Shown here in pieces: positions 1 through 64,000 of a stretch of 64,000 bases of DNA. The stretch comes from Candidatus Daviesbacteria bacterium RIFCSPHIGHO2_02_FULL_43_12 (GTDB lineage: Bacteria; Patescibacteriota; Microgenomatia; Daviesbacterales; UBA10151). A model generated the notes under the pieces. The model was given only the letters and a program-made list of their open reading frames with translations, was not told the origin of the DNA and did no database searches. A program made the translations under genes and the position numbers. The stretch lies in contig MFDD01000002.1 of NCBI GenBank assembly GCA_001776775.1, forward strand, positions 37,746 to 101,745. Reading direction: 5' to 3'. The number at the start of each line of letters is the position of its first letter. Positions within the stretch are counted from its first letter, which is position 1.

Positions 1-244
1 AGTTAACAGTGATAAACTTTACAAACTGATAAACCTCTCTTCCCCTGGACGACATATACTTCGCCTTGAATTCGAGGACAATAATGCAGAACTTTTTGCA
101 TTTACTTTTGGCTGATCAATATAAAAGCTCCAGATGGAAGATCTTTACCGACCTCTAATTCTAGGGCTTCGGGCAGGCATATTCTCATGTCGCAAAGAAT
201 TAAAGTTTGTGGCCTTTAGTTCTTCTGTTCACTCTTTCTTAAAT

Positions 245-700
245 TCAGACTCCTTGCAAAAAACCTTGACTCTTCGTAGCAGAGTCCTTATTCGCAATTA
301 TTACATCATTTACATCTTCATCGGAGACATTTTTCTCCCAGTCCGACTCTTTTCCTTCAAAATCTAGTATTACCGCACCTGCTTCTTTTACCAGCAAAGC
401 ACCACCTGCGATATCATGGATCGGGCAACCATTAATAATTTCAGCATCGTATCTGCCGGAAGCGACATAACATAGGTCAGTAGCAATGGATCCTGTACAG
501 CGATAAGTTCTCACTTCTCCTGCTAGTAATGAGCAAATCTTTCCATATCTTAGTTTCTCCTGAGCATTTTGGCCGCGATTTAAAGCTACAAATGCTTTAC
601 TTAGATCCACGGTTTGACTTATTTGAATCTTCGTGCCATTTAAGAATGCACCTTTACCTACTTCTGCAGTAAATAACTCATTCAGGATACGTTGAAGCAT
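245..700 (-). pseudogene. Inositol monophosphatase (SuhB-like) C-terminal fragment
   Basis: ELFTAEVGKGAFLNG, GSIATDLCYVASGRYD and HDIAGGALLVKEAGA are IMPase C-half motifs; the N-terminal DPxDGT metal-binding half is absent. Confidence 0.7.
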
Positions 701-824
701 TCCCAGCTTTCGTTATCCAGAAACATTTGCATATTGATATTGGTTTGCAACCAATAGATATCGGTCAGGGTGTACTTATACACTATAGCCCTCCAAAACT
801 AGAAGAATTAAGAATGTGATTTTT

Positions 825-833
825 TGATAGAAT
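825..833 (+). promoter_or_regulatory. Extended -10 promoter (TGaTAGAAT) 6 nt before the REase ATG; leaderless
   Basis: TAGAAT at 828-833, ATG at 840, no SD. Confidence 0.6.
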
Positions 834-839
834 AAAGAT

Positions 840-1478
840 ATGAGTACTTCCCTCTCGCTCGAAGAAACAATTCAGGCACTTGCCACAAAATATGCTGCTG
901 CTTTGAAACAAAAGATAGATGACAGAGTTGAACTTATGAAAGATGATGAAAATAGTCACTATCTGATTTATAGAGTCCTTGGCATCACAGACGAAGAAGG
1001 GGCCTTAATAGATATTTATCAAAACAAGGGTCGATTTTTATATAAATATGCAGGATCTTTTTTAGAAGAAGCTACTCTTTTATGCTTCAAGGAGAAGTTT
1101 CCAGGCTCTAAAGGAAAGACAAGAATTGAAAATAAAATAGGCCAGCGTCCAAAGACCTTTGAAATTGATTGTTTGGTTGAGAATGAAGCATTTGAAATTA
1201 AATGGAAAGATGCCACAACCGATGGAGACCACATTACTAAAGAACACACGAGATTGAGAAGTATCAAAGCTGCTGGTTATACCCCGATAAGGATTATGTT
1301 TTACTATCCCACAAGAGAGCAAGCCATGAGAATACAACAAACATTAAGAACCCTTTATTTAGGAGTAGATGGAAAATACTATTTTGGTGACGAGGCATGG
1401 GAGTATGTAAAAGAGAAAACTGGCGTGGATCTCAAAGGAATATTGACAAGAATAGCAGATAAAAATCAAAACGGGTAA
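840..1478 (+). CDS. ApaLI-like type II restriction endonuclease
   Basis: SHYLIYRVLG, YQNKGRFLYKYAGSFLEEA and EIDCL..EIKWKDATTDGDH (PD-(D/E)xK) match my recollection of the RE_ApaLI family; adjacent MTase. Confidence 0.85.
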   Translation: MSTSLSLEETIQALATKYAAALKQKIDDRVELMKDDENSHYLIYRVLGITDEEGALIDIYQNKGRFLYKYAGSFLEEATLLCFKEKFPGSKGKTRIENKIGQRPKTFEIDCLVENEAFEIKWKDATTDGDHITKEHTRLRSIKAAGYTPIRIMFYYPTREQAMRIQQTLRTLYLGVDGKYYFGDEAWEYVKEKTGVDLKGILTRIADKNQNG

Positions 1479-1480
1479 CT

Positions 1481-2680
1481 ATGCAGATAAATAATGTATA
1501 TCTAGGTGATTGTTTAATAAAATTAAAAAAGGTAGAAGATAAAAGCATTGATTTAATCTATCTCGATCCTCCATTCTTTACAGGTAAAGCTCAGATACAA
1601 AAAACAAGAGATAATTCTAAAGAGTATCTATTCGATGACAAGTGGGAGGATCTCGATCAATATCTAAACTTCTTAAAGACAAGGATTATTGAATGTAAAC
1701 GCACACTTAAAGATACTGGTAGTATCTTTCTACATTGTGATAAGAACGCATCTCATTATATAAGAGTTTTATTAGATGAGGTTTTTGGCCCTGAAAACTT
1801 TGTAAATGAAATTATATGGACATACAAGAGATGGTCTAATGCAAAAAAAGGGCTTCTGAACGCTCACCAGAATATATTTTTCTACTCTAAGACAAAAAAA
1901 TATCAATTTTTTACCCAATTTACAGACTACTCCCCAACTACAAACATAGACCAAATATTACAAGCGAGAGAAAGAAATGAACACAACAAAACAGTCTATA
2001 AAAAAGATGCAAATGGAGAAGTAGTAACTGGTAAAGAAAAAGTGGGGGTACCTCTTTCTGATGTTTGGGACATACCATATCTAAACCCAAAAGCGGAAGA
2101 AAGAGTAGGTTATCCAACTCAAAAACCAGTAATCCTTCTCGAGCGCATTATTACATTAGTGACTAACGAAGGTGATGTGGTATTAGATCCATTTTGCGGA
2201 AGCGGTACAACACTGGTTGCAGCTAGTATAAATAAAAGACAGTATATTGGGATTGATATTTCAGAAGAAGCCACACAACTGTCAAAGAAGCGCATAAAAG
2301 AGGCTAAGATAACCAAATCTCATAGGTTAGAGAAAGGATTGGATTCTTACCTGAATAAGGAAGATTATGTAAGAGAAATATTATCTCAACTTGATGCTGT
2401 AATTGTAGAACGGAATAAGGGAATTGATGGTTTTCTTAAAAAACATATTGACGGAAAACCAGTTGCAATTTATGTACAAAGAAAAAATCAGTCATTAGCA
2501 GATGCTATTACTCTAATAAGAAAGGCTACGCACTCAAAAGGAGTTGGTAAAAAGATTTTAATAAGAACCAATGATGTTGCAGTTTTGTTTGATGAGGATA
2601 CATCAGATAAAGATGACCTTTTAATCATCGAGAGTTTAGATTTTCAAGTCTTTGAAAAATTTACTCGACCTTTAGTTTGA
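1481..2680 (+). CDS. Beta-class N4/N6 DNA methyltransferase with C-terminal extension
   Basis: Motif IV DPPF near N-terminus, YPTQKP, motif I DPFCGSGTT; starts 2 nt after the REase stop. Confidence 0.92.
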   Translation: MQINNVYLGDCLIKLKKVEDKSIDLIYLDPPFFTGKAQIQKTRDNSKEYLFDDKWEDLDQYLNFLKTRIIECKRTLKDTGSIFLHCDKNASHYIRVLLDEVFGPENFVNEIIWTYKRWSNAKKGLLNAHQNIFFYSKTKKYQFFTQFTDYSPTTNIDQILQARERNEHNKTVYKKDANGEVVTGKEKVGVPLSDVWDIPYLNPKAEERVGYPTQKPVILLERIITLVTNEGDVVLDPFCGSGTTLVAASINKRQYIGIDISEEATQLSKKRIKEAKITKSHRLEKGLDSYLNKEDYVREILSQLDAVIVERNKGIDGFLKKHIDGKPVAIYVQRKNQSLADAITLIRKATHSKGVGKKILIRTNDVAVLFDEDTSDKDDLLIIESLDFQVFEKFTRPLV

Positions 2681-2730
2681 TTAAAGAGGAAAACATACCC
2701 TTGGATAACTGTATCCAGTTAAATTAATAA

Positions 2731-3270
2731 CTAAGTCTTTTTTCTTGCACCATAAATGCCGAAAAATATACTCATAACTGCGGTAGAAAAACCTATTCTA
2801 AATAAAAAACTTTCCATTGATTCAAAGGGCACAATTAAACCCCCTGGGACACTTGCTATAACAGCAACACTAGCCCCTCTTAGAACTGGGTTATGATATA
2901 TACCTGAACCTATGCGTTGGGCTAAAGTCGGTGGCCTTAGTAAACTCAATTCCCTTTGATGTCTTAATGCATCAAGATATTTTTGAGTAGTATCCTCTGA
3001 TAATTGACCTAAATGTACTCTGCTTTCTAATAATTTTAATGTTCTATTCAAAGCTTGAGTTGAATGACCTAAATCTTGTGGCTGGGTGGGTGCAACGGGG
3101 GTCTTAACTGCTTTTATTATATCAGTTAATCCATCCATATCTTCGCTAAACTGAGGTAATGCGGCCAAACTGGCAAGAACACCGGCTGCTTTTTGCTCGG
3201 TCGAATAAGGCTGGAGGGGATTTCTTATGTTTTTAGGTAATCGTCTGATTCTTTTTAAAATTTCTGACAT
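2731..3270 (-). CDS. Hypothetical protein with two C-terminal TM helices
   Basis: ORF with hydrophobic C-terminus; TATAAT 8 nt upstream of ATG 3270. Confidence 0.65.
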   Translation of the reverse strand: MSEILKRIRRLPKNIRNPLQPYSTEQKAAGVLASLAALPQFSEDMDGLTDIIKAVKTPVAPTQPQDLGHSTQALNRTLKLLESRVHLGQLSEDTTQKYLDALRHQRELSLLRPPTLAQRIGSGIYHNPVLRGASVAVIASVPGGLIVPFESMESFLFRIGFSTAVMSIFFGIYGARKKT

Positions 3271-3365
3271 AAACAAACATTATACCCAAACCTATAGTAG
3301 TAGTCAAATCTATTTCTAATACTCACAACTTCCACGACCCTGGCTAAATGGGCCGCCTCGACTGC

Positions 3366-3881
3366 TTACTCAACTCCTAAAGCTCTATTCATTCCTTGAG
3401 CTGATCTTAAAGCTCTGTCCTGAACCGGGCTAGCACCTGGTCGATGAGATAGCATACCAAAACAGAGAGCTTCTAACCGCCCAGCTCGCCGATCACAAGC
3501 TATAAAAGGAAGGAAAGAGACGGTCTGCGGTAAGCTGATTATTTGGTAACCACTCTGGTTACCACCCTCTGTAAATACTCTCGGGGAGGCATCTCTTCTA
3601 AGCGTTGTTTCAACTCTCGGGACATTCGAAACCCCCTCACCCGTACTTAATTCTCCTTGTAAAGATATCAGGGCGGTGCCATCAGAATTTACCAGCATTG
3701 GAACAATCCCTCCTGGCATAAAACGCTGAGCTCCCCTTGGTAAGATATTATCCTTCTTACCCATACCAAAAAGCTTTGCCTCTAGTAGACCCATATCGAT
3801 CATCTGCTGCATATCTAAATTCCCCGATTCAAAAGCCTCCAATGGTATGCCTTCTAAATATTCGATCATTACTATCGCCAT
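3366..3881 (-). CDS. Hypothetical protein
   Basis: 171-aa ORF; TATATT 6 nt upstream of ATG. Confidence 0.65.
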   Translation of the reverse strand: MAIVMIEYLEGIPLEAFESGNLDMQQMIDMGLLEAKLFGMGKKDNILPRGAQRFMPGGIVPMLVNSDGTALISLQGELSTGEGVSNVPRVETTLRRDASPRVFTEGGNQSGYQIISLPQTVSFLPFIACDRRAGRLEALCFGMLSHRPGASPVQDRALRSAQGMNRALGVE

Positions 3882-3985
3882 ATGGAGAATATATCTTAGC
3901 CCTTACTTAAAAGCAAGGAGATCTTATTGCTTGCTTATAGTCCCATAGTGTGATATACTACTCGCCTATAGTTTCTCTATAGGAT

Positions 3986-4645
3986 ATGTTAGACTCAATT
4001 GCCAGTACTATTTTATTCGGATTTTTACAACTTGGAAAGCCTAGCTTCGAGGTTCGACCTACTGTTTTGTCTTCCCACCAGATGTCTCTGGACAATCGAT
4101 ACCCGGTCGAAAGTGTTAATGAGGTCTTTAAAGACAATATTTTACTGACTTTAAATTATATGAATAACTCAGTACCTACCAAATCAGAATCAGCTGATAA
4201 AGGCTTGATAGACTGGGAAAAAGTTAAGACCAGTGGACAATATGAGCTTACTCTCGCTCCTAATGAAACATTTGCTTTCCACGATAATCTGTTGCCTCAA
4301 TTTGTCGGCAAGGTTAGCAAGACAACCAATGCCCACTTTAACGGTAGCGAAAAATTTAAGTCAGATGGCTATTTAATGGGAGATGGTGTTTGTCATTTAG
4401 CCTCAATTTTAAAGTGGGCCGCCGCAGATGCAGGTCTGGATGTACTAGCCCCGACCAGGCATGATTTTGCTAATATTCCTGAAGTTCCCAGGGATCAAGG
4501 GGTATCGATCTATAGTATGCCTGGTCAAGGTGGAAACAGTGCCCTGCAGAACCTTTATATTACAAATAATAAAGACAAAACAATCAGGTTTATCTTTGAT
4601 TACAAAGATAGCGTGTTAACTGTCTCTACGGTTGAATTGTCTTAA
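3986..4645 (+). CDS. VanW-like family protein
   Basis: GDGVCHLAS (GGGxCQxS-like), AGLDVLAPTRH, NLYITNN. Confidence 0.75.
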   Translation: MLDSIASTILFGFLQLGKPSFEVRPTVLSSHQMSLDNRYPVESVNEVFKDNILLTLNYMNNSVPTKSESADKGLIDWEKVKTSGQYELTLAPNETFAFHDNLLPQFVGKVSKTTNAHFNGSEKFKSDGYLMGDGVCHLASILKWAAADAGLDVLAPTRHDFANIPEVPRDQGVSIYSMPGQGGNSALQNLYITNNKDKTIRFIFDYKDSVLTVSTVELS

Positions 4646-5270
4646 TTTTAAGACTATTAAAGGCCTTTGTAGCCAATTTATCTTCCGGCTTGGTAAACCT
4701 TCGAATCAAATACATTTTGTTCTCTGCTGAGATATAAGTATAAACAGGAGATTTATCCTGGTAGGAAACTACATTACCGGCAGTAAGATGGCCACTAACG
4801 GAAGCTTCCAGCTTTGGTTCGACTTCGCTCTTGCGATCTGAACTAAACTCACCCCACATAAATGGATAGTACCAATATTTCTTGTACCAATTATCAATAG
4901 AGATGTTTTCAGGATTATCAAATTCCCAGATGGTCAGAGGAGCGTCATCAATGCTGCCTTTATTTGTTAAGGCAACCGCCGCCACAAACATTGGAGGCTC
5001 ATATCTTACATATCCGGTAAAATTCTTGCGGAAATCCCCATTTCCCCGGATTGAATAAGCCTGCTCTGTGTCTTCTGTTACTTGGTAGGCCGGATCATAG
5101 TCAAAGGAAATCCCCATTTGATCGCTGTTGTAAGTTTGAAACTTGGGACCGGAATTATTAATTGTTGAGCTGTTAAGAATAGGTGAGCTTGGCGGCTGGC
5201 TGAATATCTTAAAAATAAATATCCCGGTCAAGGCTACAACAACAATAGCAATAAGTACTTTAGGCAGCAT
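4626..5270 (-). CDS. Secreted/membrane-anchored hypothetical protein (PsbP-like start)
   Basis: N-terminal TM, then FQTYNSDQMGISFDYD. Confidence 0.65.
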   Translation of the reverse strand: MLPKVLIAIVVVALTGIFIFKIFSQPPSSPILNSSTINNSGPKFQTYNSDQMGISFDYDPAYQVTEDTEQAYSIRGNGDFRKNFTGYVRYEPPMFVAAVALTNKGSIDDAPLTIWEFDNPENISIDNWYKKYWYYPFMWGEFSSDRKSEVEPKLEASVSGHLTAGNVVSYQDKSPVYTYISAENKMYLIRRFTKPEDKLATKAFNSLKIKTIQP

Positions 5271-5650
5271 TAAAGGTTAGAAAGGTCTTGGTCGATGGTA
5301 GAGAAGTCTTGGATAGAGGTATCGTTCTCGATAGAATTAAGGTCGGATTGATCTTGGGCTGCTTGTTGAGAGGGGTTGAGAGAAGGACTTGGGGAAGCTG
5401 TCACTGATTGGGTGGAGGCATAAGGCTGCTGTGAGGCAACCGGAGCCTTCACTATCTGGTTAGTATTGAATAAAAAATACGCTCCAGCTCCGAGCATGGC
5501 CAGAATTAAAAGAATAAGTAGCATATAAACCAAAGATCTTCCCTTCCCCCCGCTATTTACAGCCACTAAATCAGGTTTAGTCATTGGAGTAGGTGACTGA
5601 TTGGAGCTTGGGCTTATTTCAGCTTGAACTTTTGTTTCCTGAGATTCCAT
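5270..5650 (-). CDS. Single-pass membrane protein, low complexity
   Basis: Central TM with S/P/Q-rich flanks; coupled to neighbours. Confidence 0.7.
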   Translation of the reverse strand: MESQETKVQAEISPSSNQSPTPMTKPDLVAVNSGGKGRSLVYMLLILLILAMLGAGAYFLFNTNQIVKAPVASQQPYASTQSVTASPSPSLNPSQQAAQDQSDLNSIENDTSIQDFSTIDQDLSNL

Positions 5651-5653
5651 ATT

Positions 5654-6253
5654 TTATTTTTTACTTGCTACAGTTGTATAAATATTCCTGATTGCATCGC
5701 GTACACTCAAGACAGCCTGGAAGGTAGCCTTTAAGTCTTTGAATAAACTATTCCGAGCTGACTTAGCATCTGCTCTGACGGTTGTTTCGGTAGAGTCTAC
5801 TATTGAATATGATTTGGCTTGCTGCGTGGCCACTGCTGCTTTAGCTGAATCTAGTGCAGTTTGAGCCTTAGAGATCGCCTCATTGACTAAAGTTGATGAT
5901 ACTGTAGAATCTTTAGCTCTTTCGGAAACCCGACCCAGGATTTCTGTTAGTTTATCCAGCTGGTGAGACAATTCTGTGGTTTTACGCTGATTGATATTAG
6001 CTAGTTCTGCATTGATCCGCTCAGCTGCCTGAGCCTTTTTTTGGTCTTTAAACTTGTTAAAGTTGGCTTCTCTGGAGGCGATCCTCTCCATTTTATCCTC
6101 TACCTTTTGCTTGGCTGTTTCTAGCCTTGTTTTAAGAGCTTCTGCTCTTTCGAGAGGGGTTTTTGAAGTAGTGGTTGTTGTTTGGGCCAAAACTACAGAA
6201 GTAGTAACCGTAAAAAACAGGATTGCTAAAGCAGCAGACAGCAACTTGTTCAT
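5654..6253 (-). CDS. Secreted coiled-coil protein
   Basis: Signal peptide (VLA-Q), A/K/E-rich helical body. Confidence 0.75.
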   Translation of the reverse strand: MNKLLSAALAILFFTVTTSVVLAQTTTTTSKTPLERAEALKTRLETAKQKVEDKMERIASREANFNKFKDQKKAQAAERINAELANINQRKTTELSHQLDKLTEILGRVSERAKDSTVSSTLVNEAISKAQTALDSAKAAVATQQAKSYSIVDSTETTVRADAKSARNSLFKDLKATFQAVLSVRDAIRNIYTTVASKK

Positions 6254-6282
6254 TAACTAACTTTAACAGCCTCCACCAATCT

Positions 6283-6311
6283 TTGTCAAATAATCCAAAA
6301 ATTGATACAAT
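6283..6311 (+). promoter_or_regulatory. Sigma70-type promoter of tRNA-Arg
   Basis: TTGTCA-17 nt-TACAAT. Confidence 0.7.
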
Positions 6312-6340
6312 TCCTCCAGGCAATTTGGTTTGCCGAGACA

Positions 6341-6413
6341 GCCCCCATAGCTCAGTGGATAGAGCACATCGGTTCTAACGATTAGGTCGGAGGTTCAAAT
6401 CCCCCTGGGGGCA
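6341..6413 (+). tRNA. tRNA-Arg(TCT)
   Basis: GCCCCCA/TGGGGGC acceptor, D arm GCTC..GAGC with A20, loop GTTCTAA, T loop TTCAAAT; CCA not encoded. Confidence 0.9.
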
Positions 6414-6470
6414 CTATAGAGGATTTTCGGGATTGTTTCTTTTGCTTTTTCCTCATTAGTCATATTTAAC

Positions 6471-7214
6471 TTAGGTCTTACTAAGTACTACAATAAACAT
6501 TTCGGATTTACCATCATCTTGATAATAAGCTCCGACCTTATATCTACCAGAATCTACGTCCATTTTAGTTGATGTGTCATGTTCGGAGTTGTACATATCT
6601 GATACACAAATTACTCCACTTGGAGTCTCAAGTTCAGCTTCGGAAGACATAACAACCTTTTTGTATTCTTCTTTTTTAAGTACGGGAGACTGACCGTCAA
6701 CTAAACGTAAGACCACTCTATAAGTTCCGTCTGCTCCTGGATTCATAAATAGTCCAATTCCTTTTTCGGTTAGTTCTTTTAGACCATTTTCGGTAATTTC
6801 AGGCCAAATACTAAAATCTGGAAGTGCAGAAGGATCTCCTATAAAAACAGTTCCACTTTCTATGGATACATTTCCTTTGTCTTCCTTCAAGATTTGTATA
6901 TTCCCAGCATCTGATGCATCTAGCCATCTGGAAGTTATAAAAGAGAGGCTTCGATTTGTGTTCTCGGAAGGGTGGATAAGAGATTCCTCTCTAAGGATAT
7001 TGATGTAGAAAGAAAGTTTGTCTAAATTTGCCTCCCCGTTTTCTGCCGCCCAACGCGCATAATGCCCAGCTTTGTCTATTAGCTTCCACTTGGATCGAAT
7101 ATCGCTTTCGTGCTGGTACTTAACCCAATAGGTTTTTGCCAGGAATTCAAGCTCATCTAGCGTAACTGCTTTTGGCTGGGAAAATGTTTTCTTTTCTATC
7201 TCACTTAGATCCAT
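6471..7214 (-). CDS. Hypothetical protein (helical N-terminus, duplicated beta motif C-terminus)
   Basis: 247-aa ORF; SGTVFIGDP / SGVICVSD internal repeat; TGcTATAAT 6 nt before ATG. Confidence 0.75.
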   Translation of the reverse strand: MDLSEIEKKTFSQPKAVTLDELEFLAKTYWVKYQHESDIRSKWKLIDKAGHYARWAAENGEANLDKLSFYINILREESLIHPSENTNRSLSFITSRWLDASDAGNIQILKEDKGNVSIESGTVFIGDPSALPDFSIWPEITENGLKELTEKGIGLFMNPGADGTYRVVLRLVDGQSPVLKKEEYKKVVMSSEAELETPSGVICVSDMYNSEHDTSTKMDVDSGRYKVGAYYQDDGKSEMFIVVLSKT

Positions 7215-7290
7215 ACCTGGATTATAGCAAAAAATCTACATCATGCTAAATAGGTTCCAACTTCGTCCCAGATGGGGACACGTCCTATAG

Positions 7291-7319
7291 TTGCACAATG
7301 CACTGGGCTGATTTATAAT
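7291..7319 (+). promoter_or_regulatory. Sigma70 promoter, leaderless
   Basis: TTGCAC-17 nt-TATAAT, ATG 6 nt downstream. Confidence 0.65.
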
Positions 7320-7325
7320 TAGTCC

Positions 7326-7943
7326 ATGCAAAGAAGTCGCCTCCTCGAATATGGAATTGTATCTGGTGCAGCTATTATTGCTACAGCTGGCTTATTTAGA
7401 AGCTGTGAACCTGCCCCTCCTCCTCAAGAGGCGGTAAGAAAAACATTCGCAGAACACCTCAGTCATACTGTCAGAGCTGGACAGGAAATCACTATTTTAC
7501 AAGCCGGTATCATTATAAGAGAAGGCGTGCATCGAAGAGCTGCCCCAATTAACGACGGCACCGGTGTAGATTCTGTCTCTGATTGGTACTCTCGAGCTTT
7601 GCAAGTAATACTAAATCCTCTATATCTTCCCAAGTCAGTTGCCAGAAGCCTTTACCCTGGTCGCTGGCAGCAGGAAGAGCTTGACTGGTTAGTCTGGTTT
7701 AAAGATAAACGAAGCTTAGCTGGAAGCGAAGATCCTACCTGTATTGGCATACAAAGAGACATTATCCCCTATCTTTCGCTATATCAACCTAGTCGTTTTG
7801 GTAGAGTAGTTGGTGACTTGACCCTTGCAGATATCGATTCCCTAAAAAGAGAAGTGACACTTCTACCTGAAACAAGAAGTCCCCGCAGTGCGATGTATTT
7901 AGATCCGGAGGGAAATAGAACTAGAGTCATGCGCCAAATCTAA
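7326..7943 (+). CDS. Hypothetical protein with N-terminal TM
   Basis: 205-aa ORF, hydrophobic N-terminal segment. Confidence 0.7.
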   Translation: MQRSRLLEYGIVSGAAIIATAGLFRSCEPAPPPQEAVRKTFAEHLSHTVRAGQEITILQAGIIIREGVHRRAAPINDGTGVDSVSDWYSRALQVILNPLYLPKSVARSLYPGRWQQEELDWLVWFKDKRSLAGSEDPTCIGIQRDIIPYLSLYQPSRFGRVVGDLTLADIDSLKREVTLLPETRSPRSAMYLDPEGNRTRVMRQI

Positions 7944-7951
7944 TATCAGCC

Positions 7952-8740
7952 ATGCTTGACGAAAGACACAGAATTTCTCTTGGCAGAGTAGATTTTAAAG
8001 GCGGATATCTTCTGGTACCTAGCCAAAATCAACCGAGTGGAATCACCGGCGAAGTTGCTACTATTCGGGAAAGAGTTGAAAGAAGAGGGCTCTCTTGGAT
8101 GAGTCACGTTGGGATAAAACCGGGCTGTAGCAGAGTGATGCAAGAGTTTTCGCTCGGAGGGAGCTCTAGGTATATTGCCAAGCATCAACCAACTACCCGG
8201 TACTCAAGAATTATAGACGAGCTCCAAGCTGCCTCTTTTATCCAATCATTATTACCCGAGCTTCAAAAAAGTAAGACTATTCACCAGCATAGACTTGGAG
8301 AGCTTAGGGTTGAGTTAGCCGCAGAACAACCCGTAGCTGGAATTGTACTTTATGATGCTAATCAAGATAAAGTACAGCAAGCAGCTTCGGTTTTTAGGTG
8401 GGTACCTGGTATTGGTGGACACGAGAGTGAAGTGATGAGCCAAACAGCAAGTATTTTTGGAATTCCAGTTAGAGACTTAGACCCCTTTTTGCGCCAGGTT
8501 GTAAAGCTAGCTTTTGAATATTTTAGAGCAAACGGGCTTACCTGGTCCGATGCCAGACAGGCACAGACTATTATCAATAGAGTTTTTGATCCACAGGACC
8601 GCCTGACCCTCCTCCGAGTCACTCTAGTTGATTTTGAATCATGTTTATTTTCTCCCCGAAGACAAACAATTTTTCACTCTTTGTTTGGGCTGCTAGAGGA
8701 TAGATTTGTCAGAAATCTTACTTTAGACCAAAGGTGGTAA
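7952..8740 (+). CDS. Divergent protein-kinase-like fold protein
   Basis: YIAKH (VAxK-like), DELQ helix, GLTWSDARQAQTII (HxD-loop-like), VTLVDFE (DFG-like). Confidence 0.5.
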   Translation: MLDERHRISLGRVDFKGGYLLVPSQNQPSGITGEVATIRERVERRGLSWMSHVGIKPGCSRVMQEFSLGGSSRYIAKHQPTTRYSRIIDELQAASFIQSLLPELQKSKTIHQHRLGELRVELAAEQPVAGIVLYDANQDKVQQAASVFRWVPGIGGHESEVMSQTASIFGIPVRDLDPFLRQVVKLAFEYFRANGLTWSDARQAQTIINRVFDPQDRLTLLRVTLVDFESCLFSPRRQTIFHSLFGLLEDRFVRNLTLDQRW

Positions 8741-8760
8741 ATATAAAGTAAAAAAACGAC

Positions 8761-9612
8761 TTAACTCACCAGAATTAAACCAATAAAACTAAGTAACGCA
8801 CCGAGAAGCTTTCGTTTTAAAAAGGATGTCTCCTTGAGAAAAATAATCGATAACAGTGCTGTTAATATAACTGATGTCGTGTTGATTGTCGTAGCCTGAG
8901 GAAGGTTAGTAGTTCGCTGTAAGGCTGTATAGTAAGTTATAGCACCTGCTGCAAAGAAGCTACAAAAGAATAGAGTCTTCAGCAACGTCCTTTTGCCTAA
9001 GAAATACTTGATATGCACAACTTCTTTTGGTCTTGCCAGGACTATTAATAAAGCAGGTAATAAAAAGGCCAAAGTTACAAAAGGATATACAGGGAGAGAG
9101 CTTACCAATATTTTGTCATTCACTACTGCTATTCCAGCTAATGCCGCTGCTATCAGAGTATAAATATCCCCTCGTTCTAGTTTAAATCTCTCTTGGTGGA
9201 TAGTCACCAAAACAGCACTGACTAAAATAAGCAGGGCGCCTACCCCTTGCCTCAGACCAAGGTTTTGCTGAAGAAAGATAGAGGAACAGACAACCGCTAC
9301 TATCGTACGGGAAGTAAAAAGAATTGAGTATTTTGAAGCCTCTGTTTCTTTGAGAGCTTTAAAGGAGAAGATGCTAGCTAAAGCATAAAGAACAGCTAGT
9401 AAGATTAGGCGAGGAGACATCGGTATCAAATTAGGCAGTGACATATCTGTAAATAAAAATCCAAACAGTCCAACCATTCCGGCTACAACTAACTGAAATA
9501 AAATACTAAAGGCTATCGGAGAACTTCTATTTTCCCTGAGAATTATTCTCTGGAGTATTGTGGATAAGGACACAAAGAGTACACTAAGCAACATAAATAC
9601 CTGCCAGCTCAT
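8761..9612 (-). CDS. EamA/DMT family transporter
   Basis: About 10 TM in two EamA repeats; ALKETEAS, IIFLKE. Confidence 0.9.
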   Translation of the reverse strand: MSWQVFMLLSVLFVSLSTILQRIILRENRSSPIAFSILFQLVVAGMVGLFGFLFTDMSLPNLIPMSPRLILLAVLYALASIFSFKALKETEASKYSILFTSRTIVAVVCSSIFLQQNLGLRQGVGALLILVSAVLVTIHQERFKLERGDIYTLIAAALAGIAVVNDKILVSSLPVYPFVTLAFLLPALLIVLARPKEVVHIKYFLGKRTLLKTLFFCSFFAAGAITYYTALQRTTNLPQATTINTTSVILTALLSIIFLKETSFLKRKLLGALLSFIGLILVS

Positions 9613-10031
9613 TGATCGAAATAATTCCTTCCTGTTTCGAGACTCTCTAAATATAGATCATAAGTTTTAAACATTGGAGAAGGTAGATCATCCAAACTAT
9701 ACCAGTCCCAATACTCGCATTTTTCTGGCTCCATGACCCTTGGTTCGCCACTCTCCCAGTCGGCGTCCAGCTGAATATGGACATAGTGTTTCCCGGTATA
9801 GGAGCGCAGGTTGCTTAAGAATCTAAAACGAATATTGGCAATACGCATCCCTGTTTCTTCTAAACACTCACGCATTGCTGACTCTGCAAATGACTCTCCA
9901 AACTCCATCGACCCACCGGGTGATGCATACTCACCTGCGCCATGAGAACCCTGCCTTTTTCCTAGTAGCACTTGTCCATTTCTATAGACCATAATACCAA
10001 TGCCGACTTTGATTTTAGAACTTTGATCCAT
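9609..10031 (-). CDS. NUDIX hydrolase (NUDT15/AtNUDT1-like)
   Basis: LLGKRQGSHGAG, Nudix box GGSMEFGESFAESAMRECLEETG, EPEKCEYWDW. Confidence 0.92.
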   Translation of the reverse strand: MDQSSKIKVGIGIMVYRNGQVLLGKRQGSHGAGEYASPGGSMEFGESFAESAMRECLEETGMRIANIRFRFLSNLRSYTGKHYVHIQLDADWESGEPRVMEPEKCEYWDWYSLDDLPSPMFKTYDLYLESLETGRNYFDQ

Positions 10032-10063
10032 ACAGAAATGATAGCATATGCTAAAATATCAGA

Positions 10064-11536
10064 GTGAAAAATAAAAAAACAAAAATCGTCTGCACTATTG
10101 GACCTTCTTCTTGGGATTATTCAGTCCTGAAGCAATTAGCTTTGGCGGGTATGGATGTTGCCAGATTAAACTTCTCTCATGGAACTCATGCAGAAAAAGC
10201 TGCTCAAATAGTCTTGGTTCGCCGGATTTCGAGAGAATTAGATAAACCTTTGGCGATTATTGCCGATATGCAAGGTCCAAAAATTAGAATAGGTCAACTT
10301 TCGGAGGAACTATTAAAAGCTCATGCCAACAAACTCCCAGGGGGTCAGCAAGAGAAAGGACGTAATCCTGTTATCATTTTAAAACAAGGAGAAAAAATCC
10401 ATCTCTCGATAAGTCCAATTTCTGATGAAGTGCCGATGTATTTTGACCTATCACCTTTTGTTAAAAAAGGCCATCGGATCTTATTAAATGATGGCTTAGT
10501 TGAAGCCAAGGTTACAGAAATTAACGGTAAAGTTATTGTAGCCGTCGTCCAAAATGATGGCTACATCTCATCTCACAAAGGGGTTAATGTCCCAGACACT
10601 CGCCTACCAGGGGCGTCCTTAACCCCAAAAGATTATGAAGATGCCGAATTTGCCTTGAAAGCCGGAGTAGATTTTCTGGCGATCTCTTTTGTGCAATCTC
10701 CTGAAGATCTTAAAAAAGCGCGTGACCTAATTAAAAAATACTCTCCTAAGACTAAGCTGATCGTTAAGCTAGAAAAGCCCCAGGCGGTAGAAAACCTAGA
10801 AGAAATTGTCAGGGCGACAGACGCAATCATGGTTGCTAGGGGGGATTTGGCCATCGAGACAGACGTGGCAGAAGTCCCACTGGTTCAAAAAAGAATTATT
10901 CGTTTAGCCCGCCAATATTTTAAGCCAGTAATTGTAGCGACTCAAATGCTAGAGAGTATGACCGAAAACCCCCGTCCGACCAGAGCTGAGGTCTCCGATG
11001 TAGCTAATGCTGTCTTTGACCAGGCAGATGCAGTGATGCTTTCGGGGGAAACCGCCAACGGTAAGTATCCTGTCAAAACAGTTAAGATGATGAATGACAT
11101 CTGCCTAACTGTAGAAGGGCATACCGAATATAAAAACTATGTGGGTATCGACCTTGAGGATGTCGACGGCAAAGAGCTCGCCAACCGAGCGATCGCTTCT
11201 GCGGGAGTGGTGCTGGCAGAGTTAGCGAATGTTAAGTTGATAATCGCCGGTACGGTTAGTGGAAAAACCGTCCAATCCCTCTCTTCGTTTAGACCCCAGG
11301 CGGATATTGTTGCTATTTGTAATGACTCGGAGATAAGAAATCAACTAGTCCTGGTCTGGGGAGTTCGACCCTTTGATATAAAAATAGAGACTCAGGCTGA
11401 GGCATTTTGGAATCATGCGTTGGAGTTAATTAAGAAAAATAAATTGGCTTCTAAAAACGATCAGGTGATTATCCTCAGTGGACCCGTTCCGGGTGTTGGC
11501 GGCCAAACTGATACTCTAAAACTGGAAACTCTTTAA
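10064..11536 (+). CDS. pyk: Pyruvate kinase
   Basis: TKIVCTIGP, RLNFSHG, MVARGDL, ATQMLESM, MLSGETA. Confidence 0.98.
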   Translation: MKNKKTKIVCTIGPSSWDYSVLKQLALAGMDVARLNFSHGTHAEKAAQIVLVRRISRELDKPLAIIADMQGPKIRIGQLSEELLKAHANKLPGGQQEKGRNPVIILKQGEKIHLSISPISDEVPMYFDLSPFVKKGHRILLNDGLVEAKVTEINGKVIVAVVQNDGYISSHKGVNVPDTRLPGASLTPKDYEDAEFALKAGVDFLAISFVQSPEDLKKARDLIKKYSPKTKLIVKLEKPQAVENLEEIVRATDAIMVARGDLAIETDVAEVPLVQKRIIRLARQYFKPVIVATQMLESMTENPRPTRAEVSDVANAVFDQADAVMLSGETANGKYPVKTVKMMNDICLTVEGHTEYKNYVGIDLEDVDGKELANRAIASAGVVLAELANVKLIIAGTVSGKTVQSLSSFRPQADIVAICNDSEIRNQLVLVWGVRPFDIKIETQAEAFWNHALELIKKNKLASKNDQVIILSGPVPGVGGQTDTLKLETL

Positions 11537-11539
11537 TCT

Positions 11540-12883
11540 TTATAGCTTAAATCTTCGGTCAGCTAAAAAAGGATTGGGTTTTCTGGAAACCTTGGCACTT
11601 CCTAGTAAAACTGCCCTTTGTAAGGTAAACTCTCCGTAGCGGTCGTTAACTTTGTCTAAAGCTTGCAGGATGCGCTCTTCTTTTAATCGGTCTTCCAGGA
11701 AAGTCCTGTTCCGGGGGTAGGCAGACGTTAAGTTCGAAACCGAAACTCCGACCATCCGAATCTTGTCTTTATTCCAAAGTCGAAGAAAGGTTTGCCAAGC
11801 AGCTTGAAAGATCTCTAACCCGCTACTAGTTGGAGCGATAGTCAACTGCATCCCTCTTCCGCTAAAGCTACGGAGGGCGAGCCCGTCTCCTGAGGTAGAG
11901 CCATTAGAGTATTCCAAAGCTTCAGCGAAGGCATACCGAAACCACATACTCACTGTTTCGCCAACTAATTTCTTATGTCGCAGTTTACGAGAGATTAGCT
12001 CAGTGATCTTTAGAAAGATCTGTTTAACCTCTTCTGCGCTTTCGGTATCGTGACTTAAGGTATGTCGATGGCCGACTGATTTAACTTCCGGTTTCTGGTA
12101 AAAGGGTACTATCGGAGTAGGGTCTATCCCTCTGGCATAGTTAAATAAAACCTCACCGTAAGACTTGAAACTTACCATCAGCGTTTGTTTAGACGCTTGC
12201 CTCAAGCTTTTAAAATTGGTAACCCCCATATTCAGTAAACGCTTTTTGGTCTTGTAACCTATCCCGCAGATCTCGTCTAGCTCGACTCGATCCAGAATCC
12301 ATTGAGCGGCTTCTTGGTCGGCAATCATCACTAGTCCATCCGGCTTGTATAAAGATCCGGCAAGTTTGGCCATGAGTTTGTTGTAAGAAATGCCGATCGA
12401 ACAAGTGATCCATTCCCCGATCTCTGCTCGAATGCGAGACTTAATTTCAGTAGCAAGCTGCAACAGGTTATAGTTATCTTTTTCTGTACACTGTCCCCTG
12501 TGCCCTGTCAACTCCAAAAAGCATTCATCAATAGAAAAAACCTCCAGATAGGGAGAATAATCCTTGAGGATGTTTAAGAATTTTTGGGTCGTATCCAGAT
12601 ATTTGTCGCTATCGCCATTGACTAAAATTAGCTCGGGGCAAAGCTGGCGAGCCTCCCATATCTGCATCCCTGTCCTCACTCCAAACTTTTTTGCCTCCAC
12701 CGAGGCAGCCCCTAGAACTGTCCTGGTCGTACGATCCCCACCGGTTACTCCAATTGGTTTACCACGCAGCCGGGGGTTCGCCTGCTGCTCGACTGTGGCA
12801 AAGAAGGAATTAAAATCAATATGTACTATAATACGATTCACGATATATGATTCAGGATTCATGAATCTTGTATCTTGAATCAT
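11540..12883 (-). CDS. dinB: DNA polymerase IV (Y family)
   Basis: HIDFNSFFATVEQ, SIDE catalytic motif, AKLAG, KSVGHRHT; ATG 12883 follows GAGGAAGG. Confidence 0.93.
   Translation of the reverse strand: MIQDTRFMNPESYIVNRIIVHIDFNSFFATVEQQANPRLRGKPIGVTGGDRTTRTVLGAASVEAKKFGVRTGMQIWEARQLCPELILVNGDSDKYLDTTQKFLNILKDYSPYLEVFSIDECFLELTGHRGQCTEKDNYNLLQLATEIKSRIRAEIGEWITCSIGISYNKLMAKLAGSLYKPDGLVMIADQEAAQWILDRVELDEICGIGYKTKKRLLNMGVTNFKSLRQASKQTLMVSFKSYGEVLFNYARGIDPTPIVPFYQKPEVKSVGHRHTLSHDTESAEEVKQIFLKITELISRKLRHKKLVGETVSMWFRYAFAEALEYSNGSTSGDGLALRSFSGRGMQLTIAPTSSGLEIFQAAWQTFLRLWNKDKIRMVGVSVSNLTSAYPRNRTFLEDRLKEERILQALDKVNDRYGEFTLQRAVLLGSAKVSRKPNPFLADRRFKL
11856..11931. repeat. Inverted pair of REP-like palindromic units inside the dinB little-finger domain
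   Basis: cttccgctaaagctacggagg (11856-76) vs revcomp ccttcgctgaagctttggaa (11912-31); encodes AFAEALE...LRSFSGRG insertion. Confidence 0.65.
12484..12511. repeat. Heptamer array CTGTNNN x4 in dinB
   Basis: ctgtaca ctgtccc ctgtgcc ctgtcaa; encodes TGHRGQCTE just after SIDE. Confidence 0.7.
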
Positions 12884-12889
12884 GAATCT
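12834..12889. repeat. Palindromic heptamer array (NGATTCA x4 / TGAATCN x4) at the dinB start
   Basis: cgattca cgatata tgattca ggattca | tgaatct tgtatct tgaatca tgaatct. Confidence 0.85.
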
Positions 12890-13130
12890 ATCCTTCCTCA
12901 ACTGCTTCTAAGGTCCACTTCAAAGAAGTAGTATCAAATCCCAGTCTATAAAAATTACCCCCTGCTGACACCGAAAAGTGATAAAATAGCGAAGATCCAT
13001 TTCGGTTTTGATGACAAAGATTGATCTTGTCGATTTTGATTTGACGTTGATTCCAAAAAAAGAGGTAAGGTTCTATGGTAGATTTCCTAAAAAAAACCCA
13101 AACATTAATAGGTTCACTCAGCTCTAACAT
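12888..13130 (-). CDS. Small beta-rich protein co-transcribed with dinB (DUF6504/ImuB-C-terminal-like)
   Basis: EPINV, PYLFFWNQRQIKIDKI, FYRLGFD..KWTLE pattern; ATG 13130 lies just downstream of the promoter. Confidence 0.7.
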   Translation of the reverse strand: MLELSEPINVWVFFRKSTIEPYLFFWNQRQIKIDKINLCHQNRNGSSLFYHFSVSAGGNFYRLGFDTTSLKWTLEAVEEG

Positions 13131-14937
13131 AGCTAACCCTATTATTACCCGAATCAAACCCGAATGTCAATCGAGCAAAGGTTACAGGTTACAGGTTACA
13201 GGTTACAGATGGACCGCAGGTTTAATCTCACTTTATCTCCTACTGTTTACTGTACCCTGTACTCTGTACCCTGCTTTCGCTATTGTTGACCCCCGAGTAA
13301 GTCTGAATAATAAGTTTGGAATCCATATTCTTTCAGCCGTCCCTGACGAAGCCTCGGCTGCGGCAACTTTTGTCAACTCCAAGGGAGGAGATTGGGGGTA
13401 TGTTACTCTGTTAATTGAAAATCGTGACCGGGATAAGAATAGATGGCAACAAGTATTTGATGATCTACGCAGAAGACACTTAATTCCGCTAGTGCGGATA
13501 GCTACTCATCCCGAAGGGAGCGCCTGGAAAGTCCCGACTGACGGCGAGGAAAATATCTGGGCCGAATTTTTAAATAGCCTTAAATGGCCGGTTAAAAACC
13601 GCTATGTGATCATTTATAACGAACCCAACCAAGGCCAAGAATGGGGTGGACAAGTAGATAGCGCGTCCTACGCCAAGGTCTTGGATAAAACCATCGCTGC
13701 ATTAAAGGCCAAAAACGAAGATTTTTTCGTTTTAAACGCCGGATTTGATGCCTCTGCCCCAAATAAGGCACCCAGTTACGCAGATGAATTAATCTTTTTA
13801 CAGGACATGAATAAGGCTGTCCCGGGAATCTTTAATAAATTAGACGGATGGTCTTCTCATTCTTATCCTAATCCGGGGTTTGTTGGATCTCCGGAAGATA
13901 CCGGCAGAGGCACTACCTCTACCTGGGCTTGGGAAATGGAGGTGCTTTATGAGCTTGGGTTAAATAAATCTCTGCCTGTGTTTATCACCGAGACCGGATG
14001 GAAACACGCCGAAGGTATAAATTTTGATAAATCTTTGCCTGATGCTGATAAAGTCGCGCAGTATTATAAATATGCCTTTGAAAATACTTGGACCAGTAGC
14101 CAAATAGTGGCTATTACTCCTTTTATCCTTAATTACCAAGAAAACCCTTTTGACCATTTTTCGTTTAAGAAACTAACTGGTGAAAAACAAAACCTCAAAA
14201 TCCTGGGGCTGCAATATCCGGAATACTATTCTCCCTTTACTACCCTAGCTGATTTACCTAAATCTTCTGGCAGGCCAGTTCAGGTCAATAAAGCTGAGCT
14301 GGTCAAAGGGGCTTTGTTTACTTCGATTGTGGCTGGCGAAGAGTACACCATTCCCCTTACTTTCAAAAATACCGGGCAATCGACTTGGAACGAATACGAG
14401 CAGGTTAAGCTAGTAATCTTAAAGGGGGGTCAAGATTTAGGGATCCAGGATGTGGAGCTACCAAAAACAACTAGAGTAGAACCGGGCGGTGAATACACGT
14501 TTATCCTGCATGTTAAAAGTTTCAACCGGGGCAGCTTTAATGTTTCTTTGGCTCTGGTAGTGGGCAAAACACAATTTGAAGAACAAACTTTTGACTATAC
14601 TGTCGAAGTTAAACAACCGGTTATCTTGCAGGTAAAGGTTGGATTGAGGTGGGGCAAAGATGCGGCAGGGGTATATCTTTTTAAACTATCGACAGTCTTG
14701 GGTGATAGTTTTCAAAAAATACTACTCACCAGCTCTGGGGAATCCAGCCCAATCGATGCACGATTGCTACTGCCGGACTATAGTTTTGACTTTACCTTAA
14801 ACAAGCCCTACTACAAGACAAAGACCCTGCACCAAACAGTGCATTCCGGAGTTAATACCTTGGACTTTGGGATTATGGAACCAGACTTTTTTGCTGCCCT
14901 TTTCCACCCAGATCAATTTATCAAACTCTTGCCTTAG
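13075..14937 (+). CDS. Secreted clan-A glycoside hydrolase with NBR1-like Ig domain; start uncertain, possibly frameshifted
   Basis: IIYNEPN (acid/base), SHSYP, PVFITETGW (nucleophile), FKNTGQSTW Ig domain; no in-frame ATG/GTG/TTG between 13078 and the signal peptide. Confidence 0.75.
   Translation: MVDFLKKTQTLIGSLSSNIANPIITRIKPECQSSKGYRLQVTGYRWTAGLISLYLLLFTVPCTLYPAFAIVDPRVSLNNKFGIHILSAVPDEASAAATFVNSKGGDWGYVTLLIENRDRDKNRWQQVFDDLRRRHLIPLVRIATHPEGSAWKVPTDGEENIWAEFLNSLKWPVKNRYVIIYNEPNQGQEWGGQVDSASYAKVLDKTIAALKAKNEDFFVLNAGFDASAPNKAPSYADELIFLQDMNKAVPGIFNKLDGWSSHSYPNPGFVGSPEDTGRGTTSTWAWEMEVLYELGLNKSLPVFITETGWKHAEGINFDKSLPDADKVAQYYKYAFENTWTSSQIVAITPFILNYQENPFDHFSFKKLTGEKQNLKILGLQYPEYYSPFTTLADLPKSSGRPVQVNKAELVKGALFTSIVAGEEYTIPLTFKNTGQSTWNEYEQVKLVILKGGQDLGIQDVELPKTTRVEPGGEYTFILHVKSFNRGSFNVSLALVVGKTQFEEQTFDYTVEVKQPVILQVKVGLRWGKDAAGVYLFKLSTVLGDSFQKILLTSSGESSPIDARLLLPDYSFDFTLNKPYYKTKTLHQTVHSGVNTLDFGIMEPDFFAALFHPDQFIKLLP
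13141..13170 (-). promoter_or_regulatory. dinB-operon promoter with candidate LexA box in the spacer (13150-13164)
   Basis: Minus strand TTGACA-ttcgggtttgattcggg-TAATAAT; plus strand CGAA-tcaaa-CCCGAA. Confidence 0.8.
13179..13277. repeat. Inverted heptamer arrays: perfect (AGGTTAC)x4 and CTGTACC-type x5
   Basis: 13179-13206 and 13243-13277, around and within the signal-peptide region. Confidence 0.9.
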
Positions 14938-14974
14938 CTTTTAATGAGTTAATAATGTTGGTAGAATGGTTTAT

Positions 14975-15565
14975 ATGAGAAAGATTGTTGTTTTGACTTT
15001 TCTAACCCTTGACGGAGTTATGCAGGCTCCTGGCGGACCCAAAGAAGATACCAGCGGAGGCTTTAAATACGGCGGCTGGACTGTTCCATATTTTGATGAT
15101 TTTTCAGGTAAGATCATGGACAAGCAGATGAAGAGAAAATATGATCTGCTGCTTGGACGAAAAACCTACGATATCTTTGCCGGATACTGGCCAGAGCATA
15201 CCAGCGCCTGGCCTCAAGTCAATAAAATTACAAAATATGTTGTCTCCAAGACCCTAAAAAAAGCGACTTGGAAAAATACTGTCATAGTAAAAAGCATCGG
15301 AGCATTAAAAAAGCTAAAGGATTCTGAAGGTCCCGATCTTCAGGTTTATGGCAGTGGCAATCTCGCCCAGACGCTTTTGAAGCAGGATTTAGTTGATGAA
15401 CTTTGGCTAAAGATCTTCCCTATTACGCTGGGTGCTGGAAAAAAGTTATTTGATAAGGGGACTATTCCCGCCGCTTTCACTCTAACTGATTCCAAGACCT
15501 CACCAAGTGGGGTGATATTTGCCAATTTTAAGCGTGCAGGAGAAGTTGAAACAGGATCCTTTTAA
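14975..15565 (+). CDS. RibD C-terminal / dihydrofolate reductase-like protein
   Basis: TLDGVMQAPGG, LLGRKTY, GSGNL, LVDEL, PITLGAGKKLF. Confidence 0.9.
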   Translation: MRKIVVLTFLTLDGVMQAPGGPKEDTSGGFKYGGWTVPYFDDFSGKIMDKQMKRKYDLLLGRKTYDIFAGYWPEHTSAWPQVNKITKYVVSKTLKKATWKNTVIVKSIGALKKLKDSEGPDLQVYGSGNLAQTLLKQDLVDELWLKIFPITLGAGKKLFDKGTIPAAFTLTDSKTSPSGVIFANFKRAGEVETGSF

Positions 15566-15568
15566 GTT

Positions 15569-16114
15569 TTATGGTTCTCGGAGGACCCAATTGTGTGATA
15601 CATACGGTTCACTACATAGATTACGATTAAAACAGCATGGGCGTCTCATTCCTTTATTCAGCTTATCTAGCGCAACTTCTATATGTTTTTGGCGGGTCTT
15701 CGGTGTTTTGACAGCTCGTATCCAACGAATCCAATCCCAACGAGCCATGGCGGTAATATCGTACCATAAGCTTTGGGCTTTGGGGGATGTAGACAGCGCC
15801 TTTTTCAAATCTGCTGGTACTTCCGGTTCGATCCATTCTTTGGAAGGAACAAGTGAAACTTGTACATTATCTCCTGCTTTGGCATGAGCATCATCAAGTA
15901 ATTTTTTGTCCGGTCTAAACCAGTGGCTCGGTTTGTGGTCTGGTGAATACCTTCCATCCGGCTCGATCAAAGTTTTAAAAGCAACACCATTAATAGTACC
16001 AGCTACCATTAGCATGCCTCTTGACGGAAGTATTGCGGAGGCGCTCTCCGGTAATTTGAGAATGGTCCAGGAATTAATTTTAAACAGCTTAGTTTTGAAG
16101 TCGATTTTTGACAT
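15569..16114 (-). CDS. DUF1905 + YdeI/OmpD-associated domain protein
   Basis: LPSRGMLMVAGTING, VPADLKKAL, WIRWIRAVKTPKTRQK. Confidence 0.85.
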   Translation of the reverse strand: MSKIDFKTKLFKINSWTILKLPESASAILPSRGMLMVAGTINGVAFKTLIEPDGRYSPDHKPSHWFRPDKKLLDDAHAKAGDNVQVSLVPSKEWIEPEVPADLKKALSTSPKAQSLWYDITAMARWDWIRWIRAVKTPKTRQKHIEVALDKLNKGMRRPCCFNRNLCSEPYVSHNWVLREP

Positions 16115-16161
16115 ACATTCTCGCACCGAATTTTAGGATCAGTCGAAGACTCTGTACTCGG

Positions 16162-16210
16162 TCGATCCGCTTTAGCGGATCGAAACCGTAAATTTCTTTT
16201 AGAAATTTAC
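16162..16210. terminator. Two hairpins downstream of tRNA-His (REP-like, then AT-rich)
   Basis: tcgatccgc-ttta-gcggatcga and gtaaatttct-ttt-agaaatttac. Confidence 0.55.
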
Positions 16211-16214
16211 TCAG

Positions 16215-16287
16215 GGTGGCTGAGGGGAGTTGGACCCCCGACCTCCTGCGCCACAGGCAGGCGCTCTACCGTTGAGCTACAGCCACC
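16215..16287 (-). tRNA. tRNA-His(GTG) with encoded G-1
   Basis: G-GTGGCTG/CAGCCAC-C acceptor, CCTGC-CTGTGGC-GCAGG anticodon arm; atypical T loop TCCAACT. Confidence 0.92.
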
Positions 16288-16433
16288 ATAAACTGGATAA
16301 TTTTATCATAGATCGCTCCCGGATGACAGCTAAAGACGGTTGGGCCTTTAGGGATCCAAGTAACGAGGGTTTATTGTTTTAAGCTCAATACCTCGATCGT
16401 CAGATCATGGATGGAGTTTTGGTGATTAAAGGG

Positions 16434-17426
16434 TTAGAGTACCGGATCCTCGGTTTTACTGATTAATCTTCTGGCGGTGTATTTATCATATCCATGGAAG
16501 AGTAAAGTTAAGGCAGTTCCGAAGAGTATAAAATGGGGCCAGGCCGCTTCTTGAAAGAAAAGTATCGAGACAGTCAGGAAGATAATAAAGACAAAACTTA
16601 CTAAACGAATCTGATATCCAAAAATTAGACATAGCCCAATGAGTGATTCAACCAGAAATGCTCCGAGCACTACAAATAGTGGATCAAAGGGGAAAAACTT
16701 TGTTAACTCAAATTTATTGATCGTCTCAATTGCTAGCTGACTATGTAAAAATTTAGCAAAGAAGGCTGAATATAACAGCGAACATCCGAGCGCTATCCTA
16801 ATGATTAAAAACTCCTTACCCTGCTCTTCTGGATTACTAGGTTTTAGCAAACCAAAATACGGACCATGTAAAAGTACGGCTAGCGCTCCGCCTAAATAAA
16901 CCATATAGGCTAGCGCAAAAGTAGGAGCAAAGATTAAAGAGCAGACAAAGAGTAGTATAAATAGAAGTATACCTAGCCGGACATATTTTCCCAGAATCAG
17001 AGTAACCGCGCAGCCTAAAAGCAAAGCCCTGGCTAACAGAGCAGAGCTGCCAAAGATCTTTTCTAGCGGTAACTCTGGACCAAACAGAGCATTATAGTAG
17101 ACACAGCTAAGTAAACTTCCCAGTAAGGTCAGCTGAATTAATACGGGAGCCCACCTTTTTACTCTATTTTCCAGTTTCACTAAGAAAAAGAATCTGGCTA
17201 ACCAGCCCGATAAAAAATGGGCTAACAAGCCAACTAGAGTAATTAAAAAAGCAGCCACCAAAAATTGATTATAGTTAGTAGTTAAGGCGTTAAAGGGATT
17301 GGGTGAGATCTGTTCTAAGCTTATCTTTACCTCTTGAGGGGCTAAGACATACACCTCATGTGCAGCTACAATCTGAGGGGAAAAAAAGATTAAGCAGACT
17401 AAAAAAAACAAAATTCCCCTTGGCAC
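16434..17426 (-). CDS. Multi-pass membrane protein, DoxX-like
   Basis: Signal/AHEVYV start, IRIALGCSLLY, ESLIGLCLIFG, EAAWPH. Confidence 0.7.
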   Translation of the reverse strand: MPRGILFFLVCLIFFSPQIVAAHEVYVLAPQEVKISLEQISPNPFNALTTNYNQFLVAAFLITLVGLLAHFLSGWLARFFFLVKLENRVKRWAPVLIQLTLLGSLLSCVYYNALFGPELPLEKIFGSSALLARALLLGCAVTLILGKYVRLGILLFILLFVCSLIFAPTFALAYMVYLGGALAVLLHGPYFGLLKPSNPEEQGKEFLIIRIALGCSLLYSAFFAKFLHSQLAIETINKFELTKFFPFDPLFVVLGAFLVESLIGLCLIFGYQIRLVSFVFIIFLTVSILFFQEAAWPHFILFGTALTLLFHGYDKYTARRLISKTEDPVL

Positions 17427-17449
17427 TTTCTTAGTGTATCATAAAGTTT

Positions 17450-18649
17450 ATGTTCAAAAAGAGTTTGCCTAAAAAAATTATAACCTCTTTAATCGGCCTA
17501 CTTATAGTGATGTTTTTAGTAGCGGTGGGAGTTATTGCATATAATACCCAACCCAAGTTACAAAAAAGAGTTAATCTATTTTTGGCAGGAGACAAAGATT
17601 ATCAAACGAAAATAGCTTCCCTCTTGGCTGAAGTAGAGACAGTCAAGAGTACTGACCAGATCAAACGAAACGACCAACTTGAAGCTGAGATTAAGAATAT
17701 CCAAATAACATACATGGTAGCCCTTTCCTTATATGAAAGAGTTCTAGATCTCAAAATTAAACAGCCTAAGAACCCGGATTTGGATACCTTATTTGCTGCA
17801 TCCTTAAAATATCTCTCGGATCGAAATTATACCTCTGGGTCAGCTACTTTAGCTAAATTAGATAAACAGATCCAAGAAATAGAGAGCAAACTTGCTCAAA
17901 CAACTACCCAAGGAACAACCCTGACCGTAATTGCAACTCCCAATAACTCTCCTCCGGGATCCGGATATTCCAGACAGTCAGTTCAGTCCGACTTAGGAAC
18001 GTTTGTAGTTGATTTAATCGCTGCCGATTTAAACAGTAATAAAGTCATTATCGATACTGCCTCTGATGGAGATTGTAGTAATGACTGTCCAGTGATGCCT
18101 CTAGCGAGCTATGCTTCCCGAAGCGGAGCCTGGGCCGGGATCAACGGTAGCTTCTTTTGCCCCTCGGAATATCCTAGCTGTGCAGGGAAGACAAATAGCT
18201 TTGACACGTTACTAATGAATAAAAATAAAACTTACTTTAATTCGGCCAATAATGTCTATAGCACTGTCCCGGTAGCAATTTTTTGGGCTGGATCGGCCCG
18301 CTTTGTCGGCCAAAGCCTGGAGTGGGGACGAGATGCCGGAGTAGACGCTGTCATCGCTAATTACCCGCTGCTTGTAGCTGGAGATAATATTGTTTACAGC
18401 GGATCAAGCAATGCTAAATTTAACGCTAAAGGTGCTCGGGGGTTTATTGCTTCCAAAGGTGGTACTGCGTATATTGGCTTTGTCTATAATGCGAACATGT
18501 CAGACTCAGCACATGTGTTAAAGACTTTGGGGATGAATAACGCCTTAAATCTTGATGAAGGTGGTTCAACAGCTCTTTGGGTTAACGGAGGCTATCGAAC
18601 TGGACCTGGAAGAAATATCCCAAATGCCGTGTTATTTGTTAAACGCTAA
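17450..18649 (+). CDS. Phosphodiester glycosidase (NAGPA-like) protein with coiled-coil stalk
   Basis: AGINGSFF, ALNLDEGGSTAL, RNIPNAV; N-terminal TM. Confidence 0.85.
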   Translation: MFKKSLPKKIITSLIGLLIVMFLVAVGVIAYNTQPKLQKRVNLFLAGDKDYQTKIASLLAEVETVKSTDQIKRNDQLEAEIKNIQITYMVALSLYERVLDLKIKQPKNPDLDTLFAASLKYLSDRNYTSGSATLAKLDKQIQEIESKLAQTTTQGTTLTVIATPNNSPPGSGYSRQSVQSDLGTFVVDLIAADLNSNKVIIDTASDGDCSNDCPVMPLASYASRSGAWAGINGSFFCPSEYPSCAGKTNSFDTLLMNKNKTYFNSANNVYSTVPVAIFWAGSARFVGQSLEWGRDAGVDAVIANYPLLVAGDNIVYSGSSNAKFNAKGARGFIASKGGTAYIGFVYNANMSDSAHVLKTLGMNNALNLDEGGSTALWVNGGYRTGPGRNIPNAVLFVKR

Positions 18650-18660
18650 ATGTAAGGACT

Positions 18661-18750
18661 TTAAGGCATAGCTCCTTGCGCTACCAAGACAGCTGCCGTC
18701 AGAAAACCAAAGACCAATGTAACTACAGCCGCTAAGCTTCTTTTTAACAT
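18661..18750 (-). CDS. Putative 29-aa hydrophobic peptide MLKRSLAAVVTLVFGFLTAAVLVAQGAMP
   Basis: Below the ORF-track cut-off; SD-like GGAAGGGTGGTGA just upstream of ATG. Confidence 0.55.
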   Translation of the reverse strand: MLKRSLAAVVTLVFGFLTAAVLVAQGAMP

Positions 18751-18951
18751 ATCTCACCACCCTTCCCTAAATTCTGTAGATAAGTACCTACTGGCTAGTA
18801 TAGCTTTATATCTTCTGAATAGAATCAATATTTGGTAAGAATCATAAATGGAAAATTATTGGTTGTGGCCTATTGTAGAAATGATATATAATTCCTATAA
18901 GGACTCTTATTCCATATCATCCTTGGAGGGTCCTTTATTTTTGCAACAATC

Positions 18952-19401
18952 ATGACTAACTTCGAGAAAGTATCAATTAAAGCAACCAATTGGATCGGCA
19001 CGACAGGATCTATTGTTGTGCATAGTATCCTCTTTGTAGGAATATTCTCTTTACAACTACTTGGATTCCATTTTGATACTATCCTGCTGATTTTAACAAC
19101 TGCTGTATCTTTAGAGGCTATTTATTTGGCTATTTTTATTCAAATGACTGTTAATCGGAACACCCAAAGCTTAGAGGGCGTGGAAGACGACATCGAAGAG
19201 ATCCAAGAGGACTTTAAAGATTTAGAGGACGATGTTGAGGATATCTCTGAAGATATCGACAAGATACAAGAGAGCGATGAGGTAGAAGAAGCTGAGGAGT
19301 TGCTGACCAAACGAACTATTACCAACCTTGAGCAAGATTTGCAGAGACTAACCAAAGATATTGAATCGTTAAAGAAACAAAAAGCCCCCAAACTATTATG
19401 A
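18952..19401 (+). CDS. DUF1003-like membrane protein with acidic coiled coil
   Basis: WIGTTGS, LTTAVSLEAIYLAIFIQMTVNR. Confidence 0.8.
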   Translation: MTNFEKVSIKATNWIGTTGSIVVHSILFVGIFSLQLLGFHFDTILLILTTAVSLEAIYLAIFIQMTVNRNTQSLEGVEDDIEEIQEDFKDLEDDVEDISEDIDKIQESDEVEEAEELLTKRTITNLEQDLQRLTKDIESLKKQKAPKLL

Positions 19402-19428
19402 ACAAGGCCAATCTCCTAATTTTTAGGA

Positions 19429-20106
19429 ATGTTTAAACAAAAAAGAGTTATTATTTCCCTCACGGTAGCTGTGGCCCTTTTTGCTTTTTTTGTATCATTT
19501 TCAAAGCTGGTGAACAGAGATCTTTTTCCACAAATTGATTTTGATATTACCGTTAAACTCCAGGATAAACTTCCCCATCTTGTAGACTTTCCTTTTACTA
19601 TCCTCTCTCTTTTGGGCAACCCAGAGCCAACTGTTATTTTTTGGTTTTTGATGGTACTTTTCTTTGCTGTGAGGCGCCGTTGGATTGTATCGATCGGGTT
19701 GTTGGGGTTATTTCCGCTTTCGTTATTTATTGAAATATATGGAAAAACTTTTGTTTACCACCCTGCACCTCCCCAATTTATGTACCGCGGATTGTTCGAC
19801 TTTTCTCTTTCTAAATACTACGTCCATACAGAATTTTCGTATCCTTCTGGTCATGTAACCAGGATCAGCTTCTTTGTGGCTTTTTTTGTGGTTTATTTAC
19901 TGCATACTATCAAAAACCCTATCAAGAAGGTTGTTTCTGCTGGCATTCTCATGCTTTTTTTGATCTTGATGCTAGTCTCCCGAGTATATTTAGCAGAGCA
20001 TTGGACAACAGACGTTATTGGAGGACTACTACTAGGTTCTTCGTTTGGAATAGTGGCGGGTGTGCCTGCTCTATTTAGAAATTCAAGGACAGAAATTACT
20101 ACTTAA
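19429..20106 (+). CDS. PAP2 family membrane phosphatase
   Basis: KTFVYHPAP, SYPSGH, SRVYLAEHWTTDVIGG. Confidence 0.92.
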   Translation: MFKQKRVIISLTVAVALFAFFVSFSKLVNRDLFPQIDFDITVKLQDKLPHLVDFPFTILSLLGNPEPTVIFWFLMVLFFAVRRRWIVSIGLLGLFPLSLFIEIYGKTFVYHPAPPQFMYRGLFDFSLSKYYVHTEFSYPSGHVTRISFFVAFFVVYLLHTIKNPIKKVVSAGILMLFLILMLVSRVYLAEHWTTDVIGGLLLGSSFGIVAGVPALFRNSRTEITT

Positions 20107-20122
20107 CTTTTCGGTCTAATTA

Positions 20123-21565
20123 ATGCACAATAAACCTGTGAACTCCCTTAACTTGATTCTCTTTGGTATCACCAGTAACCTGGCTCAAAAATATTTACTG
20201 CAAGCCCTCTATGACCTGGCAGAAAAAGAGTTGCTTCCAGACGGTCTTAAAATATTGGGGATAGCCAGGACTCCCATGACCAAAAAAGAGATCCGAAACT
20301 TTTTAATTGCAGTACTGCAAGCAGAAAACAAACACCACCAACATGAGATAAAGCAGACAGTGGTTGATAATTTAGCTAAGAAACTTTTTTATATTGACGG
20401 ACATATAGAGGATCCAAACCTTTATGTAAAAATTAAACAGTTTATTGGAAACGAAAATCCAGCTGGTGATATTATCTATTATTTAGCAACTTACCCTGAG
20501 CTTTATGAAACGATTTTTGAAAACCTCAAAAGCGAGCAACTAAACAAGCAAAAAAATGGTTGGGTTAGGCTGATGATCGAGAAGCCAATTGGTAATAATC
20601 TTGACTCTGCAAGAAAAATAAATAAATCTTTACTTAAATATTTTCAAGAGAGTCAAATATACCGACTAGATCATTATTTAGGAAAAGAGACCCTGCAAAA
20701 TATTTTGACCTTTAGATTTGGAAATAATATATTTGAGAATTTAGTCAACAAAGACTTTGTTGACCACATCCAAATCTCTTTACTCGAAGATTTTGGGGTA
20801 GGTAAACGGGGTGGTTATTATGATTTAGTCGGAGCATTAAAGGATGTGGGGCAAAATCATCTTCTACAAATGCTCGCCTTAGCAACTATGGATAAACCCC
20901 AGGAATTTAGCAATAAAGAGATTACCCATAATCGGGCAAAGGTTTTGAAAGATTTAGTTCCCTCGCCTAACCAAATTATCTATGGCCAATATGCAGGATA
21001 TAGATCTGAAAAAAATATCCCTCCGGATTCTCGTACAGACACATTTTTTGCTTTTAAAACCGAGCTTCGAAATAAGAGATTTAAGGGGGTGCCTATTTAT
21101 ATACGGTCTGGCAAAAAACTTAAACAAACGGTAACAGAAGTTTCGATTGTATTTAAAAAGCCCGCTAACTCTCTTTTCTCACCTATCGGGACAAGCATTC
21201 CGAATGTCTTAATTTACAGGGTTCAACCAAACGAGGGGATTGTTCTAAAAATCAATACCAAGAAACCGGGGCAAACTCAGAAATTAGAAGAAACGTATAT
21301 GCAATTTTGCTACCGGGATTACGAAACTGCCTTACCCGATCCTTATGAAAAATTAATTTTGGACGTGATGAAAGGAGACCAGACTTTTTTTAATGATGCC
21401 AAGGAGATAGAAGCATCCTGGAAGTTCATAGATCCTTTAGTTGGTGTGAGCAAAGATCTCTATATCTATGAACCTGGATCGTACGGACCAAAAGAGGCAG
21501 ATGACTTGATCAAAGCTGATGGTCGAGAGTGGTTAGAGCCGTCCAACTTATTCTGTAAGATATAA
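20123..21565 (+). CDS. zwf: Glucose-6-phosphate 1-dehydrogenase
   Basis: IEKPIG, RLDHYLGKE, DVGQNHLLQ, PYEKLI. Confidence 0.96.
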   Translation: MHNKPVNSLNLILFGITSNLAQKYLLQALYDLAEKELLPDGLKILGIARTPMTKKEIRNFLIAVLQAENKHHQHEIKQTVVDNLAKKLFYIDGHIEDPNLYVKIKQFIGNENPAGDIIYYLATYPELYETIFENLKSEQLNKQKNGWVRLMIEKPIGNNLDSARKINKSLLKYFQESQIYRLDHYLGKETLQNILTFRFGNNIFENLVNKDFVDHIQISLLEDFGVGKRGGYYDLVGALKDVGQNHLLQMLALATMDKPQEFSNKEITHNRAKVLKDLVPSPNQIIYGQYAGYRSEKNIPPDSRTDTFFAFKTELRNKRFKGVPIYIRSGKKLKQTVTEVSIVFKKPANSLFSPIGTSIPNVLIYRVQPNEGIVLKINTKKPGQTQKLEETYMQFCYRDYETALPDPYEKLILDVMKGDQTFFNDAKEIEASWKFIDPLVGVSKDLYIYEPGSYGPKEADDLIKADGREWLEPSNLFCKI

Positions 21566-21569
21566 AATT

Positions 21570-21625
21570 GGATTCATGATATAGGATTTATGATTCGTAA
21601 ATCATATTTCTTGAATCGTGAATCA
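21570..21625. repeat. Palindromic heptamer array filling the zwf/gnd convergent gap
   Basis: ggattca tgatata ggattta tgattcg | taaatca tatttct tgaatcg tgaatca; same family as 12834-12889. Confidence 0.8.
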
Positions 21626-22558
21626 TTATTTCTTAACGGAGTGGTGGCCAAATTGTCCACGAAGAGCAGAAACTGCCTTATTTCTAAATCCATTAGGAGA
21701 ATCTTCTCTGTCGTTGCCAGAACTCTCCCTGATTCTAATGGCATCCTCAATGACGGGAGTATCTATCTCGAGCTCCTTAGCAGCCTCGACTGTCCAGTCG
21801 GCCTCTCCTAGAATCCTCTGCTCTCCCCCACCTCCGGAGCCAATTTTCGAAGAAATGTTATCCAGATTTGGATCATCTTGAAAGGAGTTTTGCATCCATT
21901 CTACGAGTCTGGAGGTAATCACCGATTGGTGATTATAGATATCCATAACTTTTGCCAGATCAAAACCAAATGAACTATTTTTCAGGACAGCGACACCTTC
22001 AGCCAGAGCTTCCATCATTCCGTATTCAATACCGTTATGTACCATCTTGGCAAAATGCCCCGCTCCAACTGGGCCTAAGTGTTTAAATGCTTGGTCTGCG
22101 GCCAAAAGTTTAGCTAGAGGCTCAAAGCGTAGATAGTCCTCGTCCGAACCGCCAATCATCAAACAAGCTCCCGTTCGGGCACCCCCCGGACCTCCGGAAG
22201 TGCCACAATCCATAAAGTGGATCCGTGAAGACTTTAGATCCTGACTGCGACGAATAGTATCTTTGTAAAAAGAGTTAGCACAATCGACAATCAGATCATC
22301 TGCCGATAAATGGGGTCTTAGCTCGTTAATAAACTCGTCTGTTACTTCTCCAGCCGGAAGCATCAGTAGGATCATCCGAGGAGGCTCTAGTTTACTAACC
22401 AGATCTTTAATTGTTTCCGCCGGGATGGCTCCCGCTCCGGCAACTTCCTCGACTGGTTCGGGAGAGCGGTTCCAGGCCACAACTTCTACTCCCTGTTCAA
22501 GAGCATTTAAAACCATGGCTTTACCCATCTTGCCCAGGCCAATGAAACCAATTTTCAT
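21626..22558 (-). CDS. gnd: 6-phosphogluconate dehydrogenase (short, decarboxylating type)
   Basis: GLGKMG, GTSGG, KMVHNGIEYGMM, LRGQFGHH. Confidence 0.95.
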   Translation of the reverse strand: MKIGFIGLGKMGKAMVLNALEQGVEVVAWNRSPEPVEEVAGAGAIPAETIKDLVSKLEPPRMILLMLPAGEVTDEFINELRPHLSADDLIVDCANSFYKDTIRRSQDLKSSRIHFMDCGTSGGPGGARTGACLMIGGSDEDYLRFEPLAKLLAADQAFKHLGPVGAGHFAKMVHNGIEYGMMEALAEGVAVLKNSSFGFDLAKVMDIYNHQSVITSRLVEWMQNSFQDDPNLDNISSKIGSGGGGEQRILGEADWTVEAAKELEIDTPVIEDAIRIRESSGNDREDSPNGFRNKAVSALRGQFGHHSVKK

Positions 22559-22573
22559 TAGATCTAATATTAG

Positions 22574-22608
22574 AACAACTAGTAACTAGTGGCAAGTAAC
22601 AAGTTAAG
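22574..22608. repeat. Heptamer array AGTAACW-type
   Basis: aacaact agtaact agtggca agtaaca agttaag. Confidence 0.6.
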
Positions 22609-22612
22609 AGGT

Positions 22613-23341
22613 TTAGAGTCTGATGACACGGGAGCTGGCGGTAGTTTGCTTGAGCCAATCATTAAAAGCTGTAGTAGTTTTTTGTCTTTTAAGAGTATCC
22701 GCAATACTCTGTTTTAGCTTAGCGCTTTCCGAGCTTTGGGGATCAGTAATCTGAGGAAGCTGCTCCTTGTTGGTTTCCATATAAGCGGCGACTTCGTCAT
22801 CCGAAATTGTGATATCCTTGCCAAACATTTTCTCGATTAGGATTTGGTATTTAAGCTGCTTTTGAAAGTCGTCGATAGTCATACCTTGAAATTGGAGTAA
22901 CTGAGATAACTTGTCCATACCACCCTGTTCGGCGGCGATTTTATCTAACTCTATTTTGACATCAGCATCGCTAGCGTAAACATTTCTTTTACGGGCTTCG
23001 CTTATAATCAGAGTTTGACCAATCAAACGATCTGTGGCATCCTTACCGTAACGCGCTTCTAAATCACGATCAAGTTGAATGCGGGTGATCGGAATGCGGT
23101 CAACCCAGGCAATCACTAAAAACCTATATCCAAAAAAAAGAGCAAGTCCGACACCAGCTATTCCTACCAAAACAAACAGCTTCTGTTTAGTCGAATAACT
23201 GTTGAATAAATTTATAGTTTTATCTACTAGGCTTGGGCTAGTAAGAGGAGAGTTTTTTCTTTTGGACTTAGCTCGAGCAGTTTGGGTAACTGCTAACTTT
23301 TTTCCTATTTTAGATGTTTTTGAACCAACTTTTCGTGCCAT
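22613..23341 (-). CDS. SurA-N/PrsA-like membrane-anchored chaperone
   Basis: IAWVDRIPIT, LIISEARKRNV, ITISDDEVAAY; no PPIase domain. Confidence 0.8.
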   Translation of the reverse strand: MARKVGSKTSKIGKKLAVTQTARAKSKRKNSPLTSPSLVDKTINLFNSYSTKQKLFVLVGIAGVGLALFFGYRFLVIAWVDRIPITRIQLDRDLEARYGKDATDRLIGQTLIISEARKRNVYASDADVKIELDKIAAEQGGMDKLSQLLQFQGMTIDDFQKQLKYQILIEKMFGKDITISDDEVAAYMETNKEQLPQITDPQSSESAKLKQSIADTLKRQKTTTAFNDWLKQTTASSRVIRL

Positions 23342-23403
23342 AGTATATTTACTTAGGATAACTTTCTGATCTTATCATCTAGTACAGTCTGGGGCAAGGG
23401 GTT

Positions 23404-23438
23404 AGTTTAGAGTATATGGTATATAGTATATGGTAAGT
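23404..23438. repeat. Heptamer array RGTATAT
   Basis: agtttag agtatat ggtatat agtatat ggtaagt. Confidence 0.75.
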
Positions 23439-23458
23439 TGTGGATTTAGTACAAAATT

Positions 23459-23791
23459 ATGTGGCTTATTAATTTAACTAAGAAAACTACAGTTACTACA
23501 GACGCCAAAGAAGCATTGGGTTTTTGGGATAGGATGCTTGGACTATTGAATAATAAAAATCCCAGGTCGCTTATTTTTTATACCCGCTTTGGAATCCATA
23601 CTTTTGGATTGGATCAACCTCTTGATGTATTAGTGCTTGATAAAGGGTTTCGGGTGGTCCAACTCAAGGAAAACTTAAAACCAAACCGACTTTTCTTTTG
23701 GAATCCTAGATATTTGATGGTCGTTGAACTGCCAATTAACTCTATCCGGCTATCAAAAACTAGCCTGGGAAACCAACTAAAGGTAGAATAA
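23459..23791 (+). CDS. DUF192 family protein
   Basis: FWDRMLGLL, GIHTFG, PLDVLVLD, VVELP. Confidence 0.85.
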   Translation: MWLINLTKKTTVTTDAKEALGFWDRMLGLLNNKNPRSLIFYTRFGIHTFGLDQPLDVLVLDKGFRVVQLKENLKPNRLFFWNPRYLMVVELPINSIRLSKTSLGNQLKVE

Positions 23792-23826
23792 GCACCCTCG
23801 TCTTTGGTAGAATAGCAGAGTTAAAT

Positions 23827-23898
23827 GCCCCCGTAGGCTAACGGATAGACCACGACGCTTCGGACGTCGTTGTGCGGGTTCGATTCCTGCCGGGGGCA
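23827..23898 (+). tRNA. tRNA-Arg(TCG)
   Basis: GCCCCCG/CGGGGGC, CGACG-CTTCGGA-CGTCG, GCGGG-TTCGATT-CCTGC. Confidence 0.95.
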
Positions 23899-23908
23899 CA
23901 GATAAATC

Positions 23909-25162
23909 ATGGAGAAAAAAGATAATTCTTCAACTGGAGTTCGTCGTAGAACTCTTCTGGCCAAAACTGCACAGGCAGGAGGCGGATTACTAGCTAATCC
24001 TCGGATGGATTTTTTATCGAGCAGCATTACCCCAGAAGTAAACTTAAAAACAAATCAAATTGAAGTGGTCGGGCTGGATAAACCACTTTCTGAACAAGGC
24101 CTATTAACTTATATAAAAACTGTAAATGAAAAGCCTGCAGAAATGCTGGAAAATATGGTTTACGGAAGCATATTTGTTTCAAAAAAAGCCTATGAAGACT
24201 TTTCTAAAAATTTGGGAGAAACATTTGAATTATTTATACAAAGACACTCAACAGCCATGAATCACCTCCTTAAACAGGCAAATCCTCCCACCACCGACTT
24301 TACCATGCGCAGAATTGTTATTTTAGAAGACAAGGTAGCACCTCCTTATTCCGGTCACCAAAACTGGGCACAAAAGGGTATGAAAGACTCAGATGGTGCT
24401 TGGTTTTTTGGGGAGGCTTATAATCCGCGTTCAACAGCCTACTTTAGAAAGGAAGATAGTATTGATTTAGGGTTGTTGCATGAATGGGGACATACAATCC
24501 TACATTTAAATGATCAGTATAAACTAGATTACAACAATGCCGACTCCACATCCATAGATAGGATAGTTACTCAGCTACCCGCCTCTTGGAGAAAATATAT
24601 TGGATCATACAGAAACGATATGCTGGATTTAATGGCATCGACTAGTCCTCAATTTAATAGATTTACTGCCTTACAGCTCGAGAGAAGAAGAAAAAGAGGC
24701 TCCCATGATGTTTTGCCAAATATAGTTGATGAAAATGGTTGGCAACATGAGTTACCTCAGCAGGTAGGATTAAAGCTACTTCATGAAGGAAGAGAAATTA
24801 AGGTCAAAAATCTATCAGTATATGTAACTCAAGCACGAACGATCGGACCTGCGAGACAAAAAAATATTCCAGAAAAAGCTATTTTTGAAAATGATTCAGC
24901 ATTTCTTTATCCGCAGTCTTTTTTTATTCGGAGAGAATATGGGGTATACAGTGACGAAGCTACTGTGCTAATGCTGATAAGAGATGAGCATAATCAGAGA
25001 TACTTTCGTTGGATGGATATCAGGGATTTTAACATACCTTTTTGGCAGGGATTAGATAAACTGCAAGCCACATTAAACGTGGTATCTCAAGATGCAACAG
25101 AACCTCCAAATCCGGCAAACTTTGACTGGACAATTCAATACGAAGCGCAAGTAATAAAATAA
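23909..25162 (+). CDS. Putative zinc metallopeptidase (HExxH) with twin-arginine-like N-terminus
   Basis: LLHEWGHTILHLNDQY, downstream DLM Met-turn-like motif, VRRRTLL. Confidence 0.6.
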   Translation: MEKKDNSSTGVRRRTLLAKTAQAGGGLLANPRMDFLSSSITPEVNLKTNQIEVVGLDKPLSEQGLLTYIKTVNEKPAEMLENMVYGSIFVSKKAYEDFSKNLGETFELFIQRHSTAMNHLLKQANPPTTDFTMRRIVILEDKVAPPYSGHQNWAQKGMKDSDGAWFFGEAYNPRSTAYFRKEDSIDLGLLHEWGHTILHLNDQYKLDYNNADSTSIDRIVTQLPASWRKYIGSYRNDMLDLMASTSPQFNRFTALQLERRRKRGSHDVLPNIVDENGWQHELPQQVGLKLLHEGREIKVKNLSVYVTQARTIGPARQKNIPEKAIFENDSAFLYPQSFFIRREYGVYSDEATVLMLIRDEHNQRYFRWMDIRDFNIPFWQGLDKLQATLNVVSQDATEPPNPANFDWTIQYEAQVIK

Positions 25163-25178
25163 AGATAGGTACACATTT

Positions 25179-26036
25179 TTAATGATAGGGCTTAGTTAAA
25201 GAGTATCCTCTGATCTCTGGTCTGTTGACCTGATGAATATATAAATACATCTCCATCCCATTTGGCAATCTGACTTTTTTATCCCCCAATATTTTTCTTA
25301 ATCTAGATATTGCTACACTGACAGACTCCTTTGATGTCGAAAAGATACTTGCTAATTCGCCGCGAGAAAATATTCCGGTTGGACTTAGCTGAAGTATCTC
25401 AAGAATACAGGACTCAAAATGATCTACCTTAAAAAATTCATTTTTATGTGGTGGCGAAACCAAATTCCTTTTGGGGATGGATAATAGCTCTCCATGCGCA
25501 GTAGGGGTTTTAAGTACGCGAGGCAAGTCCTCACCAGGAGGTAATTGCAGGATTAAGGCTAGCTGCTCCTGGGATAAATGGGGCAATAAGGTAAAACCTC
25601 TTCTGGGAACCGAACATATAACGCGGGCCTCCTTTTTGCCTTCTTTGTCTAAACCCTCGGGTCTTAACTTTCTATTGATATGAGAGATCGCCTGATCAAT
25701 TGCAGTCAGTCTATTGCTATAAGTTAAAAAAGATGGGTGATCCTGGATCTCGTCAACGCTATAGACCTGGAATGGACTGCAGATAAACATCTCCAGCAAC
25801 AAGCCTTCTATCGTACCAAGCGATACCTTGATAGGTCGGCGTCTTCGGTGGCTGAGATTAGCCCTTCTGATGGTGGGATCATAGGAGAGCACACCTCTTG
25901 GCCCTAGGTCACAAAAGTATGTCAGAGAAAGAGGGAGGAAGCCGTCTCCTGAAACCTGACTAGGTACTTTTTCAGACCAATAAGGGCTGCCTGGAAATCG
26001 GCTAGTTTCACTTGCATTAGGCATGATCGGCATCAT
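25179..26036 (-). CDS. Protein with two OmpR/PhoB-type winged-helix domains, no receiver
   Basis: IDQAISHINRKL..CSVPRRGF and VSVAISRLRKIL..YIHQV..RGY. Confidence 0.65.
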   Translation of the reverse strand: MMPIMPNASETSRFPGSPYWSEKVPSQVSGDGFLPLSLTYFCDLGPRGVLSYDPTIRRANLSHRRRRPIKVSLGTIEGLLLEMFICSPFQVYSVDEIQDHPSFLTYSNRLTAIDQAISHINRKLRPEGLDKEGKKEARVICSVPRRGFTLLPHLSQEQLALILQLPPGEDLPRVLKTPTAHGELLSIPKRNLVSPPHKNEFFKVDHFESCILEILQLSPTGIFSRGELASIFSTSKESVSVAISRLRKILGDKKVRLPNGMEMYLYIHQVNRPEIRGYSLTKPYH

Positions 26037-26075
26037 ACACTAAGCCATATTAAACTGAAATAGGTATGAAGGGAA

Positions 26076-26516
26076 TTATTCATTCTGTTTCAACCATATA
26101 AAGACGGTTAGGGTGTATGTTAGAAGTAAGATGGCTTCGAAATAGAGGTTAAGGTTATAAGCAGGAATCCAGACTCGAAGAGCAGGAGAGATATTAAAAA
26201 TCAAAGAGTAATTAGTCACGGAGCTTAACCAAATCTCTAGTAAGGCGTGTAGGGCTGCCCAAATTGCAGTTAATTTGATAACCCTTTGGTATTTATTGAT
26301 ATCCTGGGAAAGTTCAAAGCATAAGATTGCTAAAAGTGCCGAAAACGATCCGAAGAGAATTCCAATTAAACTGCCGTAAGCCCTGGCTGAATCGACCCAT
26401 ATCCCACCTACTTCGGACAGCCGAATATTAGAAAGTTGGATTATCCCCAAGAGTCCAAAAAAGCAGACTCCAATAACCAGTTCAATCTTCAAGAGTTTGG
26501 CTATATTTAGTTTCAT
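26076..26516 (-). CDS. Four-TM membrane protein
   Basis: Hydrophobic ORF; the longer start would run into the tRNA-Lys promoter. Confidence 0.7.
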   Translation of the reverse strand: MKLNIAKLLKIELVIGVCFFGLLGIIQLSNIRLSEVGGIWVDSARAYGSLIGILFGSFSALLAILCFELSQDINKYQRVIKLTAIWAALHALLEIWLSSVTNYSLIFNISPALRVWIPAYNLNLYFEAILLLTYTLTVFIWLKQNE

Positions 26517-26627
26517 ATTGTTTAAACTTACAATGATTATAGCAAGATCAGACACTAAGATAATACCAGAGAGTAGTAGCTTTTTTCTTTCGATCTTAAA
26601 AGGTATAATTCTCAAAGATAAAATAAT

Positions 26628-26699
26628 GGGCCGGTAGCTCAGCGGTAGAGCAGGAGCCTCTTAAGTTCTTGGTCGTGGGTTCAAATCCCACCCGGCTCA
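26628..26699 (+). tRNA. tRNA-Lys(CTT)
   Basis: GGGCCGG/CCGGCTC, loop CTCTTAA, GTGGG-TTCAAAT-CCCAC; TATAAT at 26604-09. Confidence 0.95.
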
Positions 26700-26701
26700 C
26701 A

Positions 26702-27079
26702 CTATACTAAATCTTTGCGGAGGTAGATTAGGGAGTTGCCAACAGGATGATCTACCAGTTCGCCATACTGAACGTAGCCTAGCTTCTTATAAAACTCGGG
26801 AGCTTGCCAAGTGAAGGTGTTGGTGTAGGCAATCTTACAACCTCTCTTAATAGCTTCCGCTTCCACTTGTTCCATAAGCTTGGTTCCCCAATCTTGTCCC
26901 CGCAGAGATTGATCGACCCAGATAGACTGAATCTCCACGCCGTTCCATTCAAAAGCCACTATCACCCCACCCCAAACCTTGCCCTTGGACTGGTGATAGG
27001 ACAACATCCCCTGGCGCAAGGCCTCTTTGTCCTCAGGATTCGGCTCACCAGTTGATGGTATAAGTTTAAAATCACTCAT
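26702..27079 (-). CDS. GNAT acetyltransferase (possible internal deletion)
   Basis: IWVDQSLRGQDWGTKLM, TFTWQAPEFYKKLGY. Confidence 0.85.
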   Translation of the reverse strand: MSDFKLIPSTGEPNPEDKEALRQGMLSYHQSKGKVWGGVIVAFEWNGVEIQSIWVDQSLRGQDWGTKLMEQVEAEAIKRGCKIAYTNTFTWQAPEFYKKLGYVQYGELVDHPVGNSLIYLRKDLV

Positions 27080-27104
27080 GGATAGATTATATCAACATTA
27101 CCGA

Positions 27105-28142
27105 TTAAAAAGAGACGAGTGAGGAAGCAGGAGAGAGACTAAGCTTACTGTTAACGCCCCTCTTAAACTTCAAAAACTCTAAGAGAGTCCTAATTTGGTC
27201 CACAGCCTGAGCTTTTCTTTTAGCATCAAATTCACCATTACCGGTCTCTAAATCCTTTTGCCCCTGACCGTGTAGATAGGGGATATCGACCGATGTCACC
27301 TTCAAGCCTGCCCAAAGAGCTGAGGCTACTGGTAACTGAAGGCCATTTGACCAACGCTCTGGATCAATGTTTCGATCCTTAGGGTCATTGATGTCAGGAG
27401 TATAAACCCATCGAGCCAGAAAATGCTCAGCTGCACTTCGCGAAAACGATCTTTGGCCATTAAAAAAGTCCATTTTACGAGGGGTATATATTGGCAAGTC
27501 ATCTGAACCCCGACCAAGCAAACCTTCCTTTATAAGAATCGACTCCATAGCTTTTCCAGCCCTAGTCTCAAAAACCATTTGAACTGTGGGTAATGAGGCC
27601 ATACCTATAGCATTACGATTTGCTATAACTACATCATATGGAGGGATCATTCGTCCGTCTGGAGCCGGGTAGCTATTAAGTATTGGAGCAGCCATGACTA
27701 AGTGTCCATTAAATTCTACTGTTTCCGGTTTATTGGCTTCGATCCAAGTAACCACTTGGACATCTCGATTACCTAAGAGTACCTTATAAGCAACTCTACG
27801 ATCGGCGGCCATGGTACTACGAACCCCAGGCTCTGGGTGAACTATGGTGGCTCCAGTATCTGTAAGCATATGCTGAAATTCCACTGAGCTACCGCCATCA
27901 GTTACCACTACCGGATGCCCCATTTTAACAGCAGTGCTGAAAAGTTGCTCTGCAGCAAGTCCTCGATGATTATCGATAACGCCTGTACCTTTCGACAGAT
28001 CAAATCCCGGAAAAAACGTAATGGAAGCAACTCCCACACTACGAGGATCAATTCGATCCGTTAGGCCAGCAATGCGGTCGGCTTGACGAACCGTGAAACC
28101 TCTGTCGATAATACCTTGCTTTAAGTCCTGATCTGCAGTCAT
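27105..28142 (-). CDS. Hypothetical protein, GT-A-like fold
   Basis: PVVVTDGGSS, VTWIEANK, DVVIANR. Confidence 0.55.
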   Translation of the reverse strand: MTADQDLKQGIIDRGFTVRQADRIAGLTDRIDPRSVGVASITFFPGFDLSKGTGVIDNHRGLAAEQLFSTAVKMGHPVVVTDGGSSVEFQHMLTDTGATIVHPEPGVRSTMAADRRVAYKVLLGNRDVQVVTWIEANKPETVEFNGHLVMAAPILNSYPAPDGRMIPPYDVVIANRNAIGMASLPTVQMVFETRAGKAMESILIKEGLLGRGSDDLPIYTPRKMDFFNGQRSFSRSAAEHFLARWVYTPDINDPKDRNIDPERWSNGLQLPVASALWAGLKVTSVDIPYLHGQGQKDLETGNGEFDAKRKAQAVDQIRTLLEFLKFKRGVNSKLSLSPASSLVSF

Positions 28143-28174
28143 CAGGAGGAATATACATCTGTCTTCCCTGATTG

Positions 28175-29326
28175 TCAATCTGATTGTTTGGACTGGCGGA
28201 GGTAGGACCAACAAGCCAGGAGGGTAGTTAAGGGAACGGCTAGGACGAGGGCGCTGGAGCTAAGTAAGGTTTTGACGATCTCCTCGGCGATTATCTCATA
28301 ATTTACTACTTCGGAGAATGGATGGGGGTTATTGATAAAAAGAAGAAGTAGCGGCAGAGAAGCTCCAGCATAAACCAACACCAGGGTGTTTACCATAGAA
28401 GCGATATGATCTTGTCCTACTTTCATCGCCCGGTTATATAAATCCCAAAAACCGATTTTCCCAGCGGTTTGTTTAAGCTGTTCGACAACCGAAGCTTGAG
28501 AGATAGTGATGTCGTTGAGGATCCCTAATGCTCCAATCATAATCCCCGCCAAAAGCAACCCTTTAATATTTACCGCTCCCCCCTTGGCCGCCTGCAGAAA
28601 ACCTGCTTCTTCCGAAGCGTACCCCGTCAGGCGAGCGGTATCTATAAAATAGTTGGCCATCAAAGAAGCTACCAACAAAGATACAAAGGTTGCTACAATC
28701 GAGATACTGGTTTTACGGTTAAACCCATGAGACAGATAAAATGTCGGCGGGATAATAAAAACTGAGGCAAAAGTGACTGTCCAGAGGGGGTCATGCCCGG
28801 CTAGGATCCGAGGAAGGATAAACTGGAAGATCATAAAAAAAGAAAAGATCATCCCTAGCAAGGATTTAATACCACTCGTCTTTCCTATTAAAATAGTAAT
28901 TAGTACAAAGACTATCGTTAGTAAGACAAGAGAGTCTCTGCGCACGAAGTCGGTAATAAAATAAAAATCATTCCCGTCAGGATCTTTTTGAGCTAGCACC
29001 GTCACTTTATCTCCTTTTTTGTATAAAATCTGGTTGACGACGGGAATATTGCCATTCTCAATGACAAGAAGCTTGCCTTTATCTCTTTCTGAATCAACCC
29101 TTAGCTCCAGCTTTTGGTAATGTTGCAATCTGTCTGCTAGCTGAATCTCTTTTTTCTCCAGAATTTCAGTGACTGTTGCTTCAATAGTTGTCCCAGATTC
29201 TAGGGACTGGGCGTAAATAGTTGGTGGTTTGTAGTTCGTAGTTCGTAGCAAAACCACAATAAGAACAGAACACAGAATTATCCTAGCAACGAACATCGAA
29301 CTACGAACTATGAACTTCTTGATCAT
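28175..29326 (-). CDS. YibE/F family membrane protein
   Basis: GALGILNDITISQAS, HIASMVNTLVLVYAGASLP. Confidence 0.92.
   Translation of the reverse strand: MIKKFIVRSSMFVARIILCSVLIVVLLRTTNYKPPTIYAQSLESGTTIEATVTEILEKKEIQLADRLQHYQKLELRVDSERDKGKLLVIENGNIPVVNQILYKKGDKVTVLAQKDPDGNDFYFITDFVRRDSLVLLTIVFVLITILIGKTSGIKSLLGMIFSFFMIFQFILPRILAGHDPLWTVTFASVFIIPPTFYLSHGFNRKTSISIVATFVSLLVASLMANYFIDTARLTGYASEEAGFLQAAKGGAVNIKGLLLAGIMIGALGILNDITISQASVVEQLKQTAGKIGFWDLYNRAMKVGQDHIASMVNTLVLVYAGASLPLLLLFINNPHPFSEVVNYEIIAEEIVKTLLSSSALVLAVPLTTLLACWSYLRQSKQSD
29221..29314. repeat. Inverted heptamer arrays TTCGTAG / CTACGAA flanking the YibE/F signal region
   Basis: ttggtgg tttgtag ttcgtag ttcgtag ... caacgaa catcgaa ctacgaa ctatgaa. 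Confidence 0.85.
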
Positions 29327-30684
29327 TCCAATATCTGTAGCTCTAAAACTTTCTTTAACTCCGGTTCGACTTTTTTGAGATATAGTACGTTATATTTTGG
29401 AAAGTAAAGAAAAGATGCCGGAGAATGATCTAGCAGAACTTTTTGAAAATCTGCATATTTAAGTCTGCGCTGACTAATATCCTTTAGTTTACGACCATCT
29501 TCTAAATCTTTGTCCATCCGGGGATTAGAAAATTTAGAAATATTAGTTTGCCCTAATTTATGCCAGAGGGAATATTGATCAGGATCGGCAGGGATCTTTT
29601 GGGCAATTAATAACGCCTGAAAGTTTTGAGGTATGCCACTCTCCGTTCGCAGCACGGCTTTGATACCGGCCTTTTTCCAGGATGCAATAACCTGTTCGCC
29701 GATATTTTTGAGGGAGCTGGTAGCAGTTAGGGTGATCACCAAATCCTTGTTTTTGACCTTCGCCAAAGCATTTTTGGCCCCCTCTTGATTGTCCAGATAG
29801 TCCTTTACAGTATTATTAAAAGCCCAGGATTGCGGAGAAAGAGAGGTCCTGGCTTCTGTTTCATTAGGAATAGATGGAGCGCTGTAGCTTAGGGCTAGTC
29901 TTAAGTTTTCGTCAGATAAAACTGGGTCTTCCGTATTATAAAAAATAGTTACAACTACCCCAAAACTTGGCTGGGAAAAAAGATTGAACGACTTATCCGG
30001 GGTTAGGTCTTCGGGATCATTAATCCCTAGAATGCTGGCTACTTCGCCTATACGGAGGGCGGTTTTGGCGATTCTTTCGTTAGGGTAAAAATGAATTGTT
30101 ACATCAGGCAAAGCCTGATCTCTGGCATGAAGCTGTAGTTTTTTGACAAAGACCCCGTCTTTATAAATCTTGGCTATTTGGTAAGGACCGATGCCGATGT
30201 TGGTGTTTTTCTTGAGCAGGGGTTTGGTTAAGAGGGATGGAAAAGGACTATATGAATCACTTAGCTTAAAATGCATAGTTCTGTCATCAGGAGTCGTGAT
30301 CTCGACATTTGGTATAGAAACTGGTAAATCTGCAGCCTTTAGTTTCGTTCCATCAGACCAATACAGATCATCTTTCAGCTTGAACCAATACTCCGTTGAC
30401 TGGTCGTTGCTAGTCCACTCCTTGGCTAACTGGCCAGACGGAGAACCTGTTTTATCTATTTCAACTAAGCCTTTTGAGACAAGCTGCGTCACAATAGGGG
30501 GAAGATCGTTTTCTGTAAAAGTACCCACAATACCTTCCGAAAGCCTAGATTTAGTAGAAGCAAATACAAAGGAATAAATCCCGTAGGTTAATATACTAGA
30601 AATGACTAAAACAAGTATAATTTTGAATTTATAACGAAGTAAAAGCTTACTGATAACAAGTAGGGCAAAACGTATCGCTCTCAA
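29323..30684 (-). CDS. ABC transporter substrate-binding protein, family 5
   Basis: LAKEW, WSDGTKLKAADL, GIGPYQI, LRLALSY, PDQYSLWH. Confidence 0.88.
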   Translation of the reverse strand: MRAIRFALLVISKLLLRYKFKIILVLVISSILTYGIYSFVFASTKSRLSEGIVGTFTENDLPPIVTQLVSKGLVEIDKTGSPSGQLAKEWTSNDQSTEYWFKLKDDLYWSDGTKLKAADLPVSIPNVEITTPDDRTMHFKLSDSYSPFPSLLTKPLLKKNTNIGIGPYQIAKIYKDGVFVKKLQLHARDQALPDVTIHFYPNERIAKTALRIGEVASILGINDPEDLTPDKSFNLFSQPSFGVVVTIFYNTEDPVLSDENLRLALSYSAPSIPNETEARTSLSPQSWAFNNTVKDYLDNQEGAKNALAKVKNKDLVITLTATSSLKNIGEQVIASWKKAGIKAVLRTESGIPQNFQALLIAQKIPADPDQYSLWHKLGQTNISKFSNPRMDKDLEDGRKLKDISQRRLKYADFQKVLLDHSPASFLYFPKYNVLYLKKVEPELKKVLELQILE

Positions 30685-30899
30685 ACTATAACTCCTAAAA
30701 GGGATGAGATTATAAATAGAAAAGATAGAATTATGGTTAGTATAAATAGCACTTTTTCAGCTCCTCTCCTAGTGCTGTACATCCCCATGCTTGACCCAAA
30801 AGTAGAACCGAGACCTGTGCCTTTGGCCTGTAAAATAATTAGCGTAACCAGGAGTATCCCTATAATAATTTGAGCGAAATAAATAATCTGCTTGATCAT
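30681..30899 (-). CDS. secG: Preprotein translocase subunit SecG
   Basis: ILQAKGTGLGSTFG, TRRGAEKVL. Confidence 0.93.
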   Translation of the reverse strand: MIKQIIYFAQIIIGILLVTLIILQAKGTGLGSTFGSSMGMYSTRRGAEKVLFILTIILSFLFIISSLLGVIV

Positions 30900-30900
30900 C

Positions 30901-31305
30901 TTAATTTTTGGTTAACCATTTTAGAAAATTTACAATAAATCCTATCAAGAAAGAGGAGACTATTGCTACACCAACGATATTCAGCTGAAAACTTGGAATA
31001 ACCAGTCCCCCAAAATTTCCACCGGGATAAGTATACGGCATAAGTTTAAACTGTGGAACCACTAAAGTCAAAATATAAAGTCCAATAACACTGGCCACCC
31101 AAGAAAAAATCCCTAAGGTTAGGAGATTTAAAGGCAGCAACATGATTCGGACCAGAGGGATAACTAGTAAGTTTATAAACATAAACACGACCGCTCCGAT
31201 TAAAAGCACCCTAATCCCCCCTTCCAGATTAAAGGCAGGCAAAATAAGTATTGCCACCCGGAGAGCAATCAGGTTAATCAAAAAACTACGCAGTAAACGC
31301 TTCAT
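30901..31305 (-). CDS. YvlD/phage-holin-4_2-like membrane protein
   Basis: PLNLLTLGIFSWV, 4 TM. Confidence 0.85.
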   Translation of the reverse strand: MKRLLRSFLINLIALRVAILILPAFNLEGGIRVLLIGAVVFMFINLLVIPLVRIMLLPLNLLTLGIFSWVASVIGLYILTLVVPQFKLMPYTYPGGNFGGLVIPSFQLNIVGVAIVSSFLIGFIVNFLKWLTKN

Positions 31306-31342
31306 AAATGTAGTGTAGCTTTTAACTTCCCTTGATGCAAAT

Positions 31343-32680
31343 TTAGCTAGGTAAAAAAGCTTTCGCCCGAAGCTTGCGATGATAGGTTATGGCAAAACGA
31401 TGAGCTTCGTCTCTAATCTTTTGCAAAAGTCGAAGCCCGAGTGACCGTAGCGGTAGCTTGATTGGCGCGCCGTCTGGTGGATAAACCCACTCCATCCTTT
31501 TGGCAAGTCCAAAGATCGGGATAGAAATATTTCTTTTCTTAAGCTCCAAGAGTGAGGCTCGGACTTGTCCTCTGCCGCCGTCTATAAGGAAAAGATTAGG
31601 GTAGGGCCACTCTGGATGACCTAGGCGCCGGCGCATAATTTCCTGATGCATCGCATAATCATTGGGTTTGCCAGTAATTATAATTTTAAACTTGCGATAC
31701 TGAGATTTCTCGATTTCTCCATTGATTAAAACCACCATAGAGCCTGTGGCCGCAGTACCAGAGATATTGGAGATATCATAAGCTTCGATCCGTTCTGGCA
31801 GAGACGGCAATTGCAGATACTTTTGCAGCTCAGATAGTCCCCGACTGTTAATCCCTTCTAGGAAATTAGGATTTTCCAGATACATCGCAGTGCGATTAGG
31901 CTGGGTTAAATAGCTGATGCCCGACAACATTTTGCGTACTTTTATGGCAGCTTCATACTGTTGGGCCTTAGAATATTGGTCCATTTCCTGCTCTAAGCTC
32001 CTGACCAACTCCTGCTTATGACCATCAAGCAGCATCCCTAATCTATGCAAAGATTTGTGGTATTCTTGTTTGGAGATTTCCCCTGTGCAGGCACCTGGAC
32101 AAAGCCCAAGATGGTAATAGAAGCATGGACGAGTATGCCGCAAGCCGCCAGAGTCCAGAGTCATAGAGGACAGCTGTTTTTTACTCGACTCCTGTCCTTT
32201 GATTCTTGGCACTATCTTTGGGGGAGCAGAACACCAGGGGAAGATTCGTCTTAGAGACTTAAGAGTTTCCCTCACTGTTCGGGAGGAAGGAAACGGTCCG
32301 AAGTATCTTTTGGCCTCTTTTAGCTCTTGTTTGCGGGCTGTAACTACCTGGGGAAAATCTCCCTGTGTAAATTTGATATACAAATAATCCTTGTCGTCAA
32401 TCAGGCGAATATTAAATAAAGGAAGGTGTTTTTTGATGAGGTTAGCTTCAAGAATCAGAGCTTCTAACTCTGACTCGACGATAATAGTTTCCATAGAACG
32501 TATTTCGGAGACCAAATTGGCGGTTTTTAGTGAGTCTACAGTTTTAGCAAAATATGAAGAAACCCGGCTTTTTAAATTATTCGCCTTGCCCACATAAATA
32601 ATCTGTCCGGCCTGATTCCGATAGATATAGATGCCGGGCTTTTGCGGAAGTTTAGCTTCTTTAATGAATGCGGGAACCAT
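31343..32680 (-). CDS. uvrC: Excinuclease ABC subunit C, lacking C-terminal HhH
   Basis: GIY-YIG (PGIY..YVGKA), Cys cluster, RIEAYDISN, IDGGRGQ, RDEAHRFA. Confidence 0.95.
   Translation of the reverse strand: MVPAFIKEAKLPQKPGIYIYRNQAGQIIYVGKANNLKSRVSSYFAKTVDSLKTANLVSEIRSMETIIVESELEALILEANLIKKHLPLFNIRLIDDKDYLYIKFTQGDFPQVVTARKQELKEAKRYFGPFPSSRTVRETLKSLRRIFPWCSAPPKIVPRIKGQESSKKQLSSMTLDSGGLRHTRPCFYYHLGLCPGACTGEISKQEYHKSLHRLGMLLDGHKQELVRSLEQEMDQYSKAQQYEAAIKVRKMLSGISYLTQPNRTAMYLENPNFLEGINSRGLSELQKYLQLPSLPERIEAYDISNISGTAATGSMVVLINGEIEKSQYRKFKIIITGKPNDYAMHQEIMRRRLGHPEWPYPNLFLIDGGRGQVRASLLELKKRNISIPIFGLAKRMEWVYPPDGAPIKLPLRSLGLRLLQKIRDEAHRFAITYHRKLRAKAFLPS
32147..32211. repeat. Imperfect inverted heptamer arrays in-frame in uvrC
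   Basis: gccagag tccagag tcataga ... ctcgact cctgtcc tttgatt cttggca; encodes VPRIKGQESSKKQLSSMTLDSG between Cys residues. Confidence 0.6.
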
Positions 32681-32702
32681 GGAGGTATTGTATCATCTGA
32701 AG

Positions 32703-34688
32703 TTAACTGCTTTTGAGTTTTTTCTTTTTCAAATTAGGCCGGGGTAATTTAAGCGCTGCTTTTAACTGCTGTCTATTATTACTTAGATACAGCACAACAA
32801 CCGCTAGATATATACCCACCATAGTTATCATTAGACCAAGGACAATAATTGGAAAAAACCGAGCATTAAAAAAAGGTCTGACTCTAATCTGCTTTTCAAA
32901 GCTTCGATCTGCGATCTCCAAGGAGATCTTGTCTTGGTATGTTTCGAGTAAAGAGTCCGAGCGTAAGTCAAACTTAATTTCGAGATGACCCCAAGGTGGA
33001 ATTGCGGGGACAGACAATTCATTTACTGTCTGGGCAGTAAATTTATTAAGCACAAGTTTGATCTTACTAGCTTTTAATCTCAGTAGCGATGCCGGAAAAA
33101 CAACAGCGCTTTTATTGGTTAAAGTGATGACAGCTTGAGAGGGAATCTGTCCATAAATCTCATCAGGAATAGAAATCTTGGCAAAGATATTTGGACTATC
33201 CTGGAAATCGTTATCCGAAAAGTCACTGGAAATCTCGGTGGGAATAGCTGGCTCTAAAGAAGAAGCCCCTCTTATTGCTATTACAACATGGTTTAAATCA
33301 AACTTGGAAAAGTAGTCAACCCCACCTGTGGTATTTTCCCAGGTCGGATCGATCATTACCCAACCGAGTTTAGGATCAAAGTATTCTGGCCAAACATGGA
33401 TTGATCTGTTGATTGACTGTGGACGAAGTTGATTATTGGCGGTATAAGCATATCCGATTAACTCTCTCGTTGGGATCTTGGCTGACCTGGCTAGGGCCAC
33501 AAAAAGGTCGGTAAATTCGTAAGCCAAGGAGCTTTCCGGACTACTTAAAGCAGTTAGCGAGCCTAACCTTTCTTGAGGGTCATTTAAGCGCCCCGCATTA
33601 AATATAAGGGTATTTACTACATATTTATTGATTAAACGGGCTTTTTCTTGATTGGACTCTGGAACCCCGTCTTTTACGATATCCGCTAGTTTTCCCTTTA
33701 GTATAGGGTTATCGCTCTCCCAGTATCTCTGAGAAGAGGTTAGGTTTTGAGATTGGGAGCCGGTTAGGGTTTTGTAGTTATCCAATGAGGCGAGTGACAG
33801 CTTAACCGTAGCTGTCACTTCTACATTAAAGCTTTCGAGCTTATTCAATTTAAATAAAGCGACATAATTGCCGTCACTATCGGAAATGATATTTTCAGGT
33901 TTGGGTGTAATATCTCCGATAGAAACTTTTTGATAAGCGCTGTCAGGGGGTAGAGCTATCTTGGCAATAATGGGCAAGACGCTGGGGTTATCGAGTTTGT
34001 ATTTTAAACGGAGCTGAAAAATCTGATTGGTTCCAAAGTTGGCCAGGATGCCGCTTTTGAGAAGTTGATCTTTGGTAAACTGAAATTGTAACTTTCCACC
34101 TACTTCCGACTCTGCTGCTGGTTGAGGAATGATAGTCGCTGGGTCCCCAAAGCTCACCGGTAGGGACAGCATTAATTTATAATCCACCAGATCTGGTGTC
34201 TCCACTACCCGGGGGATGGAAACTTGCCAGACCTTGCCTGATTTTTGCGCAAAATCCCTGGACCTAAATTTGAGGGTCCATTTGTATTCTTTACCTTTGC
34301 CCGCTATCTGCTGGGCGAATTTTACCGTTATTCTCTGCTTATTCTGGAGAATACTCCCTACAGGAGCGGTTTGTTTCTCTACTTTTGTTTCGAGTGATCC
34401 ACTTGAATCAGTCGCCGACACTTCACTGATTTCGGAGGCTCCAATTGTCAAACTAAACTGGGAGGCGTAGTAACGGTCAGTCTGATTGATGAGAGTTATG
34501 TTTTCAGTAACGGAGGCTTCCCCGGAAGAGTCGATGTCATAAGAAACATTATATGAGCTGGAAAACTCTCTGCTCTCCCCAATAGAGTCTGTCCCGACTT
34601 TGTCCGGATAAGGTGCAGCCAAAGCCAATCGGGGGTAAACAAGGACGAATAAAGCCAGGAACAGTAAACAAAGGAACACTTTACGCAT
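32703..34688 (-). CDS. Surface transglutaminase-like protein, catalytic Cys apparently absent
   Basis: Signal peptide, SLAYEFTDLFVALARSAKIPTR, HVWPEY, IDPTW, C-terminal TM. Confidence 0.85.
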   Translation of the reverse strand: MRKVFLCLLFLALFVLVYPRLALAAPYPDKVGTDSIGESREFSSSYNVSYDIDSSGEASVTENITLINQTDRYYASQFSLTIGASEISEVSATDSSGSLETKVEKQTAPVGSILQNKQRITVKFAQQIAGKGKEYKWTLKFRSRDFAQKSGKVWQVSIPRVVETPDLVDYKLMLSLPVSFGDPATIIPQPAAESEVGGKLQFQFTKDQLLKSGILANFGTNQIFQLRLKYKLDNPSVLPIIAKIALPPDSAYQKVSIGDITPKPENIISDSDGNYVALFKLNKLESFNVEVTATVKLSLASLDNYKTLTGSQSQNLTSSQRYWESDNPILKGKLADIVKDGVPESNQEKARLINKYVVNTLIFNAGRLNDPQERLGSLTALSSPESSLAYEFTDLFVALARSAKIPTRELIGYAYTANNQLRPQSINRSIHVWPEYFDPKLGWVMIDPTWENTTGGVDYFSKFDLNHVVIAIRGASSLEPAIPTEISSDFSDNDFQDSPNIFAKISIPDEIYGQIPSQAVITLTNKSAVVFPASLLRLKASKIKLVLNKFTAQTVNELSVPAIPPWGHLEIKFDLRSDSLLETYQDKISLEIADRSFEKQIRVRPFFNARFFPIIVLGLMITMVGIYLAVVVLYLSNNRQQLKAALKLPRPNLKKKKLKSS

Positions 34689-34693
34689 TACTC

Positions 34694-37630
34694 TTATTGT
34701 AACATCTTAGCTAAATAGTGCCCGGTGTAGGAAGCTTTTGTCTGGGATATTTGAAGGGGGGTTCCCTCCGCAACTATTTGCCCTCCCCCAATACCTCCTT
34801 CTGGACCGAGGTCTATCACCCAATCAGTGTTTTTGATGACGTCTAAATTATGCTCGATGACGATCACTGTGTTGCCCATGTCGACTAGTCGACGGAGGAT
34901 CTGGAGCAGACGTTCAATGTCGGCAAAATGCAACCCTGTCGTTGGTTCGTCCAGAATATAGACGGTATGACCGGTGGGACGCTTGGAAAGCTCCGAGGAG
35001 AGCTTAATCCGTTGAGCTTCTCCACCCGATAGAGTCGTGGCTGATTGACCCAAACGGATATAGCCAAGTCCAACATCATTTAATACATTAAGTTTATTTT
35101 TTACCTGAGGAATATTTTCGAAGAATACCAACGACTCTTCAACTGTCATATCTAAAACCTCGGAGATGTTCTTATCTTTAAAATGGATCTCGAGGGCCTC
35201 ATGGTTGTATCTTTTTCCTGCGCAAGATTCGCAGTCGACGTAAACATCGGGTAGAAACTGCATCTCAATTTTGATCTTGCCTTCTCCTTCACAAACCTCA
35301 CAACGTCCACCCTTGACATTAAAACTAAACCGACCGGGCCCATATCCCCGAATCTTGGCCTCAGGAGACTGGGAAAAAATATCGCGAATAAAAGTAAATG
35401 CTCCGGTATAGGTCGCCGGATTTGAACGGGGTGTCCGCCCAATTGGGGCTTGGTCAACCATGACTACTTTGTCCAAGAATTCAAGGCCCCTTAGCTCTCT
35501 GAACTGACCAGGACGTTCTTTGGATTTATAAATCTTTTGGGCCAAGGCCCGATACAAGATATCGTGAATTAAAGTCGATTTACCTGATCCGGATACGCCG
35601 GTAATCGAGATAAATTTGCCCAGCGGAAACTTTACCGTAATATTTTTCAGGTTATGTTCGCTGGCTCCGACTAACTCCAAAGCGGCGTCCGAGGGAATAG
35701 ACAGACGCGAGACAGGCCGAAGAGAGCTTTCAACTCCAGACAATCGTCCGGGGTGACTAAAGATAGTCACCTGTTTTTTGCCTGAAAGATAAAGACCGGT
35801 CAAGGATTTGGGATTACTGATAATCTCGGCTGGAGTACCTGAAGCGACAATCTGTCCGCCATGTTCCCCAGCCCCAGGACCAATTTCAAAGAGTAAATCT
35901 GCCTCCAGCATGGTTTCTGAATCATGTTCGTTAACCACAACTGTATTGCCCAGGTCGCGTAATCTTTTGAGAGTCCCAATCAGGCGGGTGTTATCCCTCT
36001 GATGCAGACCTATGGACGGTTCGTCCAGGACGTAGAGGACTCCGGAAAGTCCGGACCCTATTTGAGATGCTAACCGAATCCGCTGAGCCTCTCCCCCAGC
36101 CAAAGTGACCGCCGAGCGATCTAGTGTCAGATAGTCTAAACCAACATCTACTAAAAACTGCAGCCTGGCTAAGATCTCCTTTAGGATCGGTTGACCAATC
36201 TGAAGTTCTCTGGCGTTCATTTTGGGAGTAACTTGAGAGAACCAACTCAAGGCATCTTGAATAGATTGGCTAGTCAACTCTGCAATATTTAGCCCATCAA
36301 TGGTTATCGAAAGGGCCTCGTCTTTTAAGCGAGCCCCGTGGCATTTGGGGCATTCCTCTTTGAACATATACTTTTCTATCTCTGCTTTGACAAAATCCGA
36401 CTCGGTTTCCTTGTAGCGCTCTTTTAGATATGCAGCGAGCCCCGGGAAAGAAGCATTAAAATGAGTCCATTTACCCTGGCGATTTTTACCTTCGACCTTA
36501 AACTGCTGCTCTCCGGCACCGAAAAGTAAGGTCTGGCGAGCCTTGTCGGAAAGTTCGCCGAGCCTTGTCGACAAATTAAAACCTTTCTCTTTACCAACTG
36601 CGAGAATCAGGCGAGTGAACCATGTTTCATTGGTCGCTAGCTTACTCCAGGGCAAAATCCCGCCTTCTTCAATCGAAAGGATTGGGTTTAAAATAGCCTC
36701 GGGGTCTATTTCCAGTAAGCTCCCTAAACCAGTACATTCCGGACAGGCTCCATGCGGAGAGTTAAAGGAAAATAGCCGGGGCTCAACTTCGGACAAAGCG
36801 ATATTGTCGACCGGACAAGCAAATCTCTCTGAGTAGAGATGGTCTTCTAGTTTCTTGGGGTTGGTGGGAAATTCTAATGAAGCATCTAGCACTTCGGACA
36901 CAATCACTGCCCCATCTCCCAGCTTGAGGGCCGTTTCAATTGATTGAGCAAGCCTTGATTTTTGACCCTCGTCGCTAGCGGCTAGCACTAGCCGATCGAC
37001 TACGACATCGATGGTGTGTTTGTTAGTCTTGATTAACACCAAGTCTTCCGCGAGATCTCGGATCTGTTTATCAAGTCTAACTTTAGAAAATCCTTTTTTA
37101 CGCAGGTCTTCAAAAAGTGAGGTGTACTCGCCCTTACGGTCCTTGACCACCGGAGCTAAGATCATCACCCTCCTCTGCTTCCTTGACCCTTGACTCTTGT
37201 TACTAGTCACTTGTGCGACTATTTGCTCAACTGACATTCGGGAGATTTCACGTCCGCAAACCGGACAATGAGGATGGCCAACTCTGGCAAAGAGCAGCCT
37301 CATGTAATCGTAAATTTCGGTGGTTGTGCCGACTGTTGAACGAGGATTATGGGAAGCAGATTTTTGATCGATCGAGATAGCCGGAGACAAGCCTTCGATA
37401 CTATCGACGTCTGGCTTGTCCATCATTCCCAAAAATTGACGGGCATAAGAAGAAAGAGACTCCACATAGCGGCGCTGCCCTTCGGCGTAAAGAGTATCAA
37501 AGGCCAAAGAGGATTTACCGGATCCGGAAATACCGGTAAAAACAACTAACTTATTTTTTGGGATCTCTAAGTTAATATTTTTTAGATTGTTTTCGCGGGC
37601 CCCGCGAATGATGATTTTGTCTGAAGGCAT
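34694..37630 (-). CDS. uvrA: Excinuclease ABC subunit A
   Basis: GARENNLK, two GSGKS Walker A motifs, zinc fingers, LSGGEAQR; start MPSDK at 37630. Confidence 0.98.
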   Translation of the reverse strand: MPSDKIIIRGARENNLKNINLEIPKNKLVVFTGISGSGKSSLAFDTLYAEGQRRYVESLSSYARQFLGMMDKPDVDSIEGLSPAISIDQKSASHNPRSTVGTTTEIYDYMRLLFARVGHPHCPVCGREISRMSVEQIVAQVTSNKSQGSRKQRRVMILAPVVKDRKGEYTSLFEDLRKKGFSKVRLDKQIRDLAEDLVLIKTNKHTIDVVVDRLVLAASDEGQKSRLAQSIETALKLGDGAVIVSEVLDASLEFPTNPKKLEDHLYSERFACPVDNIALSEVEPRLFSFNSPHGACPECTGLGSLLEIDPEAILNPILSIEEGGILPWSKLATNETWFTRLILAVGKEKGFNLSTRLGELSDKARQTLLFGAGEQQFKVEGKNRQGKWTHFNASFPGLAAYLKERYKETESDFVKAEIEKYMFKEECPKCHGARLKDEALSITIDGLNIAELTSQSIQDALSWFSQVTPKMNARELQIGQPILKEILARLQFLVDVGLDYLTLDRSAVTLAGGEAQRIRLASQIGSGLSGVLYVLDEPSIGLHQRDNTRLIGTLKRLRDLGNTVVVNEHDSETMLEADLLFEIGPGAGEHGGQIVASGTPAEIISNPKSLTGLYLSGKKQVTIFSHPGRLSGVESSLRPVSRLSIPSDAALELVGASEHNLKNITVKFPLGKFISITGVSGSGKSTLIHDILYRALAQKIYKSKERPGQFRELRGLEFLDKVVMVDQAPIGRTPRSNPATYTGAFTFIRDIFSQSPEAKIRGYGPGRFSFNVKGGRCEVCEGEGKIKIEMQFLPDVYVDCESCAGKRYNHEALEIHFKDKNISEVLDMTVEESLVFFENIPQVKNKLNVLNDVGLGYIRLGQSATTLSGGEAQRIKLSSELSKRPTGHTVYILDEPTTGLHFADIERLLQILRRLVDMGNTVIVIEHNLDVIKNTDWVIDLGPEGGIGGGQIVAEGTPLQISQTKASYTGHYLAKMLQ
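37175..37216. repeat. Heptamer array CTTGNNN in-frame in uvrA
   Basis: ctgcttc cttgacc cttgact cttgtta ctagtca cttgtgc; encodes AQVTSNKSQGSRKQ. Confidence 0.75.
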
Positions 37631-37745
37631 AATGTACTTCTCGATTCGTCTTCGCCTCACTCGAAGAATATTGTTTGAGCTGCTCCGTGCGTCAATTTTC
37701 AAGAGAAACCGAAGGCACTTTACTCGTTCGGGTACACTCGGCACC

Positions 37746-37760
37746 CGAAGACATCCCGAA
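37746..37760 (-). promoter_or_regulatory. Candidate LexA box upstream of uvrA
   Basis: CGAA-gacat-CCCGAA, just downstream of minus-strand TATACT (37773-78). Confidence 0.7.
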
Positions 37761-37841
37761 TTTAACCTCGTAAGTATACCTTAATTTGGAAAGTTTAGAA
37801 AGGGGTCAGTCCTACCTTTGTCGAGAATTTTTAGCTTCACA

Positions 37842-37895
37842 CCTTCAAGGCCCGCCTGCCATGCAGGCATTTCGGGCAGGTGGAAGGCTAAATAT
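37842..37895. repeat. 54-bp hairpin element, copy 1
   Basis: 51/54 identical to 48001-48054. Confidence 0.9.
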
Positions 37896-37958
37896 CAGAA
37901 TTGAGTATACTAAACTCTTAATCGTTGCAATTACACAGAGCTCAGGTAAGCTTAATAT

Positions 37959-37987
37959 TTGACTATAGGATTAAATCAATCTATAAT
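37959..37987 (+). promoter_or_regulatory. Sigma70 promoter, leaderless
   Basis: TTGACT-17 nt-TATAAT, ATG 6 nt downstream. Confidence 0.8.
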
Positions 37988-37993
37988 CTCAGT

Positions 37994-38437
37994 ATGAAAT
38001 TAGAAGCTCGTATTCAGAGATTCGTACCTAATAGGAGTGGCGAAGGACCAATTTTACAACTGACTACCTCACAGGACGGTTATGAAACTACTAAAAATTA
38101 TCAACACATAGCGGAGATCTCTCAGAGGGCAGAAACTCTGACTAACAGCGGTTTGAAAAGATTAATCATAGGGGCTGGTGCTGCACTGGTTTTGGTTGCA
38201 GGCGCCACTGACCTTATGCTAGAGATGTCAGGAAAACCTACTTTTGGAATAAGGAACCACATTTATGCAGCTGGAGTGTTATTTGCGTCAGCCTTAACTA
38301 CCGCAGTAGCGCTTCCGTCAGGATATAGAACTATTAGAATGGCAGAAAAGATTGGCTACGCTGTCTCAAGATATATCGACAAAAACTACACTAGAGACTA
38401 CGCTGCAGAATCTTCTACAGAGGTCTTAAGTACTTAA
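37994..38437 (+). CDS. Hypothetical two-TM protein between uvrA and uvrB
   Basis: ORF with two hydrophobic segments and its own promoter. Confidence 0.7.
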
Positions 38438-40390
38438 TTCTTTTATCTGGTCCCTTAACTTGGCAGCAGTTTCAAAATCCAGTAGTTCGGCCGCTTGTTT
38501 CATCTGTTGTTCTAAATCAGCGACTAATGTTTTACGCACTTCCGGGGGAAGATCACTAATAGATTCAACCTCCGCTCCGATTTGGGCTTCGGTTTTTTCG
38601 ATCAGCCGATCGCGCAGAGCTTTGTGGATCGAGATCGGAGTAATATTATAGTCTATATTATATTGTAGCTGATACTCCCTTCGTCTTTCGACCTCGTCCA
38701 TCGCCGCCTTCATGGACTTGGTAATATTATCGGCGTACATAATCACCTTACCCTCGATATGCCGGGCTGCCCGACCCATGGTTTGGATTAGCGAAGTCCT
38801 CGACCGCAGAAAGCCCTCTTTATCAGCATCTAAAATTACCACCAAAGAAACCTCAGGCAGATCCAAACCTTCTCTCAGCAGATTAATACCCACGATCACA
38901 TCATATTCTCCCAAACGAAGAGCGCTAAGTATATCTGAACGCTCCAGGGTTTTGATATCCGAGTGTAAATAGTTTACCTTCACCCCCTTTTCCGCTAAAT
39001 AGTCGGATAAATCTTCGGCCATACGCTTGGTCAGAGTAGTAATCAAAACTCTTTCTCCTTTTTTGGTCCGGGCTGCTACCTCTTTTAAGACATCGGCAAT
39101 CTGACCTTCGGAGGGGCGAACTTCAATGACCGGGTCAATAATCCCTGTTGGGCGAATCAACTGCTCGGCGATATTACTTGGACCAGCCAGCGACAATTCA
39201 TACTCATCGGGAGTAGCTGAAACATACACAGCTTGGTTGATCCGACGCTGGAATTCGTCAAATTTGAGCGGCCTGTTGTCCAAAGCGCTTGGTAATCTAA
39301 ATCCAAAATCAATTAGAGTTTCTTTGCGGGCTTTGTCGCCGTTATACATGCCTCTAATTTGAGGGAGGGTAATATGCGACTCGTCAATAATTAACAGGTA
39401 ATCCTTGGGGAAGTAGTCCAGTAAAGTGAAGGGGGCAGACCCAGGCTCCCGACCATCGAAATAGCGCGAATAATTTTCGATTCCGTTGCAATAGCCGTAC
39501 TCCTTGATCATCTCCAAATCGTAGTTGGTGCGTTGTGCAATTCTTTGCGCCTCGATGAGTTTTCCGCTGGACTCCAGACTCTTGACTCTGGACGCTAGAT
39601 CCTGCTCTATCTGAGCAATACCCGGTTTTAAACGCTGCTCGGGGGTAATATAGTGTTTAGCAGGGTAAACCGTAAAGATAAAAGGGGTCGGAGTGACACT
39701 ACCGGTTAGAGGATCTAAGTGAGACAATCTTTCGATCTTATCCCCTAAAAACTCTACTCTAATCGCTTGGTCTGTATAAGATGGGAAAATATCCACTGTG
39801 TCTCCGCGAACCCGGTAGGTTGAGCGTTTAAAATCGTAGTCGTTACGGTTATAAAACATTTTAGTTAATAGCTTCATCACCGACTCGATCCCCACTTTAA
39901 CCCCTTGCTTGAGCTCTAATATTGCCCCTCCATACTCGACTGGATTACCAATGTTGTAGATACAAGACACTGAGGCAACCACCACTACGTCTCGGCGGGT
40001 CATCAGGGAAGTGGTGGCAGATAGGCGAAGTTTTTCGATCTCTTCGTTGATTGAAGCATCTTTTTCGATATATGTATCGCTAGAGGGAAGATAGGCCTCT
40101 GGTTGGTAATAATCATAGTAAGAAACAAAATATTCCACCGCATTTTCAGGGAAGATGGAGCGAAATTCTTGGGCTAGTTGTCCGGCTAAAGTCTTGTTAT
40201 GAGAGATAATTAAGGTTGGCTTTTGGACTTTTTGGATCACATTAGCCATGGAAAAGGTCTTTCCCGAACCAGTGACTCCCAGTAAGACTTGATGCTTTTC
40301 GTCACGTTTCAGCCCTTGATAAAGATGCTCAATCGCTTGAGGCTGGTCACCGGTGGGCTGGAAATCTGAGATGATTTTGAAGCTAGGCAT
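38426..40390 (-). CDS. uvrB: Excinuclease ABC subunit B
   Basis: [31 protein letters not shown]-terminal UVR domain. Confidence 0.98.
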
Positions 40391-40404
40391 GATTAAGAAG
40401 TCTT

Positions 40405-40482
40405 TAGTCGGTAGCTTTTAGCCATTAGCCAGACAAAAAGCTGCTAGCTAAGAGCTCCTGACTAAGAGCTAATAGCTATTTT
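40405..40482. repeat. Inverted heptamer arrays TAGCNNN / CTANNAG in the uvrB 5' leader
   Basis: tagtcgg tagcttt tagccat tagccag ... ctgctag ctaagag ctcctga ctaagag ctaatag. Confidence 0.75.
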
Positions 40483-40506
40483 ACCACAACACAAACTTTA
40501 CCCGAA
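40478..40506 (-). promoter_or_regulatory. uvrB promoter (TGgTAAAAT) with candidate LexA box at 40492-40506
   Basis: Plus strand CAAA-cttta-CCCGAA overlapping the -35 position. Confidence 0.65.
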
Positions 40507-40527
40507 TAGCTTATCCGGAGCAAGCAA

Positions 40528-42078
40528 ATGTTGACAAAAATGATATACTTATCCAACTTGATGGTAACCAAACAACCATTGCAGATATTTGCTCTTCGGT
40601 TATTTCTTTCCTTAGTTCTAACTCTGCTCTACTTTGTATTCTTAATGGGTGGTTCTTGGGGGCTGGGATTTACAGTGATTAACCTGCTCTTTCTCGGAGC
40701 CTTGGTCATCCAAAGGCCGGAGCTTCTTAGCAAACCGCGCAATTTGGTTTTTTTGGGAGCGAGTATCGCTATCTCTCTGTTTTTTAGCTTTCGGGCTTTT
40801 TATCTTGGGCAATGGATCAATCAAGGGCTAATTATTGTCCTTAACTCGCTGTTGGTGCTGAACCCGCAGGGGGATCTAAGTCTGAAGGATTGCCTAACGG
40901 CACCTATTTATCTTTTTTTCCGTTCTTTGGTTGAATGGCCGGAAAATATTCTGACGATAAAAACTTACCTATTCCATCAGAAAACGGCGGGTTTTGGACA
41001 AAAGCTGAAGTTGGCGTTCTCTGGTGTAGTCATCGCTATCCCGCTCTTGGCTATTTTTCTGGTTCTTTTTCTAAATGCCGATCCCCTCTTCCAGCATTAC
41101 TTTAACTCTCTGCTTCCCAAAGACTTTTACCTGGATATTGAATTAATCTCCAAGATTATTCAACTCGGGTTTGTTTTTGCGCTCTTTTCTACTGGGTTTC
41201 GTCAGCACACCGGCCAACCTGCGACATCCTCCTGGCTAGACCAGGTCATGCAAAATCGCCGGGAAATCGCCTCAGCCTGTGTTTTTATTATTATTTTAAC
41301 CGGAACATTTCTCGCAGTCCAGGCACAGTACTTATTTGCCACCGAGGAGTTATTAAAACAAATGGGGGTAATGCTCTCGGAATACACTAGAAGGGGTTAT
41401 ACCGAGCTTTTGCTGGTTAGCTCGATTAGCCTGTCGCTAATACTAATTATTACTCATCGAGCTCGGGAAATCTCTCAAAGTTGGATAAAGATGGTAGCTT
41501 GGGTATTTATATTAGAAGTGTTTCTGCTGCTGCTATCTGCCAGCAGACGGGTTTATCTTTACCAAGAGGCCCATGGATTTACCTTGATTCGGATTTTAGG
41601 GATATTATTTAGCATCTGGTTGACCGGTACCCTGGGTATCTTTGCTCTCAAGCTCTGGGGACGATTGAAAGAAAAAACCTTGATCTTGGCTTTACTTATT
41701 AACACAATCGTAGTAGTTTTTTTAATGAATATTCTAAATCCGGACTATACTATTGCCGTAATTAGAAAACCCAATCTTGGTTACGGCATTGATTACCGTT
41801 ATATCACCGGACTCTCGGCAGATGGATATGCAGGCTGGGAAGAGGCCTTAACTGCCATGGAGAACAAATCCCCCTGCGAAGGAGAGGTTGGAGCGGTCGC
41901 TTCTCGGCTACGGCAAAAGCATACCGAATTTCAAGCTGATGCTAAAAATAACTGGCACAACTTTGGATCCTGGAAACTGTCCGAACAAAATGCAAATAAC
42001 TACATCCAAGACAACTACAAGCGCATTATGCAACTGACCGAGGAAAATTTAGCCTGCCAAAGCGAAGGTCCCAGATAG
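40528..42078 (+). CDS. DUF4153/DUF4173 family membrane protein
   Basis: LFLNADPLF, SEYTRRGYTELL, SASRRVYLYQEAHGFTLIR; start uncertain. Confidence 0.85.
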   Translation: MLTKMIYLSNLMVTKQPLQIFALRLFLSLVLTLLYFVFLMGGSWGLGFTVINLLFLGALVIQRPELLSKPRNLVFLGASIAISLFFSFRAFYLGQWINQGLIIVLNSLLVLNPQGDLSLKDCLTAPIYLFFRSLVEWPENILTIKTYLFHQKTAGFGQKLKLAFSGVVIAIPLLAIFLVLFLNADPLFQHYFNSLLPKDFYLDIELISKIIQLGFVFALFSTGFRQHTGQPATSSWLDQVMQNRREIASACVFIIILTGTFLAVQAQYLFATEELLKQMGVMLSEYTRRGYTELLLVSSISLSLILIITHRAREISQSWIKMVAWVFILEVFLLLLSASRRVYLYQEAHGFTLIRILGILFSIWLTGTLGIFALKLWGRLKEKTLILALLINTIVVVFLMNILNPDYTIAVIRKPNLGYGIDYRYITGLSADGYAGWEEALTAMENKSPCEGEVGAVASRLRQKHTEFQADAKNNWHNFGSWKLSEQNANNYIQDNYKRIMQLTEENLACQSEGPR

Positions 42079-42236
42079 CTCTTACAAAGCTATTGCGCAA
42101 CCCTCAGATAACTATCATTAAACCAAGTTAGTATCTAATCTGACAGGGTGGAGTATAGATTGATCTATTTTCAAGATTAGGAAAAGGGTTTACAATCTGT
42201 ACTGGATCTTAATTTAAATTAAAAGGAGGTGATTTT

Positions 42237-42437
42237 ATGGCTTTTAAATATACTAACAAAAAGGGTACTGATTATTACCTCCACACCCAACAAGTGACAC
42301 TTCGGGGAAGCGGTAAGCAACAAACTATTTATTTCTTCGCTCGCGAAGTCAGAAACGGCTCTCTGGATGCTGTTCCAGCTGGATATACAGTCGTAGAGAA
42401 CGACCGGACTGGATTACCCATCCTCAAAAAAGCATAG
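42237..42437 (+). CDS. Small conserved hypothetical protein (66 aa)
   Basis: Strong SD AAGGAGGTGA, own terminator; YTNKKG..YYLH, PAGYTVVEN.RTGLP. Confidence 0.88.
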   Translation: MAFKYTNKKGTDYYLHTQQVTLRGSGKQQTIYFFAREVRNGSLDAVPAGYTVVENDRTGLPILKKA

Positions 42438-42449
42438 TCAATGCTTTCT

Positions 42450-42478
42450 AAAGAGGCTTCGCAAGAAGCCTCTTTTTT
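42450..42478 (+). terminator. Rho-independent terminator
   Basis: aaagaggcttc-gcaa-gaagcctcttttt. Confidence 0.9.
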
Positions 42479-42707
42479 GGTTCTTTAACCCCCCAGTACT
42501 AGCTATCTCACGCAACTCTTACTCAAACTTAAAGCTCCTCTTATCGAGACAAGCTAATATAGACAAAATAAAACCAATGCTAAATAAATTATTCATTAAA
42601 TTAATGCGCAGAAAGAAGTCTGCACCAAAAGTAATTACTTTAAGTGCTGTTTTGGAAAATGCGATCAAAATGAAAGCTGTCTCATCCGGGGGGAGGCTTA
42701 AAATCGC

Positions 42708-42929
42708 ATGATCGGCACCTATTCTCAAAGCGATATTGTTTTTAATCCAAGTAAATCTTCGATCAAAAGTCATGAATTAGGATTTTTGATTTTTCTATTA
42801 GTGCTGGTGGTGAGTGTTTTTGCTTTCTTCTATATCGGCCTAAACCGAGTCAGCCAAGGAGATTTTGGTGAAAGCATTCAGCGAGAACAAACTAAAGATA
42901 CTCCCCGCTTTGTTTCGATTGTTGTTTAG
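42708..42929 (+). CDS. Small single-TM protein
   Basis: GGAGG upstream, one hydrophobic helix. Confidence 0.55.
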   Translation: MIGTYSQSDIVFNPSKSSIKSHELGFLIFLLVLVVSVFAFFYIGLNRVSQGDFGESIQREQTKDTPRFVSIVV

Positions 42930-43121
42930 TTAGCGGAAGTTAAAAGTTACTACTCCGCGAAGCTAACAATTCTACAGATCGTAAAAAAATAGATCCTAAG
43001 ATTTTATTACAAAGATTATCTCCTTTTAATTAACTTCTTCCAGAGTACTTACATATCTCTTACAAAATCTCTTAGTTTCTAAGTTTGACCTTGGTTTTCG
43101 GCTTTGTTAGACTGCCACCCG

Positions 43122-44639
43122 ATGCCTCTGACCCCTATTGATACACCTGTTAAAAGACTTGCGAGTTTCTTGGCTAAAAAAAAGAATCGTTATCGAATGG
43201 CCGTTGTGGTGGATATTTTCTTGATGTCTATCATCCTCATAAACGGAGCTAGGCCGGCCCAGAGGTTTATTCAACCTTTGGTGGAGCAATCGTTAATTAG
43301 CGCCAACCAACAGATGAGGACTATCTTTAATCCAACTATAGCTCCAAAAACTACCAAAGAAGTATTTGCCTTTGTGCCAGGTTCTTCGAATAAAGACTTA
43401 AACCTAGCTCTTGACAGTCTGCATACCCTAGCTTACTTTGACTTGCCGGTCCTTGAAGACGGAAGTTTAAATAAAGCAAGTATGGGGTATCGGTCTTTTT
43501 TCTCGGATGGGCCAATATTACTGGAATATGCCCACCAGCATAACGCCAAAGTTGATCTGACTTTTAGTATGTATAATGAGGATATTAATGGTTTCCTCGA
43601 TAATTCCAGCGCGATCCAGGTATTTACTAAAGAGTCTATCCAGCAGGTAAAAGACAGCGGGGTGGATGGGGTAACATTGGTCTTTGAATACCAAGGCCAA
43701 ACCAACCGAGAAAGTCAGCAAAAATTTACCAGTTTTATCAATGATTATACTCAAGCAGTGCATCAGGAATTACCTCTGGCTCAGGTCCACTTAGCTTTAG
43801 CTGATAATATTCCCGAACATTCTCTTTATAATCTAAAAAACCTAAGTCAGGTTGTAGATAGAATCTTTGTAATAGCTAGCAGCTTCCCTGTTCCTGAATC
43901 TCAAAATGGCCATCCGACTAGCCCTACATATGGATCTATTCCCAGTCGGTATTGGGGGGAGGTGGGAAAAGCTTTAGATAACTTTGCCCGTTTCATGCCT
44001 TCTGACAAACTCGTCATGGAAACTGCCTGGTACGGAGATGGCGATCACTATCCGTTGTATGTTCCCAAAAGCCAGCCCGACCCCATCGGTGAGACCCACA
44101 ACCCGGTCAAAACCCTCGACAAGGATCTATTAGACCGACTGGTCTCTCAAGTTCCCGCTAAGGCTAGGGGTGCGGCCAGACGAAATATTCCGTTTATTGT
44201 TAAAGCTTTGGAAGAAGAAGGTATTTTCGATTCAAACGTTTTGTCTTATGCCTTAGCCACCATTGAGCATGAAACAGATAGTACTTTTGAACCAATTGAA
44301 GAGATCCAGGGTTCGATTAGTGCTCGCAGACTCGGTTATGAAGGAGGAAAAAATTACTTTGGTCGCGGATTTATCCAGTTAACTCATCTGCGCAACTACC
44401 GCATGATAGGCCAAAGGCTCGGGATGGGAGACCAGCTTGTGGATCATCCGGAACTGGCCTCTGAGCCAGAAGTAGCGGCCAAAGTTTTGGCTGCTTTTTT
44501 TAAAGACAATGACATCGCCAGAAGGGCCAGTAACGGAGACTTTGTCAGTGCTCGCTCTCCGGTAAACCCGGATCGTAACGGCTACCGCGTTGCCAAGATG
44601 GCTTACCGGTATGAAAGCGAAATGGAACTGAATTACTAA
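43122..44639 (+). CDS. Membrane-anchored GH18-like + GH19 (chitinase/lysozyme-like) fusion
   Basis: Degenerate GVDGVTLVFEY GH18 motif; YALATIEHET and YFGRGFIQLTHLRNY GH19 motifs. Confidence 0.8.
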   Translation: MPLTPIDTPVKRLASFLAKKKNRYRMAVVVDIFLMSIILINGARPAQRFIQPLVEQSLISANQQMRTIFNPTIAPKTTKEVFAFVPGSSNKDLNLALDSLHTLAYFDLPVLEDGSLNKASMGYRSFFSDGPILLEYAHQHNAKVDLTFSMYNEDINGFLDNSSAIQVFTKESIQQVKDSGVDGVTLVFEYQGQTNRESQQKFTSFINDYTQAVHQELPLAQVHLALADNIPEHSLYNLKNLSQVVDRIFVIASSFPVPESQNGHPTSPTYGSIPSRYWGEVGKALDNFARFMPSDKLVMETAWYGDGDHYPLYVPKSQPDPIGETHNPVKTLDKDLLDRLVSQVPAKARGAARRNIPFIVKALEEEGIFDSNVLSYALATIEHETDSTFEPIEEIQGSISARRLGYEGGKNYFGRGFIQLTHLRNYRMIGQRLGMGDQLVDHPELASEPEVAAKVLAAFFKDNDIARRASNGDFVSARSPVNPDRNGYRVAKMAYRYESEMELNY

Positions 44640-44640
44640 A

Positions 44641-45735
44641 ATGAATATAAGGCTAAGTACTAAAATAAAGGCATTTTTAATCAGCTTCTTAGCCGTTTTT
44701 TTGATGGTAGTCTTGCCCCACCTTGGACTAACTATGCGTAATATTGCCAATCAGGCTTGTGTTATAGCTCGCCGCCTTGGCTGGATCGGCTGCAAAACAG
44801 GTATGCTTAGTCCCCTGCCTCTTAAACCCGACCCCATGTTAAGAGTCCGACCTCAACTGCAAAAAAACATTAAAATCTTTGCGCTAAAGCGGCCCACAAG
44901 TTTTATTTCTCAAGCCTTTGCCGGAGAGGATTTTCAACAGGCCAAATCTTATATCGTTTTAGATATGGACTCCGGAGAGATACTCAAAGAGAAAGATGGA
45001 ACTTCTATATTTCCCATGGCTTCTCTGACTAAAGTGATGACCGCCATGGTCGCACTTGACTTGGCTTCCCCTCAAGAAGTCTTTAGTGTCTCCGAAACTG
45101 CCTATCGGATCGAACCAACCCGGTTTGCCTTTGATATTGGCGAGAAATTGACCCTCGAGGAGCTGCTCAACGGGATGCTGCTGACATCAGCCAATGACTG
45201 TGCTCAGATTATTCGAGAAGGTATTGACCAAAAGTTTGGAAATCAGGTTTTTATCAAAGCCATGAATGAAAAAGCCAAGCTTTTGGGACTAAAAGACACC
45301 AATTTCCAGAATCCTCAGGGTTTTGATGATACTGCCCACTTTAGTAGCGTTGAAAACTTAGGCCTAATGTCCCGCTTTGCCCTAAATAATTACCCCCTGA
45401 TCGCGGAGATTACCAAAAAGGACCATGAATTTTATAGTAAAAATACCGATCACCAGGAGGTGTATATGAATAATTGGAACGGATTGATCGGTGTTTACCC
45501 GGGTGTCTTTGGGGTAAAAATTGGTAATACCGGCCTGGCCGGGCATACAACGGTGGTTGCCGCCGAAAGAGCCGGGCATCGATTGCTTACTGTGGTTCTA
45601 GGAGCTCCGGGAATAATCGAAAGAGACCTCTGGGCATCTAAGCTGTTGGATCTTGGTTTCGCAAGATTTGGACTACAGCCAATTAACGTGACCCAGCAAG
45701 ATTTAAGAGAAAAGTACGCTACCTGGAAATATTAG
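44641..45735 (+). CDS. D-Ala-D-Ala carboxypeptidase (S11, DacA-like)
   Basis: MASLTK (SxxK), SAND (SxN), GVKIG (KTG variant). Confidence 0.92.
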   Translation: MNIRLSTKIKAFLISFLAVFLMVVLPHLGLTMRNIANQACVIARRLGWIGCKTGMLSPLPLKPDPMLRVRPQLQKNIKIFALKRPTSFISQAFAGEDFQQAKSYIVLDMDSGEILKEKDGTSIFPMASLTKVMTAMVALDLASPQEVFSVSETAYRIEPTRFAFDIGEKLTLEELLNGMLLTSANDCAQIIREGIDQKFGNQVFIKAMNEKAKLLGLKDTNFQNPQGFDDTAHFSSVENLGLMSRFALNNYPLIAEITKKDHEFYSKNTDHQEVYMNNWNGLIGVYPGVFGVKIGNTGLAGHTTVVAAERAGHRLLTVVLGAPGIIERDLWASKLLDLGFARFGLQPINVTQQDLREKYATWKY

Positions 45736-45817
45736 TCAGTTCACAGTGAACTACACTCTTACTTAGCTCTGACTTCACTCTCACCTTAAGCAAGCAATAA
45801 ATCTTTAAACTATATTT

Positions 45818-47959
45818 ATGGGTCGGTTAATAAGAGCCCTGTTCAACTTTTTAAAAGAGCCAATTTTCGCCCTATTACTAGCCTTCGCCTCTATAGCAGC
45901 CTTTATTCCTGTCCTGACCTATGCCTATTTTGCCAATACCCTGGTCAGTACGGATGCAATTATGAACAAAAATAAGACTGGCCTAATCCTGAAAGATAGA
46001 ACCGGTAAACCCTTCTTTAAATTTTACGATGCCAGGGCCCAAGAGTTTGTACCCCTCTCGGAGATTCCCCAGCTGTTTCAGGAAGCTATTATCTCCGCCG
46101 AGGATAAGGAATTCTATAACCACCCTGGTTTTTCGATCAAAGGCATAATAGGGGCCATTTTAGCCGATATTAAGCATAGAAATTTGTCTTACGGAGGTTC
46201 CACTATTACCCAGCAGCTAGTGAAGAACTCTCTACTTACTTCCAAGAGAACTTTTTTACGCAAATACCAGGAGCTGATTCTCGCTCAGGAGATCGAACGG
46301 AGGTACTCCAAGCCAGAGATTTTGGAGATGTACCTTAATTCAGTATATTTCGGGGAAGGGGCTTTTGGAGCAGAGTCGGCAGCTAAGACCTATTTTACTA
46401 AGTCAGTTAAGGATTTGAGTCTGTCCGAGTCGAGTATGTTGGCTGGTATTATTACCGCGCCCTCTTATCTTTCACCTATCTCAGGAGACCCTGATGAAGC
46501 CAAAAAAAGACAAGCCTATATTCTAGGTGAAATGGTTCAAAATAACTATATTTCTGATGCCGATAGGCAGGCGGCTCTGGGCGAGGAGCTAACCTTTAGT
46601 AAAAATCCGACTCCTTTTGACTTTCAGGCACCCCATTTTGCCCTGATGGTCAGAGATGAGCTGATTCAAAAATATGGTGAAGAGGAGGTGGCCAGATCTG
46701 GTTTTGTAGTCACGACGACGTTGGATTTGGATTGGCAAAGATATGCAGAGAACGTAGTCAAAGAGCAGGTTGAATCGTTGGCTAAAAACGGCGTCACCAA
46801 TGGAGCGGTAGTGGTCATCGACCCTAAAACGGGGCAGATTAGAACTTTGGTTGGTAGTGTCAGTTGGTATAACGACAAGTTTGGCAAAGTTAATATCGCC
46901 TCCTCCTCCAGGCAACCCGGTTCATCATTCAAACCACTAGTATATATGACAGCTCTGGAAGATCATCTGATCACCCCTGCCACCCTGCTGAAGGACAATC
47001 CAACCACCTTTAAGATGCCCCTGGGGTCACCTCCTTACCGCCCGCGTAACTACGATGGCAGGTTCCGGGGCCCAGTTTTGGTCCGACGAGCCTTGGCAAA
47101 CTCTCTTAATGTCCCGGCAGTACAGGTCATGGAGATGGTGGGAGTACCCCAAGTTCTCGAGATGGCAAGTAGGCTGGGACTAACTACTCTCCAAGATCCA
47201 AGTGATTACGGACTATCGATGGTGCTAGGAGCAGGTGAGGTGAAGTTATTGGAAATGACCAACGCCTATGCTACGTTGGCCAATCGTGGTGTCTTTAATC
47301 CGCCAAGCACTATTCTGGAGATTAAAGACAAGATGGACAAAAAGATCTTTACCTTTGAAGAGCAGCCTAAAAAAGTTATTGACCCAGAGTACCCTTTTTT
47401 AATCTCTTCGATACTCTCGGATAACAGCATCCGCACAGAGGTCTTTGGCCAGTCGTTAGATATTTCCCGGCCAGCCGCTGTTAAAACAGGTACTAGTGAA
47501 AACTACAAGGACTCGTTAACTCTAGGGTATACCCCATCTTTAACTATTGGTGTTTGGGTGGGCAACAATGACGGGACATCAATGGATCGGGTTGCGGGGT
47601 CCTTGGGAGCGGCTCCTATATGGCGAAAATTAATGGAGAAGTTTTTGGAGGGAACCCCTGTTGAGAAGTTCGAACTACCAGCGAACATTGTTTCCAAACC
47701 AGTCTGTCGGTCAAATGGGCTGCTAGCAAAAGAATCAACTTCTGCTGCCTACCTTGAATATTTTGCAGAGGGAACTGATCCAGTCAAAACTTGCAGCGGA
47801 GGTGCACACACTCCGCTGGAAACTCCATCGGCCTCTCCAACCCCGGCTCAGAGTACCCCCACCCCTCCAGTGTCTCCTAGCCCTCAGGCCGCTAGTGAGG
47901 GACAAACCCAAACCATTAATATCCAAGTACGAGGTGGTAAACAAAAAAGAATTAATTAA
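45818..47959 (+). CDS. Class A penicillin-binding protein (PBP1A family)
   Basis: AEDKEFYNH, GGSTITQQLVKN, PGSSFKP, SLN, KTGT. Confidence 0.96.
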   Translation: MGRLIRALFNFLKEPIFALLLAFASIAAFIPVLTYAYFANTLVSTDAIMNKNKTGLILKDRTGKPFFKFYDARAQEFVPLSEIPQLFQEAIISAEDKEFYNHPGFSIKGIIGAILADIKHRNLSYGGSTITQQLVKNSLLTSKRTFLRKYQELILAQEIERRYSKPEILEMYLNSVYFGEGAFGAESAAKTYFTKSVKDLSLSESSMLAGIITAPSYLSPISGDPDEAKKRQAYILGEMVQNNYISDADRQAALGEELTFSKNPTPFDFQAPHFALMVRDELIQKYGEEEVARSGFVVTTTLDLDWQRYAENVVKEQVESLAKNGVTNGAVVVIDPKTGQIRTLVGSVSWYNDKFGKVNIASSSRQPGSSFKPLVYMTALEDHLITPATLLKDNPTTFKMPLGSPPYRPRNYDGRFRGPVLVRRALANSLNVPAVQVMEMVGVPQVLEMASRLGLTTLQDPSDYGLSMVLGAGEVKLLEMTNAYATLANRGVFNPPSTILEIKDKMDKKIFTFEEQPKKVIDPEYPFLISSILSDNSIRTEVFGQSLDISRPAAVKTGTSENYKDSLTLGYTPSLTIGVWVGNNDGTSMDRVAGSLGAAPIWRKLMEKFLEGTPVEKFELPANIVSKPVCRSNGLLAKESTSAAYLEYFAEGTDPVKTCSGGAHTPLETPSASPTPAQSTPTPPVSPSPQAASEGQTQTINIQVRGGKQKRIN

Positions 47960-48000
47960 TTTAGCCGGACATCCGCTTCGACAAAGCTCAGCGAGGCGAG

Positions 48001-48054
48001 CCTTCAAGGCCCGCCTGCCATGCAGGGATTGCGGGCAGTTGGAAGGCTAAATAT
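48001..48054. repeat. 54-bp hairpin element, copy 2
   Basis: 51/54 identical to 37842-37895; ccttc..gcccgc..ctgc-cat-gcag..gcgggc..gaagg. Confidence 0.9.
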
Positions 48055-48060
48055 GATAGG

Positions 48061-48114
48061 CGAATAAAGCCCGAAATTGGTATATTGACAGGTTCGGGTT
48101 TGCTTTGGTATATT
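48061..48114 (+). promoter_or_regulatory. lexA promoter with two candidate LexA boxes (48061-75, 48093-107)
   Basis: CGAA-taaag-CCCGAA; TTGACA-18 nt-TATATT enclosing TTCGGG-tttgc-TTTG. Confidence 0.8.
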
Positions 48115-48148
48115 GGATAAAGTTCACCTTGCAAATACCAATAAATAT

Positions 48149-48766
48149 ATGCCTGTCACACTATACCGCCGACAAAAACAAATACTCGATTTTATCAAGC
48201 AATATATCGGTAAATATGGCTATTCTCCAACTCTCGGAGAGATTGCCGAGAGCATTGGGGTATCTTCCCTTGCTACAGTTCATGAACACCTCCAAGCTCT
48301 GATCACCAAAGGACTAATCAAAAAATTTGAGGGGGCGGTCCGCGGAATTGAACTGCTGGATCAGAAGATCTCCGATAGACTGAGAGATATTGAACTACCT
48401 GTGCTGGGATTCATTGCGGCCGGACAACCGATCATGGCTTATACCGACCCGGATGCAACTATTTCCGTATCTCCACATCTGCTCTCCGGCAAAAAAAGAT
48501 CTTATGTTCTCCAGGTCAAGGGAGAGTCGATGATCGAAGATGGAATTTTAGACGGAGACTATGTGGTAATTGAAGAACAAAATACGGCTGTCGATGGAGA
48601 TATTGTAGTAGCTCTACTAGATAATGGACTGGCGACCTTAAAGAGATTTTATAAAGAGTTAAATAGAATTCGTTTGGAACCCGCTAATTCGAAGATGCAA
48701 CCGATCTATGCTACTGACGTCCAGATTCAGGGTAAATGTGTGGCGGTGATTAGGCGCTTCGGCTGA
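48149..48766 (+). CDS. lexA: SOS repressor LexA
   Basis: wHTH SPTLGEIA..ATVHEHL, cleavage site IAAG, GESM Ser, TLKR Lys. Confidence 0.97.
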   Translation: MPVTLYRRQKQILDFIKQYIGKYGYSPTLGEIAESIGVSSLATVHEHLQALITKGLIKKFEGAVRGIELLDQKISDRLRDIELPVLGFIAAGQPIMAYTDPDATISVSPHLLSGKKRSYVLQVKGESMIEDGILDGDYVVIEEQNTAVDGDIVVALLDNGLATLKRFYKELNRIRLEPANSKMQPIYATDVQIQGKCVAVIRRFG

Positions 48767-48812
48767 TACAGACAAGTAACAAAGGCTTACTCTAGGAAAT
48801 TAAAATGCTCAT

Positions 48813-49244
48813 TCAAATTTTAATGTCTAAGTAGTGGGTCTTCTCATTAAAAGTCACGCTCTGAAACAGATTAAAGAAGCCATCTCTTCCTAGCAATGCT
48901 ATTCTTTGCTCAAAACAGAAATCTGCCGAAACCGTATACTCATTACTATCAATTTTCAGTTTCACCTGTTTGGGAAATGCTTTTACCTGAGCGGATCCAA
49001 TACCCCCTATTGTAATGAATTTGCTTTTCTTGAAGCTAATACCTATTGATTCTCCTATATCTGCTGGTAATAAGTTTCTATCTGAGCCTGAATCGACTAA
49101 TGCAAGAAACGGTCGCGAGTATCGATGGCCATATTTAATGGAAATCATCACTAACGGAAAGAACATTTCCCCAATTATCTCTTGTGTAAGCGGATCTTTC
49201 TTAGGTCGAACTTCGTAGGATATACTAAGATCTGTTTTTGCCAT
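48813..49244 (-). CDS. Retropepsin-like (clan AA) aspartyl protease
   Basis: ALVDSGS, IGGIG flap, ALLGRDGFF. Confidence 0.85.
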   Translation of the reverse strand: MAKTDLSISYEVRPKKDPLTQEIIGEMFFPLVMISIKYGHRYSRPFLALVDSGSDRNLLPADIGESIGISFKKSKFITIGGIGSAQVKAFPKQVKLKIDSNEYTVSADFCFEQRIALLGRDGFFNLFQSVTFNEKTHYLDIKI

Positions 49245-49422
49245 TTGGGGAGTAGAATTGATCAAAGGGCATTATATATGACAATATGGCATCGTTTATC
49301 TTTTTTTTCTTAAGTTGATTGTCCACATCCTTATAGGATTTTCCCGATGCTATTACAGTAGATTTGTCCGGGGCTAGGGCCACCCACTTATTTTCATATG
49401 GTAAGAATATGTCTGATTTCAT
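49225..49422 (-). CDS. DUF5678-like small protein
   Basis: YENKWVAL..VIASGKS; overlaps the protease start. Confidence 0.8.
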   Translation of the reverse strand: MKSDIFLPYENKWVALAPDKSTVIASGKSYKDVDNQLKKKKINDAILSYIMPFDQFYSPNGKNRS

Positions 49423-49492
49423 ACTATAAGCATAGACTTTTTTCAAGATCCTGACAAGGTCCATTTTTAAATCGTAATACTATTACCAGGAT

Positions 49493-50002
49493 TTAGACGG
49501 CCTCACTTCTCGGTACTGATGTTCCCCCCCAGATGGTGTTGAAAATCTCGTCAGGGTCTCGATTTGGCGAGATATCCTCTAGTGCTGGATCTAAACGAGC
49601 TCCGCTCAGGCAATGTCGTCTGACTATTTGACGTAACTCATCTCTACCACCAACAAAGCCATTTCTCATCCACCAAAAGTACTGGGGAAGTGTTAGGTCT
49701 ACTAGCAGCTCTTTCCAATCTATGACTGCTCGAAGATAGGTATGATCAAAGCCCGGCTGGTTACTCTCTACTTCCTGAAGATGATAGCCAAAGGGAACCA
49801 TTAGCAGAGCCGTTTCTCGACCAATCTTCGCGCATCGGCCAGCTAAGTGCCCAGGCTTAAGCGAAGGATCTACTCTGGCCGGATAGATCGACATTCTACC
49901 TCGGAAATTGCGTAAGTTAGGATTAAACTCACCAAAATGCCTTTTTAATATATGCTCTAAGCTTAGCTTAAAATGAGGTATGGAGTTGGTAAAAGTTTCC
50001 AT
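49493..50002 (-). CDS. Hypothetical protein, possible Cys-His-Asp (papain/transglutaminase-like) fold
   Basis: AGRCAK, FDHTYL, LVDLTLPQY. Confidence 0.55.
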   Translation of the reverse strand: METFTNSIPHFKLSLEHILKRHFGEFNPNLRNFRGRMSIYPARVDPSLKPGHLAGRCAKIGRETALLMVPFGYHLQEVESNQPGFDHTYLRAVIDWKELLVDLTLPQYFWWMRNGFVGGRDELRQIVRRHCLSGARLDPALEDISPNRDPDEIFNTIWGGTSVPRSEAV

Positions 50003-50082
50003 AAAGCAGATTGTACTATAAGCACTACTTAGGCTAGAGCACTTGACCTGAGCTCCTTTAACCGGTTACACTAAAGTCTCTG

Positions 50083-50703
50083 ATGTCTTTTGACCTGCAA
50101 AGCCTATTAACAGGCGACCTAAAATCTATTATCGAAGCAGTAGGATATATGGGGGTATTCCTGATGGTTTTTGCTGAGTCCGGTATGTTACTCGGGTTTT
50201 TTCTACCGGGAGACAGCCTACTTTTTACTGCAGGATTCCTGGCTTCGACTGGAATCTTTGATATCACCTTTTTAACAATTGGCTGCTTTGTCGCAGCAGT
50301 TGCCGGAGATACCGGAGGATATTATATTGGCCGAAAGTTTGGGAAAAGATTATACGCCAGAGAGAACTCTAAATTATTCAAGAAAGAACACTTGGTCCAG
50401 GCTCAAAAATTCTACGAAAAACATGGCGGAAAAACGATCATTCTAGCCAGATTCGTGCCTGTTATTCGGGCCTTTGCTCCAGTAGTGGCTGGTATGGCAG
50501 ATATGAAATATTCTACCTTTATTTCATATAATATAATCGGGGGGTTACTTTGGGCTATTGGACTAACCCTGACCGGCTACTTTTTGGGTTCCCTTATTCC
50601 TAACGTAGATAAATATCTGCTACCCATCATCGGAGCAATTGTGCTCGTTTCCATAGTCCCTGGGCTGATTCATATTATCAAAGAGAAAAAGAAAACCTCC
50701 TAA
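50083..50703 (+). CDS. dedA: DedA/VTT family membrane protein
   Basis: FAESG..FFLPGDSLLF, ARFVPVIR. Confidence 0.92.
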   Translation: MSFDLQSLLTGDLKSIIEAVGYMGVFLMVFAESGMLLGFFLPGDSLLFTAGFLASTGIFDITFLTIGCFVAAVAGDTGGYYIGRKFGKRLYARENSKLFKKEHLVQAQKFYEKHGGKTIILARFVPVIRAFAPVVAGMADMKYSTFISYNIIGGLLWAIGLTLTGYFLGSLIPNVDKYLLPIIGAIVLVSIVPGLIHIIKEKKKTS

Positions 50704-50765
50704 ATCCCGAAGAGTTTAATTATCCATGTGACAAAAGTTCAATTTAGGTTTAAACTACAGCAGAT

Positions 50766-51458
50766 ATGCTAACCATCGTGCCAACTCCAATCGGAAATTT
50801 AAAAGACATCACTCTGCGCTCTTTGGAAGCTTTACAAGACTGTGATGGAATAATCTGTGAAGATACCCGGCGCACTAGCCTGCTTTTAAATAACTACCAG
50901 ATCAAAAAAGAGCTTTTCATCTTAAATGACTTTAATGAAAAAGCTCAACTAGAAAAAATCATCTCCATAGTGCAGACCGGTAACTATTGTCTAGTTTCGG
51001 ATGCCGGAACTCCTTTAGTCTCTGATCCAGGATTTAAACTAATTAGAGAGTGTCTGGCTAAAAATATTAAGGTCGATTCGCTACCGGGAGCCTCAAGTAT
51101 TTTACCCGCTTTAACTCTGTCTGGGCTTCCTCCGAATAGCTTCTATTTTTGTGGATATCCGCCAGACAAACCAGGCCATAGAAAACAGCTTTGGGAACAG
51201 CTCAAAGCGATCTCTGAGCTCTCGACTACTACCTTTATTGTCTTTATGGCTCCTTTTAAGGTTAATAAAACTCTAGTTGAGATGATAGAAACTCTAGGCG
51301 ATGTTGAAGTAGTTTTAGCTCGGGAGTTAACCAAAATTCACCAAGAAGTAAAAAAGCAAACGATCAGTCAATGGCTTGCAGAGTTTAAAAAGAAAAAACC
51401 TAGAGGAGAATATGTGGCCCTGGTTTATCTTCCTCAGGGAAGTACCAAGAATCAATAA
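50766..51458 (+). CDS. rsmI: 16S rRNA C1402 2'-O-methyltransferase
   Basis: TPIGNLKDIT, CEDTR, VSDAGTPLVSDPG, ARELTKIH. Confidence 0.96.
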   Translation: MLTIVPTPIGNLKDITLRSLEALQDCDGIICEDTRRTSLLLNNYQIKKELFILNDFNEKAQLEKIISIVQTGNYCLVSDAGTPLVSDPGFKLIRECLAKNIKVDSLPGASSILPALTLSGLPPNSFYFCGYPPDKPGHRKQLWEQLKAISELSTTTFIVFMAPFKVNKTLVEMIETLGDVEVVLARELTKIHQEVKKQTISQWLAEFKKKKPRGEYVALVYLPQGSTKNQ

Positions 51459-51475
51459 TCAAGAACCAAAAATCA
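51441..51475. repeat. Heptamer array AGAATCA-type at a convergent gene junction
   Basis: agtacca agaatca ataatca agaacca aaaatca. Confidence 0.75.
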
Positions 51476-52975
51476 ACTTGTTTTTTTACGGACAAGGCGG
51501 CGCTCGAGGAAGCCGATATGCTCATGGACAAAAGGAGCGGCCTCTTTGGAAACTACTACCCCCCAAACTCCCCGCTCAATCAAAAACTCTAAGACGTCAT
51601 CATTTAAACTATAGCTGCCAATACACAGAATGGGGATCTTTTCCTGATGCAAAAGTCTAATTGGTCCGTCCAGAAAGCTTAGCAAAGCATCTAATTGCTG
51701 CTTACCGGCGAAACTCGGTTTATAAAAAGCGCTTTCCGGCTCGTTGGGGTCGAACCCTCCAATCCAGGCAAAAAGTTCATCTAAATGAAGCAATGCTCCG
51801 TCAAAACCTACTTCCAGGTATTTTTCTAAATTCAGTAAGTTTTCCGGGACTGCTAGTTCTAACCACAGTTTAAGGGTCGATTTACGGGAAACACCAAGGC
51901 TGGATAGCTCTCTTTTGAGCTGAGTAAATTCGCTGACTCCACGAGTAAAAGGAATGGCAATATCAATATTAAGAAGCTGTTTTTTATTGCGGGCAAAAAG
52001 ATAAGCACTGACTTCGGTTCGCAGCAGATTATTTTGATGGAGCAGCCGCAAGCTACCCCTGATCCCTCCAACTTTATCAACTACATCAGACAGCCTAAAA
52101 ATTACCGGACTCTGGTAAAAAGTTTGAGCACATTCGATAAGCTGCAGAGCCTGGCGGTCAAAATCCGGACCCTCAGACTCGGCAGTGTCGGAGCTGACGG
52201 ACGCCGAAACCACCGCTCCCTGTACCCCTTCTACAAAATCAAACGAACTTGTCATTTGCAAAAAAACTTGTAGGGCACTCTGCCGAAAGACCTTTTTAGC
52301 CTCCTGGCGAGTTGAGACTGCCTGTTTTTCCTCCTGCTCAGAAACGGACAATTCTCCGCCATATGGTAAAAGTTTAACCAATTTTAGATGATCTATGGAC
52401 AGACCATCGATGATCCAGAAAAAAGTTTGGGGCAAAAGCAACATTTTATTTCCTGCCTGAACAATACCGTCAATTTTTTCTAAAAATTTTGAAGTAAGGC
52501 TGCCTTTATGAATTACTATCTGAGTATCGCTTAGCCCAGCGTTGTAATAAGCTTTACCGGAGTGCAGAATTTTAGCAGTAAAAAACACTGGGTGAGCCAA
52601 CAGATGGTTTGTGATACCCTTGGAAAATCCTTCTCTCCAAATACGCGAGCGGATATCCGATAGCCAGACATCTAAGAGGTTAGTCCAGGTCGCTTGGGGG
52701 TCGATCCGCCTTTTTAAAAGCTCGGCTTTTAGATCCTCGGGAAGGGGAATTTGGGATATTTCTTGCTTAACTAAAGTTAACCTTTGTTCAAAGATCTCAT
52801 GGTCTCTGAGATCGAAGTGCTCTAAAATCGTCTGCAGCTTGATGTGTGGAGGAAAAACAGCTATCCCATCAGCTACAGGAAGCCCGGCTCGTTGCAACCG
52901 TGCTAAGCGGACAAGTTCACCTCCGACTACGGGGGCATCTTGATCAGTAATTGATTTAATCGGCAGGTAATTCAC
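51473..52975 (-). CDS. Degenerate PEP-synthase/PEP-utiliser-like protein
   Basis: VGGELVRLARLQRAGLPVADG (PPDK_N start), IRGSLRL, IPFTR, LELAVPEN; no phospho-His domain seen. Confidence 0.7.
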   Translation of the reverse strand: MNYLPIKSITDQDAPVVGGELVRLARLQRAGLPVADGIAVFPPHIKLQTILEHFDLRDHEIFEQRLTLVKQEISQIPLPEDLKAELLKRRIDPQATWTNLLDVWLSDIRSRIWREGFSKGITNHLLAHPVFFTAKILHSGKAYYNAGLSDTQIVIHKGSLTSKFLEKIDGIVQAGNKMLLLPQTFFWIIDGLSIDHLKLVKLLPYGGELSVSEQEEKQAVSTRQEAKKVFRQSALQVFLQMTSSFDFVEGVQGAVVSASVSSDTAESEGPDFDRQALQLIECAQTFYQSPVIFRLSDVVDKVGGIRGSLRLLHQNNLLRTEVSAYLFARNKKQLLNIDIAIPFTRGVSEFTQLKRELSSLGVSRKSTLKLWLELAVPENLLNLEKYLEVGFDGALLHLDELFAWIGGFDPNEPESAFYKPSFAGKQQLDALLSFLDGPIRLLHQEKIPILCIGSYSLNDDVLEFLIERGVWGVVVSKEAAPFVHEHIGFLERRLVRKKTS

Positions 52976-53477
52976 TTATTGTTTGTACCTCTATAGTATC
53001 TCCTATATGTATGTTGTGTGAAGAGACAAAACCGCCGTTTACTTCTAAAACCATATCCGATTCAGTTTTAGGGGTATAAATGGGCAATTCGCTATCAATT
53101 TGGCCCTCCATCGGGGGTTGAATATTGGGCATGATATCCACAATCCGATTATTGCTTATAAAGATAATATCCAGCGGAAATTGCAGCCCTTTCATCCAGA
53201 ATCTTTGTTTAGCAGGTGAGTCAAAAATAAACAGCATCCCCGAATTTGGATCGAGCGAGGTTCGACCTCCTAAACCCTTAGCCCTTTTGGCCTTGGTGTC
53301 GGCAACATCGACTGTAATAGTGGTAGAAGCTATTTTTACTTGAGTTTGAGTTTCGGACGGAGTTCCTCCATCAAATCCTCCTAAAAAAGCGCTGAAGTTT
53401 TCGGGCTTTAAGGCATATTCCAGAAATAGAAAGGTTAATACGACCAGTAGAATCAGCTGAATGAAAAACTTCTTCAT
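52956..53477 (-). CDS. DUF192 family protein, membrane-anchored
   Basis: RAKGLGGR, GMLFIF, FWMKG..FPLDIIFI, VLEVNGG. Confidence 0.92.
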   Translation of the reverse strand: MKKFFIQLILLVVLTFLFLEYALKPENFSAFLGGFDGGTPSETQTQVKIASTTITVDVADTKAKRAKGLGGRTSLDPNSGMLFIFDSPAKQRFWMKGLQFPLDIIFISNNRIVDIMPNIQPPMEGQIDSELPIYTPKTESDMVLEVNGGFVSSHNIHIGDTIEVQTISELPAD

Positions 53478-53480
53478 TAA

Positions 53481-54041
53481 TTAATAATAACATGCTGACC
53501 AGAGGCCTTTTTTAGCAGCTTGGGCTTCGGCTTCCGCTTCTTTGAACCGACTAACTAATTTTACGTCTGGAGGGTAAGTACTAACCTGGGCAAATCCCGA
53601 CCTGACCAAGTAGTCGTTTAAAAAAAGAAAGTTTCCATCGTCTAACTTAATGTAAACAAAGCGCAGTAACCTGCCGAATTTATCAGTTTCGGAGACATCT
53701 TTTTGTAAACTGACTTGACGACCCAAAGCCAGGCGTTTGGTTTCGTTGGAGGCCTCATTGCCAAAACATTGGATCGGACGACGAGGATCAACTGTTTCAG
53801 GCGTATTGATACCTATTAATCGAACGGTCTTTTTTCCGCCGCTAATGGAGACTTCGAGGGTATCCCCATCCACTACTCGGGTAACGGAAACTAGCTGGGC
53901 GGAGGGAGTTGCTTCACCAAGGATTTGTAAAGAAGAACTGGGGCTAGACGTCAGGATAGTGGGCTCTCTTATTCCCTGGTAAATAAGGCTAATTCCGAGA
54001 ATTAAAGTTAAGATTAATACTAAGGTAGATTTTTTAAACAT
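53481..54041 (-). CDS. Thermonuclease (SNase) family, membrane-anchored
   Basis: RVVDGDT, VRLIGINTPE, DKFGRLL, KKGLW. Confidence 0.95.
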   Translation of the reverse strand: MFKKSTLVLILTLILGISLIYQGIREPTILTSSPSSSLQILGEATPSAQLVSVTRVVDGDTLEVSISGGKKTVRLIGINTPETVDPRRPIQCFGNEASNETKRLALGRQVSLQKDVSETDKFGRLLRFVYIKLDDGNFLFLNDYLVRSGFAQVSTYPPDVKLVSRFKEAEAEAQAAKKGLWSACYY

Positions 54042-54069
54042 TTCTTCTTTGACACTTTTCTGTAATGCC

Positions 54070-55026
54070 TTAATTAGAGAAGATTTGGGTGATCATTAGA
54101 CCGTATTCTTGACCGTCCATGATCCCAATCCCGATCTTGGCGTAATCAGTCGACAAGATATTGGCCCGGTGGCCTTCGGAGTTCATTAACCCCTGATGAG
54201 CCAAGCTTAAGCTCGGGGCATAAGCTAAGTTTTCCCCGATCACTAAAAAATCTATTTTGGCCACTTCTGCCCGATCAGCCACACTTTTGCCCTCCGGGGA
54301 ATGATGGGCAAAGTATCCTCTTTGGAACATATCCGCACTATGAGAACGGGCTATTTCGCGCAAAGCCGGATCAAATTGTAAAGCCGCAAGTCCCCGAGAA
54401 ACTCTCTCTTTATTCACCAGAGCAATCATGTCAGCTTCTTGTTTTTCATCTGGCAAGTAGTTTTTTAGGGTGAATCCTAAATTAATTGTCTCGTCACTTT
54501 TGGGTTTGATCGTTAAGAAAGCAAGGGAATTATTAGAGATTCCTCCAAAAACACTTTTAAAGGGGCCTTCAAACTCTTCGACCTGCGCTAGAATCCGTGA
54601 ACCGATTACGGAATTCTTAACCGCGATCTTTAAACCCGGATTAAGTGGAAAGGTCCCGATGATTAGTAAAATTAAGCTTACAAAAACTAGTCCCCGGAAA
54701 AAAGCCGGAATCATCGAAAAGGGCGCCAGCCGGGAGCTAGCGCGATTAACCCATTTTAGCCTCCAAAACCCCAATCGGATGAGGACAAAAAGCACTGCCT
54801 CGATGGCAAACCAAATTCCTACAAACCCTATAATATTAGCCAGGGCATGAGGAAGCTGAAACATGGTTGTCGAAAGCTTCGCAGCATAGTTGTAAAACCG
54901 TAAGGAACCAAGGAAAGCTATTGTAAAGGCTAACAGGTCAAGAATTTCCGCAAAAAAGTCCCGCCCAAAGCCTTCAAAGGTAAAAAATACTACAGTCAAG
55001 ATAATACCGAGATCAATCCAGTTCAT
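54070..55026 (-). CDS. CvpA (colicin V production) + CAP/SCP domain protein
   Basis: MNWIDL TM region; VNKER, HSADM..YFAH, GENLA, MNSEGHRANIL. Confidence 0.92.
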   Translation of the reverse strand: MNWIDLGIILTVVFFTFEGFGRDFFAEILDLLAFTIAFLGSLRFYNYAAKLSTTMFQLPHALANIIGFVGIWFAIEAVLFVLIRLGFWRLKWVNRASSRLAPFSMIPAFFRGLVFVSLILLIIGTFPLNPGLKIAVKNSVIGSRILAQVEEFEGPFKSVFGGISNNSLAFLTIKPKSDETINLGFTLKNYLPDEKQEADMIALVNKERVSRGLAALQFDPALREIARSHSADMFQRGYFAHHSPEGKSVADRAEVAKIDFLVIGENLAYAPSLSLAHQGLMNSEGHRANILSTDYAKIGIGIMDGQEYGLMITQIFSN

Positions 55027-55087
55027 CGATCTATTATCTAATAAATCCCCAATACTTACAAAATTACTGTATACTATGATCTAGCCT

Positions 55088-56026
55088 ATGGCCCAAGCAT
55101 ACTCAAAAGTTCGTCCCGTGGTCACTGTTTTAGTTCCTGCTTTTAATGAAGAAAAAAATATTTTAAAGGTTTTAAATAAGATTCAGGCTTCTCCATTCGT
55201 CAACGAGATCATCTGCATCAATGACGGCTCAACCGATAACACTTACCAGCTAATTAAGGAAATTAGGGGGATTAAGGTCATTCACTTAGCTAAAAATCAT
55301 GGCAAGTCCTACGCTATTGCCACCGGCATAAAAAAAGCCAAAGGGGAAATCATTGTGTTTGTGGACGCTGATATAATCGGACTGAGTAGTTCGTGTCTAA
55401 AACAGCTCGTGCTACCACTGTTTAAACACGAAGCAGACGGCGTACTTGGTTATCCCATGCAGTACAAAGTCGATAGGTTTTTTAAGCCGCTGACCGGAGA
55501 ACGAGCCTACTTCCGGAGTGACCTGATGCCTCATCTGTCAGAGCTGGCGCAGAAAGGCTTTGGACTGGAGCTTTTCTTAAATTATCTGTACAAGGATAAA
55601 CGGATCAAGGCAGTGCCTATCCAGGGCAAGAATATGATGAAACACCATAAATATTCAAGTTATTCCCAAGCTATCAAGGGGTTAATAATCGAAAACACGG
55701 ATATTATCAAAGAGATCTTTAAGCAAACCAAACCTTTAAATTATCTAAAGCATTCTTACCTGTATCCTTTTTATCTACAAAAGAAGGATCAGGTGAAGAG
55801 ACGAGAAAATTTTGTCCGAATATCAATAGTGGGATCTTTGGTAATTGGGATGGCAATATTTACTTTTCCAGCGTTGGTTAAAGCTCGAGCACCGCTTTAT
55901 CAAAATATCAAAATAGGTTACCAAAAGATGACTACGGCTATCGAACAAAAGGTCAAGGATTATCCGGTATTACAAGAGAGTTTAATGAAATCTGGCACCA
56001 AGGTCTATCGAAACTTGCGCCCTTAG
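55088..56026 (+). CDS. Glycosyltransferase family 2
   Basis: VPAFNEE, INDGSTD, FVDAD, LTGERA. Confidence 0.9.
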   Translation: MAQAYSKVRPVVTVLVPAFNEEKNILKVLNKIQASPFVNEIICINDGSTDNTYQLIKEIRGIKVIHLAKNHGKSYAIATGIKKAKGEIIVFVDADIIGLSSSCLKQLVLPLFKHEADGVLGYPMQYKVDRFFKPLTGERAYFRSDLMPHLSELAQKGFGLELFLNYLYKDKRIKAVPIQGKNMMKHHKYSSYSQAIKGLIIENTDIIKEIFKQTKPLNYLKHSYLYPFYLQKKDQVKRRENFVRISIVGSLVIGMAIFTFPALVKARAPLYQNIKIGYQKMTTAIEQKVKDYPVLQESLMKSGTKVYRNLRP

Positions 56027-56035
56027 GTCGCGTCT

Positions 56036-56062
56036 ATCAATCCCGATTTAATCGGGATTGAT
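56036..56062. repeat. Perfect hairpin between convergent genes (REP-like or terminator)
   Basis: atcaatcccgat-tta-atcgggattgat. Confidence 0.7.
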
Positions 56063-56128
56063 CATTTCTGACTGCGACACAAAGGGCCATAAACACACAT
56101 CCCTATGAAGTTATTTGCGGACGAACCC

Positions 56129-57916
56129 TTAGTATTTTTTATTCAAATCTATTTTTCGTAAACGAATAGTTTTGGGAGTCACTTCTACTAACTCTGAATC
56201 GTCAATATATTCTAAGGCTTCTTCAAGACCCATTACTTTAGGAATATTAAAGTGCTCAGAAACACCTTCACCCCGGGAACGCATATTGGTCTGCTGCTTT
56301 TCCTTGCAGACATTGACGCTCATATCCCCCGACCTTGCATTTTGACCGATTACCTGACCCTTGTATACCTCTGTTGCGGGAGCGATAAAAAGTATGCCTC
56401 GATCCTGAATCTGAGTTAAACCATAAAGTTTAGTGGAACCATTTTCAAAGGCAATCAAGGAACCACGATCTCTTTGGAAGGCCGTGCCTGTATCTTCGCG
56501 GTAGTCCAAGAAGGACGAGTTAATTAAACCAAGCCCCCGGGTATCGGTAATAAACTCACTACGATAGCCAAATAGCTCTTTGGTAGAAATCACAAATTCC
56601 AGATAAGTTATGCCATTATCGGAGTTCATATCCTGTAACTCGGCATGTCTAATCCCCAGCTTTTGCATCACTACCCCGGAGGAGTCATCCGGCACCTCGA
56701 TAAATAACCTTTCATAGGGAGTTAATTTTTTACCATTTTCGACTTTTTCGATAACCTGGGGGCGGGAGACCTGGAATTCGTAGCCTTCACGGCGCAATCT
56801 TTCTATCAAGATTGCCAAATGCAGCTCGCCCCGACCAGAAACTATCCACCCGCCCGATGTATCATCGGCTACGCGTAGAGCTACGTCAGTTTCCAGCTCC
56901 TTGTATAACCTATCCCGGATCTGACGAGAAGTCTTAAATTCTCCTTCTCTGCCGGCAAAGGGAGAGGCATTGACCGAAAAAGTCATCCGGACAGTTGGCT
57001 CCTCGATGGCTAAAAGAGGCAGCGCTATCGGATCCTGTGGATCAGAGATAGTTTCTCCGATGGTAATATCTGGAATCCCCGACAGGGCAACAATATCTCC
57101 GGCCTGGGCTTCTAGTGCATCGACTCTGCCTAGTCCGACAAAAGACATCAGAGAAGTCAGTCGAAATCTTTTTTGTTCGCCGGAGCGATTGATATGTACC
57201 ACATCTTGTCCGGCTTTTATCGTGCCATTGATTACTCTACCCGTGGCAATCCGTCCCTTGTAGTTGTCGGGGCTAAGGGTAGTAATCAACACCTGTAACG
57301 GACGGGTCGGGTCTCCTTGGGGGGCTGGGATATGTTCCATGATCGCTTCAAAAACCGGAGTAATACTAGTCATTTTACTAAGATCCGGCTCCAAACCAGC
57401 TAAACCATTTTTGCCTGAGGCGTAGACAACCGGAAAATAGGCCGCATCTTCATCGGCCCCTAGCTCCAGAAACAAATCAAAGGTTTTAGAGATAACGTGG
57501 TCTATTCGGGCATCTGGCTTATCGATTTTATTGACCACCACGATGATTTTAAGCTTCATGGCCAGAGCCTGTTTAAGCACAAACCGAGTCTGTGGCATCG
57601 GGCCCTCTTTGGCATCAATCAATAGCAAACACCCGTCAGCCATTTTAAGCACCCGCTCCACCTCTCCACCAAAATCGGCATGTCCAGGAGTGTCAATAAT
57701 ATTTATCTTGGTGCCGTTCCAGTCCACCGAAGCATTTTTTGAGAAAATAGTAATCCCCCGCTCTTTTTCTAGTTCGTTAGAATCCATGATCAATTCGGAG
57801 GTATCAGTGAACTCTTTTCCGAGCTTGGTTTGGGTTTGACGAAGAAGCGCATCAACTAAGGTAGTTTTTCCGTGATCAACATGGGCAATAATGGCAACAT
57901 TTCTAATATTATTCAT
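56129..57916 (-). CDS. typA: Translational GTPase TypA/BipA
   Basis: AHVDHGKTT, DTPGHADFGGEVER, NKID, GRGELHL, VEVTPKTIRLRK. Confidence 0.98.
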   Translation of the reverse strand: MNNIRNVAIIAHVDHGKTTLVDALLRQTQTKLGKEFTDTSELIMDSNELEKERGITIFSKNASVDWNGTKINIIDTPGHADFGGEVERVLKMADGCLLLIDAKEGPMPQTRFVLKQALAMKLKIIVVVNKIDKPDARIDHVISKTFDLFLELGADEDAAYFPVVYASGKNGLAGLEPDLSKMTSITPVFEAIMEHIPAPQGDPTRPLQVLITTLSPDNYKGRIATGRVINGTIKAGQDVVHINRSGEQKRFRLTSLMSFVGLGRVDALEAQAGDIVALSGIPDITIGETISDPQDPIALPLLAIEEPTVRMTFSVNASPFAGREGEFKTSRQIRDRLYKELETDVALRVADDTSGGWIVSGRGELHLAILIERLRREGYEFQVSRPQVIEKVENGKKLTPYERLFIEVPDDSSGVVMQKLGIRHAELQDMNSDNGITYLEFVISTKELFGYRSEFITDTRGLGLINSSFLDYREDTGTAFQRDRGSLIAFENGSTKLYGLTQIQDRGILFIAPATEVYKGQVIGQNARSGDMSVNVCKEKQQTNMRSRGEGVSEHFNIPKVMGLEEALEYIDDSELVEVTPKTIRLRKIDLNKKY

Positions 57917-58020
57917 AAATTAAGATCTGAAAACTCGTGTTAGATCTAAGATTTTAAATTTTTAAATATTTCAGACGTGTAATAGTATCATTTTCGAGGA
58001 GAAATAACAAATTTATGAGG

Positions 58021-58704
58021 CTACTTACCGAAGCGGCGGGTACGGCGGTAGTATTCGTCAATAGCTTTTTCAAACTCGGCTTCGTCAAAATCCGGGAAAT
58101 ATTTGTCGGTAAAGTATAATTCACTATACACACCCTGCCAAGGCAAAAAGCCGCTTAACCGATACTCTCCACTGGTTCTAATAATGAAATCTGGATCCAT
58201 TTGGCCAGCAGTATATAGATTATTTGAAAATGTCGCCTCGTCTACAGACTCTAAGCCCTGTTTGATAATATTATTTACTGCCCGAAGAATCTCTGACCGA
58301 CCTCCATATCCCAAACCAACATTTAAAATAAGGGTACTGTTGTCTTTGGTCTCCTCGGTTAGTTTGTGGAGATTTTCTACCAAATCTTTGGGGAATCTAT
58401 CCAGCTCACCAATGACATTAACTCTGACTCCCTTTTTAATATACTTTTTAAGAAAACTACTCTTAAATAACTTTCTAAAGATATCCATGAGGTATGCGAT
58501 TTCCTCTGGGGAGCGGTTGAAGTTTTCGGTAGAAAAAACCCAAAAGGTTAGGTATTTAAGATGATGTTTGAGGGCGACCTTGACCAAGCCCTCGGTCCGT
58601 TCGTAACCTTTGGTATGCCCAACTACGCTAGGCAAGCCCTTGGCTTTGGCCCATCGCCTATTGCCATCGGGAATAATGGCAACGTGTTGGAGGTCTTGAG
58701 GCAT
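58021..58704 (-). CDS. uppS: Undecaprenyl diphosphate synthase
   Basis: IIPDGNRRWA, FSTENF, RTSGEYRLSGFL, RRFG. Confidence 0.97.
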   Translation of the reverse strand: MPQDLQHVAIIPDGNRRWAKAKGLPSVVGHTKGYERTEGLVKVALKHHLKYLTFWVFSTENFNRSPEEIAYLMDIFRKLFKSSFLKKYIKKGVRVNVIGELDRFPKDLVENLHKLTEETKDNSTLILNVGLGYGGRSEILRAVNNIIKQGLESVDEATFSNNLYTAGQMDPDFIIRTSGEYRLSGFLPWQGVYSELYFTDKYFPDFDEAEFEKAIDEYYRRTRRFGK

Positions 58705-58742
58705 AGAAGTGTTATTTTAAATTATTGATTTGGAAATAACAA

Positions 58743-59342
58743 TTATGAAAGTTTGAAACTGCCCTGGCGGAGTACCTGGATCTCGCCATTTTTTAAAGCT
58801 ATAACTGTTGATGAACCATTGGAGAGCTCTCCTTTATTAACGTAGAGATCAATTCTATCTCCAAAGTATTCTGCTGCCTCATCTATAGACTCTGCACTTT
58901 TACCCCCCGCTAAGTTAACGCTTGTTGAGACTAGCGGACCAGATTGGCACAGGATATTTTGTAAAAATTCATCCTTGGGAATTCGAAAAGCAAGAGACTC
59001 CTTACCTCGATGAAGATATTTAAACTGTGGATTAGGACAGGATAAAACAACACTGACAGGATTGGGCCATACTTTCCCTAGAATAGCTTTATTTTTTTCG
59101 TCCAAAAATATACCGAACTGATCTAAGTCTAGCAAACTAGAGATAAGAATAATCATCGGCTTGTCACCTTCCCTATTTTTGAGTCGGTAAATTCGTTCGA
59201 TTGTTTCCGGGAACTTAGCTGACCCATGCAGACCGTAGATAGTATCCGTGGGCAAAACCCCGACCCCTCCGGAAACCAAGAGCTGACAGATCTGGCCAAT
59301 CTCTTTTTTGGTTAATATATTAAACTCAAAAACAACGCTCAT
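58743..59342 (-). CDS. tsaC: Threonylcarbamoyl-AMP synthase (YrdC/TsaC)
   Basis: PTDTIYGL, LKNR, STSVNLAG, SSTVI, LRQG. Confidence 0.93.
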   Translation of the reverse strand: MSVVFEFNILTKKEIGQICQLLVSGGVGVLPTDTIYGLHGSAKFPETIERIYRLKNREGDKPMIILISSLLDLDQFGIFLDEKNKAILGKVWPNPVSVVLSCPNPQFKYLHRGKESLAFRIPKDEFLQNILCQSGPLVSTSVNLAGGKSAESIDEAAEYFGDRIDLYVNKGELSNGSSTVIALKNGEIQVLRQGSFKLS

Positions 59343-59357
59343 AACAAAAATCAGAGT

Positions 59358-60812
59358 TTATACTTCCCGAACCAAACCCTTATTAATTTCAATAACTCTA
59401 TTGATACCTATTTCATCAAGAAAAAATCTGTCATGAGAGACTACTATGAGCCCTCCCTTATAGCCAGTCAGAGCATCCTCTAGCACTTCCCTGCTATTAA
59501 TATCTAAATGATTGGTTGGTTCATCCAAAATAAGGAATTGGTTATCTTGGTGAGTTAAGATGGCAAAAGCTAGCTTCACTTTCTCTCCTTGGGAAATCTC
59601 ACTAATTCGGCTAAATACATGATTGCCTTTGAAGAGAAAACCTCCCAAAACACCTCTTGCTGCTTGCTCTCCATCTATCAAGGTTCTTTTCATGAAGGTA
59701 TCTAAAACAGTAGCTTTGTCATCGAATAATTCATGCTCTTGAGCAAAGTAACCCAATCTCACATCTTTACCTAATTCCACGGATCCCTCGTATTCTTTAA
59801 TTATCCCCACCAAGATCTTTATCAGGGTTGACTTTCCGGCCCCGTTTGAACCTTTTAAATGAATTCTATCTTCTCCGGAAATAAGTAGTTTCTCGCATTT
59901 AAAAAGATTTTTAAATTGTAATTTTTGAATATAAAATATAAATTTTCTTCCATTAGTCTGATCGCCAAAACTAGATATCTTGATCTGATCCTCTTTCTGA
60001 TACTTACCCATAGCCACATTGGTAATCTCTCTTTGATAACGGGTTTTCATCGCTTGCAACTGTTTACCTACCTTTGGATCCGGGTGCCCAGATAGATACT
60101 GTTTTCTGAGAGAAATCCATTGCTCCATTTGTTTTCGCTTCTTTTCAAAAAGAATATATTCTTCTTGATGTTTTTTTACATGCAGCTGCTTTTGAGTAAA
60201 GTAATCTGAATAGCCACCCTTGTACTCATAGATCCTATGATCCATTGGGTTTAGCTCAAAAATCCAGTCTACTGTATTATCTAGAAATGTTCGATCATGA
60301 GAAACTAGAAGTATAGAACCCTTGAAACTTTTAATAAAACCCTCCAGCCAATTTAGCGTTTCTGTATCAAGGTTATTGGTTGGTTCATCCAAAAGCATAA
60401 CCGATGGCTCTTCCAGTAGAACCCTAGCAATTCCTAGCTTAGTCTTCTGCCCTCCAGATAGTGTAGAAACTAATTGAGACTTTATGATATTGCCCAAGCT
60501 AACCCTGGAAAGCACATAATCTATTTTATATAGCTCCCAGTCATCTTTTAGCTCTTTCCGTAAAAAAGACTCTACCGTTGCATCCTCTGAAAAACTGATT
60601 ACTTGAGGTAAATATCCCACTATTTCATTAACTATACTAACGGATCCTTTGTCTGGCTCTTCAGCCCCCCTAATAATTTTAAAGATTGTACTTTTTCCTA
60701 AACCGTTAGGACCTATCAGGCCCACTTTTTGTTTTTCAGACACCACGAAAGATACACCATCCAAAATCACTTTATCTCCATATATTTTCTTCAGATTTTG
60801 AAGCTGAATCAT
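59358..60812 (-). CDS. ABC-F family ATPase
   Basis: Two NBDs (GPNGLGKS/GSNGAGKS, LSGGQ, LDEPTN), no TM. Confidence 0.92.
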   Translation of the reverse strand: MIQLQNLKKIYGDKVILDGVSFVVSEKQKVGLIGPNGLGKSTIFKIIRGAEEPDKGSVSIVNEIVGYLPQVISFSEDATVESFLRKELKDDWELYKIDYVLSRVSLGNIIKSQLVSTLSGGQKTKLGIARVLLEEPSVMLLDEPTNNLDTETLNWLEGFIKSFKGSILLVSHDRTFLDNTVDWIFELNPMDHRIYEYKGGYSDYFTQKQLHVKKHQEEYILFEKKRKQMEQWISLRKQYLSGHPDPKVGKQLQAMKTRYQREITNVAMGKYQKEDQIKISSFGDQTNGRKFIFYIQKLQFKNLFKCEKLLISGEDRIHLKGSNGAGKSTLIKILVGIIKEYEGSVELGKDVRLGYFAQEHELFDDKATVLDTFMKRTLIDGEQAARGVLGGFLFKGNHVFSRISEISQGEKVKLAFAILTHQDNQFLILDEPTNHLDINSREVLEDALTGYKGGLIVVSHDRFFLDEIGINRVIEINKGLVREV

Positions 60813-60853
60813 AATTTCTCTTTAAATTTAGAAAAGTATACTAGAAAAAGGGC

Positions 60854-62539
60854 TTATTGGTGAGCAACTCTTCCATCAGGCATATTGATGACCTTGGATA
60901 CTTTTAGCTGATCTACAAATTCAGAGTTATGCGAGATAATCATCAGTGTTCCTGTGTAGCCCCTAAGCGACTCTACAAATCTCCTAATCAATTCTGTACT
61001 CAAATTATTCGCTGGCTCGTCCAGTAGCATAAAGTTGGGCCGACGGAGCATCATTTTAGCCAAAGCCAGCTGTGTATGCTCTCCTTTACTCAACTCTTCA
61101 ATTCCTTTTCTTTGAATTTCCGTTGCGTCAAAACCCCAGAAAGACAAAACCGACCTAAGTTTTCCTTCATTAGGAGTTTGCATAGCAGCCCGAGCCTCTT
61201 CAAATACCCTACCTGAACCGCTAACCCCTTCCCTGTCCGGTGCATAGTAGCTAGTCACTAAACTTTGACCGAGAACAATTGATCCAGCATCAGGAGGAAA
61301 AGAACCAAAGCCTGCTACAGCGGCGATCATCCGCATAAGGGTACTTTTTCCAGATCCATTTTTTCCCGCAATTAAAGTTGTTTCACCCCTTCTTAGCTCG
61401 AATTTCCAATCAGGTAGATCGATCGCAACCCTGCCTCGGTAAGACTTTTGGATTCCATGAATGGCAAGAACGTCTTCTCCGCTTCTTCTAAGAATTTCAA
61501 ACTGCTGCGGTGTATACCGATCACTTCTTTTAGGAGTGTCGACACTGGGTAGCTGGGCCAACTCTTTCCTAGCTTGCTCTATTCGAGTTTCTATTGTGCC
61601 GACCCGTCGAGCCACTACACCACTCCGTCTAACATAGCCTTTAGCCTTAAAATCTTGAACTGATTCCTCTAGTTTGGCAATGTCTTGTTGTCTACTTCTT
61701 GCTGCAACTTCTTCCGCAGCAAGTGTCTGATCTCTTTTCTCTACAAACTCGTTATAACTACCTGAAAATGAAAAAACTCGACCTGTTTGAGTAATCTCTA
61801 CAACCTTACTGGCAAATCTATCAATAAATGCTGAATCTGTTGTTACCACCAAGGCAGCATTGGCTGGAGATCTTAGCGCATCAGAAAACCACCTTACAGA
61901 TTCTTTATCCAAGTGACTGGTAGGGTCGTCCAGTATTAATAGATCAGGCCTAGCAAAGAGAGCCTGTCCGATCAATAATCTGGTATGCTGGCCACTGCTA
62001 ACTTCATTTACTTTAGTACCCAGGTTAATATGCCCACCCGTTCTGGCATCAAATCTTAATCCAGCGAGTATCTCAGCTGCTTCAGATTCAGCTCTATACC
62101 CACCTCTCGCCTCATATTGATCCACAGCCTCTTGATATTGAGCTAAAAGTTTGAGGTTATCACTATCTCCTACGGCCAGATTCCGTTCTAGCTCTGCCTT
62201 TCTTCGCTCTAGTTGATCTAGACCTCGAGCACGCATAAATAACTCTCCGACTGTGGCACCCTCAGCAACATTTAATTCTCCTATATGCTGAGGGACATAG
62301 CTAGTTCTTATATTTTTAGGAACCTCTACAGTACCCGCTTCTGGTTGCAGCTTACCTGAAATAATCTTTAAAAGCACGCTTTTGCCAGTACCACTCGACC
62401 CTGTTAGGGCCACACTCTCTCTTTCCCTCACATTAAAAGAACAACCCTTAAAAAGGCGTCTCTCCGGTGAGCTAAAGCTAACATTATCGGCATTAACTAA
62501 AACCCTCCCTAGTTGTGGCTTTGTTGTTGTTCTCTCCAT
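60854..62539 (-). CDS. ABC-F family ATPase with degenerate motifs
   Basis: GSSGTGKS, VSSGQ, LDDPTS; GKNGSGKS, LSKGE, LDEPAN. Confidence 0.9.
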   Translation of the reverse strand: MERTTTKPQLGRVLVNADNVSFSSPERRLFKGCSFNVRERESVALTGSSGTGKSVLLKIISGKLQPEAGTVEVPKNIRTSYVPQHIGELNVAEGATVGELFMRARGLDQLERRKAELERNLAVGDSDNLKLLAQYQEAVDQYEARGGYRAESEAAEILAGLRFDARTGGHINLGTKVNEVSSGQHTRLLIGQALFARPDLLILDDPTSHLDKESVRWFSDALRSPANAALVVTTDSAFIDRFASKVVEITQTGRVFSFSGSYNEFVEKRDQTLAAEEVAARSRQQDIAKLEESVQDFKAKGYVRRSGVVARRVGTIETRIEQARKELAQLPSVDTPKRSDRYTPQQFEILRRSGEDVLAIHGIQKSYRGRVAIDLPDWKFELRRGETTLIAGKNGSGKSTLMRMIAAVAGFGSFPPDAGSIVLGQSLVTSYYAPDREGVSGSGRVFEEARAAMQTPNEGKLRSVLSFWGFDATEIQRKGIEELSKGEHTQLALAKMMLRRPNFMLLDEPANNLSTELIRRFVESLRGYTGTLMIISHNSEFVDQLKVSKVINMPDGRVAHQ

Positions 62540-62625
62540 AATTTACCCCATGATTAATCCATCAGGTCCTAAAGTATTTAATTAAATTGTAGCAATACAT
62601 TTTATGAAATATGTAATAAATTTGC

Positions 62626-64000
62626 TCATAGAGTGATTAGGAATCCCTTTATCACCCCTTCGTCTCTATTTTTTAAACTCTCCATGAATGAAGCAACGGG
62701 ATATAACATTGTATCCTTTTGCGAGCCATTTTCTACAAACCTCTTAACATAGAAATACTTTTCATCTTTAAATTGTACTTTCAGAAAACTGTTGAATAGT
62801 TTAGGAGTATTGTTAAACATCAGGTCGGTATTAAAAAATAGCTTCGAAATTTTCAAAAACCGACCGTATGTCTTTATTGAATCAAGAAGCAGGGTTAGTC
62901 TTTTGTGGTTTCTCATTAAGCGATCCGATCCATCTATACAATCAATTAATAGCAATTGATCACCTACGGTGTCTTTAAGTAGGAAGAGTCTAATGCGTCC
63001 TATTCGTAAATTGTTGTTATAGATATCTAAGTTGTTATTATTGATATCTGCTAAATAAACTGGGGCATATAGATCCGCAGATTTTCCTATGCTTGTACAG
63101 GCATACAGCTCATCTGATCTTGCATAATCATTCCAAGGATTTCTATCCCATGTCTTAATAAATAGGTCACTTTTACTATATCTGTCTATAAAGGTGTTTT
63201 GTGATCTTTTCAAGTAATTTTTAAGATCATCTAAATATCCAGAGATCTCCTTGCTCAAACATATTTTCTTTAGGTATTCAATTAATTTTACTAAATCTCC
63301 TGTTTCATGAGACTGTTTAATTCTTTCAATCAGGCTTCTTTGTTCATTGTATATTTTTTTTGTATTATGCTTGAAATAAGAACTTGGTAATAGGATTTTT
63401 TTTATCTCCTCATAAATAAAATTATTATCGACTTGTTTACCCGCGTAACACCATGCTTTAAACCAATTATTTCCGGTAGCATTATTTATATTCTTTATTT
63501 TACGAGTAATCTTTTGATTACTTAAAAGGGTTTTCTTGAAGTCAGACTCCTCTAACTGTTGCAGTATGTTTTGCTTGTGAAACTTTGGATATTTACTCCA
63601 CGATTGTAAAATTGCTAAAAAATACGGATCATTTAATAGTTCAGGGTGAGTATTAATTGCCTTATAATTTTCTGATTTAAGAATATAAAGTTTCAAAGCA
63701 ACAGGCGATTTTTTGAGAGGTTTTATATATTTGCCAGCCTTAACTATTTCAGGAATATTTAATACAAGTTGGAGGTATTCCTTTGAAACATTATTAAATT
63801 TAGCAAATTTCTTTAAAAGCATCTTTAAGGAGAAGTATTTTAAAATAGACGAAATGTTATCTACAAAAATGATAGAGATATCATTGCCATACTGAGATTG
63901 CACTTCCGTGCAAATGTCGAAAAACTGGCCTAAATCTTTTTCCTGCACAGCCGAGGTAACGGTTACTACACGTCTTAAAATATGTAGAGAAAGAATATTT
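62626..64000 (-). CDS. AT-rich hypothetical protein, 5' end outside the window
   Basis: Frame stays open from 63948 to the window edge; K/N/I-rich; WDRNPW..YACTS motif. Confidence 0.7.
   Translation of the reverse strand, partial: NILSLHILRRVVTVTSAVQEKDLGQFFDICTEVQSQYGNDISIIFVDNISSILKYFSLKMLLKKFAKFNNVSKEYLQLVLNIPEIVKAGKYIKPLKKSPVALKLYILKSENYKAINTHPELLNDPYFLAILQSWSKYPKFHKQNILQQLEESDFKKTLLSNQKITRKIKNINNATGNNWFKAWCYAGKQVDNNFIYEEIKKILLPSSYFKHNTKKIYNEQRSLIERIKQSHETGDLVKLIEYLKKICLSKEISGYLDDLKNYLKRSQNTFIDRYSKSDLFIKTWDRNPWNDYARSDELYACTSIGKSADLYAPVYLADINNNNLDIYNNNLRIGRIRLFLLKDTVGDQLLLIDCIDGSDRLMRNHKRLTLLLDSIKTYGRFLKISKLFFNTDLMFNNTPKLFNSFLKVQFKDEKYFYVKRFVENGSQKDTMLYPVASFMESLKNRDEGVIKGFLITL

Follow-up and report, generated by a model that had tools for sequence, protein, structure and literature searches.

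About 170 runs of a 7-base repeat, with a fixed length of 30 bases, occur between and inside essential genes of a groundwater Patescibacteria genome (G000; 1.12 Mb in 15 contigs, 100% complete by markers), with Daviesbacteria as the closest relatives that have a name. These arrays are probably gene-less copies of the arms that flank genes for a four-helix-bundle protein, pasted by template-guided copying that replaces or adds sequence (the probability is put at roughly 0.6). Published accounts call heptamer repeats abundant and leave them unexplained (PMC4692102, PMC4679880); the four-helix-bundle protein is reported to have no known function (PMC4990558).

Heptamer arrays and the design of the arm

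The window is the whole 64-kb stretch of DNA that was analysed. All 11 arrays of the original prediction are present in it at the positions given, and one arm within uvrB (39567-39596), absent from that list, can be added. The features are as follows (strand in brackets, with a dot where none is assigned).

12484-12513 (-): lone 30-nt arm of AGNNNAC units in the variable loop of dinB, aa 131-140; orthologues have other lengths or other palindromes at this site
12834-12889 (.): hairpin formed by two adjoining GATTCAY arms, across the probable start of dinB (fold z -3.4, orthologue alignment)
13179-13272 (.): inward pair, AGGTTAC x4 + AG (13179-13208, +) with its partner (13243-13272, -), z -3.9; in frame in the N-terminal, signal-peptide-like part (by inspection) of a GH5-like ORF, 13075-14937
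21570-21634 (.): GATTCAY/GATTTAY hairpin at the convergent junction of G6PD (20123-21565, +) and a 6PGD-family gene (21626-22558, -), fold z -6.3
22581-22610 (+): lone arm of the AGTGGCA/AGAGTCA family between SurA-like and 6PGD-family genes
23397-23426 (+): lone AGTATAT-family arm in a divergent gap
29207-29320 (-): hairpin coding the predicted signal peptide of a YibE/F protein, arms at 29219-29248 and about 29289-29318, fold z -6.6; the orthologue in genome G001 has an unrelated leader
32142-32213 (.): inward pair in a Cys-flanked loop of uvrC, an in-frame insertion of +15 to +21 aa, z -2.8
37182-37211 (-): lone arm in uvrA, aa 176-188, a same-length replacement
39567-39596 (-): lone arm in uvrB, aa 263-274, gap-free against 5/5 orthologues
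40399-40475 (.): AGC/GCT-family hairpin, its outer end 8 nt upstream of the uvrB start (40390), z -4.6
51441-51476 (+): lone AGAATCA-type array across the convergent junction of a methylase gene (50766-51458, +) and an ORF (51473-52975, -)
57942-57970 (.): weak AT-rich period-7 array upstream of typA, which may be a worn arm

Arrays with at least 15/21 period matches number 14 at period 7 in the window and 0-2 at each other period from 4 to 11. In the whole genome there are 149 at period 7 versus 12, 24 and 7 at periods 5, 6 and 8, counts that include a few N runs; three triplet shuffles of the genome gave 0-3 period-7 arrays each. The 1126 ORFs hold 77 such arrays versus 0-4 after synonymous recoding, so that the array observation is confirmed by the codon-preserving control that the original prediction had named as its own refutation test. 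The over-represented, dispersed 7-nt tandem units place the arrays in the STRR-like class of bacterial heptamer repeats. An EM consensus, R-A-C-T-V-T-N, was obtained with no random control and served for orientation only. One long AGCCATT array is found at C14:207157-207288.

A single arm consists of 30 nt, that is, five phased dinucleotides (mostly AG) spaced seven bases. The arrays had been reported as having 4-8 units; a single arm has four full units and ends on a further dinucleotide, and what looked like 8-unit arrays are pairs of adjoining arms. Phased AG runs of 3, 4, 5, 6, 7 and at least 8 at period 7 number 624, 84, 87, 12, 1 and 5, compared to a background of 551, 44, 4, 0.6, 0 and 0 from five other periods. 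Run lengths peak at exactly five and drop sharply at six, and arm ends are sharp in 177 aligned arms. Pairs face inward in 26 cases and outward in 4, and paired arms fold into stems. For example, the six inverted pairs in the window (those at 12834, 13179, 21570, 29221, 32147 and 40405) fold as hairpins, in line with the prediction, with z of -2.8 to -6.6, and the lone arm at 23397 has no hairpin fold (z 0.4). Lone arms without a partner are common.

Eight or more unit families occur in G000, all in one register, the main units being AGTTCAC, AGTCGTC, AGAGTCA and AGAATTC. These main units lack four G-tracts of three or more, and a G-quadruplex function was rejected for them. By eye, the variable columns are unit positions 5-6, whatever the base, and no adenine-specific variation is evident. 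Arm ends have only the AG register in common and differ by family, and subfamilies have common loops. Unit order is conserved in 29 arms, the observed identity being reached by 0/300 permutations.

Cassettes of the four-helix-bundle gene

Four-helix-bundle profile matches in G000 are confined to contig C14, where there are two loci, one frameshifted and one intact (C14:249036-249422). The intact protein scores 114 bits with PF05635 (cut-off 33.8) and 103.5 with TIGR02436 (cut-off 24). Its structural model has four helices (pLDDT 86) and an XCC0516-like fold, matching PDB 2GSC with rmsd 1.2 and E 1.5e-6. It also matches 2RLD, both entries having five chains each, and the match to Avd is weak (E 0.02-0.07). 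The Xanthomonas homologue is described as a homopentamer (PMC4990558).

Arm pairs enclose both PF05635 loci, and these are the two best long-range pairs among those listed. The cassette arms are inverted and 24-25/30 identical, forming a terminal stem of ~28-30 bp around the ORF, with five AG/GT registers at both cassettes. Each of the four cassette arms is matched at 23/30 or better by 15-21 windows elsewhere, some of them overlapping within long arrays. In the window, positions 23404-23433, offset by one unit from the arm at 23397, agree with the frameshifted cassette's arms at 23-24/30 bases. A gene-less hairpin at C7:31340-31402 has its inner ends in common with that cassette. This other locus accounts for a four-run joint that had seemed to skip the frameshifted cassette, and excision was rejected as its explanation. 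Both cassettes sit between protein-coding ORFs rather than in an rRNA gene, and no rRNA gene lies within the window. Gene-less arms outnumber cassettes by ~80 to 1. Where other ORFs lie between arms of one family, they are ordinary genes, e.g., S18, FtsE and a SprT-like gene (labelled from its HELCH motif by inspection).

An enzyme gene had been expected beside the longest arrays. A gene linked to arms was found, that of the four-helix bundle, which was among the candidates first suggested, although the longest arrays are not cassette arms. An adjoining transposase or reverse transcriptase was not borne out. No Y1 transposase (0 PF01797 matches in the 15 contigs of this 100% complete genome) is available for a REP/REPIN-RAYT system. 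The single reverse transcriptase of G000 (C5:3976-5301) adjoins a DNA methyltransferase-like gene and has no four-helix-bundle neighbour, so that the reverse transcriptase with adjacent avd of a diversity-generating retroelement (DGR) is not seen in G000. Neither the Y1 profile search nor the reverse transcriptase neighbourhood gave a linked candidate for a mobilising or writing enzyme.

The association extends to relatives. There, 25/30 four-helix-bundle genes have a period-7 score of at least 15/21 on at least one flank, compared to 1/56 usable control windows. The best flank period among 78 such ORFs is 7 in 59, 8 in 7 and 9 in 6, with runs mostly of five. Unit similarity is 0.73 at protein identities of at least 70%, 0.42 below 30%, and 0.44 for pairs from the same genome. 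From sequence comparison, the arm unit in relatives thus appears to track the protein clade and not the host, with a unit-protein Mantel rho of only 0.22 among kin that are not independent; such co-variation is equally expected if arms just travel with the gene. There is no dose relation (in comparable regions, G007 has 13 matches and 0.7 arms per 10 kb, G000 2 loci and 5.6), and the eight or more unit families of G000 exceed its one intact and one frameshifted gene.

Arms inside genes

An array counted as lying in a gene when it overlapped an open frame, so that the systematic comparison covers copies that keep the frame open. Of 36 in-gene arms compared with orthologues, 9 are length-neutral, including those in UvrA and UvrB, and 11 add 2-9 residues, the full range being 0 to +24. 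Among the nine neutral arms, C12:12234 and 13616 are weak and may be chance, and those at ArgS aa 492 and the S17 tail are neutral only as the median of scattered values. Often an arm takes the place of some ten codons, or of an entire signal peptide, and the length changes little if at all. The original description of the arrays as inserted therefore holds for additions of up to +24 aa but not for the neutral sites. The uvrA array, for example, had been taken for an inserted loop and is a same-length replacement; the same site carries period-7 arms in G002, G008 and G010 and a REP-like palindrome in G006 and G015. The array placed at the N-terminus of dinB was also amended: since orthologue matches begin at residue 21-23, the hairpin overlaps the probable start.

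Six in-gene arms were checked against other arms and match them at 22-28/30, five of the six at 25 or better; among about 368,000 recoded 30-mers, a single one reaches that level. The equivalent site in orthologues has an arm of its own in 25/152 rows, compared to 2.1% of random windows. At the TsaD site, 18 of 31 family genomes keep one length, with at least four unit families at that length, and the other 13 tolerate +3 to +37 aa. Synonymous sites are saturated between the genomes compared (same-codon 0.37-0.47), and because of this insertion followed by deletion, or gradual point change, could also have led to the length-neutral state. The search gave no close strain in which the site is empty; for window positions 21001-41000, contigs from four low-share runs gave identical short pieces and other organisms, and no empty allele.

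Whole hairpins also recur in unrelated genes. One hairpin provides the predicted signal peptide of five unrelated proteins, YibE/F and four elsewhere in the genome. Over the signal-peptide region 60-72/84 nt are common to them, falling to 4-14/30 just downstream. One hairpin variant is present in 9 genes in a single orientation. The earlier proposal that arrays supply new peptide is upheld by loops of up to +24 aa and by these signal peptides. Its preference for a common origin over independent slippage is supported by one shared design, seen in the fixed five-AG length, the fixed polarity and the hairpins copied between unrelated genes.

Mechanism, related systems and alternatives

In the TRAP protein, one repeat is bound per subunit. 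By analogy with solved relatives, the four-helix-bundle protein would assemble as a ring of five and bind one repeat per subunit, which would fix both arm length and unit. The ring-held arm or hairpin, as RNA or single-stranded DNA, might then be used as the template for repair or recombination wherever a site resembles it in part, with the writing done by a host polymerase or an unlinked reverse transcriptase. Selection would keep those copies that leave the protein functional, and successive protein clades could leave many unit families in one genome.

More tentatively, and with the odds against it, this may be a widespread transposase-free writing system in which a pentameric Avd-like ring measures and carries a five-unit arm that is written over the chromosome by template-directed repair, explaining bacterial heptamer repeats generally. 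The arm period of 7, sometimes 8 or 9, would then be set by the protein clade, the same essential-gene codons would be rewritten again and again across lineages, and whole signal peptides would be swapped between unrelated proteins. Such a system would be a minimal counterpart of DGR retrohoming, unlinked to a reverse transcriptase. Avd of DGRs is described as a pentameric, S23-like RNA-binding barrel, and DGRs rewrite a coding stretch from a template (bioRxiv 10.1101/2023.10.23.563531); in contrast, the reverse transcriptase of G000 is unlinked. If true, compact genomes would have a so far unrecognised way of evolving proteins, through same-length rewriting of essential genes and the copying of ready-made signal peptides. 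Estimates of dN/dS and phylogenies would be biased at arm sites, and a new chemistry of short-patch editing might be involved. With a five-register arm whose unit goes with the protein clade, binding can be tested directly, which would tie heptamer repeats to the function of the protein. No published statement of a general gene-arm rule, a five-fold ruler or overwriting was found, in a search that left out most subscription journals.

Several known repeats have features of the arms. The S23p intervening sequence of Coxiella, as described, encodes a PF05635/TIGR02436 protein looped between inverted ends, with a 28-bp stem and heptamer repeats upstream of the start (PMC4990558). It differs from G000, where cassettes sit between protein-coding genes, arms far outnumber cassettes, and arms enter coding sequence. 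The GGGAATC/GGGGAYT repeats of Xanthomonas and Nostoc also prefer four units, form convergent inverted pairs, are sometimes intragenic, and have the purine strand just past stop codons and, ahead of starts, on the antisense strand (PMC4692102). There the four units are tied to G-quadruplexes, whereas most G000 units lack G-tracts, and the description of those repeats names neither a partner protein nor same-length replacement. The TAACTGA repeats of Beggiatoaceae, arrays of two to six units whose end lies just upstream of a start codon (PMC4679880), and the four-heptamer elements of Geobacter metallireducens, four or five units in and between genes (PMC2700814), are likewise similar. These are reported as one or a few unit families per genome and read as regulatory, in contrast to the eight or more of G000.

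Alternatively, the arms could form a regulon: sites in housekeeping mRNAs that the ring protein binds, that arose by mutation and that selection has kept for their function. This is an unlikely explanation, although a regulatory role has been proposed by MacGregor for TAACTGA repeats (PMC4679880). The arms do cluster in ribosomal-protein, tRNA-ligase, repair and cell-wall genes (61 proteins from array-rich regions), and their density per 10 kb lies between 0.8 (C2) and 5.6 (C6). In TsaD, arm codons are the same at 9/9, 7/7 and 6/6 shared residues versus 0.39-0.43 elsewhere. Yet most sites are lineage-specific, with up to +24 aa of new peptide, and copying carries over, together with the arms, non-repeat loops and entire signal peptides. 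The same TsaD unit is found in separate branches of a poorly resolved tree (3/27 branches starred), so independent rewriting can mimic conservation. Lone in-gene arms have a sense-strand bias (44/61), but stop-codon avoidance alone would give a similar 39.2 +/- 2.9, and the bias was rejected as evidence of RNA binding.

Comparably improbable is an origin of the hairpins as ordinary MITEs that were inserted at T^A by a transposase acting in trans, as in the target rule of IS630/TA-type MITEs, with lone and length-neutral arms as trimmed remnants. Arms are also placed at stop codons and just upstream of starts. In favour of the idea, 16 of 39 arms near a stop start with the AG of a TAG codon; the original stop usually stays where it was, and relatives mostly have TAA or TGA. 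The far end is CT|A in 12/19 (background 0.38) and CT|AA in 7/19 (0.16). Intergenic gaps are short (median 16 nt), so stops make up a large share of neutral sites and a preference for them need not be active targeting. In-gene arms with units not ending in T have little preference for T at -1 (21/64), no longer target duplication was seen by eye in 26 pairs, and the ends are family-specific rather than one terminal repeat. The transposase search, which covered the Y1 family, found none, and the +37 aa tolerated in TsaD means that exact restoration of length was not forced. Rickettsia palindromic elements and other MITEs are, like these hairpins, gene-less palindromes that add in-frame peptide to housekeeping proteins unrelated to one another. 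They are described as insertions of ~150 bp with one consensus per family (PMC10969869), unlike the 30-nt periodic arms of G000, which also occur singly and without length change.

It is very improbable that the pairs are cut from mRNA, with the gene rejoined or bypassed, as the RNase III-excised 23S rRNA intervening sequence of Coxiella, with the same kind of gene, would suggest (PMC4990558): the in-gene copies examined lie in open frames, the gene-borne hairpin variant carries a 10-nt insert that leaves one frame open, and partnerless arms are common. Polymerase slippage with a 7-nt bias, with inversions making the pairs, has been proposed for heptamer repeats (Mrazek et al. 2007, as cited in PMC4679880) and suits a unit similarity that is a little higher within an arm (0.68) than across partner arms (0.65-0.66), but it predicts neither the five-unit peak nor the fixed polarity, unit order, shared loops and link to one gene family, and as an origin it is already contradicted. 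There are a few long, perfect arrays of up to ~19 units, and since a few reach 8-19 units slippage acts too, likely as a secondary modifier.

Structure and abundance of the arms

The window spans C2:37746-101745 of a genome that comprises 1,124,621 bases in 15 contigs and is 100% complete by marker genes; its best named TsaD matches are records of Candidatus Daviesbacteria and other Patescibacteria. The gene content of the window is ordinary (dinB, uvrA, uvrB, uvrC, typA and a YibE/F protein gene among others, with four tRNAs). Also ordinary is the pairing of an ApaLI-like restriction endonuclease with an N6/N4 methyltransferase at window positions 840-2680.

All 11 period-7 arrays of the original prediction are present in the window, and a further arm in uvrB (39567-39596) had been overlooked. 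The predicted excess at period 7 was borne out. The window holds 14 arrays at this period and 0-2 at each other period from 4 to 11, and the genome holds 149, compared with 12, 24 and 7 at periods 5, 6 and 8. Inside 1126 ORFs, 77 period-7 arrays fall to 4, 3 and 0 on synonymous recoding. The six inverted pairs also behave as the hairpins expected of them (fold z -2.8 to -6.6); the lone arm tested does not fold well. The arrays are a real, structured family of elements spread genome-wide. In the stems at 12830-12892 and 13179-13272, 6-bp helices are separated by one mismatch at each seventh position, so partner arms differ slightly in unit.

Each arm is a 30-nt stretch with five phased dinucleotides, mostly AG, 7 nt apart. 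Phased-AG runs of length 3, 4, 5, 6, 7 and at least 8 number 624, 84, 87, 12, 1 and 5 at period 7, versus means of 551, 44, 4.4, 0.6, 0 and 0 for five other periods; the excess is greatest at five and collapses at six. A weaker pattern is found in pooled loci of five relatives (39, 25 and 6 at lengths 4, 5 and 6 versus 16, 0.8 and 0). Defined as (AG N5) x4 + AG, arms number 177, about 5 of them extra tiles of long arrays, versus 3, 4 and 7 in shuffles; applied to periods 8 and 10 the same definition yields 2 each, and for period 5 it yields 27. Families in GA register (e.g., window 12834 and 21570) mostly lie outside this set. Aligned arms are sharp-edged, with the sixth AG absent on both sides, and at least eight unit families use the common AG register. 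Among pairs no more than 120 nt apart, 26 are inward-facing and 4 outward-facing.

Arm density varies about sevenfold between contigs (0.8 per 10 kb in C2, 3.8-5.6 in C3, C6, C8 and C12) and is highest in core-gene regions; residence age or transcription level may explain this. The longest array consists of about 19 perfect AGCCATT units (C14:207157-207288, L032:2157-2288). AGCCATT is also the arm unit of a four-helix-bundle gene in the related genome G028.

Four-helix-bundle genes and the copying of arms

The genome carries two PF05635 loci, an intact gene (C14:249036-249422) and a frameshifted copy, each enclosed by an inward arm pair. Each of these four arms matches 15-21 windows elsewhere at 23 or more of 30 positions, some of the windows overlapping within long arrays. 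The intact protein is modelled as four helices, with structural matches to 2GSC and 2RLD (five chains each) and a weak match to Avd. PF05635 is found in 37 of 41 related genomes, and a strong period-7 flank occurs at 25 of the 30 best loci versus 1 of 56 usable control windows. Of 78 ORFs given a period score, 59 score best at period 7, 7 at period 8 and 6 at period 9; the arm runs beside them are mostly five long, and convincing arms are absent at 6 of the 78. Period-8 arms mark a different four-helix-bundle clade. Two long four-helix-bundle ORFs of about 190 aa, L175 in G006 and L196 in G001, are flanked by five period-9 units, the unit being identical across these two genera.

In 51 period-7 cassettes (the gene with its flanking arms) unit similarity climbs from 0.42 to 0.73 as protein identity grows (Mantel rho 0.22; 5 of 2000 permutations; tree of 58 of the 78 ORFs). 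Sharing a genome does not raise the similarity of cassettes above the average (0.44). Co-inheritance by itself could produce the correlation. In samples of 57-71 kb, arm density per 10 kb is 0, 0, 0.35 and 0.56 for the four genomes lacking a PF05635 match and 0.7-5.6 for seven with a match, the sampled regions being comparable only in part. Gene number does not predict arm density among the genomes compared.

Several findings are evidence of copying. A hairpin without a gene on C7 shares its inner ends with the frameshifted cassette. In the 29 arms of the family flanking the intact gene, unit order is kept: AGT starts units 1 and 2 in 21 and 22 arms, and AGA starts units 3 and 4 in 20 and 23. 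A hairpin variant with a common loop and a 10-nt insert lies in nine genes, including dnaX, leuS, polA, atpA, valS and rplD, always in one orientation. The hairpin at window 29207-29320 encodes an N-terminal leader with which four other genes also begin; on inspection of the sequence these are predicted signal peptides. Nucleotide identity among the five is 60-72/84 before the predicted cleavage site and 4-14/30 after it, and no similarity is detectable among the mature parts. For three of the five, orthologues could be compared; their leaders are unrelated and have similar YAQ/FAQ/YAD endings. It is very probable that arms originate from cassettes and spread by copying.

At C12:8306, C6:55519, C14:77226 and other sites, the copied hairpin has a small GC-rich palindrome within its second arm; this palindrome nearly alone makes up the corresponding junction in G001. 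At C12:35894-37668 (L037:15894-17668), each of three neighbouring small ORFs contains an arm pair within codons 1-45; one of the ORFs has a pilin-type cleavage motif.

Arms at junctions and within genes

Of the 177 arms, 100 occupy junctions; those within genes are 53 sense and 24 antisense copies. Stop codons account for the strand bias within genes. Near stops, 16 of 39 arms begin at the AG of TAG; in most junctions compared (17 of 61 had a syntenic match) the stop position is unaltered, relatives mostly having TAA or TGA. The far arm stops 0-10 nt ahead of an ATG, and in 12 of 19 cases its end reads CT|A. Junctions show a modest preference for T^A, which is weak or absent inside genes.

Arrays had been described as inserted in genes. 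UvrC has a true insertion of 15-21 residues; UvrB shows no gaps against five orthologues, and the length of UvrA is within one residue in six of eight. Of 36 in-gene arms aligned with orthologues, mainly from G001, G002, G006, G008 and G010, 9 are length-neutral, 11 add 2-9 residues and 10 add at least 10; orthologues are longer for 2, and 4 are unclassed. On recoding, an arm arises in 1.6-5.2% of trials for peptides of this genome and in 0% for three orthologous UvrB peptides, so these in-gene arms are not accidents of codon choice. In 25 of 152 rows the orthologue has a period-7 array of its own where the arm lies, often with a different unit; the rate for random windows is 2.1%.

At TsaD residues 70-85, the period-7 score is at least 14/21 in 15 of 31 family genomes; no genome reaches this at another period. 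One length is kept in 18 genomes, which carry GATTCAC/GATTAAC, AATTTCA, AGGCGTC/AGGTTAC or AGTAACA types or are armless; the other 13 add 3 to 37 residues, several via REP-like palindromes. Since the site tolerates added length, selection need not restore it, and direct replacement of host sequence is slightly favoured. Where genomes have a unit in common, the same codon is used at 22 of 22 shared residues versus about 0.4 elsewhere, reflecting either nucleotide-level selection or repeated rewriting.

In related genomes these tolerant sites also hold in-frame insertions of other, GC-richer REP-like palindromes. One of them, at residues 176-190 of uvrA in G006 and G015, fills the arm site with length unchanged.

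Loci with REP-like palindromes, by gene
uvrC: L002, L006
uvrA: L084, L087, L095, L096, L098
dinB: L106, L108
TsaD: L341-L358

Known heptamer systems and a possible mechanism

The arrangement is known in part already. In PMC4692102, the heptamers of Xanthomonas and Nostoc resemble these arms in their inverted pairs and placement, prefer four units and are attributed to quadruplexes. Other accounts interpret similar arrays as possible regulatory sites (PMC4679880, PMC2700814), describe S23p in rRNA as surrounded by heptamer repeats and a 28-bp stem (PMC4990558), and review in-frame Rickettsia palindromes (PMC10969869). No paper listed by the literature searches, which covered few subscription journals, states a general rule tying arms to four-helix-bundle genes. 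The present genome adds a clear five-register ruler, the rewriting of one essential site by several families and a copied predicted signal peptide.

The data show the structure of the arms, their link to the four-helix-bundle genes, copying and the range of length changes. On the model of TRAP, in which each subunit binds one repeat, and of pentameric Avd, a five-subunit ring protein would read the arm with one unit to each subunit; arm length is probably set by the ring. Arms would serve as repair templates. Avd is described as an RNA-binding pentamer in bioRxiv 10.1101/2023.10.23.563531. For the statement as a whole (cassette origin with copying, ring-set length and direct replacement) the probability is put at about 0.6, a figure that reflects the correlation of its steps. 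The original prediction also proposed a generating enzyme, to be sought beside the longest arrays; a search of this genome for Y1 transposases and reverse transcriptases found no writing enzyme linked to the arms. A large DNA methyltransferase-like gene immediately precedes a reverse transcriptase gene on C5 (L115:3976-5301) in an island of 40% GC; judged from the sequence, this resembles a defence locus of the retron or Abi type.
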